From the IMG/VR virus record IMGVR_UViG_3300046616_000348, positions 10,775 through 74,774 of that record: 64,000 nucleotides of DNA; one strand, given 5' to 3'. How positions within the stretch are numbered: position 1 is the first letter of the stretch; every line of letters begins with the position of its first letter. The notes below the pieces were generated by a model. That model was not told the DNA's origin. It was given only the letters and a program-made list of their open reading frames with translations, and did not search any database. Below, one piece after another: positions 1 through 64,000 of this stretch. The DNA is from a virus. The translations under genes were made by a program, and so were the position numbers.

Positions 1-2
1 CG

Positions 3-383
3 GCCAATGTGTTCCGGACCATCTGCTACGGCCCGAAGCAGATCACCAGCCGGCGCGGTGCAACCACGGAGGGCGGCACGAAGATCGCCGCTCGGCAGGT
101 CACCTACGAAGCCGACTGCCTCCCGGAGCCGTCCGCTCCCACCGTCCCGTCGTGGATGGCACCGTTCCTCGACCAGCTCGAGGCCTCGGACGGGTTCGAC
201 GGCATCGGCCAGCAGCTGAAGGCGATCTACGCCGGCGGCGCAGCGGTAACCGAAATGGATCGGATCGCTCGCACCCTCGGGTGGTCGAAAGACACCTACG
301 ATCGGCTCGGCTACCCGCCGAAACCGTTCGTGATGCTGGGCACCCCGGTGACCTGGCTCAACCAACACGGCCAACCCCTATAG
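3..383 (+). CDS. Phage structural-region protein, probably 5'-truncated by the window (possible tail completion protein)
   Basis: Frame open from base 3; lies directly upstream of the baseplate spike gene. Confidence 0.5.
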   Translation, partial: ANVFRTICYGPKQITSRRGATTEGGTKIAARQVTYEADCLPEPSAPTVPSWMAPFLDQLEASDGFDGIGQQLKAIYAGGAAVTEMDRIARTLGWSKDTYDRLGYPPKPFVMLGTPVTWLNQHGQPL

Positions 384-485
384 CGCGCGGCGATCCCTCA
401 CCGCCTGCGCGCTGTGCGCGGCGACGATCTCGGCCTCCCGTTTCCTGGGCCTTGAGGTCGTCGCCGCAGCAATTCGGAGCCCGAC

Positions 486-1019
486 ATGGACATGTTCGGA
501 CGCCTCCTCGACCGCATCGCGTCGCTGGAGGCTGAAGTTGTTCGACTGCAGCGACGCGTAAACAACACGTTTCGCGAAGCCCGCGTCGAAGAGATCTACC
601 CGGGCGAGGGGCTGGCGCGGGTAAGTGCCCACGGCGCCAGCTCGAAGAAGGTGCCCTGGCTGCAGCGCGCCGGCGACATCCGCGACTGGGATCCTCCCAC
701 CGTGGGTGAGCGGGTGATGCTGATCTCCCCCACTGGCGAGCCCGGCAAGGGGCTGATCCTGCCGGGCGGCTACAGCAGCCAGTTCCAGCAGCCGCACGAC
801 AAGGGCGGCGAGGCGAAGCGGGTGGTCGGGGATACCTCCGACCTCTGGACCTCGGACACCCGGGTCATCGAGTCGCCGCGGATCATCCTCCGCGGCAAGG
901 TCACCATCGAGGGGCCGTGCGTCACGCACAACGGCATCGACATCGGCAGCAGCCACAAACACCAGGACGTCATGCCTGGCCCGGCGCTCACCGGCCTCTC
1001 AATTCCAAAGGACTGCTGA
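486..1019 (+). CDS. gpV: Baseplate spike, P2 gpV-like
   Basis: WDPPTVGERVMLISPTGE motif; C-terminal HKH iron-binding tip. Confidence 0.9.
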   Translation: MDMFGRLLDRIASLEAEVVRLQRRVNNTFREARVEEIYPGEGLARVSAHGASSKKVPWLQRAGDIRDWDPPTVGERVMLISPTGEPGKGLILPGGYSSQFQQPHDKGGEAKRVVGDTSDLWTSDTRVIESPRIILRGKVTIEGPCVTHNGIDIGSSHKHQDVMPGPALTGLSIPKDC

Positions 1020-1020
1020 C

Positions 1021-1257
1021 ATGAAGATCAACTACCAGGTGCTGACCGGCGACGCCGACGGCTTCAACTGGATCAACGACCAGCGCGTCAAGGTCGGCGA
1101 CACCGTCAAGCTCACCGTCGAAGAGGCCAAGTACCTCGAGATGACGGGGCAGGTCGAGAAGACCCGCGATCTCGCCGCGCAGAAGGCCAAGATCACCAAG
1201 GCCGAGCGCGCCCAGCCCGCCACCCCGACGCCGCCCGCTGAGGTCGTGAAGGAGTGA
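1021..1257 (+). CDS. Small baseplate-region hypothetical protein
   Basis: Tightly packed between gpV and gpW. Confidence 0.7.
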   Translation: MKINYQVLTGDADGFNWINDQRVKVGDTVKLTVEEAKYLEMTGQVEKTRDLAAQKAKITKAERAQPATPTPPAEVVKE

Positions 1258-1658
1258 GCTCCGTCGGGATCGACCGCAACACTGGCGTCGTCCTCGTCGG
1301 CTGGCCCCATGTGGCGCAGTCGATCGTGACGATCGTCACCACCGAACTCGGGGAACGCGTCCAGCGGCGCGACTTCGGGTCCAACGTTCCTGGCCTCATC
1401 GACCGGCCGCAGAACGAAGAGACCCTCCTCGAGTTCTTCATCGCCATCGCCGAGGCGCTCGAGCCCCGGCAGGTTCGCAACTCGATCTACGGCGAGCCCC
1501 GCTTCCAGATCGACCAGATCTTCGTCGACATCGACACGCCCGGAGAGATGATCGTCTCCATGACCGGGACGTATCTCCCGGACGGGCACAAAGGGAAGGT
1601 GGCGGGCGCTTCCCGCCAGACCCTGCGCATCCCGATCGCGGCCGCCGACCTCAACTAA
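1254..1658 (+). CDS. gpW: Baseplate wedge protein gpW/gp25 family
   Basis: GIDRNTG...HVAQSIVTIVTTELGERVQRRDFGS; EPR motif. Confidence 0.9.
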   Translation: MSSVGIDRNTGVVLVGWPHVAQSIVTIVTTELGERVQRRDFGSNVPGLIDRPQNEETLLEFFIAIAEALEPRQVRNSIYGEPRFQIDQIFVDIDTPGEMIVSMTGTYLPDGHKGKVAGASRQTLRIPIAAADLN

Positions 1659-1669
1659 GGATCGAACAC

Positions 1670-2533
1670 ATGACCACGCTGCCCGAGGCGCTGGCCGGCT
1701 TGCCGCTGCCCGGCGTCATCCAGGAGATCGACTACGAGGCGCGCCTGCAGCTCTTCGTCGACAAGCTGGTCGCACTCTTCGACGCAGTAGGGATCGCCTA
1801 CGACGTCCAAGGCCTCGAGGTTGATCCCGCCAAGATCCTCCTCGAGGCCGCCACCTACGCCGACGTGTTGCTCCGGCAGCGGATCAACGAAGCTGTCCGG
1901 GCGAACCTTCTGGCGTTCGCCTATGGCTCCGACCTCGACCACCTGGCCGCCTTCTACGACGTGGTGCGGCTCTACCAGGAGAGCGACGAGCGCCTGCGCG
2001 ATCGCGTGATCCTTGCCATCCAGGGCAGGTCTACCGGCGGCACCGCTCCTCGCTACAAGTACGTGGCGATGACCTCGGACGTGCGCGTCTCCGACGCCGC
2101 CGTCTACACGGTCGGCCGTGATCCTACGATCCGCGTTGCCGTCTTCAGCACGGAGCCTGACGGGGTCGCCAGCTCGGCGCTCCTGACCGTCGTCGACGCC
2201 GCGCTGCAGGATGCCGAGGTGCGGATGGTCAACGACCGCATCGTCGTCAGCGGCGCCGTGAAGCACGTCGTCAACATCGTCGCCAACGTCTGGCTGCTGC
2301 CCGGTGCGGCTCCATCGGTGGCGACCGGCCTCGAGGCAACCCTCCGCGCCGAGTGGGACAAGGTCGACACCCTCGGGTTCGACCTCGCCCGCTCCTGGCT
2401 CACCGCCAAGCTGATGCAGCAGGGCGTGCAGCGCGTGGAGATCGTCGCGCCGGCCACCGACATCTCCGTCCCGTTCAATGAGGCTGCCTCGCTCGGGACG
2501 ATCACCATCACCAACATGGGGCGTGGGTTCTGA
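1670..2533 (+). CDS. gpJ: Baseplate J protein
   Basis: LRQRINEAVRANLLAFAYGSDLDHLAAFY, ESDERLR. Confidence 0.93.
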   Translation: MTTLPEALAGLPLPGVIQEIDYEARLQLFVDKLVALFDAVGIAYDVQGLEVDPAKILLEAATYADVLLRQRINEAVRANLLAFAYGSDLDHLAAFYDVVRLYQESDERLRDRVILAIQGRSTGGTAPRYKYVAMTSDVRVSDAAVYTVGRDPTIRVAVFSTEPDGVASSALLTVVDAALQDAEVRMVNDRIVVSGAVKHVVNIVANVWLLPGAAPSVATGLEATLRAEWDKVDTLGFDLARSWLTAKLMQQGVQRVEIVAPATDISVPFNEAASLGTITITNMGRGF

Positions 2534-3645
2534 TGCTTAAGCAGCTTCTTCCGACGAACGCGACCCTGTTTGAGGAGGCGCTCGCCGACGCCTTCGACAC
2601 CGTCGCCGACGTGACCGCGCCGATCAACGCGATCCGCGGAACGAAGCTGGTCACCCCGCCCCCGTCCTTCCTGCCGTTCCTCGTCTACGAGTACGGCCTG
2701 GACGAGCTCCGGCCCTATGTGCCGAACCTCTACGAGCTGATCGACCAGGGGATCGACTGGCAGCGCATCCGCGGCACCCACGCTGCGGTCGCGATGGGCC
2801 TGGGCTTCATCAACTACACTGCCTCGATCGAGGAGGCGTTGGCCCGCCGCATCTTCTGGAACTCGTTCCAGCTCCGGTTCCCGACCCTGCCGCCGAACGA
2901 CAATCCGGACCTCGACCGGATCGACGGCATCGCCACCCTCTCGGTGCCGAAGCGGTCGGTCTTCCGACGCGGCGTCCACTACTACGACGTCGGGCCGCTG
3001 GTCGCTGATGGCGGCACGCGGCTGGACGGCTCGCGCCTCGAGGCAGAGAGCGGCGTCCGCCTGCGGGAGAATGGCCCCTTGTGGTCGTTCGGCCGGCCGA
3101 CTGAGACGAGCTCTCTGCTCACGGAAGCTGAGGGCACGCTCATCGGCAACTGGCTCGCCACGATCGAGAGCGGCCTCACCTGGGAGGATATGACCTATCC
3201 CTGGGACGAGGCCGATTTCCCGTGGACCGCCGATGGCATCGAAGCCCGCGCAGCGCTGCTCGCCGCCTGGTTCGCCGATCGGGAAGGCTATGTGGTCTTG
3301 CGCGGCGCGGATGGCGTCATCGGTTATCGGCGTCTTCGTGCCGCTCATACCGTCGAGCCCGACAGTGCCGGCGCCTACAAGGTGGCGAACATCCGCTACC
3401 GCCCCCAACTGGCAGGGCGACGCGTCTACCTCGCTGCCCTGACCGGCTTCGGTGACGGGGCAGGGCAGGTGGCGACGTCCGCCTCCCTCGCCTTCAACCT
3501 GGTGCGCGCCGGTGGCGTGCCGCCCGGCCGCCTCTGGCTCGAGCCGGACGAGGTCGTCTCGGCCGACGAGATCGCCACCACCACCGTCAACATCCCGCTG
3601 CGGCCTACCGTGCGGGAGGACATCAAGTTTCTTCTGAGGTTCTGA
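2533..3645 (+). CDS. gpI: Phage tail protein I (baseplate wedge)
   Basis: LLPTNATLFEEAL, PPSFLPFL, RIRGT; follows gpJ. Confidence 0.85.
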   Translation: MLKQLLPTNATLFEEALADAFDTVADVTAPINAIRGTKLVTPPPSFLPFLVYEYGLDELRPYVPNLYELIDQGIDWQRIRGTHAAVAMGLGFINYTASIEEALARRIFWNSFQLRFPTLPPNDNPDLDRIDGIATLSVPKRSVFRRGVHYYDVGPLVADGGTRLDGSRLEAESGVRLRENGPLWSFGRPTETSSLLTEAEGTLIGNWLATIESGLTWEDMTYPWDEADFPWTADGIEARAALLAAWFADREGYVVLRGADGVIGYRRLRAAHTVEPDSAGAYKVANIRYRPQLAGRRVYLAALTGFGDGAGQVATSASLAFNLVRAGGVPPGRLWLEPDEVVSADEIATTTVNIPLRPTVREDIKFLLRF

Positions 3646-6600
3646 TGGCTCACGAGCACGAAAGCGGCATCCCGAACGCGTTTGATCGCACCCAGCCGGA
3701 CTGGCAGGACGTGACCTTCGTCGGCGACCGCGACATCCAGGCCGCCGAGCTGAACGAGGCGCAGTCGATCGCCCGCAAGCGCCACAACCGCATCGCCGGC
3801 CTGATCGCCAAGGACGGCGACCGGATCGAGGGCGCGGCGGCCGTGGTTGACACCGAGGCGGAGAGCATCCTGCTCACCCCCGGCAGGATCTACGTGGGCG
3901 GCGACGTCCTCCCGGTCGCCCTCGCCACGCTCTACGACGTGCCGATGGTCGGCCGCGTCGAGATCGGCGTCCGTGTCACCAAGGTCTGGATTGACCACGA
4001 GGACGAACCGACGCTGCTCGGGCTTGTGCCTGGCACCCTCAGCGAGGGCGAGCCCGGCGCGGCGCGCGAGAAGGTGTCGATCGCGTGGGATCTGGCCTCC
4101 TCGGACAGCGATCTCCCGTTCGTCTTGGTCTACACGCTCTCCGACGGCACGGTGATCGACCAGACGCCGCCGCCGAGCCTCAGCGGCATCAACCAGGCGA
4201 TCGCGATCTACGACCGCGAGGCGCACGGTCACTACATCGTCGAGGGCTGCCGCGTGACCGCCCTGGGCAAATCGGGCGGCGACCAGGTGTTCTCGATTGA
4301 AGAGGGCATCGCCAACATCTTTGGCTTCAAGCGGTCGCGCGCTGCAGCGCTCCGGCACGCGCAGCTCGAGGAGTGGGACATCGGGGAGGTGGCGGCCGAG
4401 AGCCACACCTTCGTCGGCACCACCCCCAACACCTTCACCACCTCGCGCTTCCCCATCGCCGGCATCAACACGGTGCTGGTGACGAAGCAGAAGACGGTGT
4501 CCATCACGCGCGGCACCACGGTGCACGGCGCCGACCTCCTGCCCGACAGCTCGGTGACCTCGATCATCTCTGTCGTGCAGGGTGCGACGACGTACACGAA
4601 CCCCGCGTCCTGGCTGAAGACCGGCGACCAGATCGACTGGTCTCCGGCCGGTCCGGAGCCTGCGGTCAGCTCGCAGTACGACGTGACCTATCGCTACCGC
4701 GCCGTCGTGGTTCCGACGAGCTTCACCGACTTCACGGTGGTGATCGCCGGCGGCGTCGACGGCACTGAGGTGCTGATCGGCTACGACCACAAGCTGCCGC
4801 GCATCGACCGGCTCTGCCTGAACCAGTTCGGCGAGTCGGTCTACGTGAAGGGCGTCTCGGCGCAGGCGCTCGATAAAGCCCTGCCTCCGATCCCGCCCGG
4901 CGACGTGCTGCCGCTTGCCCAGATCAAGAACAACTGGGTAGGGCCGCCGGAGGTCGAGAACGACGGCGTGTATCGCCGCACGATGGCCGAGATCGACCGC
5001 ATGGCTCGCGTCCTCGAGAACCAGGTCCGCCTGGTCCAGCTCGAGCGCATCAAGTCGAGCATCGACGCTCGAGAGCCGACCGCGAAGAAGGGGACGTTCG
5101 TCGACCCGTTCCTCAACGACTATTACCGCGATGCCGGCGAGCCTCAGACCGCGTCTGTTGCCGACGGCTTCATGGAGCTGTCGATCACGCCGACCTTCTT
5201 CCAGGCGTCGCTCAACGGCCCGGTCATGCTCGACTGGGTCGAGGAGGTGATCATCGCCCAGGAGCTCGACACCCTGTGCGAGAAGATCAACCCGTACCAG
5301 AACTTCAACCCGATGCCGGGGGCGCTCTCGCTCTCCCCGGCCGCGGACTTCTGGACCGAGCAGCAGACCACCTGGGCATCGCCGGTGACGCAGCAGTTCA
5401 ATCGGGGCATCCGCCGCGATGGCGGGCCGCTCACCTCGACCTCGATCACCACCCAGGTGCTCGGGGAACGCGAGCAGTTGATTGAGTTCCTCCGCTCGAT
5501 CCCGGTGGCTTTCACCATCAAGGGCTTCGGCCCCGGTGAGATCTTGCAGTCGCTGACCTTCGACGGCGTCAACGTGAAGCCCCCGGGCACACAGACCGCC
5601 GACGGCACCGGTCAGATCACCGGCACCTTCGTCATTCCGTCCAACGTCACCGCCGGCACGAAGCAGGTGGTAGCTGTGGGCATGGCGTCGGGGGAGGCGA
5701 GGGCGTTCTTCGTCGGTCAGGGCACGATCGAGATCACGACCATGCGTCGTGTCACCACGATTGAGCGCTGGCAGCGGCCGCCGGAGAGCAGCGGCAGTCA
5801 GACGACGATCGGCTCGAACGGCATCGCCAACGACCCGCAGGCTCAGACCTTCACGGTCCTCGAGGCTCGGCAACTGGTCGGCGTCGACTTCAAGCTGTGC
5901 CACATCGGCAATACCGCCAACCCGCTGCTCATCCAGCAGGTGACGGTCGAGAACGGCATCCCCACCGAGGATGTGATGGCCGAGTCGTTCGTCTCCATGC
6001 TTGGCGCAGTGCCCGGCTGGAAGTCGGCTCGCTACAACTTCCCGGTGCTGACGCTGCCCTCGCCGGATGCCGCGATGGTCATCAAGACGGACGACGCCGA
6101 TCACTCGATCGCTCTCGCCCGCCTTGGTGACTTCGATGCTGTTAACCAGAAGTGGGTCGGCGCGCAGCCGTACTCGGTTGGTGTGAACCTGTCTTCGTCC
6201 AACGCGAAGACCTGGACCCCTCACAACGAACGCGACATGACCTTCCGGGTCGTGGCGGCCAAGTTCACCAACCCCGGCTTCACCAAGACGGTGCCCCTCG
6301 GCTCCTTCAACCTGGTGAATGCCAGCGACCTTCAGGTCCGCGCCGTCGTGGAGCTCCCCTCGGCGGCATGCTCGGTGGTCTTCGAGATCGTCCGCGGCAA
6401 CGGCGAGGTTTGGCGGCTGCTGCCCTTCCAGGTGCTGCAGCTGACAGAGTTCATCACCGAAACCGTGCAGCTTCGGGCAGTGCTCACCGGCACCCAGAAG
6501 CTGTCGCCGGTGCTCTACGCGCCGGTGTGGCTGGTCTCGGGCACGATTGCCACGAGCGGCACCTACGTCTCCCGCGCTTTCAAGCTCGGCTCGGTGGTGA

Positions 6601-6848
6601 AGCTCACGTCGTACATGAAGGCATTCCTTCCCGCCGGCTCGACGCTGGTGGCCCAGTACGACAAGGCAGACGACACCTGGATCTCGCTGCCAACCGCCGC
6701 GACCGAAGTCCTCGCCGAGCCCGGATGGGTGGAGCGGAAGATGGAGGCGACCGGCATCTCCGCAATCGAGGGGCGCCTGAAGTTCACGATCACCGGCGGG
6801 CCTGCTGCCCGTCCGCTGTTCGGGGACCTCGGCGCCGCCGTCATGTAA
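3645..6848 (+). CDS. Large baseplate/tail protein, DUF4815-like
   Basis: IQAAELNEAQS, KKGTFVDPF, DPQAQTF motifs; 1067 aa. Confidence 0.8.
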   Translation: MAHEHESGIPNAFDRTQPDWQDVTFVGDRDIQAAELNEAQSIARKRHNRIAGLIAKDGDRIEGAAAVVDTEAESILLTPGRIYVGGDVLPVALATLYDVPMVGRVEIGVRVTKVWIDHEDEPTLLGLVPGTLSEGEPGAAREKVSIAWDLASSDSDLPFVLVYTLSDGTVIDQTPPPSLSGINQAIAIYDREAHGHYIVEGCRVTALGKSGGDQVFSIEEGIANIFGFKRSRAAALRHAQLEEWDIGEVAAESHTFVGTTPNTFTTSRFPIAGINTVLVTKQKTVSITRGTTVHGADLLPDSSVTSIISVVQGATTYTNPASWLKTGDQIDWSPAGPEPAVSSQYDVTYRYRAVVVPTSFTDFTVVIAGGVDGTEVLIGYDHKLPRIDRLCLNQFGESVYVKGVSAQALDKALPPIPPGDVLPLAQIKNNWVGPPEVENDGVYRRTMAEIDRMARVLENQVRLVQLERIKSSIDAREPTAKKGTFVDPFLNDYYRDAGEPQTASVADGFMELSITPTFFQASLNGPVMLDWVEEVIIAQELDTLCEKINPYQNFNPMPGALSLSPAADFWTEQQTTWASPVTQQFNRGIRRDGGPLTSTSITTQVLGEREQLIEFLRSIPVAFTIKGFGPGEILQSLTFDGVNVKPPGTQTADGTGQITGTFVIPSNVTAGTKQVVAVGMASGEARAFFVGQGTIEITTMRRVTTIERWQRPPESSGSQTTIGSNGIANDPQAQTFTVLEARQLVGVDFKLCHIGNTANPLLIQQVTVENGIPTEDVMAESFVSMLGAVPGWKSARYNFPVLTLPSPDAAMVIKTDDADHSIALARLGDFDAVNQKWVGAQPYSVGVNLSSSNAKTWTPHNERDMTFRVVAAKFTNPGFTKTVPLGSFNLVNASDLQVRAVVELPSAACSVVFEIVRGNGEVWRLLPFQVLQLTEFITETVQLRAVLTGTQKLSPVLYAPVWLVSGTIATSGTYVSRAFKLGSVVKLTSYMKAFLPAGSTLVAQYDKADDTWISLPTAATEVLAEPGWVERKMEATGISAIEGRLKFTITGGPAARPLFGDLGAAVM

Positions 6849-6860
6849 TAGGGGTGGACC

Positions 6861-8147
6861 ATGTCCAACACCGTGCACCGAGCTTATCCCAAGCCGGTGC
6901 CGACCAATAACGTCTCCGACGACGTTCTTGTGCTGCAGCAGGCGATGGACCTGGTCGACGGCGACATCCACCTGCTGTTCGCCGCGATCGCCGAGCTGGC
7001 CCCGGTCAGCCACGAGCACGTCATCGCCGACATCACCGGCCTGTCGGCGGAGCTGGCGGGCAAGGCGGCGGTAGACCACACCCACACTCTCGAGGATCTC
7101 TCGGATGTGGGCGGAACAGTTGCGGCGCCGGCTGGCTACCTACTGGTGAAGCAGTCGGATGGCACCTGGGGGCCGGCCTCGCCGGCCTCCGTGGTGGGCG
7201 CGCACCAGCACGTCATCTCCGACGTCGTCAACCTTCAGACTGCGCTCGACGGCCTCACGGGGCAGAACCAGATCCTGAACGCCGTCGACACGACCGTGTC
7301 GGACGCCGACCACTTCGGCATCCGGAAATTCTCGAACGGCACGTTCATCAAGCGGACCTGGACGCAGCTGAAGGCGAGCGTCTTCGCCGGCTGGGGAGCG
7401 CTGATCGCGACGGGCACCTCCAAGCCCATCGTAATCGACGCTGACGTCATCGACCTGGCCGACAGCGCCGCAGCCAACGCCACCCGAAAGGTGTCGTTCC
7501 TCGAGCTGTGGGATAACTACTTCAAGGTCAAGGCGAACGCGCTCTACCAGCCTCTGAAGACGATCCTCACGACGCTGGGCAACCTCGCCAACGGCAACGG
7601 CTACCTGAAGAACGATGGCGCGGGCGCCCTGTCGTGGGGCACCGTCACAAGCATCGCCCACATCAAGGAGACGCTGTTCGAGGTGAACGGCACCTTCACT
7701 CCTGACCCGGATGCGGTGGTGACGCAAATCGTCGCTGTTGGTCAGGGCGTCGGCGGCAACACCGGCACCGGCGGCAGCGCGGGGAAGGGCGCGGCGGCTG
7801 TCGCGGTGTCCGGCTCCAAGGCGGAGGTTGGTAATGGCGCGATCACCGTCAACATGGGCGTGGCCGCGAACACCAACAGCGCGGACGGAACGTCCCTGAC
7901 TTTCGGCTCGCTGATCACCATCCAGTCACTGCGCCGCGGCTCTGCCACCGCTCCCACGGCCAGCACCAACCTGCCGAAGTCGACCCCGTACCCGTCCTCC
8001 GGCCCGAACCACAACGTCCCCTATCTCCTGAAGGATTGGGGCAACGCGGGGTCGGCGGGCACCAACAGTAACGCCAACCAGTCGGGCAGCGGCGGCGGTC
8101 CCGGCGGGCCGGGCGTTGTCCTCGTGAGAGAGTACCTTTCGACATGA
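6861..8147 (+). CDS. Tail fibre protein
   Basis: Three HxH repeats (HEHVIADITGL, HTHTLEDLSDV, HQHVISDVVNL); Gly/Ser/Thr/Asn-rich C-terminus. Confidence 0.8.
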   Translation: MSNTVHRAYPKPVPTNNVSDDVLVLQQAMDLVDGDIHLLFAAIAELAPVSHEHVIADITGLSAELAGKAAVDHTHTLEDLSDVGGTVAAPAGYLLVKQSDGTWGPASPASVVGAHQHVISDVVNLQTALDGLTGQNQILNAVDTTVSDADHFGIRKFSNGTFIKRTWTQLKASVFAGWGALIATGTSKPIVIDADVIDLADSAAANATRKVSFLELWDNYFKVKANALYQPLKTILTTLGNLANGNGYLKNDGAGALSWGTVTSIAHIKETLFEVNGTFTPDPDAVVTQIVAVGQGVGGNTGTGGSAGKGAAAVAVSGSKAEVGNGAITVNMGVAANTNSADGTSLTFGSLITIQSLRRGSATAPTASTNLPKSTPYPSSGPNHNVPYLLKDWGNAGSAGTNSNANQSGSGGGPGGPGVVLVREYLST

Positions 8148-8869
8148 CGACGCAGCGCATCATCTTCGAGGTCGGCGAGAAGACCCTCGCCGACCACTTC
8201 TCGGTGGCACCCCTCAAGAAGGAGGTGCCGCAGTGGTATAAAGACCTGGACATGCACATCGGTGCAGGCGGTCTGAGCCTCGAGGCGCTGGTGCGCGGCG
8301 GTGCGCCGAACGGCAACAAGACGATGAAGTATTGCGTGCCGGTGCTGGACTATCTGACCAGCGGCTACGTGATCAAAGCCGCGATGCACCTGAAGATCCG
8401 GAACGTGCCGGCCGAGGGTGATGTCCCGGCCGGCCTCGAGTATGTGACTTCGCACACCGAGCGGGTCGAGCATCACGCCCATGCGCAGTGCCCGTTCCCC
8501 TTCCACGGGCGGAGGCACAGCTACCCGAAGCTCGGCAACCCTTGGACGGTGATCACCCCGCCGGGCTACTCGTGCCTGTTCTACCAGCCGTTCTATGCGG
8601 ACATCGAGACCAAGCTCCGCCTCTTCCCGGCGATCGTGGACACCGACACCTACCCGGTGCCGGTGAACTTCCCAGGCATGGTGCTCGGCGACGAGGAGGT
8701 GGAGATCCTGCCCGGCCAGCCCCTCATGGCCGTCTTCCCGTTCAAGCGCGAGGAGTGGCGTATGGAAGTCCGCGTCCGTGACAAGCCGGAGGAGAAGCCG
8801 GGGCTGATGCCCTACCTGCTCCACCGGGCCTACAAGACCTTCTACCACCGACCGAAGAGCTTCAAATGA
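8144..8869 (+). CDS. DUF6065-like (beta-clip) protein beside the tail fibre
   Basis: KYCVPVLDYLTSGY, NPWTVITPPGYSCLF, PAIVDTD, GQPLMAVFPFKRE. Confidence 0.6.
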   Translation: MTTQRIIFEVGEKTLADHFSVAPLKKEVPQWYKDLDMHIGAGGLSLEALVRGGAPNGNKTMKYCVPVLDYLTSGYVIKAAMHLKIRNVPAEGDVPAGLEYVTSHTERVEHHAHAQCPFPFHGRRHSYPKLGNPWTVITPPGYSCLFYQPFYADIETKLRLFPAIVDTDTYPVPVNFPGMVLGDEEVEILPGQPLMAVFPFKREEWRMEVRVRDKPEEKPGLMPYLLHRAYKTFYHRPKSFK

Positions 8870-9351
8870 CCGAGAAGCGCTACGCCATCATGAATGGCAA
8901 CACCGTGATTGACGCCGTGCTCTGGGACGCCGCTGCGCACCCGGAATACGTCTACCCGTTCTCGCACACCGGCATGGTGCAGCACGACGCCGCGATGCCG
9001 GGGTGGACCCTCAACGCCGGCGTCTGGGCGCCGCCCCCCGAGGAGGAGCCGGACCCCAACCTCGAGCCCAAGCTCGACAACATCTACCCGCCGCTTGAGA
9101 AGTGGCGCTTCTGGTCGATCGTGCGCATGCCCGGGTCGATCGGGGAGGCGAACCTCCGCGGCGCCATCGCTGCGCACCCTGACGGGGCGTTCTCCGCCAT
9201 CGCGCTCTCAATGCTCGATGATCCTCCTGGCGGGATGTATTGGCGCAGCAACCCGCTCTTCGCCAACGCGGCGTTCTTGGGGTCGCTGGGACTGAACGAG
9301 GCGGCCGTGAACGCCATGTGGGACAGCGCCCACGCGCTGGCCGCGCCATGA
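8866..9351 (+). CDS. Putative tail fibre assembly/chaperone protein
   Basis: Position after fibre; RSNPL...LGLNEAAVNAMW C-terminus typical of fibre chaperones. Confidence 0.55.
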   Translation: MTEKRYAIMNGNTVIDAVLWDAAAHPEYVYPFSHTGMVQHDAAMPGWTLNAGVWAPPPEEEPDPNLEPKLDNIYPPLEKWRFWSIVRMPGSIGEANLRGAIAAHPDGAFSAIALSMLDDPPGGMYWRSNPLFANAAFLGSLGLNEAAVNAMWDSAHALAAP

Positions 9352-10145
9352 GTGAGCCGATCCGGTTCGATGGCCGAAAGCTCGACGGCAAGAAGATCTT
9401 CGTCGCGGTGCCGATGTATGGCGGCAACGGCAAAACCGACTTCATGAACTCGCTGCTGGACCTGCAGAGCGCATTTGCCCAGCTGGGGATCCCGATGGAG
9501 TGGCGCACGATCAAGGGCGAGAGCCTGATCCCGCGCGCCCGCAACTGGCTTGCGAACGAGTTTCTGAAGTCGGACGCGACGCACCTTCTGTTCATCGACG
9601 CCGACATCAAGTTCGACCCGGTCGACGTGGTTCGGATGGTGGTGGCCGAGAAGGAGCTGATCGGCGGGCCGTACCCGATGAAGACCATCGACTGGAGCTT
9701 CATCCGCGAAATCGTGCTGGCGAAGCCCGAGATCACGCCCGAGGAGCTGAAGCAGGCCTCCTGCTACTACCACTTCAACTACTTCCCCGGGCAGTCGCGA
9801 AACTACGACCATTCGCAACCGCTCGAGGTGCTCGACGTCTCGACCGGCATGATGCTGATCGCTCGGGCCGTGTTCGACACGATCCGGGTGAAGTGGCCCG
9901 ACCAGAGCTACATGACGAACTCGGACCATTGGGTCCGGGAGCGGATCTACAACTACTTCGGGATGACCATCGAGGACGACATCCTCCTGTCCGAGGACTA
10001 CCACTTCTGCAAGCGGTGGGCCGAGACGGGCGGGCAGGTCTGGTTGGCGCCCTGGATGAAGATGCAGCACATCGGCGACCACGTTTACGGCGGTGAGGGG
10101 CTCGAGGCCTCTGAGCGCTGGCTGACCGTCTGTCGCGGCGGATAG
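9348..10145 (+). CDS. GT-A fold (GT2-like) glycosyltransferase
   Basis: VAVPMYGG, ESLIPRARN, LLFIDADI (DxD), LSEDYHFC, HIG; ATGA-coupled start at 9348. Confidence 0.8.
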   Translation: MSEPIRFDGRKLDGKKIFVAVPMYGGNGKTDFMNSLLDLQSAFAQLGIPMEWRTIKGESLIPRARNWLANEFLKSDATHLLFIDADIKFDPVDVVRMVVAEKELIGGPYPMKTIDWSFIREIVLAKPEITPEELKQASCYYHFNYFPGQSRNYDHSQPLEVLDVSTGMMLIARAVFDTIRVKWPDQSYMTNSDHWVRERIYNYFGMTIEDDILLSEDYHFCKRWAETGGQVWLAPWMKMQHIGDHVYGGEGLEASERWLTVCRGG

Positions 10146-10156
10146 GAGCGCTCAAC

Positions 10157-10573
10157 ATGTTCGCGAATGCCGAAGGGGGCGGTGGCCGGTTCACCGCCCC
10201 CCTCGTTTTGACGCCCGACCCGAAAGGGCGCGGTTACCGGACAACCCGGGCTTTCTCCTACGACATCGGCTTCAAGGGCTCCGGCCTGACGGTCACCGTC
10301 CCCGAGAATTTCCCGACCGATCTCGCCACCGTGCCTCGTGCGCTGTGGTGGCTCTTCCCGCCGCATGACCCGCAATACGCGGCTGCGGCGGTGCTCCACG
10401 ACTACCTGTATTCGTGGCGCTCCCCCTCGGGTGAAGCCTTCGACCGCGCAACGGCCGACGGCATCTTCCTCGAGGCCATGTTGATCCTGGGCGTCCCTCG
10501 CTGGAAGGCCTTGGTCATGTTCGTGGCGGTCCGCGTCTACAGCGAAACCACCCCCATCAAAACGCCCGGTTGA
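10157..10573 (+). CDS. DUF1353 family protein
   Basis: VPENFPTDLATVPR, AAVLHDYLY, RATADGIFLEAM. Confidence 0.85.
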   Translation: MFANAEGGGGRFTAPLVLTPDPKGRGYRTTRAFSYDIGFKGSGLTVTVPENFPTDLATVPRALWWLFPPHDPQYAAAAVLHDYLYSWRSPSGEAFDRATADGIFLEAMLILGVPRWKALVMFVAVRVYSETTPIKTPG

Positions 10574-10600
10574 CCGGGCCCCACCCCAAGGAGATCTGCA

Positions 10601-12058
10601 ATGGCAGACATCTACCTTCACGGTATTGAGACCGTGGAGAAGGACAGCGGTCCGCGCCCGGTCAACACCATCGACACCGGTGTGATCGGCCTCATCGGCA
10701 CTGCCCCCGACGCTGACGATACCCTGTGGCCGATCAACACCCCGATCGCGATCCACGGCATCAACGACGTGCCCGTCGCCCTTGGCGCCGCCGGCACGCT
10801 GCTGGACGCGATCAACGCCATCTTCGACCAGGCCACCCGCGTCTCGCAGACGATCGTCCTGGTCCGCGTCGAAGAGGGTGCGGGCCTTGCCGAGACGGTG
10901 GGCAACATCGTCGGCAGCCCGACCGCCCGTACCGGCCTGCATGCCCTGCGTAAGGCCAAAACGCTGCTAAACCTCGACCCGAAGCTGCTCATCGCTCCGG
11001 GCTTCACCGGCCATCGTCCGACCGACGGTCTCGCCTCCATCGCTGTCGGCACCCAGGGCGCCGGCTACGACGAGGCTCCGGTGGTGACGTTCACCGGTGG
11101 CAGCGGGTGGGGTGCTGCAGCTCACGCCGTGATCGACGGCACCGGCAAGGTGACTGACATCGTCATCGACAACCCGGGCCAGGGCTATGCCGCTGCTCCG
11201 ACCGTTGTCCTGACCGGTGGCGGCTACACCACCATCGCGGTTGCCACGGCAACCCTCGGCACGGTGGCGAACCCGGTCGCCGTCGAGATGGTGGTCCTCG
11301 CCAACATCCTGCGCGCCTGCGCCGTCGTCGACGGCCCGAACTCGACCACGGCCGCCGCGGTGACCTACCGTCAGGACTTCGACACCGACCGCCTCCTGAT
11401 CGTGGATCCCTACGTTAAGGTGCAGAAGGGCTCGAGCATCGTCAGCGAACCGGCATCTGCCCGCGTCGCCGGCATGCAGGCGCAGATCGACTATGCCGAG
11501 GGCTTCTGGTTCTCGCCGTCGAACCACGTCATCCAGGGCATCCTCGGCGCACACCGCGTTGTTGAGCACGCGCTCTCCGATCCGTCGGTCGAGAGCCAGT
11601 TCCTCAACCGCAACTCGGTGTCCACGATCGTGCGGTCGCCCTCCGGCGGCTTCAAGCTCTGGGGCTCCCGGGTGCCGTCGTCCGACACCCTGAAGGCCTT
11701 CTGGTCGGTGCGGCGTGCGCACGACACGATCATCACTTCGATCGAGCTGGCGCACGAACCCTTCATCGACAAGCCGTTCAGCCTGCAGGTGCTGACCGAC
11801 ATCGCCGAGACCGTCAACCAGGCCCTCCGCAAGTGGAAGGCGATGGGGGCGACGCTCGGTGGTCGTGTCTGGCTCGATGCCGGCCTGAACACGAAGGAGA
11901 GCTGGGCAAGCGGCCACCTGTTCGTGTCCTACGACGCGGAAGGCCCGGCGCCGATCGAGCACATCACCTTCCAGTTCTCGCGGAACACGGGCTACTACGA
12001 GCAGCTCGGGCAAGATGCCATCCGCGAAATCGCCCGGCTTTCCGGCCGCGCGATCTAA
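10601..12058 (+). CDS. gpFI: Contractile tail sheath protein
   Basis: YLHGIETVE, TGVIGLIGTAPDAD, PKLLIAPGF, GFWFSPSN, LWGSR. Confidence 0.95.
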   Translation: MADIYLHGIETVEKDSGPRPVNTIDTGVIGLIGTAPDADDTLWPINTPIAIHGINDVPVALGAAGTLLDAINAIFDQATRVSQTIVLVRVEEGAGLAETVGNIVGSPTARTGLHALRKAKTLLNLDPKLLIAPGFTGHRPTDGLASIAVGTQGAGYDEAPVVTFTGGSGWGAAAHAVIDGTGKVTDIVIDNPGQGYAAAPTVVLTGGGYTTIAVATATLGTVANPVAVEMVVLANILRACAVVDGPNSTTAAAVTYRQDFDTDRLLIVDPYVKVQKGSSIVSEPASARVAGMQAQIDYAEGFWFSPSNHVIQGILGAHRVVEHALSDPSVESQFLNRNSVSTIVRSPSGGFKLWGSRVPSSDTLKAFWSVRRAHDTIITSIELAHEPFIDKPFSLQVLTDIAETVNQALRKWKAMGATLGGRVWLDAGLNTKESWASGHLFVSYDAEGPAPIEHITFQFSRNTGYYEQLGQDAIREIARLSGRAI

Positions 12059-12085
12059 CCCCACCCGTCACGCTAGGAGATACGA

Positions 12086-12604
12086 ATGCGCGACATTCTT
12101 CAGGGGTTCACCGTCTATATCGCGGGGGTGGACCACGGCATCGACTGCGAGGAGATCGGCCTGCCTACCCCGCAGGTCGTCCAGCAGGAATACCGCGGCG
12201 GTGGCATGGACCTCGCCGTCAACCACGGCATGGCGGCGCTCGAAGCGCTGGAGGCGACCTTCAAGTTCGCCGGCCATGCCCGCAACATCCTGCAGCAGGT
12301 TGCCCGGGGTCCGGGCAAGTTCCTCACGGTGACCGCTCGCGGCGCGGTGATGAACACCCTCACTGGTGAGCACGACGCCCACGTCGTGGTCCTCCAGGGG
12401 CAGTTCAACCAGCACTCCCGGGACAGCTGGAAGCGCGGCGAAAAGGGCGGCCTCGAGGTCACCATGAGCGGCATCCTGGCCTACCGGTACGAGATCGCCG
12501 GCAACGTCGTTCACGAGATCCAGGCCTACCCGCCGCGTCGCGTGATCAACGGCAACGACGAACTCGCCTCGATCAACACCATCCTGGGCTACGCGAATGG
12601 ATAA
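12086..12604 (+). CDS. gpFII: Major tail tube protein
   Basis: EYRGGGMD motif; follows sheath. Confidence 0.92.
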   Translation: MRDILQGFTVYIAGVDHGIDCEEIGLPTPQVVQQEYRGGGMDLAVNHGMAALEALEATFKFAGHARNILQQVARGPGKFLTVTARGAVMNTLTGEHDAHVVVLQGQFNQHSRDSWKRGEKGGLEVTMSGILAYRYEIAGNVVHEIQAYPPRRVINGNDELASINTILGYANG

Positions 12605-12995
12605 AATCGTCAAGGCAACTCCGGGTCTCGAGGGGGCGGCTTCGGCCGCCCCTGTCGCATCCGGCCCGAACTACCTGAACGACCGCCCCCGGTCGAAGAC
12701 CTTCCCCCTGGAAGAGCCCTTCGAGCTCGGCGGCGTGGTCTATCGGGAAATCACCGCCCGCCGCCTCAACGGCGCCGCGCTCCTCTCCCTCCAGCAGATG
12801 CTCCAGATCCCTGGGGCTGACCCCTCCGCCGTGATGTTCGGCGCCCTCTGCGGCGTCCCTCCGGCGGTCATCCTGGCCCTCGACGCCGTCGACTTCGCGG
12901 CGATCTCGGCGGGTTCCAAGGATTTTATGCCCCAGTCGGCGTTCGCGGCGAGCGATGCGACTGGCGGAAATGGTCCGAATACGCCGCAGACGTAG
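12597..12995 (+). CDS. gpE: Tail assembly chaperone (gpE-like)
   Basis: PLEEPFELGG...ITARR, LDAVDF; between tube and tape measure. Confidence 0.8.
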   Translation: MDKIVKATPGLEGAASAAPVASGPNYLNDRPRSKTFPLEEPFELGGVVYREITARRLNGAALLSLQQMLQIPGADPSAVMFGALCGVPPAVILALDAVDFAAISAGSKDFMPQSAFAASDATGGNGPNTPQT

Positions 12996-13114
12996 CAGCT
13001 GTCCTGCACTTCCCGCGTCGTGACCTCCTCGAAATGGACTTCGAGGAGCTCGCGGTGTGGTGGGTGGAGGCCATCCGAGTTGTGAGGGAAATGAATGGCG
13101 TCCGCAGCTCGTGA
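12926..13114 (+). CDS. gpE' extension in the -1 frame (programmed frameshift product)
   Basis: -1 frame open from G GAT TTT (12920-12926) to TGA 13112-13114; encodes ADVAAVLHFPRRDLLEMDFEELAVWW, P2 gpE'-like. Confidence 0.75.
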   Translation, partial: YAPVGVRGERCDWRKWSEYAADVAAVLHFPRRDLLEMDFEELAVWWVEAIRVVREMNGVRSS

Positions 13115-15866
13115 AGCATCACTCATCCTCCGCCTGGTCGATCAGGTCACCGGTCCCGCTAAGGCGATCACCGGTGCCCTGACGAACCTCAGCGGGGTGA
13201 TGGCCGGGGTCCGCACCATGCGTGCGGTCTCCAACACCGTCGCCGATGCCGGCCGCAACATGCGCCGGGCCGCCACGGATGCCTCCGCTCTCTCGCTGCC
13301 GATGGTCGTCATCGGCAAGGAGGCGGCCGAGGCCGTCTACAACTTCGAGAAGGCGGGCAACGCGGCCGAGGCCTACGGCAACATCACGGCCGAGCAGCGC
13401 AAGGAGCTCGAGGCCTACGCCCAGGTGCTGAACGACGAGTCGCCGTTCACCCTCAACCAGATCATGGACGCCGCGAACGAGCTGTTCAAAGCGGGCCTGA
13501 ACTTCGAGCAGGCGATGGGCGCCCTCCGCGGCGCGCTCCAGCTCGGCACCGCCGGCGACCTCGACGTCGCCACGGCCACCGACCTCTCGACCAACATTCT
13601 GACCTCGATGCGCCTGCCGGCCGACACTGCCGAGCAGGTGGCGGCGTCGCTCGAAAAGGTCAACGACGTCCTGGCCTTCTCCGCCGCACAGTCGAACGCC
13701 GACGTGCTCGAGATGGCCGAGGCCTTCAAGTATGCCGGCGGCGTCGCGACGGCGGTCGGTATCCCGATGAACGAGCTCGCCACCATGTTCATGGTGATGG
13801 CGAAGAACGGCATCAAGGGTTCCGAGGCTGGTACGGCGCTCCGCTCGGGCATCGTCCGCATGCTCCGGCCGACGCTGTTCGCACAGCGGCAGCTCGAGGC
13901 GCTCAACATCGAGATGGGCGACTTCGTCACCCTGGGTGAGAAGATCGACTTCTCGAACATCCAGGACGCGGTCTCCTCGCTCACCGGCAACGACCTCGCC
14001 AACGTGAAGGGGCCGATCGAGGCGCTGCTCGAGGACGACATCCTCAAGCGCAGCCCTCAGAAGCTCGTGTCCCGAGTGATGGAGCTGGTCGCCAAGGAGG
14101 TTGAGGCCAGCGGCGCGGACATGGAGGTGATCGGCGACGCGGTCACCCAGGCGATCATGACCGGCGCCGAGAAGGTCGACATGATGGGCTTCCTCAAGGA
14201 GCTCAACGACAAGGGCGCCAGCGCCGTCGACATGTCCTACATCTGGGACGTGCGGCAGGGCTCACGCCTGATGTCGCTGATGTCGGAAGACCTCGACAAG
14301 CTCCTCGCCACCTTCGACGGCAACGTCGAGGGAGCGGCGGCCCGCATGGCGGCGACGCGCCTCAAGGGGATCGTCGGCGTGGTGAACGAGTTCGACTCGG
14401 CAATGAGCAAGCTCTACATCTCGGTCGCCGAGAGTGGGGTGCTGCAGACCGTCTCGAGCATGATCAAGTCGTTCACCGACTGGCTCAACAAGATGGCCGA
14501 GCTGAACCCGAAGATCCTCGAGTTCGGCACCTACGCCGCCGCGGCCCTCGCGGTGCTCGCGCCGCTCGGCCTGGTCCTCTCCGGCCTCGCCAGCGTCGTG
14601 GCCTTCATCGCCAACCCGATCACCCTGATCGTCGCTGCGCTCGCCTACCTGGCGGTGCAGAACTGGCAGGGCATCGTGCTCTTCTGGCAAAGCCTCCAGA
14701 CGTTCTTCACCCAGGCGCTCTCGCCCGAGGCGGTGGCGATGCTGGGGCAGGTCGTCGGCTGGTTCCAGCAGCTGCCGGACGCCTTCAGTGGGCAGTGGAT
14801 CAACGCCGATCTGTCGACCTGGGGTCGGCAGGTGGGCGAGGGGCTCGCGGCCGTCGTCAATGCCGTTCCGAAGTTCCTCGAGTTCCTCGATCAGCTGAAG
14901 ACGGATGCGCAGCCGATCATCGAGACCCTGACGCCGGTGTTCACCGCCTTCGGTGAGGGGGTGATGAACATCGCCGGCGCCATCGGCAACCTGACCAAGG
15001 GCGCCGTGGATGGGGCAGTGGCCTTCTTCCAGGGCATGGTGTCGGGGATCTCCCCCGAGACCATCGACACCCTCGGACGCTGGGGCACCGCGATTGCGGG
15101 GTTCGCCAAGGGCCTGTGGGATCTGATCAGCAGCATCGCTGGCGCGGTCGCCAACGCCGACATGAGCGGGTTCACCGAGTTCATGCGGCTGTTCGGCGAG
15201 GCCTTCGCCATCGGTCTCAACACTCAGGTCGCACTGCTCGATAGCGTGGTCACCTTCCTCAGCAACCTTCCCTCGCTGATCCAGACCGGCATGTCCTCGG
15301 GCATGGCGACGCTGCAGGCGAAGGTCGAGGAGATCAAGACGTGGATCATCACGTTCTTCTCGAGCATCGACCTGGCGGCCATCGGTAAGGCGATCATCGA
15401 CAGCCTCATCAACGGCATCGTGAGTGCGGTCCCCTTCCTGAAGGAGACCATCGACGGCATCGGCGGGCTGATCAACTCGATCGGCGGCGGCGGTGGCGGC
15501 AACGGCACTGCCGGCGGCGGTGGGAAGATGTTCGGCGACGCCGGGGGTGACCCTGGCCTGCCGATGCCGATCGAGGGCGCCCGCGCAAGCGGTGGCCCGC
15601 TGTGGGACGGCTGGTTCCTCGCCGGTGAGAAGGGCCCCGAGCTCGGCTACGCGTCGGGCAACGGGCACATGTTCAATGCCGACGAGACCAAGCGGATGCT
15701 GACCGGCGCCAACAACAACGGCGGCGGTGGGGTGACGAACCACAACACCTTCCACATCTCGACCAGCGACCCCGAGGCCGCTGCCAATGCCGTCGCTCGC
15801 AGGCTGGACGCCAGCCTGCAGCGGTCCCGCGGTCTCTCGATGGAGGACCGCCCCGTCTACGGGTAA
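13095..15866 (+). CDS. Tape measure protein (TP901-type core)
   Basis: MAEAFKYAG, GIKGSEAGTALR; 923 aa helical; C-terminal RASGGP...GEKGPE. Confidence 0.93.
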   Translation: MASAAREASLILRLVDQVTGPAKAITGALTNLSGVMAGVRTMRAVSNTVADAGRNMRRAATDASALSLPMVVIGKEAAEAVYNFEKAGNAAEAYGNITAEQRKELEAYAQVLNDESPFTLNQIMDAANELFKAGLNFEQAMGALRGALQLGTAGDLDVATATDLSTNILTSMRLPADTAEQVAASLEKVNDVLAFSAAQSNADVLEMAEAFKYAGGVATAVGIPMNELATMFMVMAKNGIKGSEAGTALRSGIVRMLRPTLFAQRQLEALNIEMGDFVTLGEKIDFSNIQDAVSSLTGNDLANVKGPIEALLEDDILKRSPQKLVSRVMELVAKEVEASGADMEVIGDAVTQAIMTGAEKVDMMGFLKELNDKGASAVDMSYIWDVRQGSRLMSLMSEDLDKLLATFDGNVEGAAARMAATRLKGIVGVVNEFDSAMSKLYISVAESGVLQTVSSMIKSFTDWLNKMAELNPKILEFGTYAAAALAVLAPLGLVLSGLASVVAFIANPITLIVAALAYLAVQNWQGIVLFWQSLQTFFTQALSPEAVAMLGQVVGWFQQLPDAFSGQWINADLSTWGRQVGEGLAAVVNAVPKFLEFLDQLKTDAQPIIETLTPVFTAFGEGVMNIAGAIGNLTKGAVDGAVAFFQGMVSGISPETIDTLGRWGTAIAGFAKGLWDLISSIAGAVANADMSGFTEFMRLFGEAFAIGLNTQVALLDSVVTFLSNLPSLIQTGMSSGMATLQAKVEEIKTWIITFFSSIDLAAIGKAIIDSLINGIVSAVPFLKETIDGIGGLINSIGGGGGGNGTAGGGGKMFGDAGGDPGLPMPIEGARASGGPLWDGWFLAGEKGPELGYASGNGHMFNADETKRMLTGANNNGGGGVTNHNTFHISTSDPEAAANAVARRLDASLQRSRGLSMEDRPVYG

Positions 15867-15877
15867 AGGAGTAGCAG

Positions 15878-16297
15878 ATGCCGCTGATGCGACTGGGTGC
15901 CTTCGTTTTCGCGGTGCCCACCTATTCGTTCGAGAGCCTGCAGCGGTCCGTGTCGAGCCGCGCCGAAAGCCAGATGGTGATCGGCGCGGCTCCTCCGATC
16001 CACCTGCTCGGCCCCGGCGAAGAGACGGTTAGCCTCTCCAGCACCTTCTTCCCGTTCCACCTGAACGGGGCAGGGCTCGCCCAGCTGGAGGGCATCCGAG
16101 CTGCCTGCCAGGCACAGACCCCCATGATGATGGTGTCGATCGGAGGCGTCGTCTTCGGGCGATGGATCATCCGCGACGTCGGGGACAGCCAGTCGTTCTT
16201 CCATCCCTCCGGCGCGCCGCAAAAGGTCGAGGTGGATATGAGCCTCGTCAAATACACCGCCGGCGGCACCGGGCGGTCCAGCTTCAGGTTCTTCTGA
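15878..16297 (+). CDS. gpU: Tail protein gpU-like
   Basis: LMRLGAFVF, LGPGEETVSL, GRWII. Confidence 0.85.
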   Translation: MPLMRLGAFVFAVPTYSFESLQRSVSSRAESQMVIGAAPPIHLLGPGEETVSLSSTFFPFHLNGAGLAQLEGIRAACQAQTPMMMVSIGGVVFGRWIIRDVGDSQSFFHPSGAPQKVEVDMSLVKYTAGGTGRSSFRFF

Positions 16298-17292
16298 TGG
16301 CACGCCCGTTCTTCAGGGTGTCGGCCGGTGGGGTGGACATCACGTCCAAGCTCGTCGGGCGCGGCATCTCGCTCACGATCAGCGATGGCGTCGGCCGCGA
16401 GTCGGACACGATCCAGCTCGAGATCGACGACGTAAACGGCGAGGTCGCCGCCCCGCGCACGGGCGTGATCCTCAACGTGGTCGGCGGCTACGAGGACGGC
16501 CCCCAGCGGGACTTCGGCGACTACAAGGTCGACCAGGTGGCCTACTCGGGCTACCCGCAGAAGATCTCCATCAGCGCCCAGGCCGTGGACGCCAAGAGCG
16601 AGCAGAAGCAGAAGCGGGTGCTCGACTACCAGGTCGAGGATTTCCCCACCTACGGGGACATCTTCTCGGCCGCCGCCGGTCGCATGGGGCTCGAGCTCGC
16701 GATCTCCGCCGAGATCAAGAGCAAGGCCAACCCCTACGAGATGCAGTCGGAAGAGAACGACCTCTCGTTCAGCACGCGCCTGGGCGACAAGCTCGACGCC
16801 TCGGTGTCGGTGAAGTCCGGCCGGCTCGTGGTGATGAAGCGCGGCAAGGGCACGACGGTCAGCGGCCAGCAGCTCCCCACGATCGTGGTGGAGTATGCGG
16901 TCAACGTCCTCAGCTACAACGTCACCCGCAAGGACAAGCCCAAGCACAGCACCGTGACCGCCACCTGGTTCGACCGCGACGAGGTCGAGCGCAAGGAGGT
17001 GTCGGTCTCGGCCAGCGCCGAGGGTCCGGACTTCCTCCTGCGCGACCCCTACGCCTCGGAAGCCGAGGCCAAGGAGAACGCCGAGGCCAAGTCGAAGGAG
17101 CTGCAGCGCGGTGAGGCGTCGGCGTCCTTCGAGATCGACGGCGACCCGATGGCTCGAGCCGAGGCCTACGTGGAGGCGATCGGCCTCCGCGACCAGGTCG
17201 ACGGCAAGTGGCGGGCAACCACCGTCACCCACAACTTCTCATCGACGTCGCCCTACACGACCTCGATCGAGTGCGAACTCCCCGACGCATAA
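16297..17292 (+). CDS. gpD: Baseplate hub / late control D protein
   Basis: TGATG-coupled start; MARPFFRV...DIT, SDTIQLEIDD, ENDLSFSTRL. Confidence 0.88.
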   Translation: MARPFFRVSAGGVDITSKLVGRGISLTISDGVGRESDTIQLEIDDVNGEVAAPRTGVILNVVGGYEDGPQRDFGDYKVDQVAYSGYPQKISISAQAVDAKSEQKQKRVLDYQVEDFPTYGDIFSAAAGRMGLELAISAEIKSKANPYEMQSEENDLSFSTRLGDKLDASVSVKSGRLVVMKRGKGTTVSGQQLPTIVVEYAVNVLSYNVTRKDKPKHSTVTATWFDRDEVERKEVSVSASAEGPDFLLRDPYASEAEAKENAEAKSKELQRGEASASFEIDGDPMARAEAYVEAIGLRDQVDGKWRATTVTHNFSSTSPYTTSIECELPDA

Positions 17293-17301
17293 GAGGTCGC
17301 C

Positions 17302-17535
17302 ATGCGCTTCACGTACCTGCCGAACGGCGGGGCGAGCTACGTCACCTCACAGGGGGACGTGCTCGATCTCATCGCTTTCAACTTCTACGGCGACCACCCG
17401 GGCAACACGGAGCGGCTCTACGCCGCGAACCGTGACCTGGCCCTGGTCACCCAACCCTTCGTAGCAGGCGTCCAGATCCTGCTGCCCGCGCCCGCGCCGA
17501 AGAAGCCGGCCGCGCAAATCCAGCTCTGGGACTAG
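17302..17535 (+). CDS. gpX: Tail protein X (LysM-like)
   Basis: YVTSQGDVLDLIA...YG...ANRDLA...IQLWD. Confidence 0.88.
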   Translation: MRFTYLPNGGASYVTSQGDVLDLIAFNFYGDHPGNTERLYAANRDLALVTQPFVAGVQILLPAPAPKKPAAQIQLWD

Positions 17536-17544
17536 GAAACATCA

Positions 17545-17844
17545 ATGGAAGACATGGACTTCGGCGGCGCCATTAAGGCGCTGAAGGAGGGCAAGAAGGT
17601 TGCGCGGGCCGCATGGTCTGGGCAGCCGATCTCGTTCCTCTACCTCGTTAACGGCAGCACCTTCACCGTCAACCGCGCGCCACTGGCCCCGCGGTTCGGC
17701 GGCAAGGTCGTCGACTATCACGGCCACATCGACGCCTTCTGGCACGCCCCGGCCTACGCCTCCAAGGGCAGCTCGCTCCACGCGTGGGTGTGGCAGCCGA
17801 CCCAGGACGACATGCTCGCCGAAGACTGGCAAGTCCGCGACTAG
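17545..17844 (+). CDS. tad2: DUF2829 / Tad2-family signal-molecule sponge
   Basis: MDFGGAIKALKEGKKVARAAW ... WQPTQDDMLAEDW. Confidence 0.8.
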   Translation: MEDMDFGGAIKALKEGKKVARAAWSGQPISFLYLVNGSTFTVNRAPLAPRFGGKVVDYHGHIDAFWHAPAYASKGSSLHAWVWQPTQDDMLAEDWQVRD

Positions 17845-17867
17845 CGCAACCCCGAAAGGAGCCTCCT

Positions 17868-18173
17868 ATGGCTAACGTCCATATCGCCCTGACGGCCGCG
17901 CCGTCGCTGGGCAACCCATCCCACCCCACCCCTGTCGCCCCGTCGCGCACGCTCGCCTCCAAGAAGGTGGCGAGCAGCGCGGTGGCGGCCGACGTCGACA
18001 TCACCGCCGACCGTGAGGGCGTCTGGTATGTCACCGCCATCGACGGCGATGTGTGGGTCACGTTCGACCCCGAGAAGGACGCCGCTGTTGAGGTGGAGTG
18101 GCTGGTCCTCGCCGGCACCACCCGTGACTTCGGGGCACGCGCGGGCGACAAGCCCAGCCTGATCGACGCATGA
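17868..18173 (+). CDS. Hypothetical virion-associated protein
   Basis: AGGAG SD before ATG 17868; coupled to SGNH gene. Confidence 0.65.
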   Translation: MANVHIALTAAPSLGNPSHPTPVAPSRTLASKKVASSAVAADVDITADREGVWYVTAIDGDVWVTFDPEKDAAVEVEWLVLAGTTRDFGARAGDKPSLIDA

Positions 18174-19510
18174 CCGGCCTCGGCACCGGCGTCGGCTTGA
18201 TCGCACGTCGCTTCGGCTTCGTGCTTCCGGCGCCGTGGGGTTCGATCCCGCAGATTGCCGTCTTCGGCTGTAGCCTCGCGGCTCAGACCAGCCAGGACTA
18301 CACCAACCACCCCGCCTACAACGCCACCGGCTCGTGCGCCTGGGCGAACCTGCTCAGTGATGGGCAGTTCACCTTCCCCCACGAGCTGAACTTCGGCGTC
18401 GTCGGCGACACCACCGACCAGATCGTCGCGCGGCTGCCGGCGCTGATCGCCGCCAAGCCGTCCGCGGTGGTGCTGCCGTGCCCGGCCACGAACGACCGCA
18501 ACAGCAATGAGCTGCGGACCGCCCAGCACTCGATCGACAACCTCATCAAGATCTTGGACGCCTGCTACTCGGCCGGCATCCCCGTGATCCTGACGACGGA
18601 GTTCCCGCGCGGCAACGCCACCTTTGCGAGCGGGCTGATCACCGGCACCCAGCTCAACTACCACCGGCTGCTTCGCCGCTGGGTGTTGGACGTCGCAGCG
18701 AACCGCCGTGGTGTGACGGTGATCGACACCTGGCCGCTGCTCGCCGACCTCTCCCGGTCGGACGGCGCCATGCTGTTGGTCAACACCTACGACGGCACCC
18801 ACCTGGCCCCCATCGGGGCGGCGAAGGTGGGCGCGGCGATCGCGGCTGTCCTGCGCGCGATGTTCCCGAGGAAGTGGATCCACGCCGACTACGACGCCGG
18901 CGGCCTCTACCACGCCACCGAGAACCCCCGCGGCAATCTGATCCCCAACCCGGGGATGATCGGCACGGCCGGCACCAAGGACGCTGCCTCGACGGGCTCG
19001 CTCGGCGACAGCAACACGTCGACCAGGGACGCCGCCTTCAACAGCGGCACCCTGACGACGGCATTCTCCAAGGTGGCGAGGGCTGGGTTCAACGACTGGC
19101 AGCAGGTCGTTCTCGGCGGCACCGCCGGCGCTACGGCCAACCAGAACCTCGAAATCTACCAGTCTGCGTCCAACGCCAACTTCGCCGAGGGGGATAAGGT
19201 TCGCGCTGTCTGCGATGTCGAGCTCGGCACCACCATGACGGGCATCTGCGGCGTGACGCTCCGCACCACCAAGACGGTGGGCGGCGTGGCCGAATCGTCC
19301 TCGGCCCTCCGGCCGATCGACACCAGCCCGATGCCGGCGTCGGGCATCTACGGCGGCCGCACGCTGCTGATGGTCACCCGGCCATTCACGGTTCCGGCCG
19401 GCGCCGTCACCCAGATGCGGGCGCGCATGGTGATCAACACCATCCCTGGAGCTGTCGTCGACGGCACCGTGCGGTGGGGCAACATGCGCCTCGAGAAGGT
19501 GGCCGCGTAA
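18170..19510 (+). CDS. SGNH/GDSL hydrolase with C-terminal beta-sandwich domain
   Basis: FGCSL, NFGVVGDTT, TND, DGTH catalytic blocks. Confidence 0.8.
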   Translation: MTGLGTGVGLIARRFGFVLPAPWGSIPQIAVFGCSLAAQTSQDYTNHPAYNATGSCAWANLLSDGQFTFPHELNFGVVGDTTDQIVARLPALIAAKPSAVVLPCPATNDRNSNELRTAQHSIDNLIKILDACYSAGIPVILTTEFPRGNATFASGLITGTQLNYHRLLRRWVLDVAANRRGVTVIDTWPLLADLSRSDGAMLLVNTYDGTHLAPIGAAKVGAAIAAVLRAMFPRKWIHADYDAGGLYHATENPRGNLIPNPGMIGTAGTKDAASTGSLGDSNTSTRDAAFNSGTLTTAFSKVARAGFNDWQQVVLGGTAGATANQNLEIYQSASNANFAEGDKVRAVCDVELGTTMTGICGVTLRTTKTVGGVAESSSALRPIDTSPMPASGIYGGRTLLMVTRPFTVPAGAVTQMRARMVINTIPGAVVDGTVRWGNMRLEKVAA

Positions 19511-19535
19511 GCGACCCCAACCCAGCAACCCAAGA

Positions 19536-19566
19536 GACCCGCCCTTCGAGGCGGGTTTTTTGTTTC
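19536..19566 (+). terminator. Rho-independent terminator
   Basis: ACCCGCC-cttcga-GGCGGGT followed by a T-rich tract. Confidence 0.8.
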
Positions 19567-19579
19567 AAGGAGAACGACA

Positions 19580-20119
19580 ATGACCACCGCCATTGTGGGC
19601 TCGCCGCCGTGGCTGACGAACTTCGAGAAGTTCAAAGGCATCCACGAGATCAAGGGCAAGCTGCACGAGCAGAAGATCCTCGACCTCATCGACTGGGGGG
19701 ACGGCCGCTTCGACGGCAAGCGCCTGTTCAACATCAACGACGACGAGACCGCCTACTGCGCCTCGGCGCTCTGCGGCAGCCTGGAGATGATCGGCATCCG
19801 GTCGCCTCGCAGCCCGGCAGCGCGCTCCTTCGACAAGTGGGGCGAGATGCTCGGCGGCCCGGCCGTCGGCGCGATCGTCACCTTCTGGCGCAAGAGCCCG
19901 ACCAGCGGCCTCGGCCACGTCGGCATCGTCGTCGGCCGCAACAGCGCCGGCGAGCTGATCGTCTACGGCGCCAACCAGGACGACCAGTTCAAATACTCGG
20001 CGTTCAAGATGGACCGCGTCGTCGGCTATCGCTGGCCCACCGGCTACGACAAACCCTCGAAGATCGGCTTCACCAAGCTGCCGATCACCAGCGCCTCGCC
20101 CTCGCGGTCGGAGGCGTAG
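19580..20119 (+). CDS. TIGR02594-family peptidoglycan hydrolase (endolysin)
   Basis: PPWL, DDETAYCAS, GHVGIVVG, GANQDD, GYRWP. Confidence 0.85.
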   Translation: MTTAIVGSPPWLTNFEKFKGIHEIKGKLHEQKILDLIDWGDGRFDGKRLFNINDDETAYCASALCGSLEMIGIRSPRSPAARSFDKWGEMLGGPAVGAIVTFWRKSPTSGLGHVGIVVGRNSAGELIVYGANQDDQFKYSAFKMDRVVGYRWPTGYDKPSKIGFTKLPITSASPSRSEA

Positions 20120-20641
20120 ATGCAGAGCACCGACCACCTCTGCCCGCGCCGCGCGGAAAACCCGATGGCCGACCGGATGTTCCCCGGCCCCGACAAGTGG
20201 GACATGCGGGATGGTGTTCGGTGCTGCTCATACTGCGGCTCGATGCATCCCGAGGACGTGTTCCTTGCCATCGCCGAGAAGGTCGAGTTCGGCCCGACCG
20301 ACAAGAGCTACAAGGTCTACGTCGACCTGCCGAACCCCAACGCCGGCAAGCGCGTGGTGGTCGGGTCCGAGAGCGGCCCGGCCTTCAACGTGGTGACCGG
20401 CAAGCCCAACCGGACCGACCTGTCGATCTGGGAGATGATCACCAACCGGTACAGCCGGAAGATCTGGGGCACGGCCTCGGCGAAGCTGCACGCGAAGTTC
20501 TACTTCCAGCACTTCGACCGCGACCAGCAGGCCCGGTTCATCAACCTGCTCAACGTCAAGGCGGTGAACATCGGCTACCCGGGCCATTTCTACCGGCTGC
20601 CGTTCTTCTGCGTCGTCGACAAGAGCACGAGGGCGGAGTGA
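20120..20641 (+). CDS. Hypothetical Cys/His-motif protein within the lysis cassette
   Basis: CPRR...CSYCGSMHP; coupled on both sides. Confidence 0.7.
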   Translation: MQSTDHLCPRRAENPMADRMFPGPDKWDMRDGVRCCSYCGSMHPEDVFLAIAEKVEFGPTDKSYKVYVDLPNPNAGKRVVVGSESGPAFNVVTGKPNRTDLSIWEMITNRYSRKIWGTASAKLHAKFYFQHFDRDQQARFINLLNVKAVNIGYPGHFYRLPFFCVVDKSTRAE

Positions 20642-20997
20642 TGGACCTCAAGGTCATCGGCCTCGCCCTGGCCGTCGTCGCCGGCATGCTCGCCTACAAC
20701 TTCTGGATCGAGAACCCGGGCGTTGCCCAGCTCGCCAAGGAGCAAGAGGCGCACGCGTGCTCGATCCGCACGGTGGACGCGGAGAACCGCGCCCGCCAGG
20801 CGGCCGAGGCCCACTACCAAGCGGTCGGTGAGGCCGCGCTCGAGGAGTTCAAGAAGACCTCCGAGGCGCGGGACAGCCTCTACCGACAGGTGCAATCCCA
20901 GCTCGAACAGGACATCGCGAACTATGAGCAAACGCTCGAAGCTGCTGGCCGCAGCTGCAAGCTCGATCGCTCTGATTTTGAGTGGTTGCGCCACTAG
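20641..20997 (+). CDS. i-spanin (Rz-like)
   Basis: ATG 20641; N-terminal TM helix, coiled coil, C-terminal Cys. Confidence 0.7.
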   Translation: MDLKVIGLALAVVAGMLAYNFWIENPGVAQLAKEQEAHACSIRTVDAENRARQAAEAHYQAVGEAALEEFKKTSEARDSLYRQVQSQLEQDIANYEQTLEAAGRSCKLDRSDFEWLRH

Positions 20998-21250
20998 CCC
21001 GACCTCCTTCCAGGTCGACCACGCCGCCGCCAAGGCTGTAGCCGAGGCACCCGTCCGCACGGAGCGCCAGCCGGACATCTGCAACCAGGGGTTCGAGAAG
21101 CTCCCCGAGTCGCAGGTCGTCGGTGCCGAGGCCGTCACGGTGATCAAGCGGTACGAGAAGCTGATCGAGGGGCCGGTCAATGACCGGATCCACGGCTGCT
21201 ACGCCTACGGCGAGGCAATCCGCAAGGGCCTCGCTCCCCCAAAACTCTAA
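20924..21250 (+). CDS. o-spanin lipoprotein (Rz1-like)
   Basis: MSKRSKLLAAAASSIALILSGC lipobox; overlaps the i-spanin 3' end. Confidence 0.75.
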   Translation: MSKRSKLLAAAASSIALILSGCATSPTSFQVDHAAAKAVAEAPVRTERQPDICNQGFEKLPESQVVGAEAVTVIKRYEKLIEGPVNDRIHGCYAYGEAIRKGLAPPKL

Positions 21251-21292
21251 CGCCACAGCGTCGCCTTCCCACTCAGAACGGACAGGAGCTCC

Positions 21293-21679
21293 GTGATGAA
21301 ATTCGACTTTACCTGGCTCCCCGACGGGGCCGGGCAGCTTCTCATTGCGGGCGTGGCGGGCGGCATCGTCCGCTGGGCGACGCTGAAGGAGAAGTGGCCC
21401 GACGGACTGATCAGCATCCTCGTGGGTGCGCTCTGTTCTGTGTTCGTCGGCCCGGCCGCTTTCCCCCTCATGGGTCCGCTGATCGACTTCAGCAAAATCG
21501 ACCCCAACTCGGCCAAGTCCCTCGCGGGCTTCATGATCGGCGCCGGCGGCATCCTCGTCGCTGGCTTCCTCATCGACCTTTGGCGCGAACGTCGCCGGCA
21601 GCTGCGCACGCCGCGGCCTGCCGACTTCGTCGTGATCCCTCCCAACCCGGAGAAGGATGATGATGCGGCACAGTCTTAA
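21293..21679 (+). CDS. Putative holin
   Basis: Three hydrophobic segments, basic C-terminus; dual GTG/ATG start. Confidence 0.7.
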   Translation: MMKFDFTWLPDGAGQLLIAGVAGGIVRWATLKEKWPDGLISILVGALCSVFVGPAAFPLMGPLIDFSKIDPNSAKSLAGFMIGAGGILVAGFLIDLWRERRRQLRTPRPADFVVIPPNPEKDDDAAQS

Positions 21680-22088
21680 GTACGCAGCCAAGCGCAGCTG
21701 GGTGGCGGGGAGGGCTCTCCTCGTCACCGTAGCCGCCCTAGTCGCGATCCTGTTGCTTCTCGGCCGGGGTCAGGCACAAGCCGCCGAATGCGGGGGGGCG
21801 TCCTGGTACGGGCCAGGGTTCCACGGCAAGAAGACGGCGTCCGGTCAGCGGTTCAATGAGAACGCGATGACCGCGGCACACAAATCACTGCCCTTCGGCA
21901 CGATCGTGAAGGTCACCGACCAAGCGACGGGCCGCAGTATCAAGGTAGAAATCACCGATCGCGGCCCGTTTCACCCGGGTCGGATCATCGACCTGTCGAA
22001 GGCGGCCGGAGCTGCGTTCGACCTCCCATACGATCGGGGCGTGACCAAGGTCTGCATCAAGATCTTGAAGCCGCCCGATCGAGCGTAG
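21660..22088 (+). CDS. rlpA: RlpA-like double-psi beta-barrel lytic transglycosylase with signal peptide
   Basis: ASWYGPGFHGKKTASG, TAAHKSLPFGT, DRGPF, RIIDLS. Confidence 0.9.
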   Translation: MMRHSLKYAAKRSWVAGRALLVTVAALVAILLLLGRGQAQAAECGGASWYGPGFHGKKTASGQRFNENAMTAAHKSLPFGTIVKVTDQATGRSIKVEITDRGPFHPGRIIDLSKAAGAAFDLPYDRGVTKVCIKILKPPDRA

Positions 22089-22120
22089 CCCCTGTGACCT
22101 CCAAGAAGCAGGCAGACTGA

Positions 22121-22154
22121 GACCCCCTGGCCCTCGCGGGCTGGGGGGTCTTTT
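22121..22154 (+). terminator. Terminator between convergent late and int-side genes
   Basis: GACCCCCTGGCCC-tcgc-GGGCTGGGGGGTC then TTTT. Confidence 0.75.
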
Positions 22155-22160
22155 CGCGTT

Positions 22161-22463
22161 TCAGCGCCGCGAAACTTCCCAGCGGCCATACTCGCCAGAC
22201 AGCGTGTAGGTGTGGACGAACCCATCGCAGCTCACCCGGATGTCGGGGAGGCTGCGGATGTCGTACTCGGCCTCGCCCAGCGTCTCGCACGGGAGCCCAG
22301 CCTTGAGCACTGCTCGGCGGGCATCATCGGCGACCCCGATCGCCATCTCCAAGCTCATATCCTTGCCGTTCATCAGCATCGCGCCGTCCTCGAGCCAGGC
22401 CGGCCGCTCCTCGGCCGACGCCGCCGTTGCGGTGATGATCAGGGCGATCGCGAGAGCGCGCAT
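22161..22463 (-). CDS. Secreted/periplasmic hypothetical protein
   Basis: GGAG SD; MRALAIALIITATAASA signal peptide; two Cys. Confidence 0.7.
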   Translation of the reverse strand: MRALAIALIITATAASAEERPAWLEDGAMLMNGKDMSLEMAIGVADDARRAVLKAGLPCETLGEAEYDIRSLPDIRVSCDGFVHTYTLSGEYGRWEVSRR

Positions 22464-22484
22464 ATTCTCCTCCGTTTTTTCGCC

Positions 22485-22823
22485 CTATCGCACCTCGAGC
22501 AAATGGTGGCAAGCCACCTTGTGCCCGTAGCGGCCGATCTCTCCCCCAATATCGCTAACGAAATCAACGCTCATCGGCGCGGCCTTGCACTGGCTGCAGC
22601 TGAGTAGGGGGACGATTTCCCGGAGCGTCCGGTTCCAGCCCTGGGTGGCCGCAAGCAGGCGCAGCGGCAGCCCCGTCATGCCGTGCGTCCCGCACCGCAC
22701 CTCGAGCCACCACCCCGACAGCTTGTAGATCGGCTCATCCCAAGGGGGCTCGGCGGGGAAGGGCGTGAAGGGGTCGATCAGCTCGGGGAACCCGTAGCGG
22801 GTCTTCGGCTCTCTATTGCTCAT
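22485..22823 (-). CDS. Zn-ribbon-like hypothetical protein
   Basis: VRCGTH...CSQC. Confidence 0.65.
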   Translation of the reverse strand: MSNREPKTRYGFPELIDPFTPFPAEPPWDEPIYKLSGWWLEVRCGTHGMTGLPLRLLAATQGWNRTLREIVPLLSCSQCKAAPMSVDFVSDIGGEIGRYGHKVACHHLLEVR

Positions 22824-23010
22824 CGCCCTTGAGGGCGCTGGCCCGGATCGTCACCGGGTAATCGTACCCGGGGATGCGGATTGTCACCGTGTCGCCGGTG
22901 TCCCAGGTGTTCCGGCCGGTGCGGGTGACCTCGACCGTCAACGGCAGCTTGTCCCCCTTCTGAGGGAGCCGCTTGATCTGGAGGGTCTCTTTCGGCGTGC
23001 GTCTCGGCAT
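22813..23010 (-). CDS. Small hypothetical protein
   Basis: ATG 23010 just after the int stop; overlaps next gene. Confidence 0.55.
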   Translation of the reverse strand: MPRRTPKETLQIKRLPQKGDKLPLTVEVTRTGRNTWDTGDTVTIRIPGYDYPVTIRASALKGDEQ

Positions 23011-23014
23011 GCCC

Positions 23015-24367
23015 TTAAGATAGTGCGGCTGCGCCACGAGTCGAGTCGTCGGGCACCGCCCACCTGAACTTGATCCCGTCGAGCACCTCGAGCTTGGCCT
23101 CCAACGTCGCGCCCTCGCCATACTCCTCCCGATCCATCGAGTGGCCCATCAGGTCAGCCTGCACGCGATCCAGCGCCTTCGCCGCGAGGATGCGATCCTG
23201 GAAGCTGTGGCGCAGCGAGTAGAGGGAATGGCGCGGCGTCGGCCGCAGCCCGTTCTCGCGGAGGAACTTGTTCACCGCGGCCGACAGCGAGTCGGAGTTG
23301 TCGAAGTAGGCCGGGAAACCGTCGGGGCACTGCTTGGCCGCCCAGAGCGAGACGCCCACCAGAGGGATCGACCTCACGGCCGAGTCGGTCTTGAGGACGC
23401 GGTCCGTCCGCTCCTCGATGACGATGTGCGGCACCTTGTGGTCGAGCACGATGTATTGCCGCTTCAGGTTGACGATCTCGCTCGGCCGCAAGCCCGTCTC
23501 CACCATGATGTAGAGCACCATCCGGGCCTGATGGTTCATCCGGTCGAGCGCCCCGGGGGCGAGCAGCTGGTTCTGGATGAAGTCGAGCGGGTAGGGCACG
23601 CCCTTCTTGGCCTTCGTCTTGGTGTTGCCCTCCAGGTTGAGCTTCGTCCACACCGCGCTGTAGTCGGTCTGCAGTGCGGCGTCGATGACGGTGAGCATCC
23701 CCTTGATGTTCGAGAACGACTTGTTCGGCGCCTCGACCGTGAGCCCGTCCCGGTCGACCTTCTTCACCCACCACGCCCGGAAGTCGAGCGCGTCCTTGCG
23801 CACGATCGCCTTGAGGGCCTTGTCGCCCTTCAGCACCTCCATGAGGTACTTGATCGCGGTCCGCCGCTGCCCCTCGTGGATGTGCCGTTGCTTCGGCGAC
23901 ATGCCGGCGAGCTTTAGGGAGTTGTGGCTGGCATATTCGTCGTAGAGCCCGCTGAGCATCAGATCGGGTTCGGGTGCGACGCCAAGAAGGGCCTCGGCCG
24001 CTGCCGGCGCTTGGTCAACCACTTTCTCGGCGGCGAGGATGCGGGCCTCTAGGTCTGGCGTCAGCCCGCCCGCCATCAGCTCGTCGAGCGGGCGGTAGCT
24101 GAAGCCGAACGAGCGAGCAGTGTCGACGGCGGCCAAGTATCGCTCATAGGGGGTCTTCGCATCCTCGCCCCGCTGGAGTGCGCCCCAGTAGGCTTCGAGC
24201 TTTTCGTTGATCTCGCGCGCCTTGATCGCGGCAACGTGCTCGTCTTTGGTCTTCAGGCTGGTACGAATTTCCTTCCGGCTATCGAGGTGCTCGATCTCCT
24301 TCGGCACCCTCCGGCGGAACATCAAATTGCCGTCTGCTCGCGCGCAGATGTAGTCCTTGAAGCCCAT
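23015..24367 (-). CDS. int: Tyrosine integrase with DUF6538-like N-terminal arm-binding domain
   Basis: FRRRVP...IRTSLKT N-terminus; TGLRPSE, LKT, YSLRH, LMGH, Y catalytic residues. Confidence 0.93.
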   Translation of the reverse strand: MGFKDYICARADGNLMFRRRVPKEIEHLDSRKEIRTSLKTKDEHVAAIKAREINEKLEAYWGALQRGEDAKTPYERYLAAVDTARSFGFSYRPLDELMAGGLTPDLEARILAAEKVVDQAPAAAEALLGVAPEPDLMLSGLYDEYASHNSLKLAGMSPKQRHIHEGQRRTAIKYLMEVLKGDKALKAIVRKDALDFRAWWVKKVDRDGLTVEAPNKSFSNIKGMLTVIDAALQTDYSAVWTKLNLEGNTKTKAKKGVPYPLDFIQNQLLAPGALDRMNHQARMVLYIMVETGLRPSEIVNLKRQYIVLDHKVPHIVIEERTDRVLKTDSAVRSIPLVGVSLWAAKQCPDGFPAYFDNSDSLSAAVNKFLRENGLRPTPRHSLYSLRHSFQDRILAAKALDRVQADLMGHSMDREEYGEGATLEAKLEVLDGIKFRWAVPDDSTRGAAALS

Positions 24368-24379
24368 ACCAGCCGCATA

Positions 24380-24414
24380 TTTGTGTCACGGTTTGCGCCC
24401 GGTTTGTGTCACGG
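24380..24414 (+). repeat. Left integrase arm-type site array (3 x ~12 bp)
   Basis: TTTGTGTCACGG / TTTGCGCCCGG / TTTGTGTCACGG. Confidence 0.75.
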
Positions 24415-24429
24415 TTATAGACCCAACGT

Positions 24430-24446
24430 CAATACGCCATGTATAT
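24430..24446. promoter_or_regulatory. Putative CI operator copy
   Basis: CAATACGCCATGTATAT matches the 17-bp dyad found at cI/cro. Confidence 0.6.
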
Positions 24447-24635
24447 TTAGGCGGTATGAAGGGCCTGAAACCCCCGGATTTGCGGGGGTTTAGCTGAATA
24501 GAGTGAGGGGAGGTTTTGGCACGCCCGCCGTGTCCAATGTGGTACGCCCGGATCGTCCAAGTACCATTCTTGAGAAAAGAAAAAACCCCGCTTTCACGGG
24601 GCTTTTCTGGCGGTCTCGGCATGGGTGGTCATCTA

Positions 24636-24671
24636 GCTGTGCCCCGGTTTGTGGCACGGTTTGTGTCACGG
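24636..24671 (+). repeat. Right integrase arm-type site array (3 x 12 bp)
   Basis: GCTGTGCCCCGG / TTTGTGGCACGG / TTTGTGTCACGG. Confidence 0.75.
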
Positions 24672-24863
24672 TCTCGCGGCCTGCTGAAGGAGGCGACGCG
24701 CCCTCGCCAGACTGCCTCCCCTCTCTTGCGCCTTCTCGAGCTCGCGCTCAAGCATCTCGAACAAGGGGAGGTAGGCGTCTCCGCGCGCGTCGATCAGCTT
24801 CGCAACGGCGAGCATAAGGCGCTCGATGCGGTCGGCGGTCATGGGGGCGGAAGAGGTCTTCAT
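24666..24863 (-). CDS. Small helical protein abutting attP (excisionase/RDF candidate)
   Basis: 65 aa; stop codon lies inside the right arm array. Confidence 0.55.
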   Translation of the reverse strand: MKTSSAPMTADRIERLMLAVAKLIDARGDAYLPLFEMLERELEKAQERGGSLARARRLLQQAARP

Positions 24864-24865
24864 GC

Positions 24866-25558
24866 TCAGAGTTCGTCGCGTAGCCAGAGGTCGTAGTCTG
24901 CCGTCATCTTGCGGAAGGCGGCGGCGGCTTGGTCGTTGTGGTCGAGTTCACGGCGGCTGGTGATGCCGCAGCGGGTGCGGATGATCTCCGCGGCGTGGTC
25001 TTTGTCGGCGGCGCCGAGGAACACCCGGAAGCCGCCCTCGTCGCAGAGGATGGCAGCGCGCATCGCCAGCCGGCCGCCCTTCATCTCCGGCTCGGCCGGC
25101 GCGGGCGGGGTCTCCGGCTTGTTCGCGTCGAACTCGGCCCGGGACATGTAGGGCGGGTCGAACGGCGGCTCGTCGTCGGTCGACGGCGTCGGCGCCGGGG
25201 CGGGCTCGCGGGGCAGGCCCAGCTCGATCGCCCGCTGGCAGTCGTGCTTGTGGATGTAGTGAGTGCCGTCCGGCGAGAGCCGGGCGTTGCAGTCCTCGCC
25301 CGCAGCGGTGTCGGGCTGGGGAGGCGGCACATACTCCGGCTCCTCCTCCGGCTCGGGCTCGGGAGCGCGAAGCTCGTCGATCGCTTCCTGCCTACGCCAG
25401 ACGTCGGCGTAGGTGTCCGGCCGCTTGTAGACGCGGACGAAGGTGTCCTCGCCCACGCCCTCGATGCGGAGGTCGTAGGGCACGGCCTCGGAGAAGGAGG
25501 GGCCGAGCAGCAGCTTCAGAGCCCGGGGAAGGCGGATGCTGGAGACGGGCTGGGTCAC
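24866..25558 (-). CDS. Hypothetical phage protein
   Basis: Pro-rich linker; C-terminal RCGITSRRELD domain seen in phage proteins. Confidence 0.7.
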   Translation of the reverse strand: MTQPVSSIRLPRALKLLLGPSFSEAVPYDLRIEGVGEDTFVRVYKRPDTYADVWRRQEAIDELRAPEPEPEEEPEYVPPPQPDTAAGEDCNARLSPDGTHYIHKHDCQRAIELGLPREPAPAPTPSTDDEPPFDPPYMSRAEFDANKPETPPAPAEPEMKGGRLAMRAAILCDEGGFRVFLGAADKDHAAEIIRTRCGITSRRELDHNDQAAAAFRKMTADYDLWLRDEL

Positions 25559-26010
25559 GGGATGATCGGTCCGCCCGCCCTGAGAGTGTCGGCCTGCAGC
25601 TCGGTGACGCCGCTGCGGGCGATGTCAGCGAGGCAGCCGATCGTCGCCGTGATCAGCGCCAGCCCGCCCGAGACCATGTTCTGCGCCACGACGTGGTGCC
25701 GGGTGTCGGTGTGGATGATGAACAGCTCGACGGCTGCGGTGTAGACCTTGCCGCCGGGGGTGTTCGCCGACTGCACGACATAGGTCGCTGCCGGCATCAC
25801 CTGGTCGAGCACCGACTGGGCGGCGCCGGCCTGGGACATCTCGCCACCGCTGCCGATGGCGAGGAACAACTGGGTTGGCGCGCCCTTCGGGAGGGCGGCC
25901 TCGGCCACGTCGATGATCTCCTTGCGCTGCTGCCGCAGCGGCACGCCCCGGAGGTTCCGCAGCTGGCCGTGGAGGACGGACAGCTCATGGCGCTTCAACT
26001 CGAACTTCAC
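25555..26010 (-). CDS. Hypothetical protein
   Basis: Coupled ORF in the leftward operon. Confidence 0.65.
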   Translation of the reverse strand: MKFELKRHELSVLHGQLRNLRGVPLRQQRKEIIDVAEAALPKGAPTQLFLAIGSGGEMSQAGAAQSVLDQVMPAATYVVQSANTPGGKVYTAAVELFIIHTDTRHHVVAQNMVSGGLALITATIGCLADIARSGVTELQADTLRAGGPIIP

Positions 26011-26011
26011 T

Positions 26012-26227
26012 TCACAATGCTCCTACTAGCTCGGCCCGCTTCCGCATCTCGGCCCTGACGTTGTGCACGGCGTGGGTGTCCTTCAGGATCCCGCCGACGT
26101 AGATGATCTCCCTCCCCCTCGGGCCCCGAAGCGTCACCTTGAAGTGACCCTTCCGCGTCTTGGACAAATCGAAGTCCTGGCACGCCGCCCTCACGATGGC
26201 CTTGAGCTCCCGCTCCCACCTGGTCAT
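26012..26227 (-). CDS. HicA-like small protein
   Basis: 71 aa from ATG 26227; TRKGHFKVTL motif, alpha-beta-beta-beta-alpha pattern. Confidence 0.5.
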   Translation of the reverse strand: MTRWERELKAIVRAACQDFDLSKTRKGHFKVTLRGPRGREIIYVGGILKDTHAVHNVRAEMRKRAELVGAL

Positions 26228-26448
26228 TGCAAATTCCCCCTGATCCTCACCGGGTAGATGGTCCAGCCGCGTTCCTTCGCGCGCTCCCATCCCTCCTCGA
26301 CTGTTTCCCCGGCCCGGGCGTAGACCGCTCCGAGCCAACCCATCACGTCCTCCGCTGCCCAGCGGATGGAGTGGGGCCAGGCAATCGCCTGACCCGCCTC
26401 CGCGTCCCACTGGATCGCGGCGTAGGCGTCGCTCTCAGCTGTCCTCAT
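26224..26448 (-). CDS. Hypothetical protein
   Basis: Overlap-coupled ORF. Confidence 0.6.
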   Translation of the reverse strand: MRTAESDAYAAIQWDAEAGQAIAWPHSIRWAAEDVMGWLGAVYARAGETVEEGWERAKERGWTIYPVRIRGNLQ

Positions 26449-26692
26449 GGACGATGCCGAAGACCTGATGCAGCGTCCCCTTGGTGGCCGTCTGCTTGTT
26501 CACGAGCCGGAAGTCGCTGCCGACGAGGCCGGCCTGCTCGAGGCCTTTGCCGAGTTCGTTCTGCGCATTGGCGAGGGCGGTCTCGGTGCGACGGAGGGCG
26601 CTCTGGGCGCTGTCGACGCCCTTACGATCATCCGCCCGCTGCCGCAGCAGGCCCTCGACGGTGTTGATCAGTTCGGAGAGAGGCTTGCTCAT
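26435..26692 (-). CDS. Coiled-coil hypothetical protein
   Basis: GGAG SD; coupled ORF. Confidence 0.65.
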   Translation of the reverse strand: MSKPLSELINTVEGLLRQRADDRKGVDSAQSALRRTETALANAQNELGKGLEQAGLVGSDFRLVNKQTATKGTLHQVFGIVHEDS

Positions 26693-26698
26693 AGCCGG

Positions 26699-28018
26699 TC
26701 ACTCCGCCGCGGCCTTGAGGTCGGCGGCGACGAGCCGGCCGTCCTCGATGTAGAAGCCCACGTCGCCGGTCTCGTCGACCTCCTCGATCCAGAACTGCAT
26801 GTCGTGCTTCTCAGCGAACTCGGCGATCAGCTGGCGGGCCTGGCTGTCGAGGAGCGAGCCTTCGCGGATCTGGATCACCCGCAGCTTGGGATTGAGCGCC
26901 GAGGCGATCGCCACCGAGGCGGTGATCTTCTGCGCCGTGGAGGCGCGGTCGAACGGGAGGCCGTCGAGCAGCACCGCGTCGTCCTCGAGCGTGAGCCCCT
27001 GGACAGGGATGTTGCTCGCGGCGATGGCCTTCTGCTGGTCGGCCTTGATGTCGTCGATCGCCTGGGTGAGGCCCTCGGACTTCTTGCGCAGCTCCTCCAC
27101 CTCGCCGCGCAGGGCGGCACGCTGGCGGCGCTGGCGGATGTTCTGGCCGATCACCTCGTTCTGCCGACGGGCCTCGTCAATCTTCTCGCGCAGCTCGGAC
27201 GTGTCCTTCGGGTTGGGCTGGGCGGGCATGTCCATCAGCGATGCCCGCATGCCCTTCACGTCGCGGTCGGCGGTGATGGCTTCTTGCTCCTTCGCCGCCG
27301 CCTGCTTCCGCAGCTCCTCGGCTTCACGGTTCAGGCGCTCGACGTCGGCCTCGCGGGTGCTGATCTTGTCGCGGAGGGTCTGGTAGGCGTGGGTGGCTTC
27401 CTGGATCCTGGCGTTCTCGGCGCCGGCGGCTTCGAGCTCGGCAACCAGCGCCGCCTCGTCGATCAGTTCGCTCGGCACGCTGTCGTCGACAACGATGGCC
27501 TCGAGCTGCGCCTCGGACCGCTTCAGGTCACGATTGACGTCGGTGCGCTCGGCGTAGGCGTCCTTCCGGCGGGCCTCGGCGTCGTCGAAGTCGTAGTCGG
27601 GCACCAGCGGCTTCAGCAGGGCGAACCGCTGCTCGGGCTTGGCCCGCACGAAGGTGAGCGGGTCGAAGGTGAGAGCGCCCATCAGGTCGTTCAGCACCGA
27701 CTGCGGGTTCGCGTACTTCTTGCCGTCCTTCCCCTTGACCACGAGCATCTCGAGCGGCTCGTCGTTGTCGCGCTGCCGGATGATCTTCGTCACCTGCAGG
27801 TCGCCCAGGTCGACCTCGAGCAGTGCTTCCTTTTCGCCGAGATGGACCGGCGCCTCTGGGACGTACTTCTTGCCACCGAGCGCGGCCCAGATGGCGTCGA
27901 GCACCGAGCTCTTGCCTTGGCCGTTGGCGCCGGTGATGCGGATGACGTTGCCATCTGGCTGGATCTCGACCGCCTTAACGCGGGCGAAGCCCTCGACCTT
28001 GAGAGAGATGATCTTCAT
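26699..28018 (-). CDS. SMC/Rad50-like AAA ATPase
   Basis: Start MKIISLKVEG at 28018; Walker A GANGQGKS; long coiled coil; ASTAQ...EGSLLD. Confidence 0.88.
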   Translation of the reverse strand: MKIISLKVEGFARVKAVEIQPDGNVIRITGANGQGKSSVLDAIWAALGGKKYVPEAPVHLGEKEALLEVDLGDLQVTKIIRQRDNDEPLEMLVVKGKDGKKYANPQSVLNDLMGALTFDPLTFVRAKPEQRFALLKPLVPDYDFDDAEARRKDAYAERTDVNRDLKRSEAQLEAIVVDDSVPSELIDEAALVAELEAAGAENARIQEATHAYQTLRDKISTREADVERLNREAEELRKQAAAKEQEAITADRDVKGMRASLMDMPAQPNPKDTSELREKIDEARRQNEVIGQNIRQRRQRAALRGEVEELRKKSEGLTQAIDDIKADQQKAIAASNIPVQGLTLEDDAVLLDGLPFDRASTAQKITASVAIASALNPKLRVIQIREGSLLDSQARQLIAEFAEKHDMQFWIEEVDETGDVGFYIEDGRLVAADLKAAAE

Positions 28019-28443
28019 GCGGATGCCCCTGTGTGGTGCTGCTCGAGGAGAGCGTTGAGGATGGCTTTGGACCCGCCCGACAGCGCGTAGCCGCTGCCGA
28101 AGACGGTGTGGATTTCGATCTCGTAGGGAGCGAGCTTCTTGCGGACGTTCTTCATCACGGTCGTGGCCCGCATCTGCGCGGCCTGCGACGCGTCCTCGTA
28201 GAGGAGCATGGCGAGCTCGAACCGGCTGGCCGCGCTGAACTCGAGGAGGAACGAGACGATCTCGCACTCGAGGTGGGACAGCTTCAGGAAGAGATGCGGA
28301 ACCTTCGCCACACCACGCCGCGACCAGAGCCGCGCGTTTTCCATCTCCAGGAAGGTGCAGCGGCGGTCGAGCGTCTCGAGGGCGCCGGTCAGGTAGTAGA
28401 TGTGGTTCACCAGGTCGGTGATGCGTTCCTTCGTTGGGGTCAT
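28015..28443 (-). CDS. OmpR/CtrA-type winged-helix protein lacking a receiver domain
   Basis: LSHLECEIV...VRKKLAPYEIEIHTVFGSGYAL. Confidence 0.75.
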   Translation of the reverse strand: MTPTKERITDLVNHIYYLTGALETLDRRCTFLEMENARLWSRRGVAKVPHLFLKLSHLECEIVSFLLEFSAASRFELAMLLYEDASQAAQMRATTVMKNVRKKLAPYEIEIHTVFGSGYALSGGSKAILNALLEQHHTGASA

Positions 28444-28448
28444 GTCGT

Positions 28449-28679
28449 TCACAGCCCGGCGCTCCGCTCGAGGACCGCGCGCTTGCAGCGCTGCCAGGTC
28501 CGGTTTTCCATCGTGGTCAGTTTGGGGTCCGAGCGCCGGCGAAGGCGGGCGCGCAGGCGGCGCAGCAGGCTCTTCATGCGAGCCGGCACCAGTTTCCAGT
28601 GCTTGCCGCAGATCCACTCGGAGTAGGGCTCCTTGGTGGTGCGGCCGCAGAAGGGGACGAGGCAGGGGGTGCGCGCCAT
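28449..28679 (-). CDS. Small Zn-finger protein
   Basis: CLVPFC...ICGKHW. Confidence 0.65.
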   Translation of the reverse strand: MARTPCLVPFCGRTTKEPYSEWICGKHWKLVPARMKSLLRRLRARLRRRSDPKLTTMENRTWQRCKRAVLERSAGL

Positions 28680-29795
28680 TCACATCACCACCGTGATGCT
28701 GTCGGCCGCCCGGGTGACGCCGGTGTAGAGCCACCGGGCCGGCTGCTCGCGGGCGACGAAGCTCTCGTCGAACAGGTAGACGCTGTCCCACTGCGAGCCC
28801 TGCGACTTGTGGACGGTCAGCGCGTAGCCGTAGGTGAACTCCTCGTACTTCTTGCGCTGCTGCCAGGTGAACTCCTCCTGGCGGTCCTCGAAGAAGGCGA
28901 GGTTGGTGTTCACGGTGGCCTTCGCCACGCGGCGGCCTGCGTCCTCCGGGGAGAGCAGCAGGGTCATGTCCCCGCGCTTCGCCGGCGTGACGTTGTCGAC
29001 GCTGAAGAGCATGCCGTTGAGCAGCTTCTTCGTGTTGTTGTTCTTTAGGCAGACGACCTTGTCGCCGCGCTCCGGCATCTGGCCCGTCCGCCCCTTCAGG
29101 GAGCGGATGCGGGTGTTGTAGGACTGCCGGGTCTTGTTGGTGCCGACGAGCACCTGGTCGGCGAGCAGGACTTCCTGCCGGTCGATGGCGTCGCGCCTGA
29201 TCACCTTCGAGCTGCCGTAGGTGCCATAGTCGAGCCCGCCACCCTCGCGGATGTCGATCGACATCTGGATGATCGGGCTGTCCTTTGCCTGCCGATGGAT
29301 GTCGGTGAGCATGATGTCGGGGGTGTTCTCGGGCGCCGTGAAGAAGCCCGCGCCCTTAACCGGGGGCAGCTGGAAGGGATCGCCGAGGACCAGCACCTTC
29401 TTGCCGAAGGAGAGGAGGTCCATCGCGAGGGTGCTGTCGACCATCGACACTTCGTCGATGATGACGAGATCGGCAGCGCGCACCGCCGACTCGTCGTTCA
29501 GCAGCCACTTCGGCTCGCCGCCCTGCGACATCGGGCCATCGTCTTCCTGACGGTAGATCAGGCTGTGGATGGTCTGCGCGCCGGTGCACCCACGGCGGCG
29601 CATCACGAGCGCGGCCTTGCCGGTGAAGGCGGCGTATTCGACCTTGCCGGCGTCATCGGCGAGGTGCTTGGCGAGGGTGCTTTTGCCGGTGCCGGCCCAG
29701 CCGAACAACCGAAACACCTGGGAGGCGGATGGGTCCTTGAGCCACTTCGCAGCGGCGACGAGGGCGTCATCTTGTTGGGGCGACCACTTTGGCAT
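28680..29795 (-). CDS. RecD/Dda-like SF1B helicase
   Basis: GWAGTGKS, IIDEVSMV, GDPFQLPPV, YALTVHKSQGSQW, YTGVTRA. Confidence 0.93.
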   Translation of the reverse strand: MPKWSPQQDDALVAAAKWLKDPSASQVFRLFGWAGTGKSTLAKHLADDAGKVEYAAFTGKAALVMRRRGCTGAQTIHSLIYRQEDDGPMSQGGEPKWLLNDESAVRAADLVIIDEVSMVDSTLAMDLLSFGKKVLVLGDPFQLPPVKGAGFFTAPENTPDIMLTDIHRQAKDSPIIQMSIDIREGGGLDYGTYGSSKVIRRDAIDRQEVLLADQVLVGTNKTRQSYNTRIRSLKGRTGQMPERGDKVVCLKNNNTKKLLNGMLFSVDNVTPAKRGDMTLLLSPEDAGRRVAKATVNTNLAFFEDRQEEFTWQQRKKYEEFTYGYALTVHKSQGSQWDSVYLFDESFVAREQPARWLYTGVTRAADSITVVM

Positions 29796-29990
29796 TTATG
29801 ACCTCGGAAACATGGGGGCGAGCGCGTCGTCGATGACGGTCGCAACGAACTTCAGCTCTTCGTCGGACATCCCCTGGATCATCCGCGGAGTGACCGGCTG
29901 CAGGGCCACGGCGCGGTCCCCTGGACGGCGGCGCTCGAGCCCTTTGTCGATTTCAAAGGCGTAGACGAACCCATCCGGAGAAGTGCTCAC
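29796..29990 (-). CDS. Small hypothetical protein
   Basis: GTG start at 29990, abuts the helicase; start uncertain. Confidence 0.5.
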   Translation of the reverse strand: MSTSPDGFVYAFEIDKGLERRRPGDRAVALQPVTPRMIQGMSDEELKFVATVIDDALAPMFPRS

Positions 29991-30022
29991 GGCGAAAATC
30001 CGATCGGTGTGATGGTGGGGGT

Positions 30023-30090
30023 GGCCGCGCCGTTGCATGCCGGCGCGGCCCTCGCAGCCGCTCTCCCGGGAGGAGGAAAGAGGCGGCTAC
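30023..30090 (-). ncRNA. Two-hairpin RNA element with a CCUCCUCCC (cuckoo-type) loop
   Basis: Minus strand GTAGCCGCCTCTT-TCCTCCTCCC-GGGAGAGCGGCTGC, followed by a perfect 10-bp stem GGCCGCGCCG/CGGCGCGGCC. Confidence 0.5.
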
Positions 30091-30099
30091 GTCAGGAGC

Positions 30100-30420
30100 T
30101 TAAGCCTTGGGCTTGAAGCGCTCCCGGAACTCGTCGTCGGGTCGGGCGTATATCTTCCCACCCTCCTCGACATAGATGGTGAGCCGGTCGCCCTCTTTGA
30201 TCGGCTGGGAGGTCTGGACCTCCACGCCGGTGTGCTTCACAGCGAAGTCACCGGGCCGGTGCACGTGATCAAACAATGGGAGGTCGTAGGCGTTGCGAAG
30301 AAGCTCAACCGCAGCGGCAAACACGTCCTGTGTGCCCTGGGTGAAGTAACGGCTCTTCGAATAGCCGGTCAGCTCTTCGATCACCCGTGACGTTGAAATC
30401 TCCAGCTTCCCCTCAGTCAT
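30100..30420 (-). CDS. Hypothetical protein (DUF1653-like C-terminus)
   Basis: IYVEEGGKIYARPDDEFRERF. Confidence 0.6.
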   Translation of the reverse strand: MTEGKLEISTSRVIEELTGYSKSRYFTQGTQDVFAAAVELLRNAYDLPLFDHVHRPGDFAVKHTGVEVQTSQPIKEGDRLTIYVEEGGKIYARPDDEFRERFKPKA

Positions 30421-30781
30421 TTTTTTGGAACCTTCTGTTCATCCGCGCCAAGCGCAAAACCTTGGCTGCCTCTTCAAAATTGCCGCTCACTGCATAGAGC
30501 AGCCGTGAAACTTTAACGGGATCGACCGATTGTCGCTCCCAGAAGACCCGCTCGCTCATCGAATGTTGTTCGCGGTGCAGGTCGGGGTGGAGTGGAACCA
30601 CGTATTCGTCATCGGGTTTTTCTCCCATGCCGGTGGCCGGTTTGCCGTTCGCCAGATCCCCGTAGCGGATGTGGCAGGCCTCGACCGGGGTGCGTCCGGT
30701 GAGCAGGCACGGCAGGGTCCGGATGAACTCCAAATGCCTATCGTCGCGAATGCGCGGTCGACGTTTTCCAATACCGGTCAT
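30413..30781 (-). CDS. DUF968-like Zn/HNH-type protein
   Basis: HLEFIRTLPCL, EACHIR, KPDD..VVPL...HREQH. Confidence 0.75.
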   Translation of the reverse strand: MTGIGKRRPRIRDDRHLEFIRTLPCLLTGRTPVEACHIRYGDLANGKPATGMGEKPDDEYVVPLHPDLHREQHSMSERVFWERQSVDPVKVSRLLYAVSGNFEEAAKVLRLARMNRRFQKND

Positions 30782-31485
30782 TAGAAACCCCGATCTGTGA
30801 GGTGCATCAGCGCAACCTCTCGGGTGTCCTGGTCGATCCGGTCAGCCTCGAAGGCCATCCATTTCAGGTAGTCGGTCGGGACGTCCGCCCAGCGGGCTCC
30901 CTTGTGCTTGTTGCCGAACTCGCATGTCGGCTGATGCACGGGCTGCGACGACCAGAGGAGCAGCTCCTCGAGCGTGACCTTGGCGAGCATCCGGACGAGG
31001 ATGTGGGCGGTCACATGGACGTCGGCAGCGGCACGGTGGGGAGGCATAGACAGCACGGGGTCGACGGCAAGGCCGAGGTGATAACGGAGGCCCTGGTTCG
31101 AGTGCGTCGGCGCAGAGGGGATCATCCTCTTTGCGCATTTATATGAACACACCCACTGCGACCCCGGTGGGGTTTTAACGAAATGCATATCGAAGCGGCG
31201 GTTGTGGGAGGCGAAGACCGTTTCCGGTCCGCAGCCTTCAGTCGCAAACTCCACAACCGCCGCAGGCACGGGAGCCCCAAGCACGTCGGCATCCACAATG
31301 TGGTGGACGGCCGACGCCTGCGCCGGGATCGGGCAGCAGGGATTGGCGAGCATGGCCCGAGGAGCTGAGATCGTCAGCGTATTCAGGTCGATGTCGCACC
31401 ACGCGGCCTCCACGAGCCGAGCCCCAGGATCGTCCTGGAAGCCGGTGGTTTCTGCGTCGATCACCCGCATTCGCGAGAAGGGCAT
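30781..31485 (-). CDS. DEDDh 3'-5' exonuclease (ExoX/DnaQ-like)
   Basis: IDAETTG, SHNRRFD, HRAAAD; C-terminal FGNKHKG...VPTDYLKW. Confidence 0.9.
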   Translation of the reverse strand: MPFSRMRVIDAETTGFQDDPGARLVEAAWCDIDLNTLTISAPRAMLANPCCPIPAQASAVHHIVDADVLGAPVPAAVVEFATEGCGPETVFASHNRRFDMHFVKTPPGSQWVCSYKCAKRMIPSAPTHSNQGLRYHLGLAVDPVLSMPPHRAAADVHVTAHILVRMLAKVTLEELLLWSSQPVHQPTCEFGNKHKGARWADVPTDYLKWMAFEADRIDQDTREVALMHLTDRGF

Positions 31486-31614
31486 TGGAGCACCCGATTT
31501 GACAAATTTTGGCGTTGGTTCCTCTGATCGCCCACGAAAAACGTGAACGTCAGGAGAACATCGAGGAATGAATACCTATGCTTTAATGCACAAGTCTAGG
31601 GACAAATTCCTAGT

Positions 31615-32661
31615 TCATTCGTCATGGTAGCCGTTGAGCCAGACCTGCGCGGCCTGCTCGGACAGCCCCTCGGGAGGGGTCGGTTCGCCACCGGAAGCCT
31701 TGAACTGCTTGCCCTGCGAGAACAGCGCGTCGAGCTCTTCGTCGGTCAGCTTAGGCGTCTCGACGGTGCCGGTTTCCACAGACTTATCCCCAGCCGGAAG
31801 GGCGCCGCGCTTCGCGGCATCGCCCAGCGGATCGTAATCCTTGTCGACGGCCTTCTTGTCCGGGGCGAACATCTCCTCGACCGTCACCTCGCTGGAGCGC
31901 AGGCTCTGGAACATGCCCCGCAGGGTCACGAGGTTCTCAGCCGTCACCTGGGTCAGGCTGTCCACGCCGAGATGCTCGAGGAGCTGCTCGGGCTTCACGC
32001 CATAGATACCGAACGCCTTGACCGCGTCCTCGCGGCGCTGGGGCAGGGTATCGGCGTCGCCGGCGATCAGACGACGGGCAGCCTGGTAGGCCGGGCGATA
32101 GATGCTCCGGGGGATGCCGGCCAGGATGGCATTGCGCTTGGCAATGGCGCACGCGGCGTTGCCGGTGACGATGATCATGTCGTCGGAGAAGATGCCGCCG
32201 CTCCTGGTCGAGATGCGCCTACGCACCGTCGCCTTCGAGGCGGAGTTGGTCTCCAGGTCGAGGAACATGCCCTCGGCCTCGACGTACTTCTCGGCACGGT
32301 TGACCTCGACGATGTGCGCCTCGTAGCGGCAGTTGCCGTACTTCTGCGCGGCGATCTCAGCGAGACGGATGCTCGGCCCCTCGATCGCCTTGTTCTCCTC
32401 GTCGTCGCCACCGCTGCGCTTCTGGTTCTTCTTGCCGCGCACCAGAGCGTAGAGGCACTCGGCAGCAGCCTCCTCGTCGATCGTGGCGAGGGCCGTGATC
32501 TTGGCGATCACGGCGATCTCGTCGCGCGGGTGGGCACGGGCCGCGTCCAGCTGCATCTGCAGCGAGGAGGCCGAGACCAGCGCCGAGCCGGTTGGGCGAT
32601 TGGCAGGCAAATTGGGTTCGCGCACCGGGACGATGTCCCGGCCTTCATCGTAGTCCTGCAT
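31615..32661 (-). CDS. Putative single-strand annealing/recombination protein
   Basis: ATG 32661; IEGPSIRLAE motif; directly downstream of RecE-like nuclease. Confidence 0.6.
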   Translation of the reverse strand: MQDYDEGRDIVPVREPNLPANRPTGSALVSASSLQMQLDAARAHPRDEIAVIAKITALATIDEEAAAECLYALVRGKKNQKRSGGDDEENKAIEGPSIRLAEIAAQKYGNCRYEAHIVEVNRAEKYVEAEGMFLDLETNSASKATVRRRISTRSGGIFSDDMIIVTGNAACAIAKRNAILAGIPRSIYRPAYQAARRLIAGDADTLPQRREDAVKAFGIYGVKPEQLLEHLGVDSLTQVTAENLVTLRGMFQSLRSSEVTVEEMFAPDKKAVDKDYDPLGDAAKRGALPAGDKSVETGTVETPKLTDEELDALFSQGKQFKASGGEPTPPEGLSEQAAQVWLNGYHDE

Positions 32662-32671
32662 GGGGAGCCCC

Positions 32672-33736
32672 TTAGCTATAGATGCCGAAATTGGCGGGGA
32701 AATCGCTGTCGTCGAGCACGAGCACATCGGGCTCGGGCATCCAGTCCTTGTCGTCGCCGAACTGCTGAACCATCGACTTGTAGATGTGGATGGCGTGCTC
32801 GATCTCGCGGGCTGCCGCCTCGAAGACGTGCAGCTCGTCGGGGAACTCGACCAGGGTGGACGTCGGCGCACCGGTCGCTTTGACCATCAGCCAAAGCCAC
32901 TGGATGTTGTCCTTCTGGAACAGCAGGTCGACGAAGTTGTCCGTCGGCGGCTCGCCGTGGATGGCGAGCTGGCCGGCGAAGTAGAGCTCACGGGCTCGGG
33001 CAAAGCCCTTGCGGTAGGCGGCCGACTGCAGGTCGTACCGGAAATCGCGGATGGCCTTGATGACGTTCTTCCGCGTCTCGCGCGGCCGCCACGGGCGGTA
33101 CGACTTCAGGTCGACGAACAGGCCGGGGTAGACGTAGTCGAAGCGGCACTTCAGGCGGACGCCGTCGTGCTCGTAGAACAGCGAGACTTCGGGCGAGCCG
33201 CCGTAGAAGGCGCCGTCGTCCATCACGCCGGCGAGCTTCTGGTGCCGGGTCATCCACTCGATCGCGAGCTGGATCTCCTTCGCCATCTTCGCGGTGATGC
33301 CGGTGACGCCTTCGGTGAGGCTATCCTCGAACTGCTGCTTGATCACGTCCCAGATCGGCTGGGTGGCGTCGGCCTCGCGGATCAGCTTCACGCGATCGGC
33401 CTTCGTCTTCGTGCCGCGGGTGCTGACGCCGTTCTCGGCCAGCCACAGCTTCACGTCCTTGTCGGTGACGATCAGGTTCTTGAAGGTCTTCGGATCGGGG
33501 GCGACGCGGTACTTTGCGTCGAACACCTCGCGGCCCTCGAGGGTGCGGGCATGGAATGCCGAGCCCCAAGTCTTCTCGTAGCTCTCGGTTTCCTCGGCTG
33601 GGTAAAGCCGGTCGAACTGGAACTGGATCGGGTCGTTGAAAACGGCCTTGAGGCCGGTCGACCCGAGTGCTGGGTCAGCATGGTAGACGTCGTCAGGAAG
33701 GCCGAAATGAAGGCCCAATGGGAGAAGGTTTGCCAA
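32672..33736 (-). CDS. RecE/ExoVIII-like PD-(D/E)XK exonuclease (DUF3799)
   Basis: YHADPALGSTGLK, GSAFH, KCRFD, VDLKS, YDLQSAAY. Confidence 0.88.
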   Translation of the reverse strand: MANLLPLGLHFGLPDDVYHADPALGSTGLKAVFNDPIQFQFDRLYPAEETESYEKTWGSAFHARTLEGREVFDAKYRVAPDPKTFKNLIVTDKDVKLWLAENGVSTRGTKTKADRVKLIREADATQPIWDVIKQQFEDSLTEGVTGITAKMAKEIQLAIEWMTRHQKLAGVMDDGAFYGGSPEVSLFYEHDGVRLKCRFDYVYPGLFVDLKSYRPWRPRETRKNVIKAIRDFRYDLQSAAYRKGFARARELYFAGQLAIHGEPPTDNFVDLLFQKDNIQWLWLMVKATGAPTSTLVEFPDELHVFEAAAREIEHAIHIYKSMVQQFGDDKDWMPEPDVLVLDDSDFPANFGIYS

Positions 33737-33765
33737 GGTCCGCCGCCAACGGTTTTGTGCTGCGC

Positions 33766-33859
33766 TTATTCACAGCGAATAATCGCAAGCTACCGATGAT
33801 GACCCACCCCGTCAATACGCAACGTATAAGTTTGTTAGAATTTTATCCACAACGCATAA
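33766..33859 (-). promoter_or_regulatory. Leftward promoter (PL-like) with three operators
   Basis: TTGACG(33815-33810)-N17-TAGCTT(33792-33787); operators at 33766-33782, 33813-33829, 33843-33859. Confidence 0.75.
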
Positions 33860-34000
33860 ACCAGCCTTGACCGGTCACGCGCGTTCGCGGAGTATGGTTA
33901 CAGACCTATCCGATAGAATGGAGAGGGGGAGGGGGGTGCTAGAGCACCCCTCTCCCCTTTCCACGAACAGTAGTAAATAACTGATAGAATTGTCAGTAGG

Positions 34001-34642
34001 CTACAGCGCGCGATAAAGCGCCTCGACTTGCCCGAGCAAGCGGCCATCTTCACCCAGCGACACGCCGTCAATCTCAGCGTTGCTGGAGCGCAGCACAAGT
34101 GTCCAAGAACCTTCGACCTGGACGCACTGCGCCGGGACTAGTTGTCGCAGCTGTCCGCCGAACCCTGTGCGTTCGCAGATGCAGAGCGTATTGGGGGCAG
34201 CTTCCTCGACCTCTCGCACCAGCAGGTAGTCACCTGCGGAGTAGTTGGCCCAGTCCGTGTCCTCCGAGACGCCTACAGCAAACCAGTTCGCATCGGGCCC
34301 GCCGGCCACGACGGTGATCTGCAACGAATCTGCAACAGCGGCATGGATGTCTATGGGCTTCCGTTCCTCCCAGTGGGTGAGGGATATGGTTCCCACCACC
34401 GGAGTGCCCCGCATCCCGTCGGACTTGGGCACTAGGTCGCCCGTCCCGGTGAGTAGCCACTCGAGGGAGACGGCGAATCGTTTGGCGTAAATGGTTGCGT
34501 CTTCAACAGAAAATGCCCGGCCACCGTTTTCGTGGGCGGAATATGTCGGCACTGAAACGCCTAAACGGCGTGCCGCTGCGGATGCAGATGTGAAGCCCGC
34601 TGCAATGCGAGCCTGCCTAAGTCTTTGAGCGCGTTGAGGCAT
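34001..34642 (-). CDS. cI: CI-like repressor (XRE HTH plus degenerate S24-like domain)
   Basis: RLRQARIAAGFTSASAAARRLGVSVPTYSAHENG...VSLEWLLTGTG; divergent from cro. Confidence 0.88.
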   Translation of the reverse strand: MPQRAQRLRQARIAAGFTSASAAARRLGVSVPTYSAHENGGRAFSVEDATIYAKRFAVSLEWLLTGTGDLVPKSDGMRGTPVVGTISLTHWEERKPIDIHAAVADSLQITVVAGGPDANWFAVGVSEDTDWANYSAGDYLLVREVEEAAPNTLCICERTGFGGQLRQLVPAQCVQVEGSWTLVLRSSNAEIDGVSLGEDGRLLGQVEALYRAL

Positions 34643-34668
34643 TCCCGATCCTCTGATTTCCGCGTTGA

Positions 34669-34727
34669 ATATACGCGAGGCATTTATGCATGTCGTATTG
34701 ACGAGCTTTATACGTTGCGAATAAGGT
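34669..34727 (+). promoter_or_regulatory. Rightward promoter (PR-like) with three operators
   Basis: TTGACG(34698-34703)-N18-TAAGGT(34722-34727); operators at 34669-34685, 34684-34700, 34708-34724. Confidence 0.75.
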
Positions 34728-34757
34728 TTGGTTGCATCCGAACCGGAGAAATACCTC

Positions 34758-34994
34758 GTGACAAACGAAACTCAGACACTGGGAACGCGGATTAGGACCG
34801 CCCGCCAGGGTCTCGGTTGGGGGCAGGTGGATCTCGCCAAGCATGTCGGCGTGACCCAGGCGACCGTTTCCCGCATCGAGAGCGGCGGCAAGTTCTCGAC
34901 GTTGGTGGGTCGCGCATTCGAGACGTTCCTTGCTGACGCTGCATCTGGGGCGATCGCTCCGGCTGCGGAGCCGGCGCCTGCCAACCCCTCCTGA
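34758..34994 (+). CDS. cro: Cro-like HTH protein
   Basis: GGAG SD, GTG 34758; IRTARQGLGWGQVDLAKHVGVTQATVSRIE. Confidence 0.85.
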   Translation: MTNETQTLGTRIRTARQGLGWGQVDLAKHVGVTQATVSRIESGGKFSTLVGRAFETFLADAASGAIAPAAEPAPANPS

Positions 34995-35064
34995 CGCCAA
35001 CCAGTATCCGCTTCTGCGCGGAGCATCTTCCCCACCGTCGGGACAAATTGCCGGAGAGCAACCC

Positions 35065-35457
35065 ATGATGATGACCACCTCGATCTCATTACCGACCACC
35101 GCGGCCGCCGATGACCTCGTGACGGCGACGGCGTGGGTAGAAGGTTTGGAGCGGCGTTTCGCTGCATCCTACGGTTTCTCGAAGGTCGACGCCTGGAAGG
35201 CGATCGCCGAGGGCGACAAACAACTCACCGTCGGAGCTGTCGAGGGTATTGCCCGTCGGCGCGTCAAGGACGTCTCCACGCGCATCTACCGCGCGCTGCA
35301 GAACGTCTTCATCCAGGAACTCACGAAAGAGATGAAGGGCTTGGAGAGTGAACTTGAGGCAGCTCGGCGCGCTGGTTTGCGCATGGATCCGAGCACGATC
35401 GCAGAGGCGCAAGCTGCGCTCACTCACGCGCGGCACGTCCTCCACGCCACCCATTAG
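35065..35457 (+). CDS. CII-position regulatory protein
   Basis: GGAGA SD; helical HTH-like protein right after cro. Confidence 0.6.
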   Translation: MMMTTSISLPTTAAADDLVTATAWVEGLERRFAASYGFSKVDAWKAIAEGDKQLTVGAVEGIARRRVKDVSTRIYRALQNVFIQELTKEMKGLESELEAARRAGLRMDPSTIAEAQAALTHARHVLHATH

Positions 35458-35466
35458 CAGGAAGCT

Positions 35467-35922
35467 ATGAGCAACATGTTCGACCAGGATGAGGTTGCGG
35501 CCTTCATCCAGAGCATCGAAGGGCTTGAGGGGGAAATCGCCAACAGCAAGGCGACCCACATGAACTTCGCCCGCAAAAAGCGGGATGAAATCAAGGAGAC
35601 GTTCGACGAGGCCAAGGAGCGGGGCATCCCCCGCAAGGTGCTCGCGAAGATCCTGAAGCGTCGAGGCCTCGAGGCCGACATCGACGCCCTCGAGAAGGAA
35701 CTCGACGAAGACCACAAGCCGCTGTTCGACAGCCTGGCCGAGGTCTTCGCCCGGTACAAGGAGCCGGTCCAGCAGGACATGTTCTCCGGCCAGGACGACG
35801 ACGAGGAAGAGCAGGAGGAGCAGCCGTTTGAGCCGGCGTTCACTCCCGACCCGCAGGCCGCTCACGACGCCGAGCAGGCTGAGGGCGAGGCGGTCCTCAA
35901 CGGTGATCAGACCAAGCACTGA
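35467..35922 (+). CDS. GapR/DUF2312-like nucleoid protein with acidic tail
   Basis: FIQSIEGLEGE...EIKETFDEAKERGIPRKVLAKILKRR. Confidence 0.7.
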   Translation: MSNMFDQDEVAAFIQSIEGLEGEIANSKATHMNFARKKRDEIKETFDEAKERGIPRKVLAKILKRRGLEADIDALEKELDEDHKPLFDSLAEVFARYKEPVQQDMFSGQDDDEEEQEEQPFEPAFTPDPQAAHDAEQAEGEAVLNGDQTKH

Positions 35923-35924
35923 TC

Positions 35925-36479
35925 ATGGCTCTCAGGCTGCTCGCGATCGACGCGGCCTCAAAGTTCGGATGGGCCTTCGGGCCCACCGACGGAATGCCCC
36001 TCTCGGGTCACGGGCGATTTGCCAGTGAGGGAGCGGAGCACGAGGCCTACTTCGCCGGCGCATGGCGCTGGATGCATCAAGCAATCAAGGACTGGGACCC
36101 CGAGGCGATCGCCATCGAAGCCCCTATCCATCCCGGCACGAAGACGACGGTTCACACCATCGAGCTCCTCAATGGGATCCAAGCGAACCTCCGATCGGCC
36201 GCCCGGCTCAACAACCGATACCGGGTCCAGATCATCCACCAGGGGAAGGTGCGAACCTTCTTCATTCCGCAGCCGAAGCTGAAGCGTGGCGAGAAACGGC
36301 CCCGCCTCACCGGCGACCAGATGAAGCTCCTGTCGCGCAAGCGCTGCATCGAGCTGGGGTTCGTGGACGACAAGGTCCGCAGCCTCGACCAAACCGACGC
36401 CTTGGCCGTGTGGGCCTGGGCCGTCTCCTTCTACGACCCGGAGAACGCCAAGCGCTTCTCCCAACAACTGGCGGCATAG
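35925..36479 (+). CDS. RuvC-like Holliday junction resolvase
   Basis: [28 protein letters not shown]. Confidence 0.75.
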
Positions 36480-36481
36480 CA

Positions 36482-36958
36482 ATGGCGGGCAGCGTCAACA
36501 AAGTGATCATCGTCGGCAACCTCGGGCAGGATCCCGAGGTGAAGACCCTTCAGGCCGGCGGCAAGGTGGTGAACCTGTCGATCGCCACGTCGGAGAGCTG
36601 GCGCGACAAAAACACCGGCGAGCGCCGGGAGAAGACCGAGTGGCACCGGATCGTCATCTGGAGCGAGGGTCTCGTGAAGGTGGCCGAGCAGTACCTGAAG
36701 AAGGGCGCGAAGGTCTACATCGAGGGCCAGCTCGAGACCCGCAAGTGGCAGGATCAGGGCGGAAACGACCGCTACAGCACCGAGATCGTCCTCAAGGGCT
36801 TCGGCGCCACCCTGACCATGTTGGACGGCGCACGCGACGGTGACGGCAACCGTGGCAGCAATGACCGCCAGAGCGACAATCGCGGCAACGGTGGCGGCCG
36901 TAGCCAGCAGTCGCAGCCGGCGTTCCAGGGCGGCATGGACGATGACATTCCGTTCTGA
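36482..36958 (+). CDS. ssb: Single-stranded DNA-binding protein
   Basis: [19 protein letters not shown] ... DDDIPF; alphaproteobacterial type. Confidence 0.97.
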
Positions 36959-37178
36959 GCCGCTGGAGGTGGGCGAGCGCACGACCGCCCACCTCAACCT
37001 GAAGTTCTCCATCGCTGACATGGACCGCATCGCCGAAATGGCGAAGCGGAGGATGAAGCCGGAGGACATCGCTTGGTCGCTGGAGGCGACCGGGCTGAAG
37101 ACGACGCCGGCGGAAATTGCCCGCCTGCTGCGCAGGAATGGCCACCTGTATTTCGGCCTGATCGGCTGGGGCGAATAG
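36942..37178 (+). CDS. Small HTH-like hypothetical protein
   Basis: ATG 36942 overlapping the ssb end. Confidence 0.5.
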
Positions 37179-37203
37179 CCCGCCATTTGTTGGGGCAAGA
37201 GGC

Positions 37204-37653
37204 ATGACTAGGAAGGGGCGCGCTCTCTCGGAGAGCGTGACGTCGCCGCGGCTTAAGCTGTTGGCGAAGCTGAAGACCGAAGGCCCGCAGAAGATCTCCC
37301 CGCGCTACGTGCCGTTGCGCTGGGCCTTCGAGCGGGGGCTGGTGCGCAAAGAGCAGGATCTCTTTGCCATCACGCCCGAAGGGCTAGCCAAGCTGTCCTA
37401 CTCGGAGATGGACGCTGGCCTGAAGCGCGCGATCAGGGTCATGCCGACGCTCGTCGGCAAGATCCTGGTGCGCACCGCCAGCGAGGCGGAGGAGGCCGTT
37501 GTCGGTGGCGGATACCTCTACCACACCGAACCAGATCACAAGCCATTCCCACCAGGCGCGGCCCGGGCGTTGATCGCCAACGGCCTCGTGGTCGGCCGCA
37601 AGGACGGCCTGCTCGAGGGCATCGCTCAGACCTTCCGCCTGCCGGGGGTGTGA
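37204..37653 (+). CDS. Hypothetical winged-helix-like protein
   Basis: In-operon ORF. Confidence 0.65.
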   Translation: MTRKGRALSESVTSPRLKLLAKLKTEGPQKISPRYVPLRWAFERGLVRKEQDLFAITPEGLAKLSYSEMDAGLKRAIRVMPTLVGKILVRTASEAEEAVVGGGYLYHTEPDHKPFPPGAARALIANGLVVGRKDGLLEGIAQTFRLPGV

Positions 37654-37654
37654 G

Positions 37655-38254
37655 ATGTCGGAGACCAAGAAGAAGAACGCGCACGTCTGGGAGCGCGACC
37701 CCAACGACTGGTACGTCGAGCCGCAATGGGTGTGGGAGAGGTTCTTCGCCCGCGAGCAGTTCGATGGCGTGATCCGTGATCCGAGCTGCGGCATGGGCAA
37801 CTGCGTCATCCCCGCCCGGGCTGCCGGCTACACCGTGGAAGCCCGCGACCTGATCGCCCGCTTCCCGATCGTCGAGCGCGAGGAGGACTTCCTCCAGTCG
37901 ACCGACGAGGCGGACAACATCTGCACCAACCCGCCCTTCAAGCTCTGCAACGAAGAGCCATACCCCTACATCCGCCACGGCCTGCGCCTCGCTCGGCGCA
38001 AGTTCGCGATCGTGATGCAGGCGAGCTGGGTGTTCGGCGAGAAGCGGAGCCACTTCCTCGAGAGCACCCCGCTCTCGTGCATCTACAACATCACACCCAA
38101 GCCCTCGATGCCGCCCGGCGCCATGATCATGGCCGGCCACAAGCCGAACTCCGGCGCGATCGACTACGTGATCGCGGTCTTCAGTCGCGGCCATAACGGC
38201 GAACCCTCCCACCGCTGGCTCCGCAAGGGCCCGACCCGTCGCGTAAGGGGCTGA
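37655..38254 (+). CDS. Amino-group (m6A-type) DNA methyltransferase
   Basis: DWYVEP, DPSCGMG, TNPPF. Confidence 0.8.
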   Translation: MSETKKKNAHVWERDPNDWYVEPQWVWERFFAREQFDGVIRDPSCGMGNCVIPARAAGYTVEARDLIARFPIVEREEDFLQSTDEADNICTNPPFKLCNEEPYPYIRHGLRLARRKFAIVMQASWVFGEKRSHFLESTPLSCIYNITPKPSMPPGAMIMAGHKPNSGAIDYVIAVFSRGHNGEPSHRWLRKGPTRRVRG

Positions 38255-38255
38255 G

Positions 38256-38558
38256 ATGTCTAAGCAAATCCCCATCACCGAGGTCTTGCTGTTCATCGAG
38301 GCCGACTATGAGTCGTGCGTGAACTCGCACCTCGCGTGGCGCGAAAAGCATAACGATGGTGTCACGCCCGAGAAGAACCGCCGCGAGATGCTCGCCATGC
38401 GGTCGGTCGTCAACGCCTTCCACTACATCAGCCGTGACACCGAGGGCTTCCGGGCCTTCTGCGAGGCGGTCCGTCGCAAGCAAGGCTCAATGCCCGGGGG
38501 CGGCGTCGTCGCCAAGATCGACGCCATCCTCGACGAGAAGAAGGCAGCGGCCGAATGA
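38256..38558 (+). CDS. Hypothetical protein
   Basis: Coupled ORF. Confidence 0.65.
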   Translation: MSKQIPITEVLLFIEADYESCVNSHLAWREKHNDGVTPEKNRREMLAMRSVVNAFHYISRDTEGFRAFCEAVRRKQGSMPGGGVVAKIDAILDEKKAAAE

Positions 38559-40684
38559 GCGAGGAGATCAACTTCGGCCCCATGATGGAGGGTGTCGCCC
38601 GCGAGCTGTGGGGCGCGCCGAATGACCATCACTCCAAGCCCGGCGTCGAGCTCCGGTGGGGCGATAGCGGCAAACGCTCCGTCGACCTGGAGAAGGGCAC
38701 CTGGTTCGACCACCGCACGAAGACCGGGGGCGGCGTCCTGTCCCTGATCAAGGCGGAACTCAGCCTCGAGGGCAATGACGCCTTCGAGTGGCTCAAGGCC
38801 AAGGGCTTCCCCATCCCCGAGCGGGATAGGCCCCAGCATCAGCAGCAGCAGAAGAAGGGCGGGCTCGGCGAGCTCGTCGCCCGGTTCAGCTACACCGACG
38901 AGAACGGCAAGGAGCTCTACGAGGTCTGCCGGTTCGAGAGCGGCGAGATCGACGCCGAGTCGGGCAAGCGGAAGAAGACATTCCGGCAGCGCCGCAAGGA
39001 GCCGGGTCACCCGGAGGCGAAGGGCGAGGGCTGGGTGTGGAACATCCGAGACGTCCGCCGCGTGCTTTACCGCCTGCCCGAGATCAAGGCTGCCATCGCT
39101 CGCGGCGAGCCGATCGTGTTCGTCGAGGGCGAGAAGGCGGTGAAGGCCGCCGTTTCCATCGGCCTCTGCGCAACCACCAACGCGATGGGCGCCGAGAAGT
39201 GGGAGGACGGCTTCACAGAGCTGCTCGCCGGCGCGGACCTGATCATTATCCCCGACAACGACGAGTCGGGCCGCAACCATGCGGACCTGGTCGCCTCGTC
39301 GGTGCGCGGTGTCGCCAAGCGCGTGCGCGTGATGGAGCTCCCCGTCCGGAAGGCGAAGGACGACATCCATGAGTGGGTGCAGCAGGGCGGTACGCGCGAT
39401 CAGTTCTTCGCGCTCGCCGACAAGGTGTCGGACTGGCGCCCGCGTCCCCCGCAGTCGCGCTTCGGCGCGGTTGAGTGGTCGCGCATGAACGAGCCCGGCC
39501 GCGAATACGAGCACCGCGTGAAGGGGCTGCTCGCAAAGTACGGCGTCGCGATCATCGGCGGCGAGTCGGGCTCCGGCAAATCGTTCCTCGCCACGGACCT
39601 GGGGTTCGCCATCGCCCGCGGCGCTGACTACGAGGGCCGCAAGGTCGAGAAGGGTCTCGCGATCTATCAGGCGGGCGAGGGCGGGCTTGGGCTGAAGAAG
39701 CGCATGCGCGCCTACCGGATCGAGCACAAGATCGAGGAGGACATCCCGTTCGTGCTGCTGCCGGGCGAGCTCGACCTCCACAACAACGACGACCACACCA
39801 ACAGCTTCATCGCCGAGTGCAAGGCCTGGCGGAACTACTACGGCATCGCGATCGGCGTGATCTTCATCGACACCTTCGCCACGGCCACGCCGGGTGCGAA
39901 CGAGAACGATGGCGGCGAGGTCAGCAAGATCCTGGCCCGCGCCTCGCGGATCGCCAAGGAGTGCGAGACCGTGGTGGTGATCGTCCACCACATGAACGCC
40001 GACGGGAAGAAGCTGCGCGGCCACACCTCGATCCGGGCGAACGTCGACAACGTGCTGCTCGTCTCCAAGCTCGACGTGAAGGACGCGAACGGTCGCTGGC
40101 AGCGCAAGGTGGAGCTGGTGAAGGACAAGGAGGGCGCCGACGGCGTCTCCTGGCACTTCGTGCTGAAGCAGATCGAGGTCGGCTACGACGCCGACGGCGA
40201 CATGGTCACCTCGTGCGTGGTGGATGCACCCGCGAAGGGCGGCCGCGAGCAGCAGGCGATGGAACGCCTCCGCCTGACCAACAACGACGAGCTGCTCTAC
40301 CGCAGCATCAAGACGGCGATCGACCAGCACGGCGTCAACCCGCCGCCTGGGCTGCAGCTGCCTCGGCAGGTGCAGAAGGTCGTGCCGTGGCCGGCGGTGT
40401 TCGCCGAGCTCATGCGCAAGTGGACCTACACCGATCAGCCGGACGCCAGCGCCGAGGAGAACGAGGCACGCCGCAAGGAGGTCGTCACCCGCGCGATCGC
40501 CCGCAGCGGCGACAAGCTGGTGAAGTTCGGGATGATCGACCGCGACATGACCCTAGGCATCGCCTGGGATTTGGGCCTGCCGAAGTGGGCCAAGGAAGTT
40601 GCACGCGTGCCTGACGAGGCCGAGGGCGCGGCAAAGGATGATGGGGCCGTCCAAGAGGAGATTATCAGTGACCTCGGTTTCTAA
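38555..40684 (+). CDS. Primase-helicase (Toprim plus AAA_25/RepA-type SF4 helicase)
   Basis: VEGEK, PDNDESG; GESGSGKS, IFIDT, VHH, RGHTS. Confidence 0.92.
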   Translation: MSEEINFGPMMEGVARELWGAPNDHHSKPGVELRWGDSGKRSVDLEKGTWFDHRTKTGGGVLSLIKAELSLEGNDAFEWLKAKGFPIPERDRPQHQQQQKKGGLGELVARFSYTDENGKELYEVCRFESGEIDAESGKRKKTFRQRRKEPGHPEAKGEGWVWNIRDVRRVLYRLPEIKAAIARGEPIVFVEGEKAVKAAVSIGLCATTNAMGAEKWEDGFTELLAGADLIIIPDNDESGRNHADLVASSVRGVAKRVRVMELPVRKAKDDIHEWVQQGGTRDQFFALADKVSDWRPRPPQSRFGAVEWSRMNEPGREYEHRVKGLLAKYGVAIIGGESGSGKSFLATDLGFAIARGADYEGRKVEKGLAIYQAGEGGLGLKKRMRAYRIEHKIEEDIPFVLLPGELDLHNNDDHTNSFIAECKAWRNYYGIAIGVIFIDTFATATPGANENDGGEVSKILARASRIAKECETVVVIVHHMNADGKKLRGHTSIRANVDNVLLVSKLDVKDANGRWQRKVELVKDKEGADGVSWHFVLKQIEVGYDADGDMVTSCVVDAPAKGGREQQAMERLRLTNNDELLYRSIKTAIDQHGVNPPPGLQLPRQVQKVVPWPAVFAELMRKWTYTDQPDASAEENEARRKEVVTRAIARSGDKLVKFGMIDRDMTLGIAWDLGLPKWAKEVARVPDEAEGAAKDDGAVQEEIISDLGF

Positions 40685-40997
40685 GATGCCGGAGCGGTAC
40701 AGCATCCGGGTGATCCCGCATAAGAAGTTCACCGACATGTTCGCGTGCCGGATCGACGTGCCCTTCGAGGGTGTCTTCTGGCTGGTCGATGCCGCCAACA
40801 ACGTGGACGTCTTCCCCTCCAGGGACGCGGCCCAGGCCGCAGCGGCGCGCGCACTGCTGCCGATCCTGAACCGGCGCGTCACGCTCCCGAGCAAGGCGTG
40901 GAAGAAGCCCGAGCAGGTGGCGAAGAAAATCGCGCAGCATGGACGCCCCGACATCGAGTTCGGGTTCTTCGGAGCGCTCCGCGATGCCGCACTCTGA
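40668..40997 (+). CDS. Hypothetical protein, similar to the N-domain of 42466-42951
   Basis: GAGGAG SD before GTG 40668; VFPSRDAAQAAAARALLPILN. Confidence 0.65.
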   Translation: MTSVSKMPERYSIRVIPHKKFTDMFACRIDVPFEGVFWLVDAANNVDVFPSRDAAQAAAARALLPILNRRVTLPSKAWKKPEQVAKKIAQHGRPDIEFGFFGALRDAAL

Positions 40998-41274
40998 GGG
41001 CATGAAGTACGTGGTCTATGTCCTTTGGCTCAAAGGGCATTCCCTGACCACCATCGGGCACTGGACCAAGCTGCGCGAGAAGCAGCTGGCCGGCATCATC
41101 ACCCGCTCGCCCTGGCCCAACCGGTCGGACATGACCGACGCTGCGCGGGGTGCCGCGCTGGTTGAGCTGCAAGCGATCCGCAAAGGCGCAGACGGTCTCG
41201 CTCTCGACGGCGGCATGTTCGACCGCATCGACTGGACCCCGCTGCCACTCACGAGGGATCAAGTCCGTGGCTGA
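40984..41274 (+). CDS. HTH-like protein
   Basis: LWLKGHSLTTIG...QLAGII. Confidence 0.6.
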   Translation: MPHSEGMKYVVYVLWLKGHSLTTIGHWTKLREKQLAGIITRSPWPNRSDMTDAARGAALVELQAIRKGADGLALDGGMFDRIDWTPLPLTRDQVRG

Positions 41275-41971
41275 CGAAGATAGCATCGCCAACCGTCTGA
41301 AGGCGCTCCGCGAGGGGCGCGAGGGTTCGCCCGTCGTGCCGGTTACGGGGCGCGAGCAGGGCAACCTGCGCGCCTCGCTCCCAGGCATGGACGGCCGCAC
41401 CGCGAGGATCCGCGCCATCTCCGAGAAGGTCCGGCAGATCACCCCGTTCGAGGCGACCGGCGCTCCGTTCGAGAACCTGCTGTTCACCGACCAGCTGGCG
41501 CGCAAGGGCGAGGACAAGGAGCTCGCGATGCTGCGTGCAGAAGCCGGCTTCCGGTTCCGCGACGACGTCGAGCGGGCCCAGCTCTCGGCGCTGTCGGCCA
41601 AGCCGATCAGCGACAGCGGTGGCGGTGGGGGCGGCAGCCGCAGCACGGTTGCGGACATGAAGATCTACGCCATGCAGTCGCTCGGCCGCCTCCGGGAGCA
41701 CATGCCCTGGGAGACCTACAACCTGCTCGAGGCGTTCCTGATCAACGATCAGTGGCTGCTCGAGGCGCCGAAGCCCACGCGGAAGGCGAAGAGCGGGGCC
41801 GAGCGTCGCCGGCAGAAGAAAAAGGCGGAGGCACATCGGGAGCTCATGCTCAACCGGGTGCTCTGTGGGTTGGACACGCTGGGGGTCCACTACGATCTGA
41901 TGCGCTACCCCGAGTTCCAGGGGCGATGGCCCGGCGCAAGGTACGGACGAATTAAGAAGGGCGGGGAGTGA
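41267..41971 (+). CDS. Putative late transcription regulator (Q-position, DUF6456-like)
   Basis: Last gene of the replication operon; AGFRFRDD, LCGLDTLGVHY. Confidence 0.55.
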   Translation: MADEDSIANRLKALREGREGSPVVPVTGREQGNLRASLPGMDGRTARIRAISEKVRQITPFEATGAPFENLLFTDQLARKGEDKELAMLRAEAGFRFRDDVERAQLSALSAKPISDSGGGGGGSRSTVADMKIYAMQSLGRLREHMPWETYNLLEAFLINDQWLLEAPKPTRKAKSGAERRRQKKKAEAHRELMLNRVLCGLDTLGVHYDLMRYPEFQGRWPGARYGRIKKGGE

Positions 41972-41988
41972 TCCCCGCCCTTTCGTTT
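41957..41988. terminator. Terminator between convergent operons
   Basis: AAGGGCGGGGA-gtga-TCCCCGCCCTT then TCGTTT. Confidence 0.75.
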
Positions 41989-42214
41989 ATGCCGGCGGAA
42001 CGAGCCGCTCGCCCTTGACCAGGTCGACGTCGTCGAGGGGCAGGTCGCCCCCGGGCAGCCACCAGAGGCGGCCGTCGTACTCCCCGGGCTGCCAGTCGCC
42101 GCCGGTACTGAGATGCACCCAGTAGAAGCCGGGCTCCCGGACGGGCGGCAGGAGTTCGCCCCGCCTCGCTGCACTCCGGCTGGCGAGGCGGCGTTCATGA
42201 CGCAGAGGCTTCAA
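41987..42214 (-). CDS. Small hypothetical protein
   Basis: REPGFYWV...WWLPG phage motif. Confidence 0.6.
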   Translation of the reverse strand: MKPLRHERRLASRSAARRGELLPPVREPGFYWVHLSTGGDWQPGEYDGRLWWLPGGDLPLDDVDLVKGERLVPPA

Positions 42215-42466
42215 CTATGCCGCCTCTTTGGTCAGTTCGATCAGGCGGCGGGTCTTAAGGAGCTGGCCGTCCGTCTCCTCCGACCAGGGCTCCAGGCCAG
42301 CGCGGAGCGCGGCCATCGCCAGCAGCTCCGTCTTGGACAGGTCGTCCTTGTCGATGATCCGGACCTTCACGGTGTTGTAGGACTTGACGCCGATCGCCTC
42401 GCCGGCGGCCGACACCTGCTTGCCGTTGAAGCCCATACGCTCCATCCAGGTTTTGAACCTGCTCAT
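42215..42466 (-). CDS. HTH protein
   Basis: FKTWMERMGFN...AAGEAIGV. Confidence 0.7.
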   Translation of the reverse strand: MSRFKTWMERMGFNGKQVSAAGEAIGVKSYNTVKVRIIDKDDLSKTELLAMAALRAGLEPWSEETDGQLLKTRRLIELTKEAA

Positions 42467-42951
42467 CAGCGTGTCCTCTCGGTTTCGGCGGCGGCGGTGA
42501 TCCGCTCCGCCCGCTCAATGTTCTCCGCGTCGTCCTTGCACAGGCCCACGATGATGCGGACCATGTGCGGGACGTCGTGGGTGCCGTCGAGCCACCCCAT
42601 CACCCGGTTCGAGTGGACCATGTAGGCCAGCTCGGTGGGGGTGATGTCGGCGGCGTCGAGGGCGGCGGACAATTCCGCCGCGCTCATCTTCTCGACCCGG
42701 TCCTGGCCCATGCGCATCTCGAGCCGGGCGTTGAGCACCGCCTCGAGCGCCTGGTAGGCGGCGAGCTGGGCCGCGTCCTCTGACGGGAAGACCTGCGGCT
42801 TGCTCGAGCCGACCAGGTCGGGCACGAGGCCCGGCGCCGAGAACTGGCCGTAGAACCCTCGGCCGTCGGATGTCGGCTTAGCCTTGGCGAAAAACTTGCT
42901 GGAGGGTTTCAATTTCTGCGGCTTCTGGAAGTGAAGGTTCACCACATACAC
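42466..42951 (-). CDS. Two-domain protein: FPSxDAA domain plus C-terminal XRE-like HTH
   Basis: MSAAELSAAL...ELAYMV...VMGWLDGTHDVP. Confidence 0.7.
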   Translation of the reverse strand: MYVVNLHFQKPQKLKPSSKFFAKAKPTSDGRGFYGQFSAPGLVPDLVGSSKPQVFPSEDAAQLAAYQALEAVLNARLEMRMGQDRVEKMSAAELSAALDAADITPTELAYMVHSNRVMGWLDGTHDVPHMVRIIVGLCKDDAENIERAERITAAAETERTR

Positions 42952-43605
42952 CTATTCTTGAGCGATTGCGATAGAGCCGGTCGCGGCGAACCGGGTCAGC
43001 GCCGGCAGCAAGTCGCGGACCATGTCCTGGGTGAGGTGCGAGCGGGTCGTCTCCTGGTCGCCCAGCCAGACGCACGCCTCGGTGGCGAGAGAGCTGTCCT
43101 GCAGGGTGCACTTCCGGTCGTACCGGTCCTGGAACTCGATGATGGGGAAGCCGCGGGCGGTGTGCTTGACCTCGAGCTCGAAGGCTACCCGGGTCGACGC
43201 GGTCTGCACCTCGACGGGCACCGAGAGCTTGTTCGCCAGCTCCCGGGCCTCGTCGGCGGTGATCATTTCGCGCTTACCTTCCACGATCTTCCGCAGCACG
43301 CCCTCGACGGTCGCCATGCGATTGACCAGGCCGGCCACCCAATCGGGCAGGGTGACCGCCTCCGGGATCTCCAGCCGGTGCGATGTGATGCTGTAGCTGT
43401 CCATGTAGCCCACGGTGCCCGAGAGCTTGTCGTGAGCCTCGTCAGCGCCGGGGAACTCGCCTTCGCCCCACCTTTCCCAGTCGATCCGCAGCAGCCCTTC
43501 GCGGGCGGCCAGGGCGTCGTCTCGGGTCAGGAAGGCGTCGGTGATCAGGCCTTCGTCACAGTCGGCTGCGAGGGTCCAGAAGGTAAACTGCATTTCTATC
43601 TCCAA
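42952..43605 (-). CDS. Hypothetical early protein
   Basis: C-terminal TARGF...DRY...LQDSSLA...VWLG phage domain. Confidence 0.7.
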   Translation of the reverse strand: MEIEMQFTFWTLAADCDEGLITDAFLTRDDALAAREGLLRIDWERWGEGEFPGADEAHDKLSGTVGYMDSYSITSHRLEIPEAVTLPDWVAGLVNRMATVEGVLRKIVEGKREMITADEARELANKLSVPVEVQTASTRVAFELEVKHTARGFPIIEFQDRYDRKCTLQDSSLATEACVWLGDQETTRSHLTQDMVRDLLPALTRFAATGSIAIAQE

Positions 43606-43609
43606 AGGT

Positions 43610-44395
43610 TCACGATTGAGGGGCAGTCGACGGGGGCAGCGCGAGCTGCCCGCCGTTGGTCAGGGCGTATTGCAGGTTGGCTTCGGTATCGCCGAAGAAG
43701 TCGAGCATCAGGTAGCCGAGGGTGGTCAGGCGCTCGACCGTCTGCCGGAGGAACTCCTCCTTCTCGGCTGTCCACTCGAGGAGGCGGTTCTCGATTTTCT
43801 GCCGGGCCTCCGGGCTTTTCACATGCAGGAACGGGTTCTCGACGTACTGCATGCGCGGCTCCATCAGGTGGCCGCCGACCTTGCGGTAGAGCACGTCGCC
43901 GGCGCGCCAGAGGATCTCGTAGTTGAGATGGACGGCGGGCGATCCGACGAAGCTGATGTCGCTTGCGGTCACCCAGTGGCCGCCGCCGCGGGCAGGGGCG
44001 TGCTGCTTGCCTGCGGCGTGGCGCTCGTGGCTGTAGGGCAGGTTGGCGGCGAAGGTGACCTTGATCACCTTTCGGGCGGTCAGGTCGGTCAGGTGCTGGA
44101 AATACTGCAGCAGCACCTGCTTGTAGCCATCGACCACATGGTCGACGATCTTGCCGCTGATGCTGTCGCCGGAGTTGGACAGCCGGATTTGCATGAAGCT
44201 GCTCTTGGTGTGGCGTCCCTCTCTGAAGAGGGGAAGGTTCTCTACCACCTGCCTCATATGCTCGGGCAGATAGGCCCAGAACTGGTCGTCCTTGAAGTAG
44301 ACCTTCACCGACACCGGGACGTGGCCCATGTCCTCCTGTGGCTCGTGGGTGGTGAAGGTTTTGACCTGCTGGCCCTTGGTTTCGCGCTTTGCCAT
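43610..44395 (-). CDS. Hypothetical early protein
   Basis: AGGAGG SD; 261 aa. Confidence 0.75.
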   Translation of the reverse strand: MAKRETKGQQVKTFTTHEPQEDMGHVPVSVKVYFKDDQFWAYLPEHMRQVVENLPLFREGRHTKSSFMQIRLSNSGDSISGKIVDHVVDGYKQVLLQYFQHLTDLTARKVIKVTFAANLPYSHERHAAGKQHAPARGGGHWVTASDISFVGSPAVHLNYEILWRAGDVLYRKVGGHLMEPRMQYVENPFLHVKSPEARQKIENRLLEWTAEKEEFLRQTVERLTTLGYLMLDFFGDTEANLQYALTNGGQLALPPSTAPQS

Positions 44396-44404
44396 TGCGG
44401 CCTC

Positions 44405-44635
44405 CTAGTTGAGCTGGGCCAGGGATTTGAGCATCCCTCGGGCGAACTTCCGGAACTCCTCCGGGTCCGCGAAGATCGTGGTGCCGCCGGTCGGGCCGGA
44501 TGTCGCCAGGAAGAACGTCCCGTCCTCCTTGTGCCGGCAGAGGGAGGTCTGGGTGTCGGCGGTGTGGATCGAGGTGAGGATCTCGATCGCGACCTTGCCT
44601 TCTTCGGCGCCGGTGTCGTTGCGGTTCTCGTTCAT
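44405..44635 (-). CDS. Hypothetical early protein
   Basis: AGGAGA SD. Confidence 0.7.
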   Translation of the reverse strand: MNENRNDTGAEEGKVAIEILTSIHTADTQTSLCRHKEDGTFFLATSGPTGGTTIFADPEEFRKFARGMLKSLAQLN

Positions 44636-44643
44636 GCTGTCTC

Positions 44644-44913
44644 CTAGAAGGTCTGGAAGCCGCGAAGGGCGTTGCGGTCTGGCTCGATGGGGTAGCCCTC
44701 CTCGTCGATGCGGGTGACGGAGAGGACGGGGCTGTCGGCGTTGCGGTTCACGAGGGTGACGACGTGCAAGGCGTCGTGCTCATCGCGGAAGTCGTCGGAG
44801 ACGGTCTTGCCGTTCGCGTCGACGATGGAGTGGGCGACTACCTCGGTGCTGCCGTCGGATTGCCGACGACAGACCACCAGGAGCCGCCACGGGGTGGGGC
44901 TGATCGCGGGCAT
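44644..44913 (-). CDS. Hypothetical early protein
   Basis: TGATG-coupled; MPAISPTPW. Confidence 0.65.
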   Translation of the reverse strand: MPAISPTPWRLLVVCRRQSDGSTEVVAHSIVDANGKTVSDDFRDEHDALHVVTLVNRNADSPVLSVTRIDEEGYPIEPDRNALRGFQTF

Positions 44914-45572
44914 CAGGCAGCCTTCATCGCTGCCTCGATGAGGCCGGCGATGTCGGGAGCGGTCCAGCCGTCGGGCTTCAAGATCTTGCCGTCCGGCCGC
45001 CGGCGCACCTTGCCGGTGGTCGGGTCGACCTTCGCCATGTTGCTGCGCTGGATCAGGCGCCACGCCTTGGCGAGGGGCAGGCCGTAGACGATGGCCGCCT
45101 GAACCGCGACGTAGACCAGGTCGCCCAGGCCGTCGGTCGCCTCGACGGGGTCGCCGGCGTCGATCGCCTCGATAGTCTCCTTGTGCTCCTCATTGATCAG
45201 GTCTTTGCGGAGCGGCGAGCGGGCCGGGTCGATAAACGGGACCATCGAGAACGGCGTGTCCGTGGCCTTGGTGAAGGCCAGCACGTCCTTGACCAGGAGG
45301 TCCATGCCGTTCGGACCTTCGGCGACGAGCTCGACGTCGTCGGACATGTGGATGTTGGTGCTCTCGGGGAAGAAGCCGAAGCCGTTCCCGATGCCGTAGT
45401 CGATGACGATGGCGGTGTTCACCGCTGGCGCCGGGGTGCCGGCGAAGGCGACCATGAAGGTGTCGGTGACGCCGTTGTTGTGGCGGCTCGTCTCCCAGAG
45501 GATCCGCTTCTGGATGCCGAGGTCTTCCAGCGCATGGAAAAAGGCGGCGATCTGCGGGTTGGCTGCACGCAT
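44913..45572 (-). CDS. MazG/PRA-PH-like NTP pyrophosphohydrolase with extra N-terminal domain
   Basis: Start 45572; LINEEHKE, DGLGDLVYV, SNMAK, RPDGKILKPDGW. Confidence 0.85.
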   Translation of the reverse strand: MRAANPQIAAFFHALEDLGIQKRILWETSRHNNGVTDTFMVAFAGTPAPAVNTAIVIDYGIGNGFGFFPESTNIHMSDDVELVAEGPNGMDLLVKDVLAFTKATDTPFSMVPFIDPARSPLRKDLINEEHKETIEAIDAGDPVEATDGLGDLVYVAVQAAIVYGLPLAKAWRLIQRSNMAKVDPTTGKVRRRPDGKILKPDGWTAPDIAGLIEAAMKAA

Positions 45573-45600
45573 TGGGTAGTCTCCAGTGATGTGTTGGGGG

Positions 45601-45861
45601 TCAGTTCGAGGGCTGCGCTGGTTCGATCCAGCACCCCGCCCAGGTGGGGTCATTCTCGGGACGGAAGTCGTAGAGCTGCACCTGGTTGTCCCACTCATCC
45701 AGGTCCGGGTTGTAGCGCCTGAGTTTCACCCAGACGCCGTCGTCGTTGATCTCGCTGATGCGCCCTATCGTGTCCTTCGGGATGGTGCCGATCATCGACC
45801 AGTTGAGGTCGAAGTCTCGGAAGAAGCGCACCCACACCCCCACGGTCAGGGGACGGGGCAT
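45601..45861 (-). CDS. Hypothetical early protein
   Basis: TGATG-coupled start at 45861. Confidence 0.6.
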   Translation of the reverse strand: MPRPLTVGVWVRFFRDFDLNWSMIGTIPKDTIGRISEINDDGVWVKLRRYNPDLDEWDNQVQLYDFRPENDPTWAGCWIEPAQPSN

Positions 45862-46397
45862 CAGGAGAACAGGTCTCGCTTGCACACCCACGGCGTCGCC
45901 TTCGCGATCTTGAAGGCGACCCCGCCGATGAGGGGCTTCAGGTCTTCCTGCAGGTGATCGGGGCACCACGTCCGCATCAGGATGCGACCGTCGCTCCACA
46001 TGGCGTAGAGGTGCATGGGCTCCCACAGCGTGCCATGCCGGCCCACGAAGACGAGCCAGGCCAGGCCGTCGCCCTCGAACATCAGAGCGGGGGCGTTGGC
46101 CCAGATGGTGCCGGTGACGGGCCACAGCGGGGGCTTGTCGGTGATCCCCTTGATGCTGAAGAACGCCTTGAACGCGGCCCAATGGCGCTCCAGCTCCGGG
46201 TGCCTCATCGTGCTGAACTCGAAGGCGTAGGTGCCGAGGCCGAGGAGGTTCTTGCTGTTGAAGTCCCCGGAGGCGAGGCGCCGGAAGTCGCCGGCGCTGG
46301 CCTTCCGGAACCGTTCGGCGGGACCGGGGCCCCACCGGCTCTTGAAGTTCACCCCGCCCGTTTTGGCCTGCTCGTATGGGTAGAGGTCAGGGTGCAT
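45861..46397 (-). CDS. Hypothetical early protein
   Basis: Overlap-coupled ORF. Confidence 0.7.
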   Translation of the reverse strand: MHPDLYPYEQAKTGGVNFKSRWGPGPAERFRKASAGDFRRLASGDFNSKNLLGLGTYAFEFSTMRHPELERHWAAFKAFFSIKGITDKPPLWPVTGTIWANAPALMFEGDGLAWLVFVGRHGTLWEPMHLYAMWSDGRILMRTWCPDHLQEDLKPLIGGVAFKIAKATPWVCKRDLFS

Positions 46398-46788
46398 TCG
46401 CGATCCTGATGTCGAGCATGGCTTTGGCGAGCAGGTCGATCGCCGCGTCGATCGCCACCTGCATTTCGGGCGCGGTGTCGCCGGGGATGCCGCTCATGAT
46501 CGCGGCGGCCGCCTCGTCGAAGTGGTGCTGCACCACGGCGCGGACGCCATCGTAGGTGGCGACGATCGGCTCCGGCGGGGTGGGGACGGCCTCACCCTCG
46601 TAGGCGGCGTTCTCGCCCAGCCAAAGACCGGTGACGCGGTTCGGGCCGGCGCTCTCGTAGTCGAAGCGCTCGCCGCTCCAGTCGTCGATCTCGATCGCCT
46701 TTTCGCAGGCCTCAGCGGGGCTGTCGGCCTCGATGGTGCGGTGCACGAACACGGGCAGGTCGTAGGAAATCTCTGCGGTGTATTTCAT
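46387..46788 (-). CDS. Early protein with DpnD/PcfM-like N-domain
   Basis: MKYTAEISY...TIEADSPAEACEKA. Confidence 0.7.
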   Translation of the reverse strand: MKYTAEISYDLPVFVHRTIEADSPAEACEKAIEIDDWSGERFDYESAGPNRVTGLWLGENAAYEGEAVPTPPEPIVATYDGVRAVVQHHFDEAAAAIMSGIPGDTAPEMQVAIDAAIDLLAKAMLDIRIANAP

Positions 46789-46790
46789 GG

Positions 46791-47225
46791 TCAGGCCCCT
46801 TCTTCTTCGGCGGCGTTCATGGTCACGACGATGCCCAGGAGTTCGTTGATGGCCTCCGGGGAGTTGTCGATCGAGCGGGCGATGACATTGCCGTCGCGGA
46901 CGGTGTCGACGATGACGTAGGTGTCGCCGTGGTCGCGCTGGTAGGGCAGCACCTCGTACCGAGCCCGCGGCTCCGGTTCCGGCAAGTTCATTACCGCATC
47001 ATTGGGGTCGGTGGCGGTGAGCAGCTCCTGCACCTCGCAGGCGAACTGCCAGGCCTTCTGGCTGCGAGGATCCTGTTCCTCGTAGAACTTGTGGCCCTCG
47101 GGCACCTCGTAGCCGGTGCCGATGTAGCTCATGGCGAGGCGGGCCAGGACGTTGGTCTGGGCGACGATCTCTTCGTCGGTACGCGGCCGGGCGAGCTCGA
47201 GCAGCGTGGTTGAGATGGGCAACAT
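46791..47225 (-). CDS. Hypothetical early protein
   Basis: Start at 47225 after hairpin-SD element. Confidence 0.7.
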   Translation of the reverse strand: MLPISTTLLELARPRTDEEIVAQTNVLARLAMSYIGTGYEVPEGHKFYEEQDPRSQKAWQFACEVQELLTATDPNDAVMNLPEPEPRARYEVLPYQRDHGDTYVIVDTVRDGNVIARSIDNSPEAINELLGIVVTMNAAEEEGA

Positions 47226-47233
47226 GTTGTCTC

Positions 47234-47521
47234 CTAGGTGCAACTTTTTGCGGGGTCATTGGCGGCCGCGACGATGCGGCGGTGGCGCAGCAGCGCGGCC
47301 ATAAGGGCGTGCTGGAGTTGGGTGGGCAGGATGACGCGGTGGGGAAAGTCGGGCGATCGCCGCTTGTCCATCTTCACCCCCTGCCAGAGCGGGGTGTCGT
47401 TCCAGTGGATCAGCACCCACTCTCGGGTGAGGTTGTGCTGGTCCACGAAGTAGTACCGGATGCACATCGTCTCATCGAGGCGCCGGCTATACCGGAAGGT
47501 GCGGGCGGAGATGGTGACCAT
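47234..47521 (-). CDS. TISARTF paralog A
   Basis: MVTISARTF; similar to 49538-49816. Confidence 0.65.
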   Translation of the reverse strand: MVTISARTFRYSRRLDETMCIRYYFVDQHNLTREWVLIHWNDTPLWQGVKMDKRRSPDFPHRVILPTQLQHALMAALLRHRRIVAAANDPAKSCT

Positions 47522-47766
47522 CAGAAGTCCAGCTGCCGGCTCGGCAGGGTGTGGAGCTTGATGGCGAGATGGGCATTGCCCACGGTCTCGTCGTCACCGA
47601 AGGCCTCGCCGAACATGCGGCGGGCCTCCTCGGGGGTGGAGAAGTAGCCGTACCACTCCTCCCGCGCCTCCCCGCCGACGTCGACGTCGTAGATCACGAT
47701 GTAGGTGGGGCGGATAAGGTGGCGCATGGTCTGCCGGAGTGCGGCCAGCAAGATCTTGAGCTTCAT
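47521..47766 (-). CDS. Hypothetical early protein
   Basis: Coupled ORF. Confidence 0.65.
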   Translation of the reverse strand: MKLKILLAALRQTMRHLIRPTYIVIYDVDVGGEAREEWYGYFSTPEEARRMFGEAFGDDETVGNAHLAIKLHTLPSRQLDF

Positions 47767-47996
47767 GTCGGTGTCCTATTGGTGGGGATGTAGCCATCGC
47801 GAATTGCGGCGGCGATGGCAGCGCAGGTCTTCGCCCAGCTCGCCGGCTTCGATCCGAAAGCCTTCGTCAACCTGTAGCCATCGGGCTCGAGGTCGAGGTC
47901 GAAGCTCTGCGGTGCGGAAGCGGGGAATGGGCGGTAGATTAGGCGGAGGCCAGCGGGCATGCGCCCGCCGACCACCTTGAAGTGCGACGCCCTCAT
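47763..47996 (-). CDS. Small protein sharing the AAAIRDG C-terminus with 49538-49816
   Basis: ATGA-coupled; AIAAAIRDGYIP. Confidence 0.6.
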   Translation of the reverse strand: MRASHFKVVGGRMPAGLRLIYRPFPASAPQSFDLDLEPDGYRLTKAFGSKPASWAKTCAAIAAAIRDGYIPTNRTPT

Positions 47997-49528
47997 GCCT
48001 TGGTCCGGAACGTCACGTAGAGGGTGTTGACGTTGGTGCCGACCTCGGAGAACGAGCCGGCCGGGAGATCGACGAACTCGCCATTGAGCGAGGCCACGAA
48101 CTCGCGGAAGGCGATGGCCTTGCGCGTCTCGCGGAACTCGGTGCCGGCCGACATGATGGCGGTGAGCTTCCCGCCCGGCTTCAGGAACTTGACGGCGTGC
48201 ATGACGTGGTCGATGTCGCGCTCGCGGTCGAAAGGCGGGTTCATCACGATGATGTCGTAGGGCTGGGTGCTGGCCGGATCGAGCTGCAGGAAGTCCATGC
48301 AGAACACCCGGTTGTAGTGGCCCTCGGCCTCGAGCGCGGCGGCCAGGTGGGGCTGGATCTCCACACAGTCGACGAGGTTGTCGTACCTGTATTGCTCGGC
48401 GTAGCGCCCGGCCTTGCTGGGGACGGTGATGCAGCGTCGGGCTAGGTTGCCGGTGCCGGCGCTGGGCTCGAGGATGCGCAGCCGGGGCTTGTCCTTGTCC
48501 TGGAAGACGTGGATGCCGCTGCTGTAGTGCCGCGACCCGCGACCATCGAAGACCCTGTCGCCGGCCTCGTCCGGGGTCGGGAAGAACCCGTAGTAGCGGG
48601 CGGGCAGGTGCTTCACCTCGGCGAAGGGGTCGGCCTCGGCGGTGTTCCCGTCTCCAATCACCTCGCCGTAGTATTCGGCGAGCACCTTGTTCACCTTCTC
48701 GACCATCCCCTTGTCGGTGAACCAGAGGTGGGCGTTGCCGTTCTTGTAGATGCGGATCTTCATGAACCGCGACTCGATCTCGCTCTGCTTCGGCGAGAAG
48801 GTGTTGGACCGGTCTCGCTCGATGAGGTGCACGATCGTGCCGGTCGCCGGCAGGGGTTCGCCAGCCAGGACGTAGAAGACCCGCTCGACATCCAGCAGCT
48901 GGTCGCGCTTGCTGCCCCAGCTGAAGCGGCCGTGGTCGCGGTCGCAGATGTAGTTGACGATCATGCGGGAGCCGACCTTGAAGCCGTCGTGCGAGCGGAA
49001 GCGGCGATCGAGGCCGGAGAACACGTTCGCCAGCCCGCGCCGGAAGATCATGTCGGCATCGAGCATGAACTGCTGGATGGTGGCCTGCACGTTCTCGACG
49101 CTGATCTCGGGGAGGCCCTTGGCCGCCTCCTCGTCGGTGATCAGCTGGCCGCGCCGATCGACGCGGTCGGGGACGTAGGCCATCTGGCTGCGGAGCTGCT
49201 TCTTGGCCTCGGCATCCATCAGGCGCTCGAGGTCAGTGCGCTCGATGATGTAGGCCCAGACGTTGATGTCCATGAGCTTCCGGGCGGTGCGCAGATACTC
49301 GTCGCGGTTGGGGAGCTTGATGGCTTCGTCGAAGCGCTTGATCTCCCCCTCGTGGCCGTAGTTGAAGCCGTTGATGCCGGGGGAGGCGTTGCCGGCCATC
49401 GCCTTGGCAGCGGCGACGGCTTCCTCGGCCTCGAGGAGCTTGTCGTAGGCGATGCCATAGAGCTGGAGGGCAGCGTCACGGAAGCCGACGATCTGCTCGA
49501 TCGTGGCGCGGGGCATAATCGCGTTCAT
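47993..49528 (-). CDS. DUF4942 domain fused to an m6A-type methyltransferase
   Basis: YKNGNAHLWF; FFPTP, ILEPSAGTG, MNPPF. Confidence 0.88.
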   Translation of the reverse strand: MNAIMPRATIEQIVGFRDAALQLYGIAYDKLLEAEEAVAAAKAMAGNASPGINGFNYGHEGEIKRFDEAIKLPNRDEYLRTARKLMDINVWAYIIERTDLERLMDAEAKKQLRSQMAYVPDRVDRRGQLITDEEAAKGLPEISVENVQATIQQFMLDADMIFRRGLANVFSGLDRRFRSHDGFKVGSRMIVNYICDRDHGRFSWGSKRDQLLDVERVFYVLAGEPLPATGTIVHLIERDRSNTFSPKQSEIESRFMKIRIYKNGNAHLWFTDKGMVEKVNKVLAEYYGEVIGDGNTAEADPFAEVKHLPARYYGFFPTPDEAGDRVFDGRGSRHYSSGIHVFQDKDKPRLRILEPSAGTGNLARRCITVPSKAGRYAEQYRYDNLVDCVEIQPHLAAALEAEGHYNRVFCMDFLQLDPASTQPYDIIVMNPPFDRERDIDHVMHAVKFLKPGGKLTAIMSAGTEFRETRKAIAFREFVASLNGEFVDLPAGSFSEVGTNVNTLYVTFRTKA

Positions 49529-49537
49529 GTGGGTCTC

Positions 49538-49816
49538 TCAGGTGTCACTGTTGACGGGGACGAGGCCGTCGCGGATCGCGGCGGCGAGGATTGCGTAGGC
49601 GACCTTGCGTGGGAGGATACAGGCGAGGTTGAACTTGCCGTGGTCGGTCTTCGATCGGTCCAGGGTCGCCGAAACGACCCCTTCAGGCCGGATCACCAGC
49701 TCCCAGTGGCGGCGCCGGCGCTTGGCGCCGCGGTCGCGGTAGGTGAGATAGGTCCAGCCACCGCCCTGATCGTCGATGCGGCCGTCGACGAAGGTGCGGG
49801 CGCTGATGGTTGCCAT
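49538..49816 (-). CDS. TISARTF paralog B
   Basis: MATISARTF. Confidence 0.65.
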   Translation of the reverse strand: MATISARTFVDGRIDDQGGGWTYLTYRDRGAKRRRRHWELVIRPEGVVSATLDRSKTDHGKFNLACILPRKVAYAILAAAIRDGLVPVNSDT

Positions 49817-50259
49817 CAGCCGCCCACGCCGCGCAGCACGGCGTTGCGCCCCCGGCGAACGATGATCTCGTCGGCGACGCGACTATCGATGTCGGCAGGA
49901 ACCCTGAAGGGCCGGCCGTTCTCCTCCACTGCGATCGGGTGGCCGGGCATCCACTCGATCTGGTTGACGAACCACGGGATGAACTCCCAGTCGTAGGGGA
50001 CGAAGAGCTCCTGATCGTCCTCGGGGATCGCGTTCCAGGCGGCGCAGGCCGGGCCGCCGAGGTCGATGGCGGCGTGCCGCATCTCGACGCTGCCGTGGTT
50101 CTCCCAGGCGGAGGCGAAGATGGCGTGCTGCCCGTCCTCCATCGGCTTGGCGTTGTCAGCCCGGCCGTGCTCGGTGTAGGCGGCGAGCATGTCCTCCCAG
50201 ATGCAGAGCGCGGCCTCGACGTGGAGGCGGGTGAAGCCTCCGGTCTGGAGCGCGCTCAT
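49816..50259 (-). CDS. Hypothetical early protein
   Basis: Coupled; PYDWEFIPW. Confidence 0.7.
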   Translation of the reverse strand: MSALQTGGFTRLHVEAALCIWEDMLAAYTEHGRADNAKPMEDGQHAIFASAWENHGSVEMRHAAIDLGGPACAAWNAIPEDDQELFVPYDWEFIPWFVNQIEWMPGHPIAVEENGRPFRVPADIDSRVADEIIVRRGRNAVLRGVGG

Positions 50260-50780
50260 GCTGCGAGCACCGTGGCGCGGCCGATCTCGACGACGAGGTA
50301 GTCCTGTACTTCATCGCTGACCGTGAACTTCGGGAGGTCGGCGCCGGCGGCGTGCTTGAGCTCCGCCACCTTGGCCCTGACGGCGGCCTCGAGGTCGGGT
50401 TCCTCGAGCAGCTTCTCCATTCCCCAGCCGCTGATGTCGCGGGCGCCGCTGTGGGTCTCCTTCTCGTCGCCCGGATACCAGACGCTGTTGCCGGGCTCTT
50501 CGCCCTGGGTAGCGTCGTAGTAGCGCTCGTAGCCGATGCCGAGCTCCTGCAGGACTTCGGTCACCGTCGACAGGTCGCCGTAGTTCACCTCGTCGTCCTC
50601 AAAGAGGGGCGAGCTCTCATTGGCGAGGGCGGCGGCGAACCCGCGAAGGTGGGCGGTGCGGCCCCTATCCTCGCTGCACTTCAGGTCCATCGTGTTCAGC
50701 GCATTGAGGATTTCCTCGAGGCCGTCGACGGTGGCGATGTGCCCGTGGATGGCGATATTGGCGTAGATGCGGTCACCCAT
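50256..50780 (-). CDS. Acidic early protein
   Basis: Start MGDR at 50780 after hairpin-SD element. Confidence 0.72.
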   Translation of the reverse strand: MGDRIYANIAIHGHIATVDGLEEILNALNTMDLKCSEDRGRTAHLRGFAAALANESSPLFEDDEVNYGDLSTVTEVLQELGIGYERYYDATQGEEPGNSVWYPGDEKETHSGARDISGWGMEKLLEEPDLEAAVRAKVAELKHAAGADLPKFTVSDEVQDYLVVEIGRATVLAA

Positions 50781-50825
50781 AGGGGTGGTCTCCTTTGGTT
50801 GCACAGTTGCAGGGGGCAGGCAGGG

Positions 50826-51425
50826 TCAGTCGGGATCGAGCAGGTTCAGCTCGTGGATGGCGATCGCCTTGATGGCGATCGGCAGGCCCTTGGAGGCCAG
50901 CTGCCGGACGTAGTCGACGGCCTCCTCGTCGGAGCCGAAGACGGGTTCGCCTACACCGCTGGGGCGGACGTCGGACATGTCATCGACGCGGTTGATCAGG
51001 AAGCCGCGGCCGGTCGAGAACAAGTCCCAGCCGTCGCGCTGGGCGGCGTCCTGATCCTCGAACGACCAATCGCCCAAGACGGCGACCTGCCCCCGCACGA
51101 GGGCGAGCCGCTGTTCCTTAAGGTAAGCCCAGGCGTCGAACGTGGTGCTGTGCATCTGCGACAGCTCGGCCTGCGCCTCGGGGAAGACGGACTGCCAGAG
51201 CGGGCCGTCGCTGTCGTCGACGAACTCGACGAAGTAGCCGGCCGAGGCATACTCCTCCCTGATCTCGGTCAGGTCGAAGCGGTGGGCCTCCCCGTTCGCG
51301 TCATAGACGTCGAGCACGTCGGACGTGGTGCCCGGCTTCACCTGGTAGTAGCGGGCCTTGTGCGCGGCCTCTTCCAGGCTGTCGGCCTCGACGTCGATCT
51401 CCCAGGTTACGCGGTATTCAGTCAT
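50826..51425 (-). CDS. Acidic early protein with DpnD-like N-domain
   Basis: MTEYRVTWEIDVEADSLEEAA. Confidence 0.72.
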   Translation of the reverse strand: MTEYRVTWEIDVEADSLEEAAHKARYYQVKPGTTSDVLDVYDANGEAHRFDLTEIREEYASAGYFVEFVDDSDGPLWQSVFPEAQAELSQMHSTTFDAWAYLKEQRLALVRGQVAVLGDWSFEDQDAAQRDGWDLFSTGRGFLINRVDDMSDVRPSGVGEPVFGSDEEAVDYVRQLASKGLPIAIKAIAIHELNLLDPD

Positions 51426-51813
51426 GGTGCGGACCTCCCAGGTCGGACATCTTGCCCTTCAGCAGCTTGCCGGCGGCGGTGCGGATGCGGGGGAATTGGG
51501 CGGCGAGGGCAGTGTGCCCCCGGATGTAGTCGTCCAGGCCGGGCGGCACGCCGGCGCGAAGGGTTTGGTTGGGGACGATCAGGGTGTCGCCCTCGACGTC
51601 CCACCCGTCGGGGAGCGGCTCGCCGGTGAGCGGGTCGAGTGCCTCCCACCACATCGGCTCGACCCCCTGGCCGTTGCCTTGGAAGTCGCCGGTCGGGTCT
51701 TCGGACTGAGCCCAGGTCTCGGCCGCGATCTCCTGCGCCTCGTGGCCGTCCTCGGCCTCGACCTCGACGATGTAGGTGACAGTCTCCTTGAGCTGCACGC
51801 GGAACTTAGCCAT
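51418..51813 (-). CDS. DpnD/PcfM-like protein
   Basis: MAKFRVQLKETVTYIVEVEAEDGHEAQEIA. Confidence 0.7.
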   Translation of the reverse strand: MAKFRVQLKETVTYIVEVEAEDGHEAQEIAAETWAQSEDPTGDFQGNGQGVEPMWWEALDPLTGEPLPDGWDVEGDTLIVPNQTLRAGVPPGLDDYIRGHTALAAQFPRIRTAAGKLLKGKMSDLGGPHHD

Positions 51814-52004
51814 CAGCTGGCCTCCATGAATTGGGCATCTGCCTGGTTGAGGAGCTTGGCGATCCGCCGGCCCAGCGACTTGCGCTGGGCAAGGGTGCCC
51901 TCTCGAATTTCGATGAGCTCGGTGCCGTCGTCGTCGACGACGAGCACGGTGTCGTCGACCTTGTCGCCCTCTTCAGGGCCGCTCATGCCGTAGCGGTCAC
52001 GCAT
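51813..52004 (-). CDS. Small hypothetical protein
   Basis: GAGG SD, ATG 52004. Confidence 0.6.
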   Translation of the reverse strand: MRDRYGMSGPEEGDKVDDTVLVVDDDGTELIEIREGTLAQRKSLGRRIAKLLNQADAQFMEAS

Positions 52005-52254
52005 CCTCGTCCTCCTCTTCCTCGTCGGCCGCCACGACGAGCTGGTCGAAGGTCCACTCGCTGCCGCCCTCGCAGAGGAACAGCTGCTTGCCGCCTCGCG
52101 TCTTGGCGTAGGAGTCGTCGTAGAAATGCTCGGTGCCCGAGTAGTCGAACTCGGGCGAGCCATCGTCGTTGATGCCGGAAATGCCGCACTTGCCGGGGGT
52201 GAGGACGAGGGCTGCGACGATCGCGTCGCCGTTCGGGGAGACGTAGGCTTTCAT
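51997..52254 (-). CDS. Small acidic protein
   Basis: AGGAGG SD, ATG 52254. Confidence 0.65.
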   Translation of the reverse strand: MKAYVSPNGDAIVAALVLTPGKCGISGINDDGSPEFDYSGTEHFYDDSYAKTRGGKQLFLCEGGSEWTFDQLVVAADEEEEDEDA

Positions 52255-52577
52255 TTGGGAAGTCCTCCTTCGCGGTCGGTGTCGATCGAGGTGCGATCGG
52301 GTCCGATGCGGACGTTGATGGGTTCTTCGTGGTGGGCGTCGTAGCAGTGGACGACGAGGTAGCTGCCCTGCTGCTCGATCCAGACCGATCGCTTCATCAG
52401 GTCGTCGCCGGGGGCGTCCTCGACGTCGACGATGATGTCCGTCTCGGTGATCCGGATGGTGACGTTGAACGGCACGCACTCGCCCTCGTCGTGGACGGAT
52501 GGGTCGAGGGTGCGAAGGGTTCTGGCTAGACGGATGTCGGTGTTGGGCATGCGCTTGCCCGCGGTGTTTTCCGGCAT
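52251..52577 (-). CDS. Hypothetical early protein
   Basis: GAGAGG SD, ATG 52577. Confidence 0.65.
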   Translation of the reverse strand: MPENTAGKRMPNTDIRLARTLRTLDPSVHDEGECVPFNVTIRITETDIIVDVEDAPGDDLMKRSVWIEQQGSYLVVHCYDAHHEEPINVRIGPDRTSIDTDREGGLPK

Positions 52578-52597
52578 GGTGGCCTCTCTGCTTGGGG

Positions 52598-53032
52598 TCA
52601 GTTGAAGGTGGGGACGACGCCCGATTTCATGGCTTCGAGCTGGGCGCGGGTGAGCCACTGGGTGAGCAGCTTGTCGGACGAGTATTCGTGCAGCACGGTC
52701 CACCGGACGGAGCCGGGCTGGCCTCGGCTGACCAAGAACTCGACCTCGTGGCATTCGGGGCTGAAGCCCTCGCCATCCTCCGGGCTCTCAACGTCCATGC
52801 AGTAAGCGGCGCCGTGATTGCCGCTGATCGTCACGCTGTGGCCGAAGGGGGCGGCGACGGTCTCGGCTGCGGTCAAGAGGTGCAGCAGCTCCTCGATATG
52901 CTCGAGCTCGAGGGTGAGGGCGGCGTGTTTGAGGGACGGGAACCAGTGCTCGCTGGCAGCGTCCTTGAGGAAGAGGTTGAAGCCGGGGCCGTCATCCTCG
53001 TCGTCGAACTCTTGGTGGGTGAAGACGGGCAT
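52598..53032 (-). CDS. Acidic hypothetical protein
   Basis: AAAGGA SD. Confidence 0.68.
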   Translation of the reverse strand: MPVFTHQEFDDEDDGPGFNLFLKDAASEHWFPSLKHAALTLELEHIEELLHLLTAAETVAAPFGHSVTISGNHGAAYCMDVESPEDGEGFSPECHEVEFLVSRGQPGSVRWTVLHEYSSDKLLTQWLTRAQLEAMKSGVVPTFN

Positions 53033-53046
53033 TGCGGGCGATCCTT

Positions 53047-53682
53047 TCAGGTGAGGTGACCCCAGTGCCGCACCATCGCGGCGGCCAGTCCGGGGCGAGT
53101 GAGGGAGCGGCGCGCCCCTCGGGAGGGGCTGCGCTGTTCGTTGTGCTGGCCGCTCTCCGTCTGGTTGGAGTAGCGGTCCTTGATGAGCGGGGCGGTGGGC
53201 GTCAGCTCGGGTAGGTTGTCGAGCCAGAGGCAGGTGTCCTTGCTGTAGTCATCGCCGAACCAGTTCGGGTTGACCTTCTGCGTCCACGGCCTGATGCGGG
53301 AGCCAATCGCGCCGGGCGGGTTCTCGATGCAGCGCCGGCGGATGGGGAAGGCGAAGAGCTGGCGCACGAACTCGAGCGCCCGCTCGGTTTCCTCGGCGCG
53401 GCCGGGGATGGTCTTGTTCCAGTGAAGCCCGGCACGGGAGAGGAAGGTGCAGGGTGGGAAGGCGATGAGCATGTCCCAGGGCAGGTTGTGCCCGGGTACT
53501 CCTCGGGCCAGGACGTCGAGGACGTCGCCGACGAGGTGGAAGTCGGGGTGCTGCTGCACCGGGTAGATCCACCACTCTTGGCTGTCTGGCCCGAGGATGT
53601 CGCACGACCAGGCATTGTGCCCGGCATTCCGGAAGGCATCCCGGACGCGGCCGCTGAGCTCGCAGCCGACGAGGATGTTCAC
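53047..53682 (-). CDS. Short phage C5-cytosine methyltransferase-like protein
   Basis: ILVGCELSG, SCDI, FPPCT, IENP, TCLWL, RSLT. Confidence 0.8.
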   Translation of the reverse strand: MNILVGCELSGRVRDAFRNAGHNAWSCDILGPDSQEWWIYPVQQHPDFHLVGDVLDVLARGVPGHNLPWDMLIAFPPCTFLSRAGLHWNKTIPGRAEETERALEFVRQLFAFPIRRRCIENPPGAIGSRIRPWTQKVNPNWFGDDYSKDTCLWLDNLPELTPTAPLIKDRYSNQTESGQHNEQRSPSRGARRSLTRPGLAAAMVRHWGHLT

Positions 53683-53960
53683 TCGTCGTCGTCCTCGTCG
53701 TCAGTGAGGTCTTCGACCATTTCCAGGGCGTCGTCATCGGCCGGGCCCACGATCGTCATCGCCGGCGAAAGACTGACCTCCGGCAGCTCGGGGTCGTGGT
53801 ACTGGAGGCCGCTGATCGGCACGTCGTTCATGTAGCCGACCTCAAGGTCGAGCCCGGTCTCGTGCAGCTGGCGCTGGACGAGCTCGACGGCAGCCTCGTG
53901 GGTCTCGGCGCGGATGTAGGCGGTCGCCACCATCCGGACGTCGATGCTGAACACTTTCAT
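53679..53960 (-). CDS. Acidic DpnD-like protein
   Basis: AGGAG SD; MKVFSIDVRMVATAYIRAETHEAA. Confidence 0.65.
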   Translation of the reverse strand: MKVFSIDVRMVATAYIRAETHEAAVELVQRQLHETGLDLEVGYMNDVPISGLQYHDPELPEVSLSPAMTIVGPADDDALEMVEDLTDDEDDDE

Positions 53961-54130
53961 TTGGGCTCCTTGGCAGGGCGCAGGCCGCGCACCTTCACCG
54001 CGCCGTAGTCGGCGCTGTAGTTGCACTGTTCGTTGACGAGGCTTCGCACCTCGCGGCGGGCGTCGGCCGGGCTCATCTCGCGCGGCACGCTGACGGTGAG
54101 CAGCATCGTCACCTTCTTGCGGGCCGCCAT
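53957..54130 (-). CDS. 57-aa protein not in the ORF track
   Basis: AAGGGAG SD; coupled at both ends; MAARKKVTMLLTVSVPREMSPADARRE. Confidence 0.6.
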   Translation of the reverse strand: MAARKKVTMLLTVSVPREMSPADARREVRSLVNEQCNYSADYGAVKVRGLRPAKEPK

Positions 54131-54522
54131 CACCTGGCTCCCTTCAGCACGGTGTAGGCGCTGCGGGAGTGGACGAAGCCCTCGACCTGGAACGGGCGCT
54201 TCGGTCCGACATCGAGGAGGAAGCGCTCGCGCTTACCGTCGACGCCGCCCCAGCCGGTGACGTGGATGCCGACATCGGCGGCGCCCTCGTGGTCCGGGCT
54301 TTCCGACCCGAACTCGACGGCAAAGGAACCGATGCCGTTCTGCAGGGCGCGGGTCGTCTGCTCGATGCCGATCTCCTGCGACAGCCAGTGCAGCAGGTTG
54401 CAGATCATGTCGCCGCCGCAGGTCAGCGGGCCGTCGGCCTCCGGGTGGAGGTCGAGGCCCTGCTCGTCGGCGAATTGGCGAACGAGATCGTCCACGCTCA
54501 AGGCGCGGTCATCGTTGCTCAT
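54130..54522 (-). CDS. Hypothetical early protein
   Basis: DMICNLLHW motif. Confidence 0.7.
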   Translation of the reverse strand: MSNDDRALSVDDLVRQFADEQGLDLHPEADGPLTCGGDMICNLLHWLSQEIGIEQTTRALQNGIGSFAVEFGSESPDHEGAADVGIHVTGWGGVDGKRERFLLDVGPKRPFQVEGFVHSRSAYTVLKGAR

Positions 54523-54532
54523 GGTGCTCTCG

Positions 54533-55702
54533 TTATTGGGGGTTGATGTGGATGGCGTGGCCGAAGGGGATCTTCGCTGCCCAGTGCTCGAAGGTCTGCT
54601 TCGTGCCCCAGGTCGCCCAGATCACCGGGCAGTCGGGCTCGTCGCCGTGGTCGGTGACGACGAGGTCGGTGAGGTAGATGACGGCGGCGGCGTCGGGGTG
54701 GTTCTCCTTGATCCACCGGAAGGTGTCGGAGAAGGCAGTGCCGCCGCCGCCCTGGGCGTGCATCCTGAACTGGTCGCCGCGCTCGAACTCCTCGGCGCTG
54801 TGAACCCGGGCATCGGCGTAGACGACGACCATCTTGTCGATGTGGCCCTCGTCGAGAACGCCGCCCGCTTCGGCTGAGAAGGCGTTGAGGATCGGGCCGT
54901 TGATCGAGCCGGACGTGTCGACGGCGACGACCACGGTGTCGACAGCATCGGGGATGGAGCCGGGCAGGTAGAACCCGGCGTGCAGGTAGCGGCGGTTCGG
55001 GCGAGACCACGTCTGCTCAACGATCGACAGCGAGTTGGAGACCAGGCGGCGGAACTCCTCGGCCCAGTCGACCTTCGGCTCCAAGATCTTGTCGACCAGT
55101 CGCTTCAGGTACTCGGGCAGCTGACCGGCGGCGACGGCCTTGGCGTAGCTGACGGCCTGCCGGACCGCCACCTGCATCTCGGCCCGCATCTCATTGATCG
55201 CGGCCTGGTCGTACTGCGGGGCGCCGTCCATGACGCCGCCGCACCCGCCCGGGTCGTTGCCGTTGCCTTTGCGACCCTTGCCGCCGTCGTCCTCGGGCAG
55301 GGCGGCGTAGACCTCCTCCTCGGTCATGCCGTCGTACTTGGCATCGAAGAGCACCCACTCGGGGAGCTTCAGGCCCGCGGCGAAGACATTGGCGTTGATC
55401 ACGTAGTCCGTCGCCCGGTTCCACTTCTTGTGGTCGCGGTCCTTGCGCCGGAGGTGGTGCTCGAGGGCGTTGTGCAGCACCTCGTGGACGAGGACGCCGG
55501 CGAGCTGATCGTCGGGGAGCTCCTCGACGAAAGGCGGGTAGTAGTAGAGGTGGCGGCCATCGGTCGCCATCGTATCGACCTGCGTGGGGTCGTTCACCTC
55601 GACCAGCTTCAGGCGGCCGAGCAGCACGCCGAAGAACGGCTGTTCCCGAAGGATCAGCCTGATCTTGGCGCGCTCGATCTTAGTGGCGATTGCGTCGTTC
55701 AT
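54533..55702 (-). CDS. HEXXH metallopeptidase-like (DUF2201_N) plus vWA domain protein
   Basis: PFFG, TMATDG, HEVLH, WNRATDYVIN; MIDAS DTSGS, GGGT, TD. Confidence 0.9.
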   Translation of the reverse strand: MNDAIATKIERAKIRLILREQPFFGVLLGRLKLVEVNDPTQVDTMATDGRHLYYYPPFVEELPDDQLAGVLVHEVLHNALEHHLRRKDRDHKKWNRATDYVINANVFAAGLKLPEWVLFDAKYDGMTEEEVYAALPEDDGGKGRKGNGNDPGGCGGVMDGAPQYDQAAINEMRAEMQVAVRQAVSYAKAVAAGQLPEYLKRLVDKILEPKVDWAEEFRRLVSNSLSIVEQTWSRPNRRYLHAGFYLPGSIPDAVDTVVVAVDTSGSINGPILNAFSAEAGGVLDEGHIDKMVVVYADARVHSAEEFERGDQFRMHAQGGGGTAFSDTFRWIKENHPDAAAVIYLTDLVVTDHGDEPDCPVIWATWGTKQTFEHWAAKIPFGHAIHINPQ

Positions 55703-56694
55703 CAGAGGGTCACGTCCTGGTTGTCACGAGCCCACTGCATGAAGGCAGGGGTGTGGGTGAGGCCGGGGTCTCGGCGGCAGGCGTCGACGACAACCATCGT
55801 GGCGAACGTGCGCGGCATCCGGTTGATGTAGCGCATGATGTTCCCGAAGTTGTTCATCGCCGCCTTCCGGGCGAGCGCCGAGCTGATGGCGAAGCGGGCG
55901 GCAATGTCCTCGTCTCCCGGCACCTTGGCCCCGTCCGGGTCCATGATGCAGTGGTCGATCGAGGGCAGGCTCTGGTAGGTCCGGATGAACCCCTCGAACT
56001 CGCCGCCGGCAGCCTCGCCGACGATGCCCGACACAGCGTCGAGGCGGATGGAGCGGTCGGCATTCACGTACTTGGCGGCCTGTTCCCACGAGCGGGGCGA
56101 GGGGAAGGCGCGCATGTCGACCAGGTTCATGACGTGGATCAGCTCCGGCCGGAACCGGACGAAGGCGATCAGGACGGGGTCGATGTCATTCTTGTTGGCC
56201 CACTTGGTGAACGAGTCGACGTCGGCCTCGATGTCGATGTGGGCGAAGCGGTTGGCGAGCGCGGACGGCATCTTCTGGGCAGCAGCGCGGTCGCTCTGAC
56301 GGTTGCCAGCGGCGACGATGCGCCACCCGTCGGGCAGCTTGTAGTTGCCGACCTTGCGGTCGAGGACGAGGCCGAAGCACGCTGCCTGCATCTGCGGCGG
56401 GGCGGCGTTGAGCTCGTCCATGAAGAAGATGCCTTCCTTGCCATCGCGGGCTTCGTTCGGCATGTCGTCAGGCGCGACCCAGCGGGCCGTGCTGCCGTCG
56501 ATGATGGTGGGCAGGCCGCGCAGGTCTACCGGGTCGCGGAGGACGGCGCGGAAGTCCACGAGGCCCCAGCCGCGCTTCTGCGCGATCTGCTTCACTACGG
56601 AGGACTTGCCGATGCCCGGCGCGCTCCACTGGAAAGCGGGGGTGTCGCCGTCGATGTAGGTCTCGGTGAGCTGGGCTGCACGTTCGATGTTCAT
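55702..56694 (-). CDS. MoxR-family AAA+ ATPase
   Basis: APGIGKS, DLRGLP, FFMDELN, AAGNR, ALANRF, PSPRSW. Confidence 0.92.
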   Translation of the reverse strand: MNIERAAQLTETYIDGDTPAFQWSAPGIGKSSVVKQIAQKRGWGLVDFRAVLRDPVDLRGLPTIIDGSTARWVAPDDMPNEARDGKEGIFFMDELNAAPPQMQAACFGLVLDRKVGNYKLPDGWRIVAAGNRQSDRAAAQKMPSALANRFAHIDIEADVDSFTKWANKNDIDPVLIAFVRFRPELIHVMNLVDMRAFPSPRSWEQAAKYVNADRSIRLDAVSGIVGEAAGGEFEGFIRTYQSLPSIDHCIMDPDGAKVPGDEDIAARFAISSALARKAAMNNFGNIMRYINRMPRTFATMVVVDACRRDPGLTHTPAFMQWARDNQDVTL

Positions 56695-56765
56695 GCTGAT
56701 CTCTCTGGTGTCATGATTGACGGGGGGCAGGGGTGGCCGTCGCGCTGCCGCGGCGGCCGGGTTCG

Positions 56766-56978
56766 TCAGTTGGTCTTCTGGTCAGTGTGCGAGATGACGA
56801 TCAACTCGGTTGCGACCTCGAGGACGTAGGCGGTCTTCAGGCTGAGAACGCGGCAGATGCCCATGAACTCGATCTTGGCGTCTTCGCGGGTGGTGGCCTG
56901 CAAGTCGCGCTCGTCGATCGCACCGCCGGCGCCAGCCGAGTGCATCCGGAAGACGGGGGTAGGGGTAGGCTGGCTCAT
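56766..56978 (-). CDS. Small hypothetical protein
   Basis: ATGA-coupled. Confidence 0.6.
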   Translation of the reverse strand: MSQPTPTPVFRMHSAGAGGAIDERDLQATTREDAKIEFMGICRVLSLKTAYVLEVATELIVISHTDQKTN

Positions 56979-57877
56979 GCGATGAAGGCTCCGATCTGGT
57001 CGAGGATGTCCTGCGCCTGCTTCTTGGTCTCGTCGCGGGCACGATCGCTGAAGCGCAGGGTGTCAGCGTCGAAGCGGCCGAGCTTCTCAAGCTCGCTGGC
57101 GAGGCGGTCGAGGTCAGGGCTGCCGGTGATGTTGAGGGCCGGCATGATGCCGCACAGGTCACGGACGTTCAGCACCAGCGAGTCGCGGAAGGTGCCCTCG
57201 GCGCGGTCGCCCTTGCCCTGGGAGGGGCGGTAGGCGGTGAGGCGCTCGACCATGCGGCTGCAAACCTCATGGATGCGCTCGTAGACGTTCTTCACCGCCG
57301 CCTCGGCGGCAGAGGTGATGGACGCCTCGATCTCCGAGCGGATCGCTGCGGCCTGATGCTCGCTCATCTGCACCCGGAAGTCCTCGGCCGACGGAGCGGG
57401 CATGATCCGCATCCGCATATCGAAGCGGGCGCGGAGGTCGCGGACGAGGGGGAAGTCGGTCGGGTCGAACATGTCGCCCATGCGGCGCTGCGCATCGGCG
57501 GTGTAGGCAGGGTACTTCGTGAGGAACTCCTCGACGGCCTCGAAGAACTTGGTCTTCTGGCCCTGGAACCATGCCGAGTGCGCCATGAAGGCCTCGGCCC
57601 TCATGATGCGGCTGCCGTCGTTCATCCACGGCAAGGTGCGCTGGAGGAAGTCGTCGCGGGTGGCGCTGACGATCTTGTTGATGCCGCCGAGAGCCTCCTT
57701 GGGGAGGAGGTGCTTGTTGAAGTTGCCGGCATCCTTGGCGGCGTTCTTCTGCTGGGTCACCTCCTCGGTCACGCTGCGGTCGAGGCGCTGGGCCGACCAC
57801 TGCGAGATGCTGAGGGACACAACCATCGCGCGGCTCGAGAGCGAGCCGGAGACGGACATAGGGGCGAGAGCGTTCAT
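56975..57877 (-). CDS. DUF3150-like protein associated with MoxR/vWA
   Basis: Start 57877; LSSRAMVVSLSISQWS, TLPW, FRDSL. Confidence 0.7.
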   Translation of the reverse strand: MNALAPMSVSGSLSSRAMVVSLSISQWSAQRLDRSVTEEVTQQKNAAKDAGNFNKHLLPKEALGGINKIVSATRDDFLQRTLPWMNDGSRIMRAEAFMAHSAWFQGQKTKFFEAVEEFLTKYPAYTADAQRRMGDMFDPTDFPLVRDLRARFDMRMRIMPAPSAEDFRVQMSEHQAAAIRSEIEASITSAAEAAVKNVYERIHEVCSRMVERLTAYRPSQGKGDRAEGTFRDSLVLNVRDLCGIMPALNITGSPDLDRLASELEKLGRFDADTLRFSDRARDETKKQAQDILDQIGAFIA

Positions 57878-57948
57878 GCGTGGGATCTCCGTTGTTGCAT
57901 GATTGCAGGGGGTAGGCACTTCAGGCCGCGGGCTATGGGGGCTCCATG

Positions 57949-58227
57949 TCAGCGGCGGTTCACGAGCTGCGCGGCCTGGAAGATGACGTCGACGTCATGC
58001 TCCCGGAAGTCGTCGATCGCAGCGTGCGGGGGTGTCAGCTCCACCGGGTAGGTGTAGCCGTGGTTCGTCTCGGACTTGCCGAGGGGGTCTTTCGTGTAGA
58101 CCCAGTCGACGATGACGTCCTTGTATTGAAGCTGGCTCGTGAGCGCTTCGGACATCAGGTCGGAGGCGTCGTCAGGGCTCCGGGCGTCGACGATGACGTA
58201 AACGCGGGCGATGTAGCGGGGCATCAT
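57949..58227 (-). CDS. DpnD-like small protein
   Basis: MPRYIARVYVIVDARSPDDA. Confidence 0.6.
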   Translation of the reverse strand: MMPRYIARVYVIVDARSPDDASDLMSEALTSQLQYKDVIVDWVYTKDPLGKSETNHGYTYPVELTPPHAAIDDFREHDVDVIFQAAQLVNRR

Positions 58228-58943
58228 TGGTCCATGAAACGGGACACCGCCCAGTTGGCGAGCATCTCGCAGAGGCCTTCGGAGAAGGCGCTCGGCAGGA
58301 TGGTCAGGGTGGCGATGTCGTGTTGGGTTGAGAGTTCGCTGGCACGGAAGGTGCAGGCGATCTCGATGACGGCCTCGTCGTGCCGGTTGCCGATGTCGGT
58401 GGTCCGGAGGTAGGCGATTTCGAGGGCGTAGATGTAGGAGCCGCTGATCCACTCGCGCTCGTGCTCGTGGAAGTCCTCGCGCTCCTCGTCGGTCAGTTCG
58501 TCGTGATACCAGCGCCAGAGGTGGCTCCGGATGTCGGCGTCGACCTGGGCCTTGGTCTTGCCCAGGTAGGTCGCGGCGTACTCGTAGAGGGACCGCAGGT
58601 TGCGCGGGTGGCGGATCGCTTCGAGCTCCTCGTTCCACTCGGGGTGCTCGTGGTCCACCCACGACAGCAGGGCCTCCATTTGCTGGGCCTCCACTTCATC
58701 GGCGAGGCACTTCGGCAGGCGGCCTTGGCTGTTGGCATTGTCGATGTCGCACTCGAAGTCGATGCGCCACCCGCCGGACGCTCGCGACCAGAGCTGGCCG
58801 GTCTCGATGTCCTCAATCTCCGGGGTGCGGGTCACCTCGTCGGTGCGTTCCATCAGGTCCATCACCTCGGCGCATAGGAGGCGGCCGACCTCGTCGATCG
58901 CCGCGAACGGCTCCGGCATCAGCCGGGCAGGTTGGTGGGTCAT
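58224..58943 (-). CDS. Acidic hypothetical protein
   Basis: 239 aa, Glu/Asp-rich. Confidence 0.72.
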   Translation of the reverse strand: MTHQPARLMPEPFAAIDEVGRLLCAEVMDLMERTDEVTRTPEIEDIETGQLWSRASGGWRIDFECDIDNANSQGRLPKCLADEVEAQQMEALLSWVDHEHPEWNEELEAIRHPRNLRSLYEYAATYLGKTKAQVDADIRSHLWRWYHDELTDEEREDFHEHEREWISGSYIYALEIAYLRTTDIGNRHDEAVIEIACTFRASELSTQHDIATLTILPSAFSEGLCEMLANWAVSRFMDQ

Positions 58944-58952
58944 GGGTCTGTC

Positions 58953-59735
58953 TCATGCGAGGGTGAGGGCGAGGGCACGAGGAAGCGGGATGCCGGGCTT
59001 GTCCTTGACCCAGTCCCGGATGTGCCAGCCGGCGGCGGCCTTGGCCTCCGGCAGGCAGTTCTGCTCGTAGTCGCCGATGAAGCCCCAGCAGGCGTCGACC
59101 TCGTCGCCCTCTTCGATCTCGTCGCCATCCTCGTCGAGGGTGGGCGGGGTCTTGAGGCGGTAGCCGTAGACGTTGCCGGTGGCCCAGTCGGAATACTCTT
59201 CGACCTCGCCCTGCAGCAGCTTGCGGGCGCGCTCGATGTTCTCGGGGGTCACCTCCCCGTACTCTTTGGCGATGTCGGCATGGGTGACGTAGATGAAGCC
59301 GGTCTCGCTGGTCAGCGAGGCGGCGTAGGCGGCATCGCACCAGCCGAGGTCGCCGTGCTGGTAGCGGCCGACGCCGAGGCCGAGGATGAGGCAGCGCTCG
59401 CTGATGTTGGCGAGCAGCTTGCCGGGCGCGTCCTCAATGCGGCCTTCCAGATCCCAGTCGGTGAGGGCGGCGAGGTCGTCGACGGTCTCGTTCGGCTCGC
59501 GGTAGAGCCAGGCGATCAGCCATTCGGGGATGTCGAGTTCAGTGGCGAGGCCGTAGAGCCATAGGGCGACGCTGCGGCTGGGCTGCTCGTCGCCCATCTT
59601 GTAGTTGCGGGACCAGCTGACCATCGTGCCGACGTTGTCCCATTCGCGCGGGTTGTTGCCCGAGTCGTCGTCCTGGACGATCTCGAGGACAAAGCCGTGC
59701 TCGAGGGTCTCTTCGTGGGCGATGTAGTCAGCCAT
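58953..59735 (-). CDS. Acidic early protein
   Basis: Start 59735; NPREWDNVGTM, EVEEYSDW..GNVYGY, DACWGFIG. Confidence 0.78.
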   Translation of the reverse strand: MADYIAHEETLEHGFVLEIVQDDDSGNNPREWDNVGTMVSWSRNYKMGDEQPSRSVALWLYGLATELDIPEWLIAWLYREPNETVDDLAALTDWDLEGRIEDAPGKLLANISERCLILGLGVGRYQHGDLGWCDAAYAASLTSETGFIYVTHADIAKEYGEVTPENIERARKLLQGEVEEYSDWATGNVYGYRLKTPPTLDEDGDEIEEGDEVDACWGFIGDYEQNCLPEAKAAAGWHIRDWVKDKPGIPLPRALALTLA

Positions 59736-59976
59736 TGGCCGTGCCCTCCGCCGCAGGGCTGCTTCGTGGGGGGTCGACGTCATCCATGTCGTCGAGGACG
59801 ATCACGCAGGCGATCGCGTCGTGGGTGCGGTTGCAGCGGTCCTCAACGGCGAGGTTGTTCTCGATGCGCATGACGCTGGCGCCGGCGGCGAACGAGGTGG
59901 CGATGACAACGGCTGCGGCACCGATGATGGCGACGCGGCGGCGCAACAGCTGGCGCTGGGATGGGTAGTAGGTCAT
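59728..59976 (-). CDS. Small membrane protein
   Basis: Start 59976 after hairpin-SD element; one TM helix. Confidence 0.65.
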   Translation of the reverse strand: MTYYPSQRQLLRRRVAIIGAAAVVIATSFAAGASVMRIENNLAVEDRCNRTHDAIACVIVLDDMDDVDPPRSSPAAEGTANG

Positions 59977-60062
59977 GAGGTCTCCTGAGTTGCCACAATT
60001 GGCGGGGGTTAGGGCGTGAGCGTCCTGTGCGACGCGCCGCTCGGGCGCGTCAGGCGGGGTGC

Positions 60063-60503
60063 TCACATGGCGTAGATGCGCCCGTCGTCGCCGACGTAGA
60101 GGTCGACCTGACGGAAGCCCTTGGCGATGTCGCGGAGCATGTCGTCGAGGGGGTCGGCCCAGTCGCCGTCGCCGAAACCCGCTCCGTGTCCGTTACGGGT
60201 CAGCCAGAAGTCATGGCCTGCCATCTGCTCGGGGGTGCTGCCGCTGGTGTTGCGGATCAGGACGCCGTCGCACAGGGCATTGCCGCACTTGGCGAGGAAG
60301 GCGGCGCAGTCCTTGATGGCCTGCTCGATGGCCTCCGGGGCGAGGTCGTCGAGTTCGTAATTCTCATCCATCGGCAGGCCGCCGGTTTCGGGGTCGCTCT
60401 CGTCAGCCGAGGACCAGAGTGCCGTAACGAGGTAGTGACGGGTCAGGTCGTCGAGGGAGGCGACCAGCTCGACGCTGCGGGGGTGTGGCTCGGGCTTTTC
60501 CAT
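60063..60503 (-). CDS. Conserved-type phage early protein
   Basis: YLVTALWSS, AGHDFWLTRNGHGAGF. Confidence 0.8.
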   Translation of the reverse strand: MEKPEPHPRSVELVASLDDLTRHYLVTALWSSADESDPETGGLPMDENYELDDLAPEAIEQAIKDCAAFLAKCGNALCDGVLIRNTSGSTPEQMAGHDFWLTRNGHGAGFGDGDWADPLDDMLRDIAKGFRQVDLYVGDDGRIYAM

Positions 60504-60748
60504 CAGTGGTCAGCCCGGCAAACGAGGCCGCCGGCGAGGGCGCCGGCGAGGAGGTTGTCGATGTAGCGCGGCTCGACGATCAGGCTGGCGCCGTACCACT
60601 GCGCCTCGGGGTCGATGTGCTCGTCGATCCAGCGCTGGCCCTCATCAGTGAGGGGGGTGCACAGCACGATGGAGCCGAAGAAGGCGAAGTCGAGGTCGCG
60701 CGCTGGTGGCTCGACGTAGAAGGGGTCGAGGATGTCGAGGACTTTCAT
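60503..60748 (-). CDS. Small early protein
   Basis: Hairpin-SD element; GSIVL...WIDEHI...VEPRY. Confidence 0.72.
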   Translation of the reverse strand: MKVLDILDPFYVEPPARDLDFAFFGSIVLCTPLTDEGQRWIDEHIDPEAQWYGASLIVEPRYIDNLLAGALAGGLVCRADH

Positions 60749-60790
60749 GCGGGGGTCTCCCAGGGTGCCACAGTTGGCGGGGTTGAGGGG

Positions 60791-60976
60791 TCAGGCGACG
60801 ACGACTGCCCAGGTGCGGTCGTCGGTCTTCTTGCCGAGCTTGCAGCTGCCGAGGGCGAGGATCGCCTTGATGTCGGCGAGGCTGTCGGCAGAGCGGAAGC
60901 CGCGGAAGTCGGTGAACACGTCGGCACCGAAGCGGAAGCGGTAGACGTTGAAGGTCCAGTCGTACTCGACGAACAT
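60791..60976 (-). CDS. Small early protein
   Basis: GGAGG SD, ATG 60976. Confidence 0.6.
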   Translation of the reverse strand: MFVEYDWTFNVYRFRFGADVFTDFRGFRSADSLADIKAILALGSCKLGKKTDDRTWAVVVA

Positions 60977-60978
60977 GG

Positions 60979-61245
60979 TCAGTCCTCCGCCTGAACGGCT
61001 GGGCCCAGTCCCGATGGGACACAGGCGGCCGTCAGGCCTGCATTGGTCAGGGCGAGCATCAGCTCGGCACACTGGGTTGCGGTGAGCTCGGCAGGGCCGG
61101 TGCGTGCCGGGCCTGCGAGGGTGGCGGAGTGCTTGCCTGCGGCCTCCGAGTGGACGAGGACGACGAGGTCGAATGTCCACTCTGAGGCGAGGGCAGGGGT
61201 CACGTTCTGCAGGAGGCAGGCGAGGGCGCAGAGGGTGCGGATCAT
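60979..61245 (-). CDS. Small secreted protein
   Basis: GGAGG SD; MIRTLCALACLL...ALA signal peptide. Confidence 0.6.
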   Translation of the reverse strand: MIRTLCALACLLQNVTPALASEWTFDLVVLVHSEAAGKHSATLAGPARTGPAELTATQCAELMLALTNAGLTAACVPSGLGPAVQAED

Positions 61246-61535
61246 TCGCCATCCTCCGCGTAGGCGCTGGGGATGCGGGCTTGGGTGTGGGCGCAGATCA
61301 GGTTGCCGTCCTCCCAGTTGATGTCGAGGGCGACGGGAAGCCATGACTGGTCAGGGTGGTTGCCGTCGCGCTCGTCGCGCAGGGCCTCGAGGAGGAGCCT
61401 GCGCTCCTCCTTGGCGGCCTCGAAGCTGAGGGCTTCGCCGTCAGCCATGATGAAGTAGCAGGGATACCCGCCCGGCCATGCGAATGGGCCGTGGTGGACC
61501 GCGCGGCGGAAGTCTCCGATAGAGGCGATCTTCAT
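61242..61535 (-). CDS. Small early protein
   Basis: FAWPGGYP, INWED, IPSAY. Confidence 0.72.
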   Translation of the reverse strand: MKIASIGDFRRAVHHGPFAWPGGYPCYFIMADGEALSFEAAKEERRLLLEALRDERDGNHPDQSWLPVALDINWEDGNLICAHTQARIPSAYAEDGE

Positions 61536-61537
61536 GG

Positions 61538-61729
61538 TCAGGCCGCAACCGCGTACCAGCCGGCGGGGGTGAAGCCAGCGTCGAGGACTTCGATCTCGCA
61601 GCACCAGCCGTTGACCATGAGGCGCTCGCCGTCTTCGGAAAGCACCTCGAACTCGCCGTCGAGGTCTGGGTCATGTTCGATTGTGTCGGCCTCGAAGTCG
61701 CCGACGGGGGTTGCGACGTGGATACGCAT
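61538..61729 (-). CDS. Small acidic early protein
   Basis: Hairpin-SD element; VNGW motif. Confidence 0.68.
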   Translation of the reverse strand: MRIHVATPVGDFEADTIEHDPDLDGEFEVLSEDGERLMVNGWCCEIEVLDAGFTPAGWYAVAA

Positions 61730-61819
61730 TGCAGTGGTCTCCGGGTTGCCATGATTGGCGGGGGTGGGCGAAGCGCCCAGTGCATCGCGCCTGCCAGGAT
61801 GCGCGATGGGCTGGGGGTT

Positions 61820-61942
61820 TCAGGCCTTCTCGATGCCGACGACAACGCCGGTTTTCTCGAAGATCTCGCGGGCGGCCTTAGTGGCGGACTCAAGGGTGGG
61901 ATAGGGGGTGGTTTTGCCACCCCGCTGGATTGTGAAGGCCAT
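61820..61942 (-). CDS. 40-aa protein not in the ORF track
   Basis: TGATG-coupled; MAFTIQRGGKTTPYPTLESATKAAREIFEKTGVVVGIEKA. Confidence 0.6.
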   Translation of the reverse strand: MAFTIQRGGKTTPYPTLESATKAAREIFEKTGVVVGIEKA

Positions 61943-62088
61943 CAGTGGAGCACGCGGCGCCCGGCCATCTGGCGGCGCTCAAGTTCCTTGCGGGCGAGGA
62001 AGGCCCGCGCCTCAATCGCGCGCTTCGCTATGGCGGCCTCGCGCTGCTCATCCTTGCGCGTGGTGAAGTATGGGTGACGTGGGATCAT
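61942..62088 (-). CDS. 48-aa basic protein not in the ORF track
   Basis: Hairpin-SD element then ATG 62088; MIPRHPYFTTRKDEQREAAIAKRAIEAR. Confidence 0.62.
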   Translation of the reverse strand: MIPRHPYFTTRKDEQREAAIAKRAIEARAFLARKELERRQMAGRRVLH

Positions 62089-62222
62089 GGTTAGAGGTCT
62101 CCGGGGGGTGCCATCATTGGCGGGGTTCGGCCGTGCAGCCGTCGAGGCGGACGCCTAGCGTCCGTCCGGATGGGTGCAGGGGGTTGCACCCCCTCGCGGG
62201 GGAGGGGGTGCAGGGGGTGGGA

Positions 62223-62780
62223 TTAGGCGGCCTTCTGCTCGGCGGCGGCCTTGGCCTTCGCCTTGTTCTTCGCGCGGCCTTCCTTCGAGGTGTCGACCGT
62301 CACCACGTTGCCGCCAGTCAGGACGGCCTCGGCCTCGGCGCAGAGCTGATAGGCCTTCGTGTGGGCGAGGTGCGCACCGGCCTTTTCGGCGGCCTTGAGT
62401 AGGGAGGCGAGCTTGGCGGCGAAGTCAAATTCGGCCTTGGCACCGGCCGCGTCCGGCTTGAAGTCGAGGGGTGCGCACAGTGCCGCGCCTTCGAGGTCGC
62501 CCTTGGCGGACTTGGCATAGGCGAACTTCACCGCGCCGGTTTCTTCGTCCGTGTTGACCTTGACCTTGCCGTAGGCCTTCGCCCATGCCGCAATCGCGGC
62601 CTTCGTCACCTTGCCGCCGATGGCGTCATAGAGGCGCTGAAGCGGGCGGACATCGCCGCTGGCGTCGATCAAGGCGAGGCAGGAATAGGCGACAGTGTGG
62701 AGCTGGCCGCCGAACTTGGCACCGGCCTTCACAACCGAGTTGATTGCGACGTTGAGCTTGTTGGAAGCGATAACCTGCAT
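62223..62780 (-). CDS. First early gene; Ala/Lys-rich phage protein
   Basis: GGAGA SD, ATG 62780; LHTVAYSCL...GDVRPLQRLY...AIAAW. Confidence 0.8.
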   Translation of the reverse strand: MQVIASNKLNVAINSVVKAGAKFGGQLHTVAYSCLALIDASGDVRPLQRLYDAIGGKVTKAAIAAWAKAYGKVKVNTDEETGAVKFAYAKSAKGDLEGAALCAPLDFKPDAAGAKAEFDFAAKLASLLKAAEKAGAHLAHTKAYQLCAEAEAVLTGGNVVTVDTSKEGRAKNKAKAKAAAEQKAA

Positions 62781-62819
62781 TTTGTATCTCCGAATTGCCA
62801 TCATTGGCGGGGGTTTCGG

Positions 62820-63377
62820 GCACTTGCCCGGCAAAGCGCACGGGGTGCGCTTGGCGAGGGAAGTCGGGGTCTAACCGCCGGAGGCGAACCCCCGGCGGTC
62901 AAAATCTCAAGTGGTGCCATATTTGGCGGGATTGAAATTCACACTCTTGCGCAAGCCCGGGGCCTACCACCCCGTTCGGATTTTTGCGTTCAGCCGTTGT
63001 GCTGCTTCCCGTCACCCCCTCTCACAAGGTGGCGGGCACCAGTGCCAGAACCTAGCAAGCCGTTCGGCGATGCTAGTTGCGCTTTTCCCTAGAACTTTTG
63101 TCCCTCAACACCCCGGCTTGCGTTGTCAGCGCTTGCCGTTTGGTCCGCCTTTTAAGGTCTAATGCGCCGTAACCCCCTCGGGTCTCCCCCTAGCCGTTGT
63201 CGACTAGGCCGGTCGCACTAACTAGCCTGCGGGGTTGCCGCGCCAGTGGTGCCGGATTGTTTAATCAGCGTTCCGTCTACGCCGCTTCCCTAAAGGTCGC
63301 CCTATTCACTCTGTCTAAGAACCTAGCCGCCACCCCGGAGGGTTTTGCCTAGTCGGCGGTGCGTTTCCGTCCGCCGA
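62820..63377 (-). ncRNA. Putative long structured leader / ncRNA
   Basis: No credible ORF; GAAA- and UUCG-capped stems on the minus strand; long-range complementarity. Confidence 0.45.
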
Positions 63378-63383
63378 TGACCA

Positions 63384-63413
63384 CTTATAACCCGCAAACT
63401 TTGCGCGATGCAA
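63384..63413 (-). promoter_or_regulatory. Sigma70-like early promoter
   Basis: TTGCAT(63413-63408)-N18-TATAAG(63389-63384); spacer palindrome CGCAAA-C-TTTGCG at 63393-63405. Confidence 0.6.
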
Positions 63414-63478
63414 TCCCCCAAAACGCAAAAAATGCATTTTGTGGGAAGGCCGGACGAAAGCGCTGTAAATCCAATGGC

Positions 63479-63528
63479 TTATACACCGCGCATAAAATGC
63501 TATGCGGGGGTTTACACGTTGCGCATTG
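63479..63528. promoter_or_regulatory. Two distal CI-operator-like sites
   Basis: TTATACACCGCGCATAA (63479-63495) and TTACACGTTGCGCATTG (63512-63528). Confidence 0.6.
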
Positions 63529-63763
63529 GCGAGTCATGCAATGGGGGAAGGGTGAAAAACGAATCGGCAAAGCGCGATTCGCCACCCCGTAACCCCCCCT
63601 CCGATCACTCCCCCGCAAGCCGGGGTGCGTCACCAGGTAAACACCCCCCGACGGGGTGCGCCCTGCTAGCACCCTTGCGCGCCACCCCTAGCGCACCCCC
63701 AACGCGCCACCCCGTGCCACTGGTGACGGGTTGCCAGCGTCGCACCGTATGCACCCCTTGCAC

Positions 63764-63853
63764 GGGGGAGGGGGAAGGCAAGAGGGGGGAAGGCAAGGGG
63801 GAGGGGGAAGGGTGCCACCCCCGCAACGCGGGGGAAGGGTGCCACCCCGCAAC
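63764..63853 (+). repeat. G-rich tandem direct repeats
   Basis: GGGGAAGGCAAG x2 and GGGGAAGGGTGCCACCCC(C)GCAAC x2. Confidence 0.7.
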
Positions 63854-63893
63854 CCCTAAGCGGAAAGCGCGCGCCTAGCGCCTAGCGTGCATG

Positions 63894-63910
63894 TAGCAAG
63901 CGCCATGCCA
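63894..63910 (-). promoter_or_regulatory. Sigma54 (-24/-12) site
   Basis: Minus strand TGGCATGGCGCTTGCTA versus consensus TGGCAC-N5-TTGCW. Confidence 0.65.
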
Positions 63911-63958
63911 AGTAACATGTAACGCGCGCCACCCCTCCGCCCGACCCCCCCCGGCCTT

Positions 63959-64000
63959 GGGTCCTCCGCCGGGGGTGGGTGTACCGCGGGCTGGGCGCAG
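63959..64000 (+). other. Lambda-like cosQ plus putative cohesive end
   Basis: GGGTCCT (63959-63965), 23 nt ending in CG, then 12 nt GGCTGGGCGCAG. Confidence 0.5.

Follow-up and report, generated by a model that had tools for sequence, protein, structure and literature searches.

One leftward operon of the phage record IMGVR_UViG_3300046616_000348 carries the same miniature hairpin ahead of many different genes, which raises the question of whether it is a genuine signal and, if so, what might read it. The window analysed here is a 64,000-nucleotide stretch of this record, to which all positions refer. From 5' to 3', the consensus of the element consists of CCC and a hairpin with a 4-bp stem and an A-N-Y-R loop, followed by A(C/A)C, a gap of about 5 nt, GAGAY and the ATG. 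A strict scan for CCC, a perfect 4/4/4 hairpin with an initial A in the loop, and an A after the stem retrieved exactly the 11 minus-strand copies located in an earlier note on this DNA, and nothing on the plus strand. When the entire 74.8-kb genome was scanned with a weight matrix, these copies scored 22-32 bits and the next best site only 11 bits, so that no copies lie outside positions 47240-62930, in agreement with that note. As a shuffled-sequence control, the pairing-free pattern CCCNNCAANNNTGNNAM was matched 10 times compared to 0.14 expected from shuffles, and all 10 matches were perfectly paired. The stems are of four kinds (GCCA, GTCA, TGCA and GCAA), with 100% pairing and three of the four pairs changed on both sides, and the A-N-N-R loops described earlier likewise hold throughout.

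All copies lie on the minus strand. Copy 1 (62905..62930, the copy at 62916) occupies the operon leader and reads CCC-GCCA-AATA-TGGC-A followed by TGAGAT; it has no start codon, and an 11-bp UUCG-capped hairpin is found downstream of it. Each of the other ten leads through GGAGA or GAGAGA to an ATG, as first reported. Copies 2 (62778..62811) and 3 (62086..62124) share GCCA-ATGA-TGGC and GGAGA, and precede the first gene (185 aa, phrog_1448) and a 48-aa ORF, respectively. The same stem recurs in copy 4 (61727..61762; GCCA-ATCA-TGGC, GGAGA) before a 63-aa ORF, copy 5 (60746..60781; GCCA-ACTG-TGGC, GGGAGA) before an 81-aa ORF, and copy 6 (59974..60006; GCCA-ATTG-TGGC, GGAGA) before an 82-aa ORF. 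Copy 7 (57875..57910; TGCA-ATCA-TGCA, GGAGA) heads a 300-aa gene, called DUF3150-like in the earlier note, and copy 8 (56692..56724; GTCA-ATCA-TGAC, GAGAGA) heads a MoxR-like AAA+ gene. They are followed by copy 9 (50778..50814; TGCA-ACTG-TGCA, GGAGA) at a 174-aa ORF, copy 10 (49526..49558; GTCA-ACAG-TGAC, (T)GAGAGA) at the DUF4942 methyltransferase gene, and copy 11 (47223..47254; GCAA-AAAG-TTGC, GGAGA) at a 144-aa ORF. The hairpins of copies 10 and 11 (49544 and 47240) do fall within the 3' ends of the preceding ORFs, with the stop codon between hairpin and Shine-Dalgarno (SD) sequence.

At the ten element genes, always in the orientation of the gene, 3-7 nt separate the stem from the SD and 14-21 nt separate it from the ATG. 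The fixed part of the SD (GAGAY/GGAGA) sits 4-9 nt ahead of the ATG; all ten element genes have GAGA[CT] there, compared to 13 of the 68 remaining genes whose SD can be recognised (Fisher p = 9e-7), and this motif is part of the element. The element is a real, discrete signal, specific in strand and position. It is restricted to one leftward 21-kb accessory operon, where about half of the uncoupled gene starts lack it. The operon encodes methylases, MoxR/vWA proteins and many unknowns, a content of accessory or anti-defence type; the label of takeover or early genes is an assumption taken from gene order.

The element is kept in a lineage of about 70-kb proviruses. A covariance model of 24 positions, the scan of related phages proposed in the earlier note, gave 78 matches; 64 distinct copies, spread over 13 related records, are bona fide. 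Across the family alignment, pairing reaches 99.6% with eight stem types, and covariation sits in the two outer stem pairs, with 49 double-change cells compared to 12.9 in shuffles (0 of 500 shuffles reach the observed value). At orthologous sites (MoxR, DUF4942, the 300-aa gene and the first gene), the element is kept at 45-60% protein identity while the stems differ: orthologues of copy 7 have GCCA stems instead of TGCA, and those of copy 8 have GCCA or GGCA instead of GTCA. IMG/VR loci with matched arms numbered 19, 16 and 11, against 1 for the mismatched-arm control. When the other arm was left free, the loop-closing pair showed G.U seven times and A.C or C.A never, and G.U pairs are confined to the coding strand. 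Covariation at three levels (genome, orthologous sites and IMG/VR), together with wobble on the coding strand only, supports selection acting on pairing on that strand and not on a double-stranded DNA operator, as the earlier note had argued from compensatory change. In phages of 57-66% G+C, almost no variation is seen in the unpaired CCC, in the A's of the loop or in the 3' A, and the hairpin by itself is thermodynamically marginal; both suggest a ligand that reads it. In addition, G is nearly missing from the positions that flank the stem (-8 to -1 and 12 to 17).

The element is phage-specific and not a host motif: a 3.9-Mb host MAG contains 9 chance matches, unpaired and without SD, and 0 of 401 genomes of its class carry the element. 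The hosts are most likely Alphaproteobacteria. The proposal that the element is undescribed stands, since no Rfam covariance model matched the window at gathering scores (one chance-level match at E<=1 in 46000-64000) and no publication describing it was found in the searchable literature. Promoter searches predicted no sigma-70-like promoters in the element block; the loop region resembles a -10 box at 3.4 of 6 positions on average, and no -35 signal at 16-18 nt spacing stood out against shifted controls. Genes for a sigma factor, a T7-type polymerase or an N4-type giant polymerase were not found in the phage, where the RNA_pol family search gave no match, although the control for that family was also silent; the largest ORFs encode a functionally unassigned 1067-aa protein (phrog_877, among tail genes) and the tape measure. 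Two known hairpin systems were considered and rejected. N4-type hairpin promoters have stems of 5-7 bp and 3-nt loops, compared to 4 bp and 4 nt here, and no virion RNA polymerase was matched. Lambda nut/boxB sites comprise boxA, a 5-bp stem and a GNRA-like pentaloop at about two sites per genome and work with N protein, whereas here a four-base A-N-Y-R loop occurs at 11 sites, each tied to an SD.

The reading we favour, at somewhat less than an even chance, is that the element is an RNA operator by the ribosome-binding site, which together with the SD would form a composite translation-initiation signal. A putative sequence- and shape-specific RNA-binding protein, phage-encoded or from the host, would bind a 12-nt hairpin whose two inner pairs (C-G and A-U) are fixed, whose two outer pairs are free to vary and whose loop is A-N-Y-R. 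On either side of the hairpin lie invariant single-stranded bases, CCC 5' and A 3', and the fixed GAGAY follows 3-7 nt later. The bound protein, adjoining the SD, would set access of the 30S subunit and so switch some ten accessory genes within a single long operon jointly, most likely towards shut-off or feedback, as with Aca2 at anti-CRISPR operons. We infer the binding of a protein, the direction of the effect, and the identity of the folded molecule as RNA instead of non-template DNA. Stem changes fail to separate RNA from single-stranded DNA, since most of them exchange G-C for C-G and only about 1 in 10 copies has a G.U pair. Moreover, for an operator bound by a protein, 4 bp is a very short stem, and the TCCA-type copies of five relatives, in which the next ATG directly abuts GAG, fit an SD-adjacent repressor site poorly.

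The search for the protein itself also weighs against an RNA operator. Pfam and PHROG gave no hint of an RNA-binding protein in the operon, NusG, S21 and ProQ were searched for and are absent, a Pfam search of the small proteins of the phage had no match, no member of the Aca family (DUF1870) was detected, and no RegA, RegB or gp43-type gene was recognised. A single small XRE-like HTH protein (83 aa, 42215-42466) is conserved, and it tracks the element imperfectly: the HTH is encoded by a provirus of 100% completeness that lacks the element, and is missing from a 92%-complete record that has one copy of the element.

Several known systems resemble such an operator. The MS2-type coat protein operator has an A-N-Y-A four-base loop and a short stem next to a start site; its bulged A, 7-bp stem and start codon within the hairpin are absent from the 4-bp element here, and we know of no coat-like protein in this double-stranded DNA phage. 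The earlier comparisons with MS2 ANYA loops and with GGAG as cut by RegB are resemblances, and the defining partners were not found. Aca2/Aca1, which with the start-associated repeats below are the closest known systems, provide a precedent for the RNA operator: these small phage HTH proteins bind hairpins by the ribosome-binding site, both in the 5' UTR and at gene boundaries inside anti-defence operons, and block ribosome binding (PMC13551039). Both share a conserved hairpin just upstream of the ribosome-binding site, with RNA as the probable folded strand here, and a gene content of accessory or anti-defence type; the Aca systems differ in having one to three sites per genome instead of ten or more, and here no DNA inverted repeat matching the hairpin turned up in the promoter. 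In T4, an early-mRNA regulon of about 30 targets is controlled at the ribosome-binding region by RegA, the gp43 operator consists of a hairpin plus SD, and RegB is a nuclease that cuts early intergenic regions at GGAG (PMC3014915). However, RegA sites are unstructured and A+U rich, and the gp43 operator is a single, longer hairpin.

The start-associated repeats SAS/ESAS of cluster K mycobacteriophages and cluster EF Microbacterium phages (PMC3203893, PMC7302621) are similar in overall design: a motif repeated 10-19 times per genome, in one orientation and at non-structural genes only, with a fixed sequence at the ribosome-binding position conserved beyond 16S rRNA pairing and an inverted repeat just upstream, kept at orthologous genes and absent from the host. 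They differ in sequence and in host. SAS is a 13-bp asymmetric consensus, GGGATAGGAGCCC, located 3-7 bp before the start codon (PMC3203893), whereas the GAGAY here shows no likeness to it and no 13-bp consensus surrounds it; ESAS comprises 17-bp imperfect inverted repeats with variable spacers, compared to 4-bp arms, a fixed 4-nt loop and compensatory change in this element; and their hosts are Actinobacteria. Departures in ESAS do not support pairing, so the authors favoured a DNA-binding protein (PMC3203893, PMC7302621). For such repeats, known from actinobacteriophages since 2011, no mechanism has emerged and the sequence evidence speaks against an RNA fold, whereas the structural hypothesis here is well founded, given compensatory change, one-sided wobble, orthologous conservation and strong negative controls, and is directly testable. 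Should the element have a binding protein, the roughly ten genes that it heads in this accessory and possibly anti-defence island would form one translational regulon, and the Aca2 principle of a protein-bound hairpin by the ribosome-binding site, itself a recent discovery, would extend from single operon leaders to an entire gene array.

An unlikely alternative, though one of real weight, is that the element works in cis as a portable ribosome-binding module with no dedicated factor, by which newly acquired genes would be reliably translated in a 66% G+C transcript. The hairpin would sequester the only G's in an otherwise G-free, C/A-rich spacer and so leave the strong GGAGA unpaired under any upstream sequence, or would dock on the 30S platform or S1. 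The near absence of G around the stem, the uniform SD, the unrelated genes headed by copies that also lie at mosaic junctions, and the empty searches for a trans factor all fit. However, a generic insulator needs no invariant CCC, inner pairs, loop A's or 3' A, local folding energies are no better than those of shuffles, and the many uncoupled starts that do without the element are not expected of it.

It is improbable that the element is instead an RNA processing or stability signal giving each cassette its own mRNA lifetime, either through an endonuclease cut at or just before CCC, with the hairpin capping the 5' end of the downstream segment, or through a RegB-like enzyme guided to the adjoining GGAG. 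Copies occupy intergenic spacers, cleavage could be determined by the invariant CCC, GGAG follows directly as at T4 RegB sites (PMC3014915), and some copies come after strong hairpins or intrinsic terminators that possibly protect the upstream segment. Nevertheless, upstream hairpins are not enriched (28 of 64 versus 43% in controls), a 4-bp hairpin is a weak 5' protector, the tight SD spacing would be unnecessary, two copies lie within preceding coding sequence, and a nuclease candidate was not found.

Compared to other gene starts, copies more often mark mosaic junctions between close relatives, with moderate statistical support: homology breakpoints coincide with 19 of 66 elements and 23 of 183 other starts (odds ratio 2.8, p = 0.004), in comparisons that are not independent and draw their signal from two groups of close relatives. 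One module of about 30 nt heads many different genes, so the element serves, or at least occurs, as a cassette-exchange junction; the shuffling role suggested earlier gains from the breakpoint enrichment, but the enrichment disappears with one genome per group. Building on the RNA operator, we can picture a plug-in system, though a doubtful one, in which each accessory or anti-defence cassette of this temperate lineage would carry the same adaptor of hairpin and SD. A single protein of the phage, which may be a small RNA-reading HTH like Aca2, would recognise this adaptor and time translation of the whole island, and the adaptor would provide homology for swapping cassettes between phages, an integron-like economy resting on an RNA operator. 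Whatever its function, the 24-position covariance model is a practical marker for the accessory cassettes and exchange points of the lineage.

A hairpin in single-stranded non-template (coding-strand) DNA, acting as a loading or pause signal for an elongation factor (ops/RfaH) or as a recombination adaptor for cassettes, is decidedly improbable. Sense-strand pairing fits it as well as it fits RNA, 12 nt fits the transcription bubble, the leader copy is conserved and elements coincide with breakpoints. In T4-type phages, PeSL cassettes provide a precedent for shuffled regulatory repeats, being short repeats among accessory genes that end in SD and start codon and at which related phages exchanged genes (PMC2839356); they contain strong sigma-70 promoters and stable terminator stem-loops, whereas the element has no promoter signal and a 4-bp hairpin without a U-run. 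By contrast, a NusG/RfaH-like gene was not found, the fixed SD distance and sequence indicate the ribosome, the loss of the breakpoint signal on thinning speaks against an adaptor, and orthologous copies kept despite protein divergence point to purifying selection on a working signal rather than a recombination scar. A double-stranded DNA site, either the operator of a dimeric repressor or a promoter per gene for a host sigma factor or phage polymerase, is largely refuted and very improbable, for although the element is palindromic, loosely -10-like in its loop and sometimes placed after terminators, its eight stems stay complementary, which no half-site reader needs, its orientation strictly follows the genes, and neither a properly spaced -35 nor a dedicated polymerase was found.

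Farther along the minus strand, a possible decayed twelfth copy (43591..43623) reads CCCC-TCA-ATCG-TGA-ACC, GGAGAT and ATG, with a 3-bp stem; its hairpin (43609-43623) precedes the gene that starts at 43593.

All 11 mini-hairpins that the earlier note had listed on the minus strand of the window (plus-strand starts 47240 to 62916) have exactly the sequences it claimed, and a strict scan of both strands matched those 11 alone. The element consists of CCC, a 4-bp stem with a four-nucleotide A-N-Y-R loop and a following A, and leads to a Shine-Dalgarno (SD) sequence. A pairing-free pattern, in which CCC, CA-A, TG and A were fixed and two outer stem positions left free, gave 10 matches compared to 0.14 expected in shuffled sequence, and all ten are complementary. 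Pairing in the window copies is 100%, with both-sided changes in three of the four pairs. Ten copies precede a start codon, with GGAGA or GAGAGA located 3-7 nt and ATG 14-21 nt past the stem; copy 62916 lies within a leader of ~600 nt, without a start codon. The restriction to one block also held, as the copies scored 22-32 bits in a whole-genome weight-matrix scan and the next site 11.

The virus record is 74,774 bp in length with 66% G+C and was assembled from a rhizosphere metagenome; the window is its right 64 kb, and the sequencing runs listed as containing it are all DNA metagenomes. Given the gene set of tail sheath, tape measure, integrase, exonuclease VIII-like protein and primase/helicase, without a phage polymerase, the phage is temperate and of the myovirus type. 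The element-bearing block comprises ~38 leftward genes (window ~41987-62870), mostly for unknown proteins, in addition to a DUF4942 methyltransferase, a second DNA methylase, a MoxR-like ATPase and a DUF2201 metallopeptidase/vWA protein. No close DNA relative was found among deposited phages, and the phage collection holds no cultured member of this lineage; the nearest cultured relative shares 43% identity in the tail sheath. On plasmids, the MoxR homologues were all distant, with ~37% identity.

The element is present in related proviruses. In an Anderseniella MAG, CCC-GGCA-ATTC-TGCC-AACC-AAGGAGA-N6-ATG stands in front of a MoxR homologue of 62% identity; the GGCA stem of this copy is absent from the window. 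A pattern scan of IMG/VR revealed 19 loci, mostly proviruses of 54-77 kb, in which matches to the pairing-free pattern are nearly all paired and almost all on one strand per record; CGCA, GGCA and TCCA are stems new relative to the window. A covariance model of 24 positions yielded 78 hits in the related records, from which 64 distinct copies with a perfect stem and SD-like sequence downstream were kept, 56 of them with a located start codon, and weak or start-less hits in two records (G011 and G012) were left out. Across the family the consensus reads (A/C)A-CCC | G C C A | A T Y A | T G G C | A (C/A) C N N N GGAGA. Its near-invariant parts are CCC, the two inner stem pairs (C-G and A-U), loop positions 1 and 4, and the A that follows the stem; the flanks of the hairpin are almost free of G. 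The compensatory change seen in the window extends over the family, with pairing of 99.6% and 49 double-change cells compared to 12.9 in shuffles. The structural proteins of these phages share a mutual identity of just 40-67%, and the element is nevertheless kept before the orthologous MoxR, DUF4942, 300-aa (DUF3150-like) and first genes; the stem varies among orthologous sites, one of which also has 3-bp versions.

Among 2.9 million viral contigs, matched arms were found at 19 (GCCA), 16 (CGCA) and 11 (GGCA) loci, and a mismatched arm combination at one locus. A host MAG of 3.9 Mb gave nine pairing-free matches, the same level as a reversed-pattern control, none of the nine with an SD or start, and the full GCCA pattern occurs in none of 401 genomes sampled from the class of this MAG. 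When the 3' arm was fixed and the 5' arm left free, 60 of 76 sites paired perfectly, and in seven, spread over several different genes, the loop-closing pair is G opposite U. The converse search, in which only the 5' arm was fixed, gave 57 perfect sites among 64 and not one with A.C or C.A, which would be tolerable in antisense folding. Selection on pairing therefore acts on the coding strand, as either mRNA or non-template DNA.

As a structure, the element is well supported. Among described elements, the closest are the SAS/ESAS found in cluster K mycobacteriophages and in cluster EF Microbacterium phages (PMC3203893, PMC7302621), which resemble it in copy number, orientation, gene class, position at the ribosome-binding site and unknown function, but differ in sequence and have inverted repeats that give no support for pairing. 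Rfam contains no matching family.

The SD sequence belongs to the element, with GAGA[CT] at the SD of all 10 element genes compared to 13 of 68 others (p = 9e-7). A role in translation initiation is indicated by the fixed distance to this fixed SD, by confinement to a single operon and by an orientation that strictly follows that of the gene. The hairpin alone has marginal energy, with z-scores near 0, which, in combination with the invariant unpaired bases, argues that it is read by something. We tentatively favour an RNA operator read by a protein, because of the parallels with Aca2/Aca1 and, from older work, with T4. Aca2 and Aca1, small HTH proteins of phages, attach to hairpins in 5'-UTRs, and also to intergenic hairpins of anti-defence operons, and block the ribosome (PMC13551039), the best-documented mechanism of the element's shape; the T4 parallels are the RegA regulon, the gp43 hairpin operator and the cutting of GGAG by RegB (PMC3014915). 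A portable ribosome-binding module that acts without any factor is possible, at a clearly lower probability. At the loop-stem junction, 62 of the 64 copies have ATG or GTG, and in six of the ten start-linked copies of the window this codon opens a mini-ORF of 7-8 codons that includes the SD and stops at a TGA that overlaps the ATG of the gene (ATGA); such sites lie at 59974-60003, 60746-60778, 57875-57907, 56692-56721 and 49526-49555. An internal start codon was nevertheless rejected, as the frames are distributed 26/15/15 family-wide and the overlap, in 15 of 56, is not significant.

That the element is a processing or stability signal is doubtful, since upstream protective hairpins are not enriched. 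An RNase P mimic with a tRNA-like tail after the stem was rejected, as ACCA is present in only ~1/4 of copies. A hairpin in coding-strand DNA, or a recombination adaptor, is unlikely. A double-stranded DNA site is very improbable, as eight stems remain complementary within single genomes, for which a dimeric DNA operator cannot account.

The earlier note had also remarked on cassette-shuffling junctions, and in aligned close relatives homology blocks do start or stop just a few bases from an element. Across eight genomes, BLAST breakpoints coincide with 19 of 66 elements compared to 23 of 183 other gene starts from the same regions, which were granted a wider window (odds ratio 2.8, p = 0.004). 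The remark thus has moderate support, from comparisons that are not independent: two groups of closely related genomes supply the signal, which is lost with one genome per group. The junction pattern is reminiscent of PeSL cassettes in T4-type phages, which, unlike the element, are promoters plus terminators (PMC2839356).

The possibility of DNA promoters, also raised earlier, found no backing: there is no -35 signal at the proper spacing from the loop, no sigma-70 promoter is predicted in the block, and likeness to sigma-70, sigma-54, sigma-28 and sigma-32 promoters is not consistent. Genes for NusG, S21, ProQ and Sigma70_r2 were not found in the genome; a search for T7-type RNA_pol was blank and, with its control equally silent, uninformative.

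For the protein-read RNA operator, one candidate factor is an 83-aa XRE-like HTH protein encoded distally in the operon (window 42215-42466). It is conserved in relatives and occurs at just 11 IMG/VR loci, nearly all on element-bearing contigs. Because all carriers belong to one lineage, it is a lead, not evidence. One 92%-complete record has an element and lacks the protein, and one complete IMG/VR provirus (L105, 76.7 kb, 100% complete) has a 39%-identical HTH-like homologue and zero element copies, making it a useful natural contrast on whether this protein is the factor. The predicted structure, with a mean pLDDT of 51, is not good enough to be searched for similar folds, and a PDB profile search found nothing.

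At the operon entry, the first gene is preceded by a hairpin that resembles a terminator and has a T-run, then by another, small hairpin and then by the element, both in the window (62812-62900) and in every relative (G001 31800, G003 41500, G005 31990 and G007 39500), which suggests that leader attenuation or antitermination controls entry. A putative early promoter, TTGCAT-N18-TATAAG, lies at 63384-63413 on the minus strand. Its spacer contains the 11-bp perfect palindrome GCAAAGTTTGC (63394-63404), likely a repressor site, which loosely resembles the GCAA/TTGC stem of copy 47240. In addition, some copies in relatives (G003 28896, G014 38024 and G001 44787) lie 10-25 nt 3' of classical intrinsic terminators with U-runs, and therefore the downstream genes must depend on read-through or antitermination.

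The earlier note had observed two copies inside upstream coding sequence; these are 49544 and 47240, the hairpins of which lie inside the 3' ends of upstream ORFs. These two small paralogous ORFs (49538-49816 and 47234-47521, minus strand) terminate within the element, so that the hairpin encodes C-terminal residues; the element seems to constrain these protein ends, not vice versa. The gene at 43593 is preceded by a decayed copy with a 3-bp stem. Upstream of 54522 and 47766, CCCCC-AATAAC-GAGAG and CCCC-ACCA-ATAG-GAC precede two further genes and look like elements that no longer possess a stem, which suggests that copies decay or turn over within the operon. Near the provirus end, five TCCA-stem copies (G003 ~1561, G007 ~1697, G014 ~1806, G004 ~73905 and G001 ~69773, at IMG/VR loci L032, L048, L052, L039 and L031, respectively) precede a real ORF, the ATG of which directly abuts GAG (GAGATG or GGAAATG) ~9 nt past the stem; here the GAGAY box overlaps the start codon and does not act as a spaced SD.
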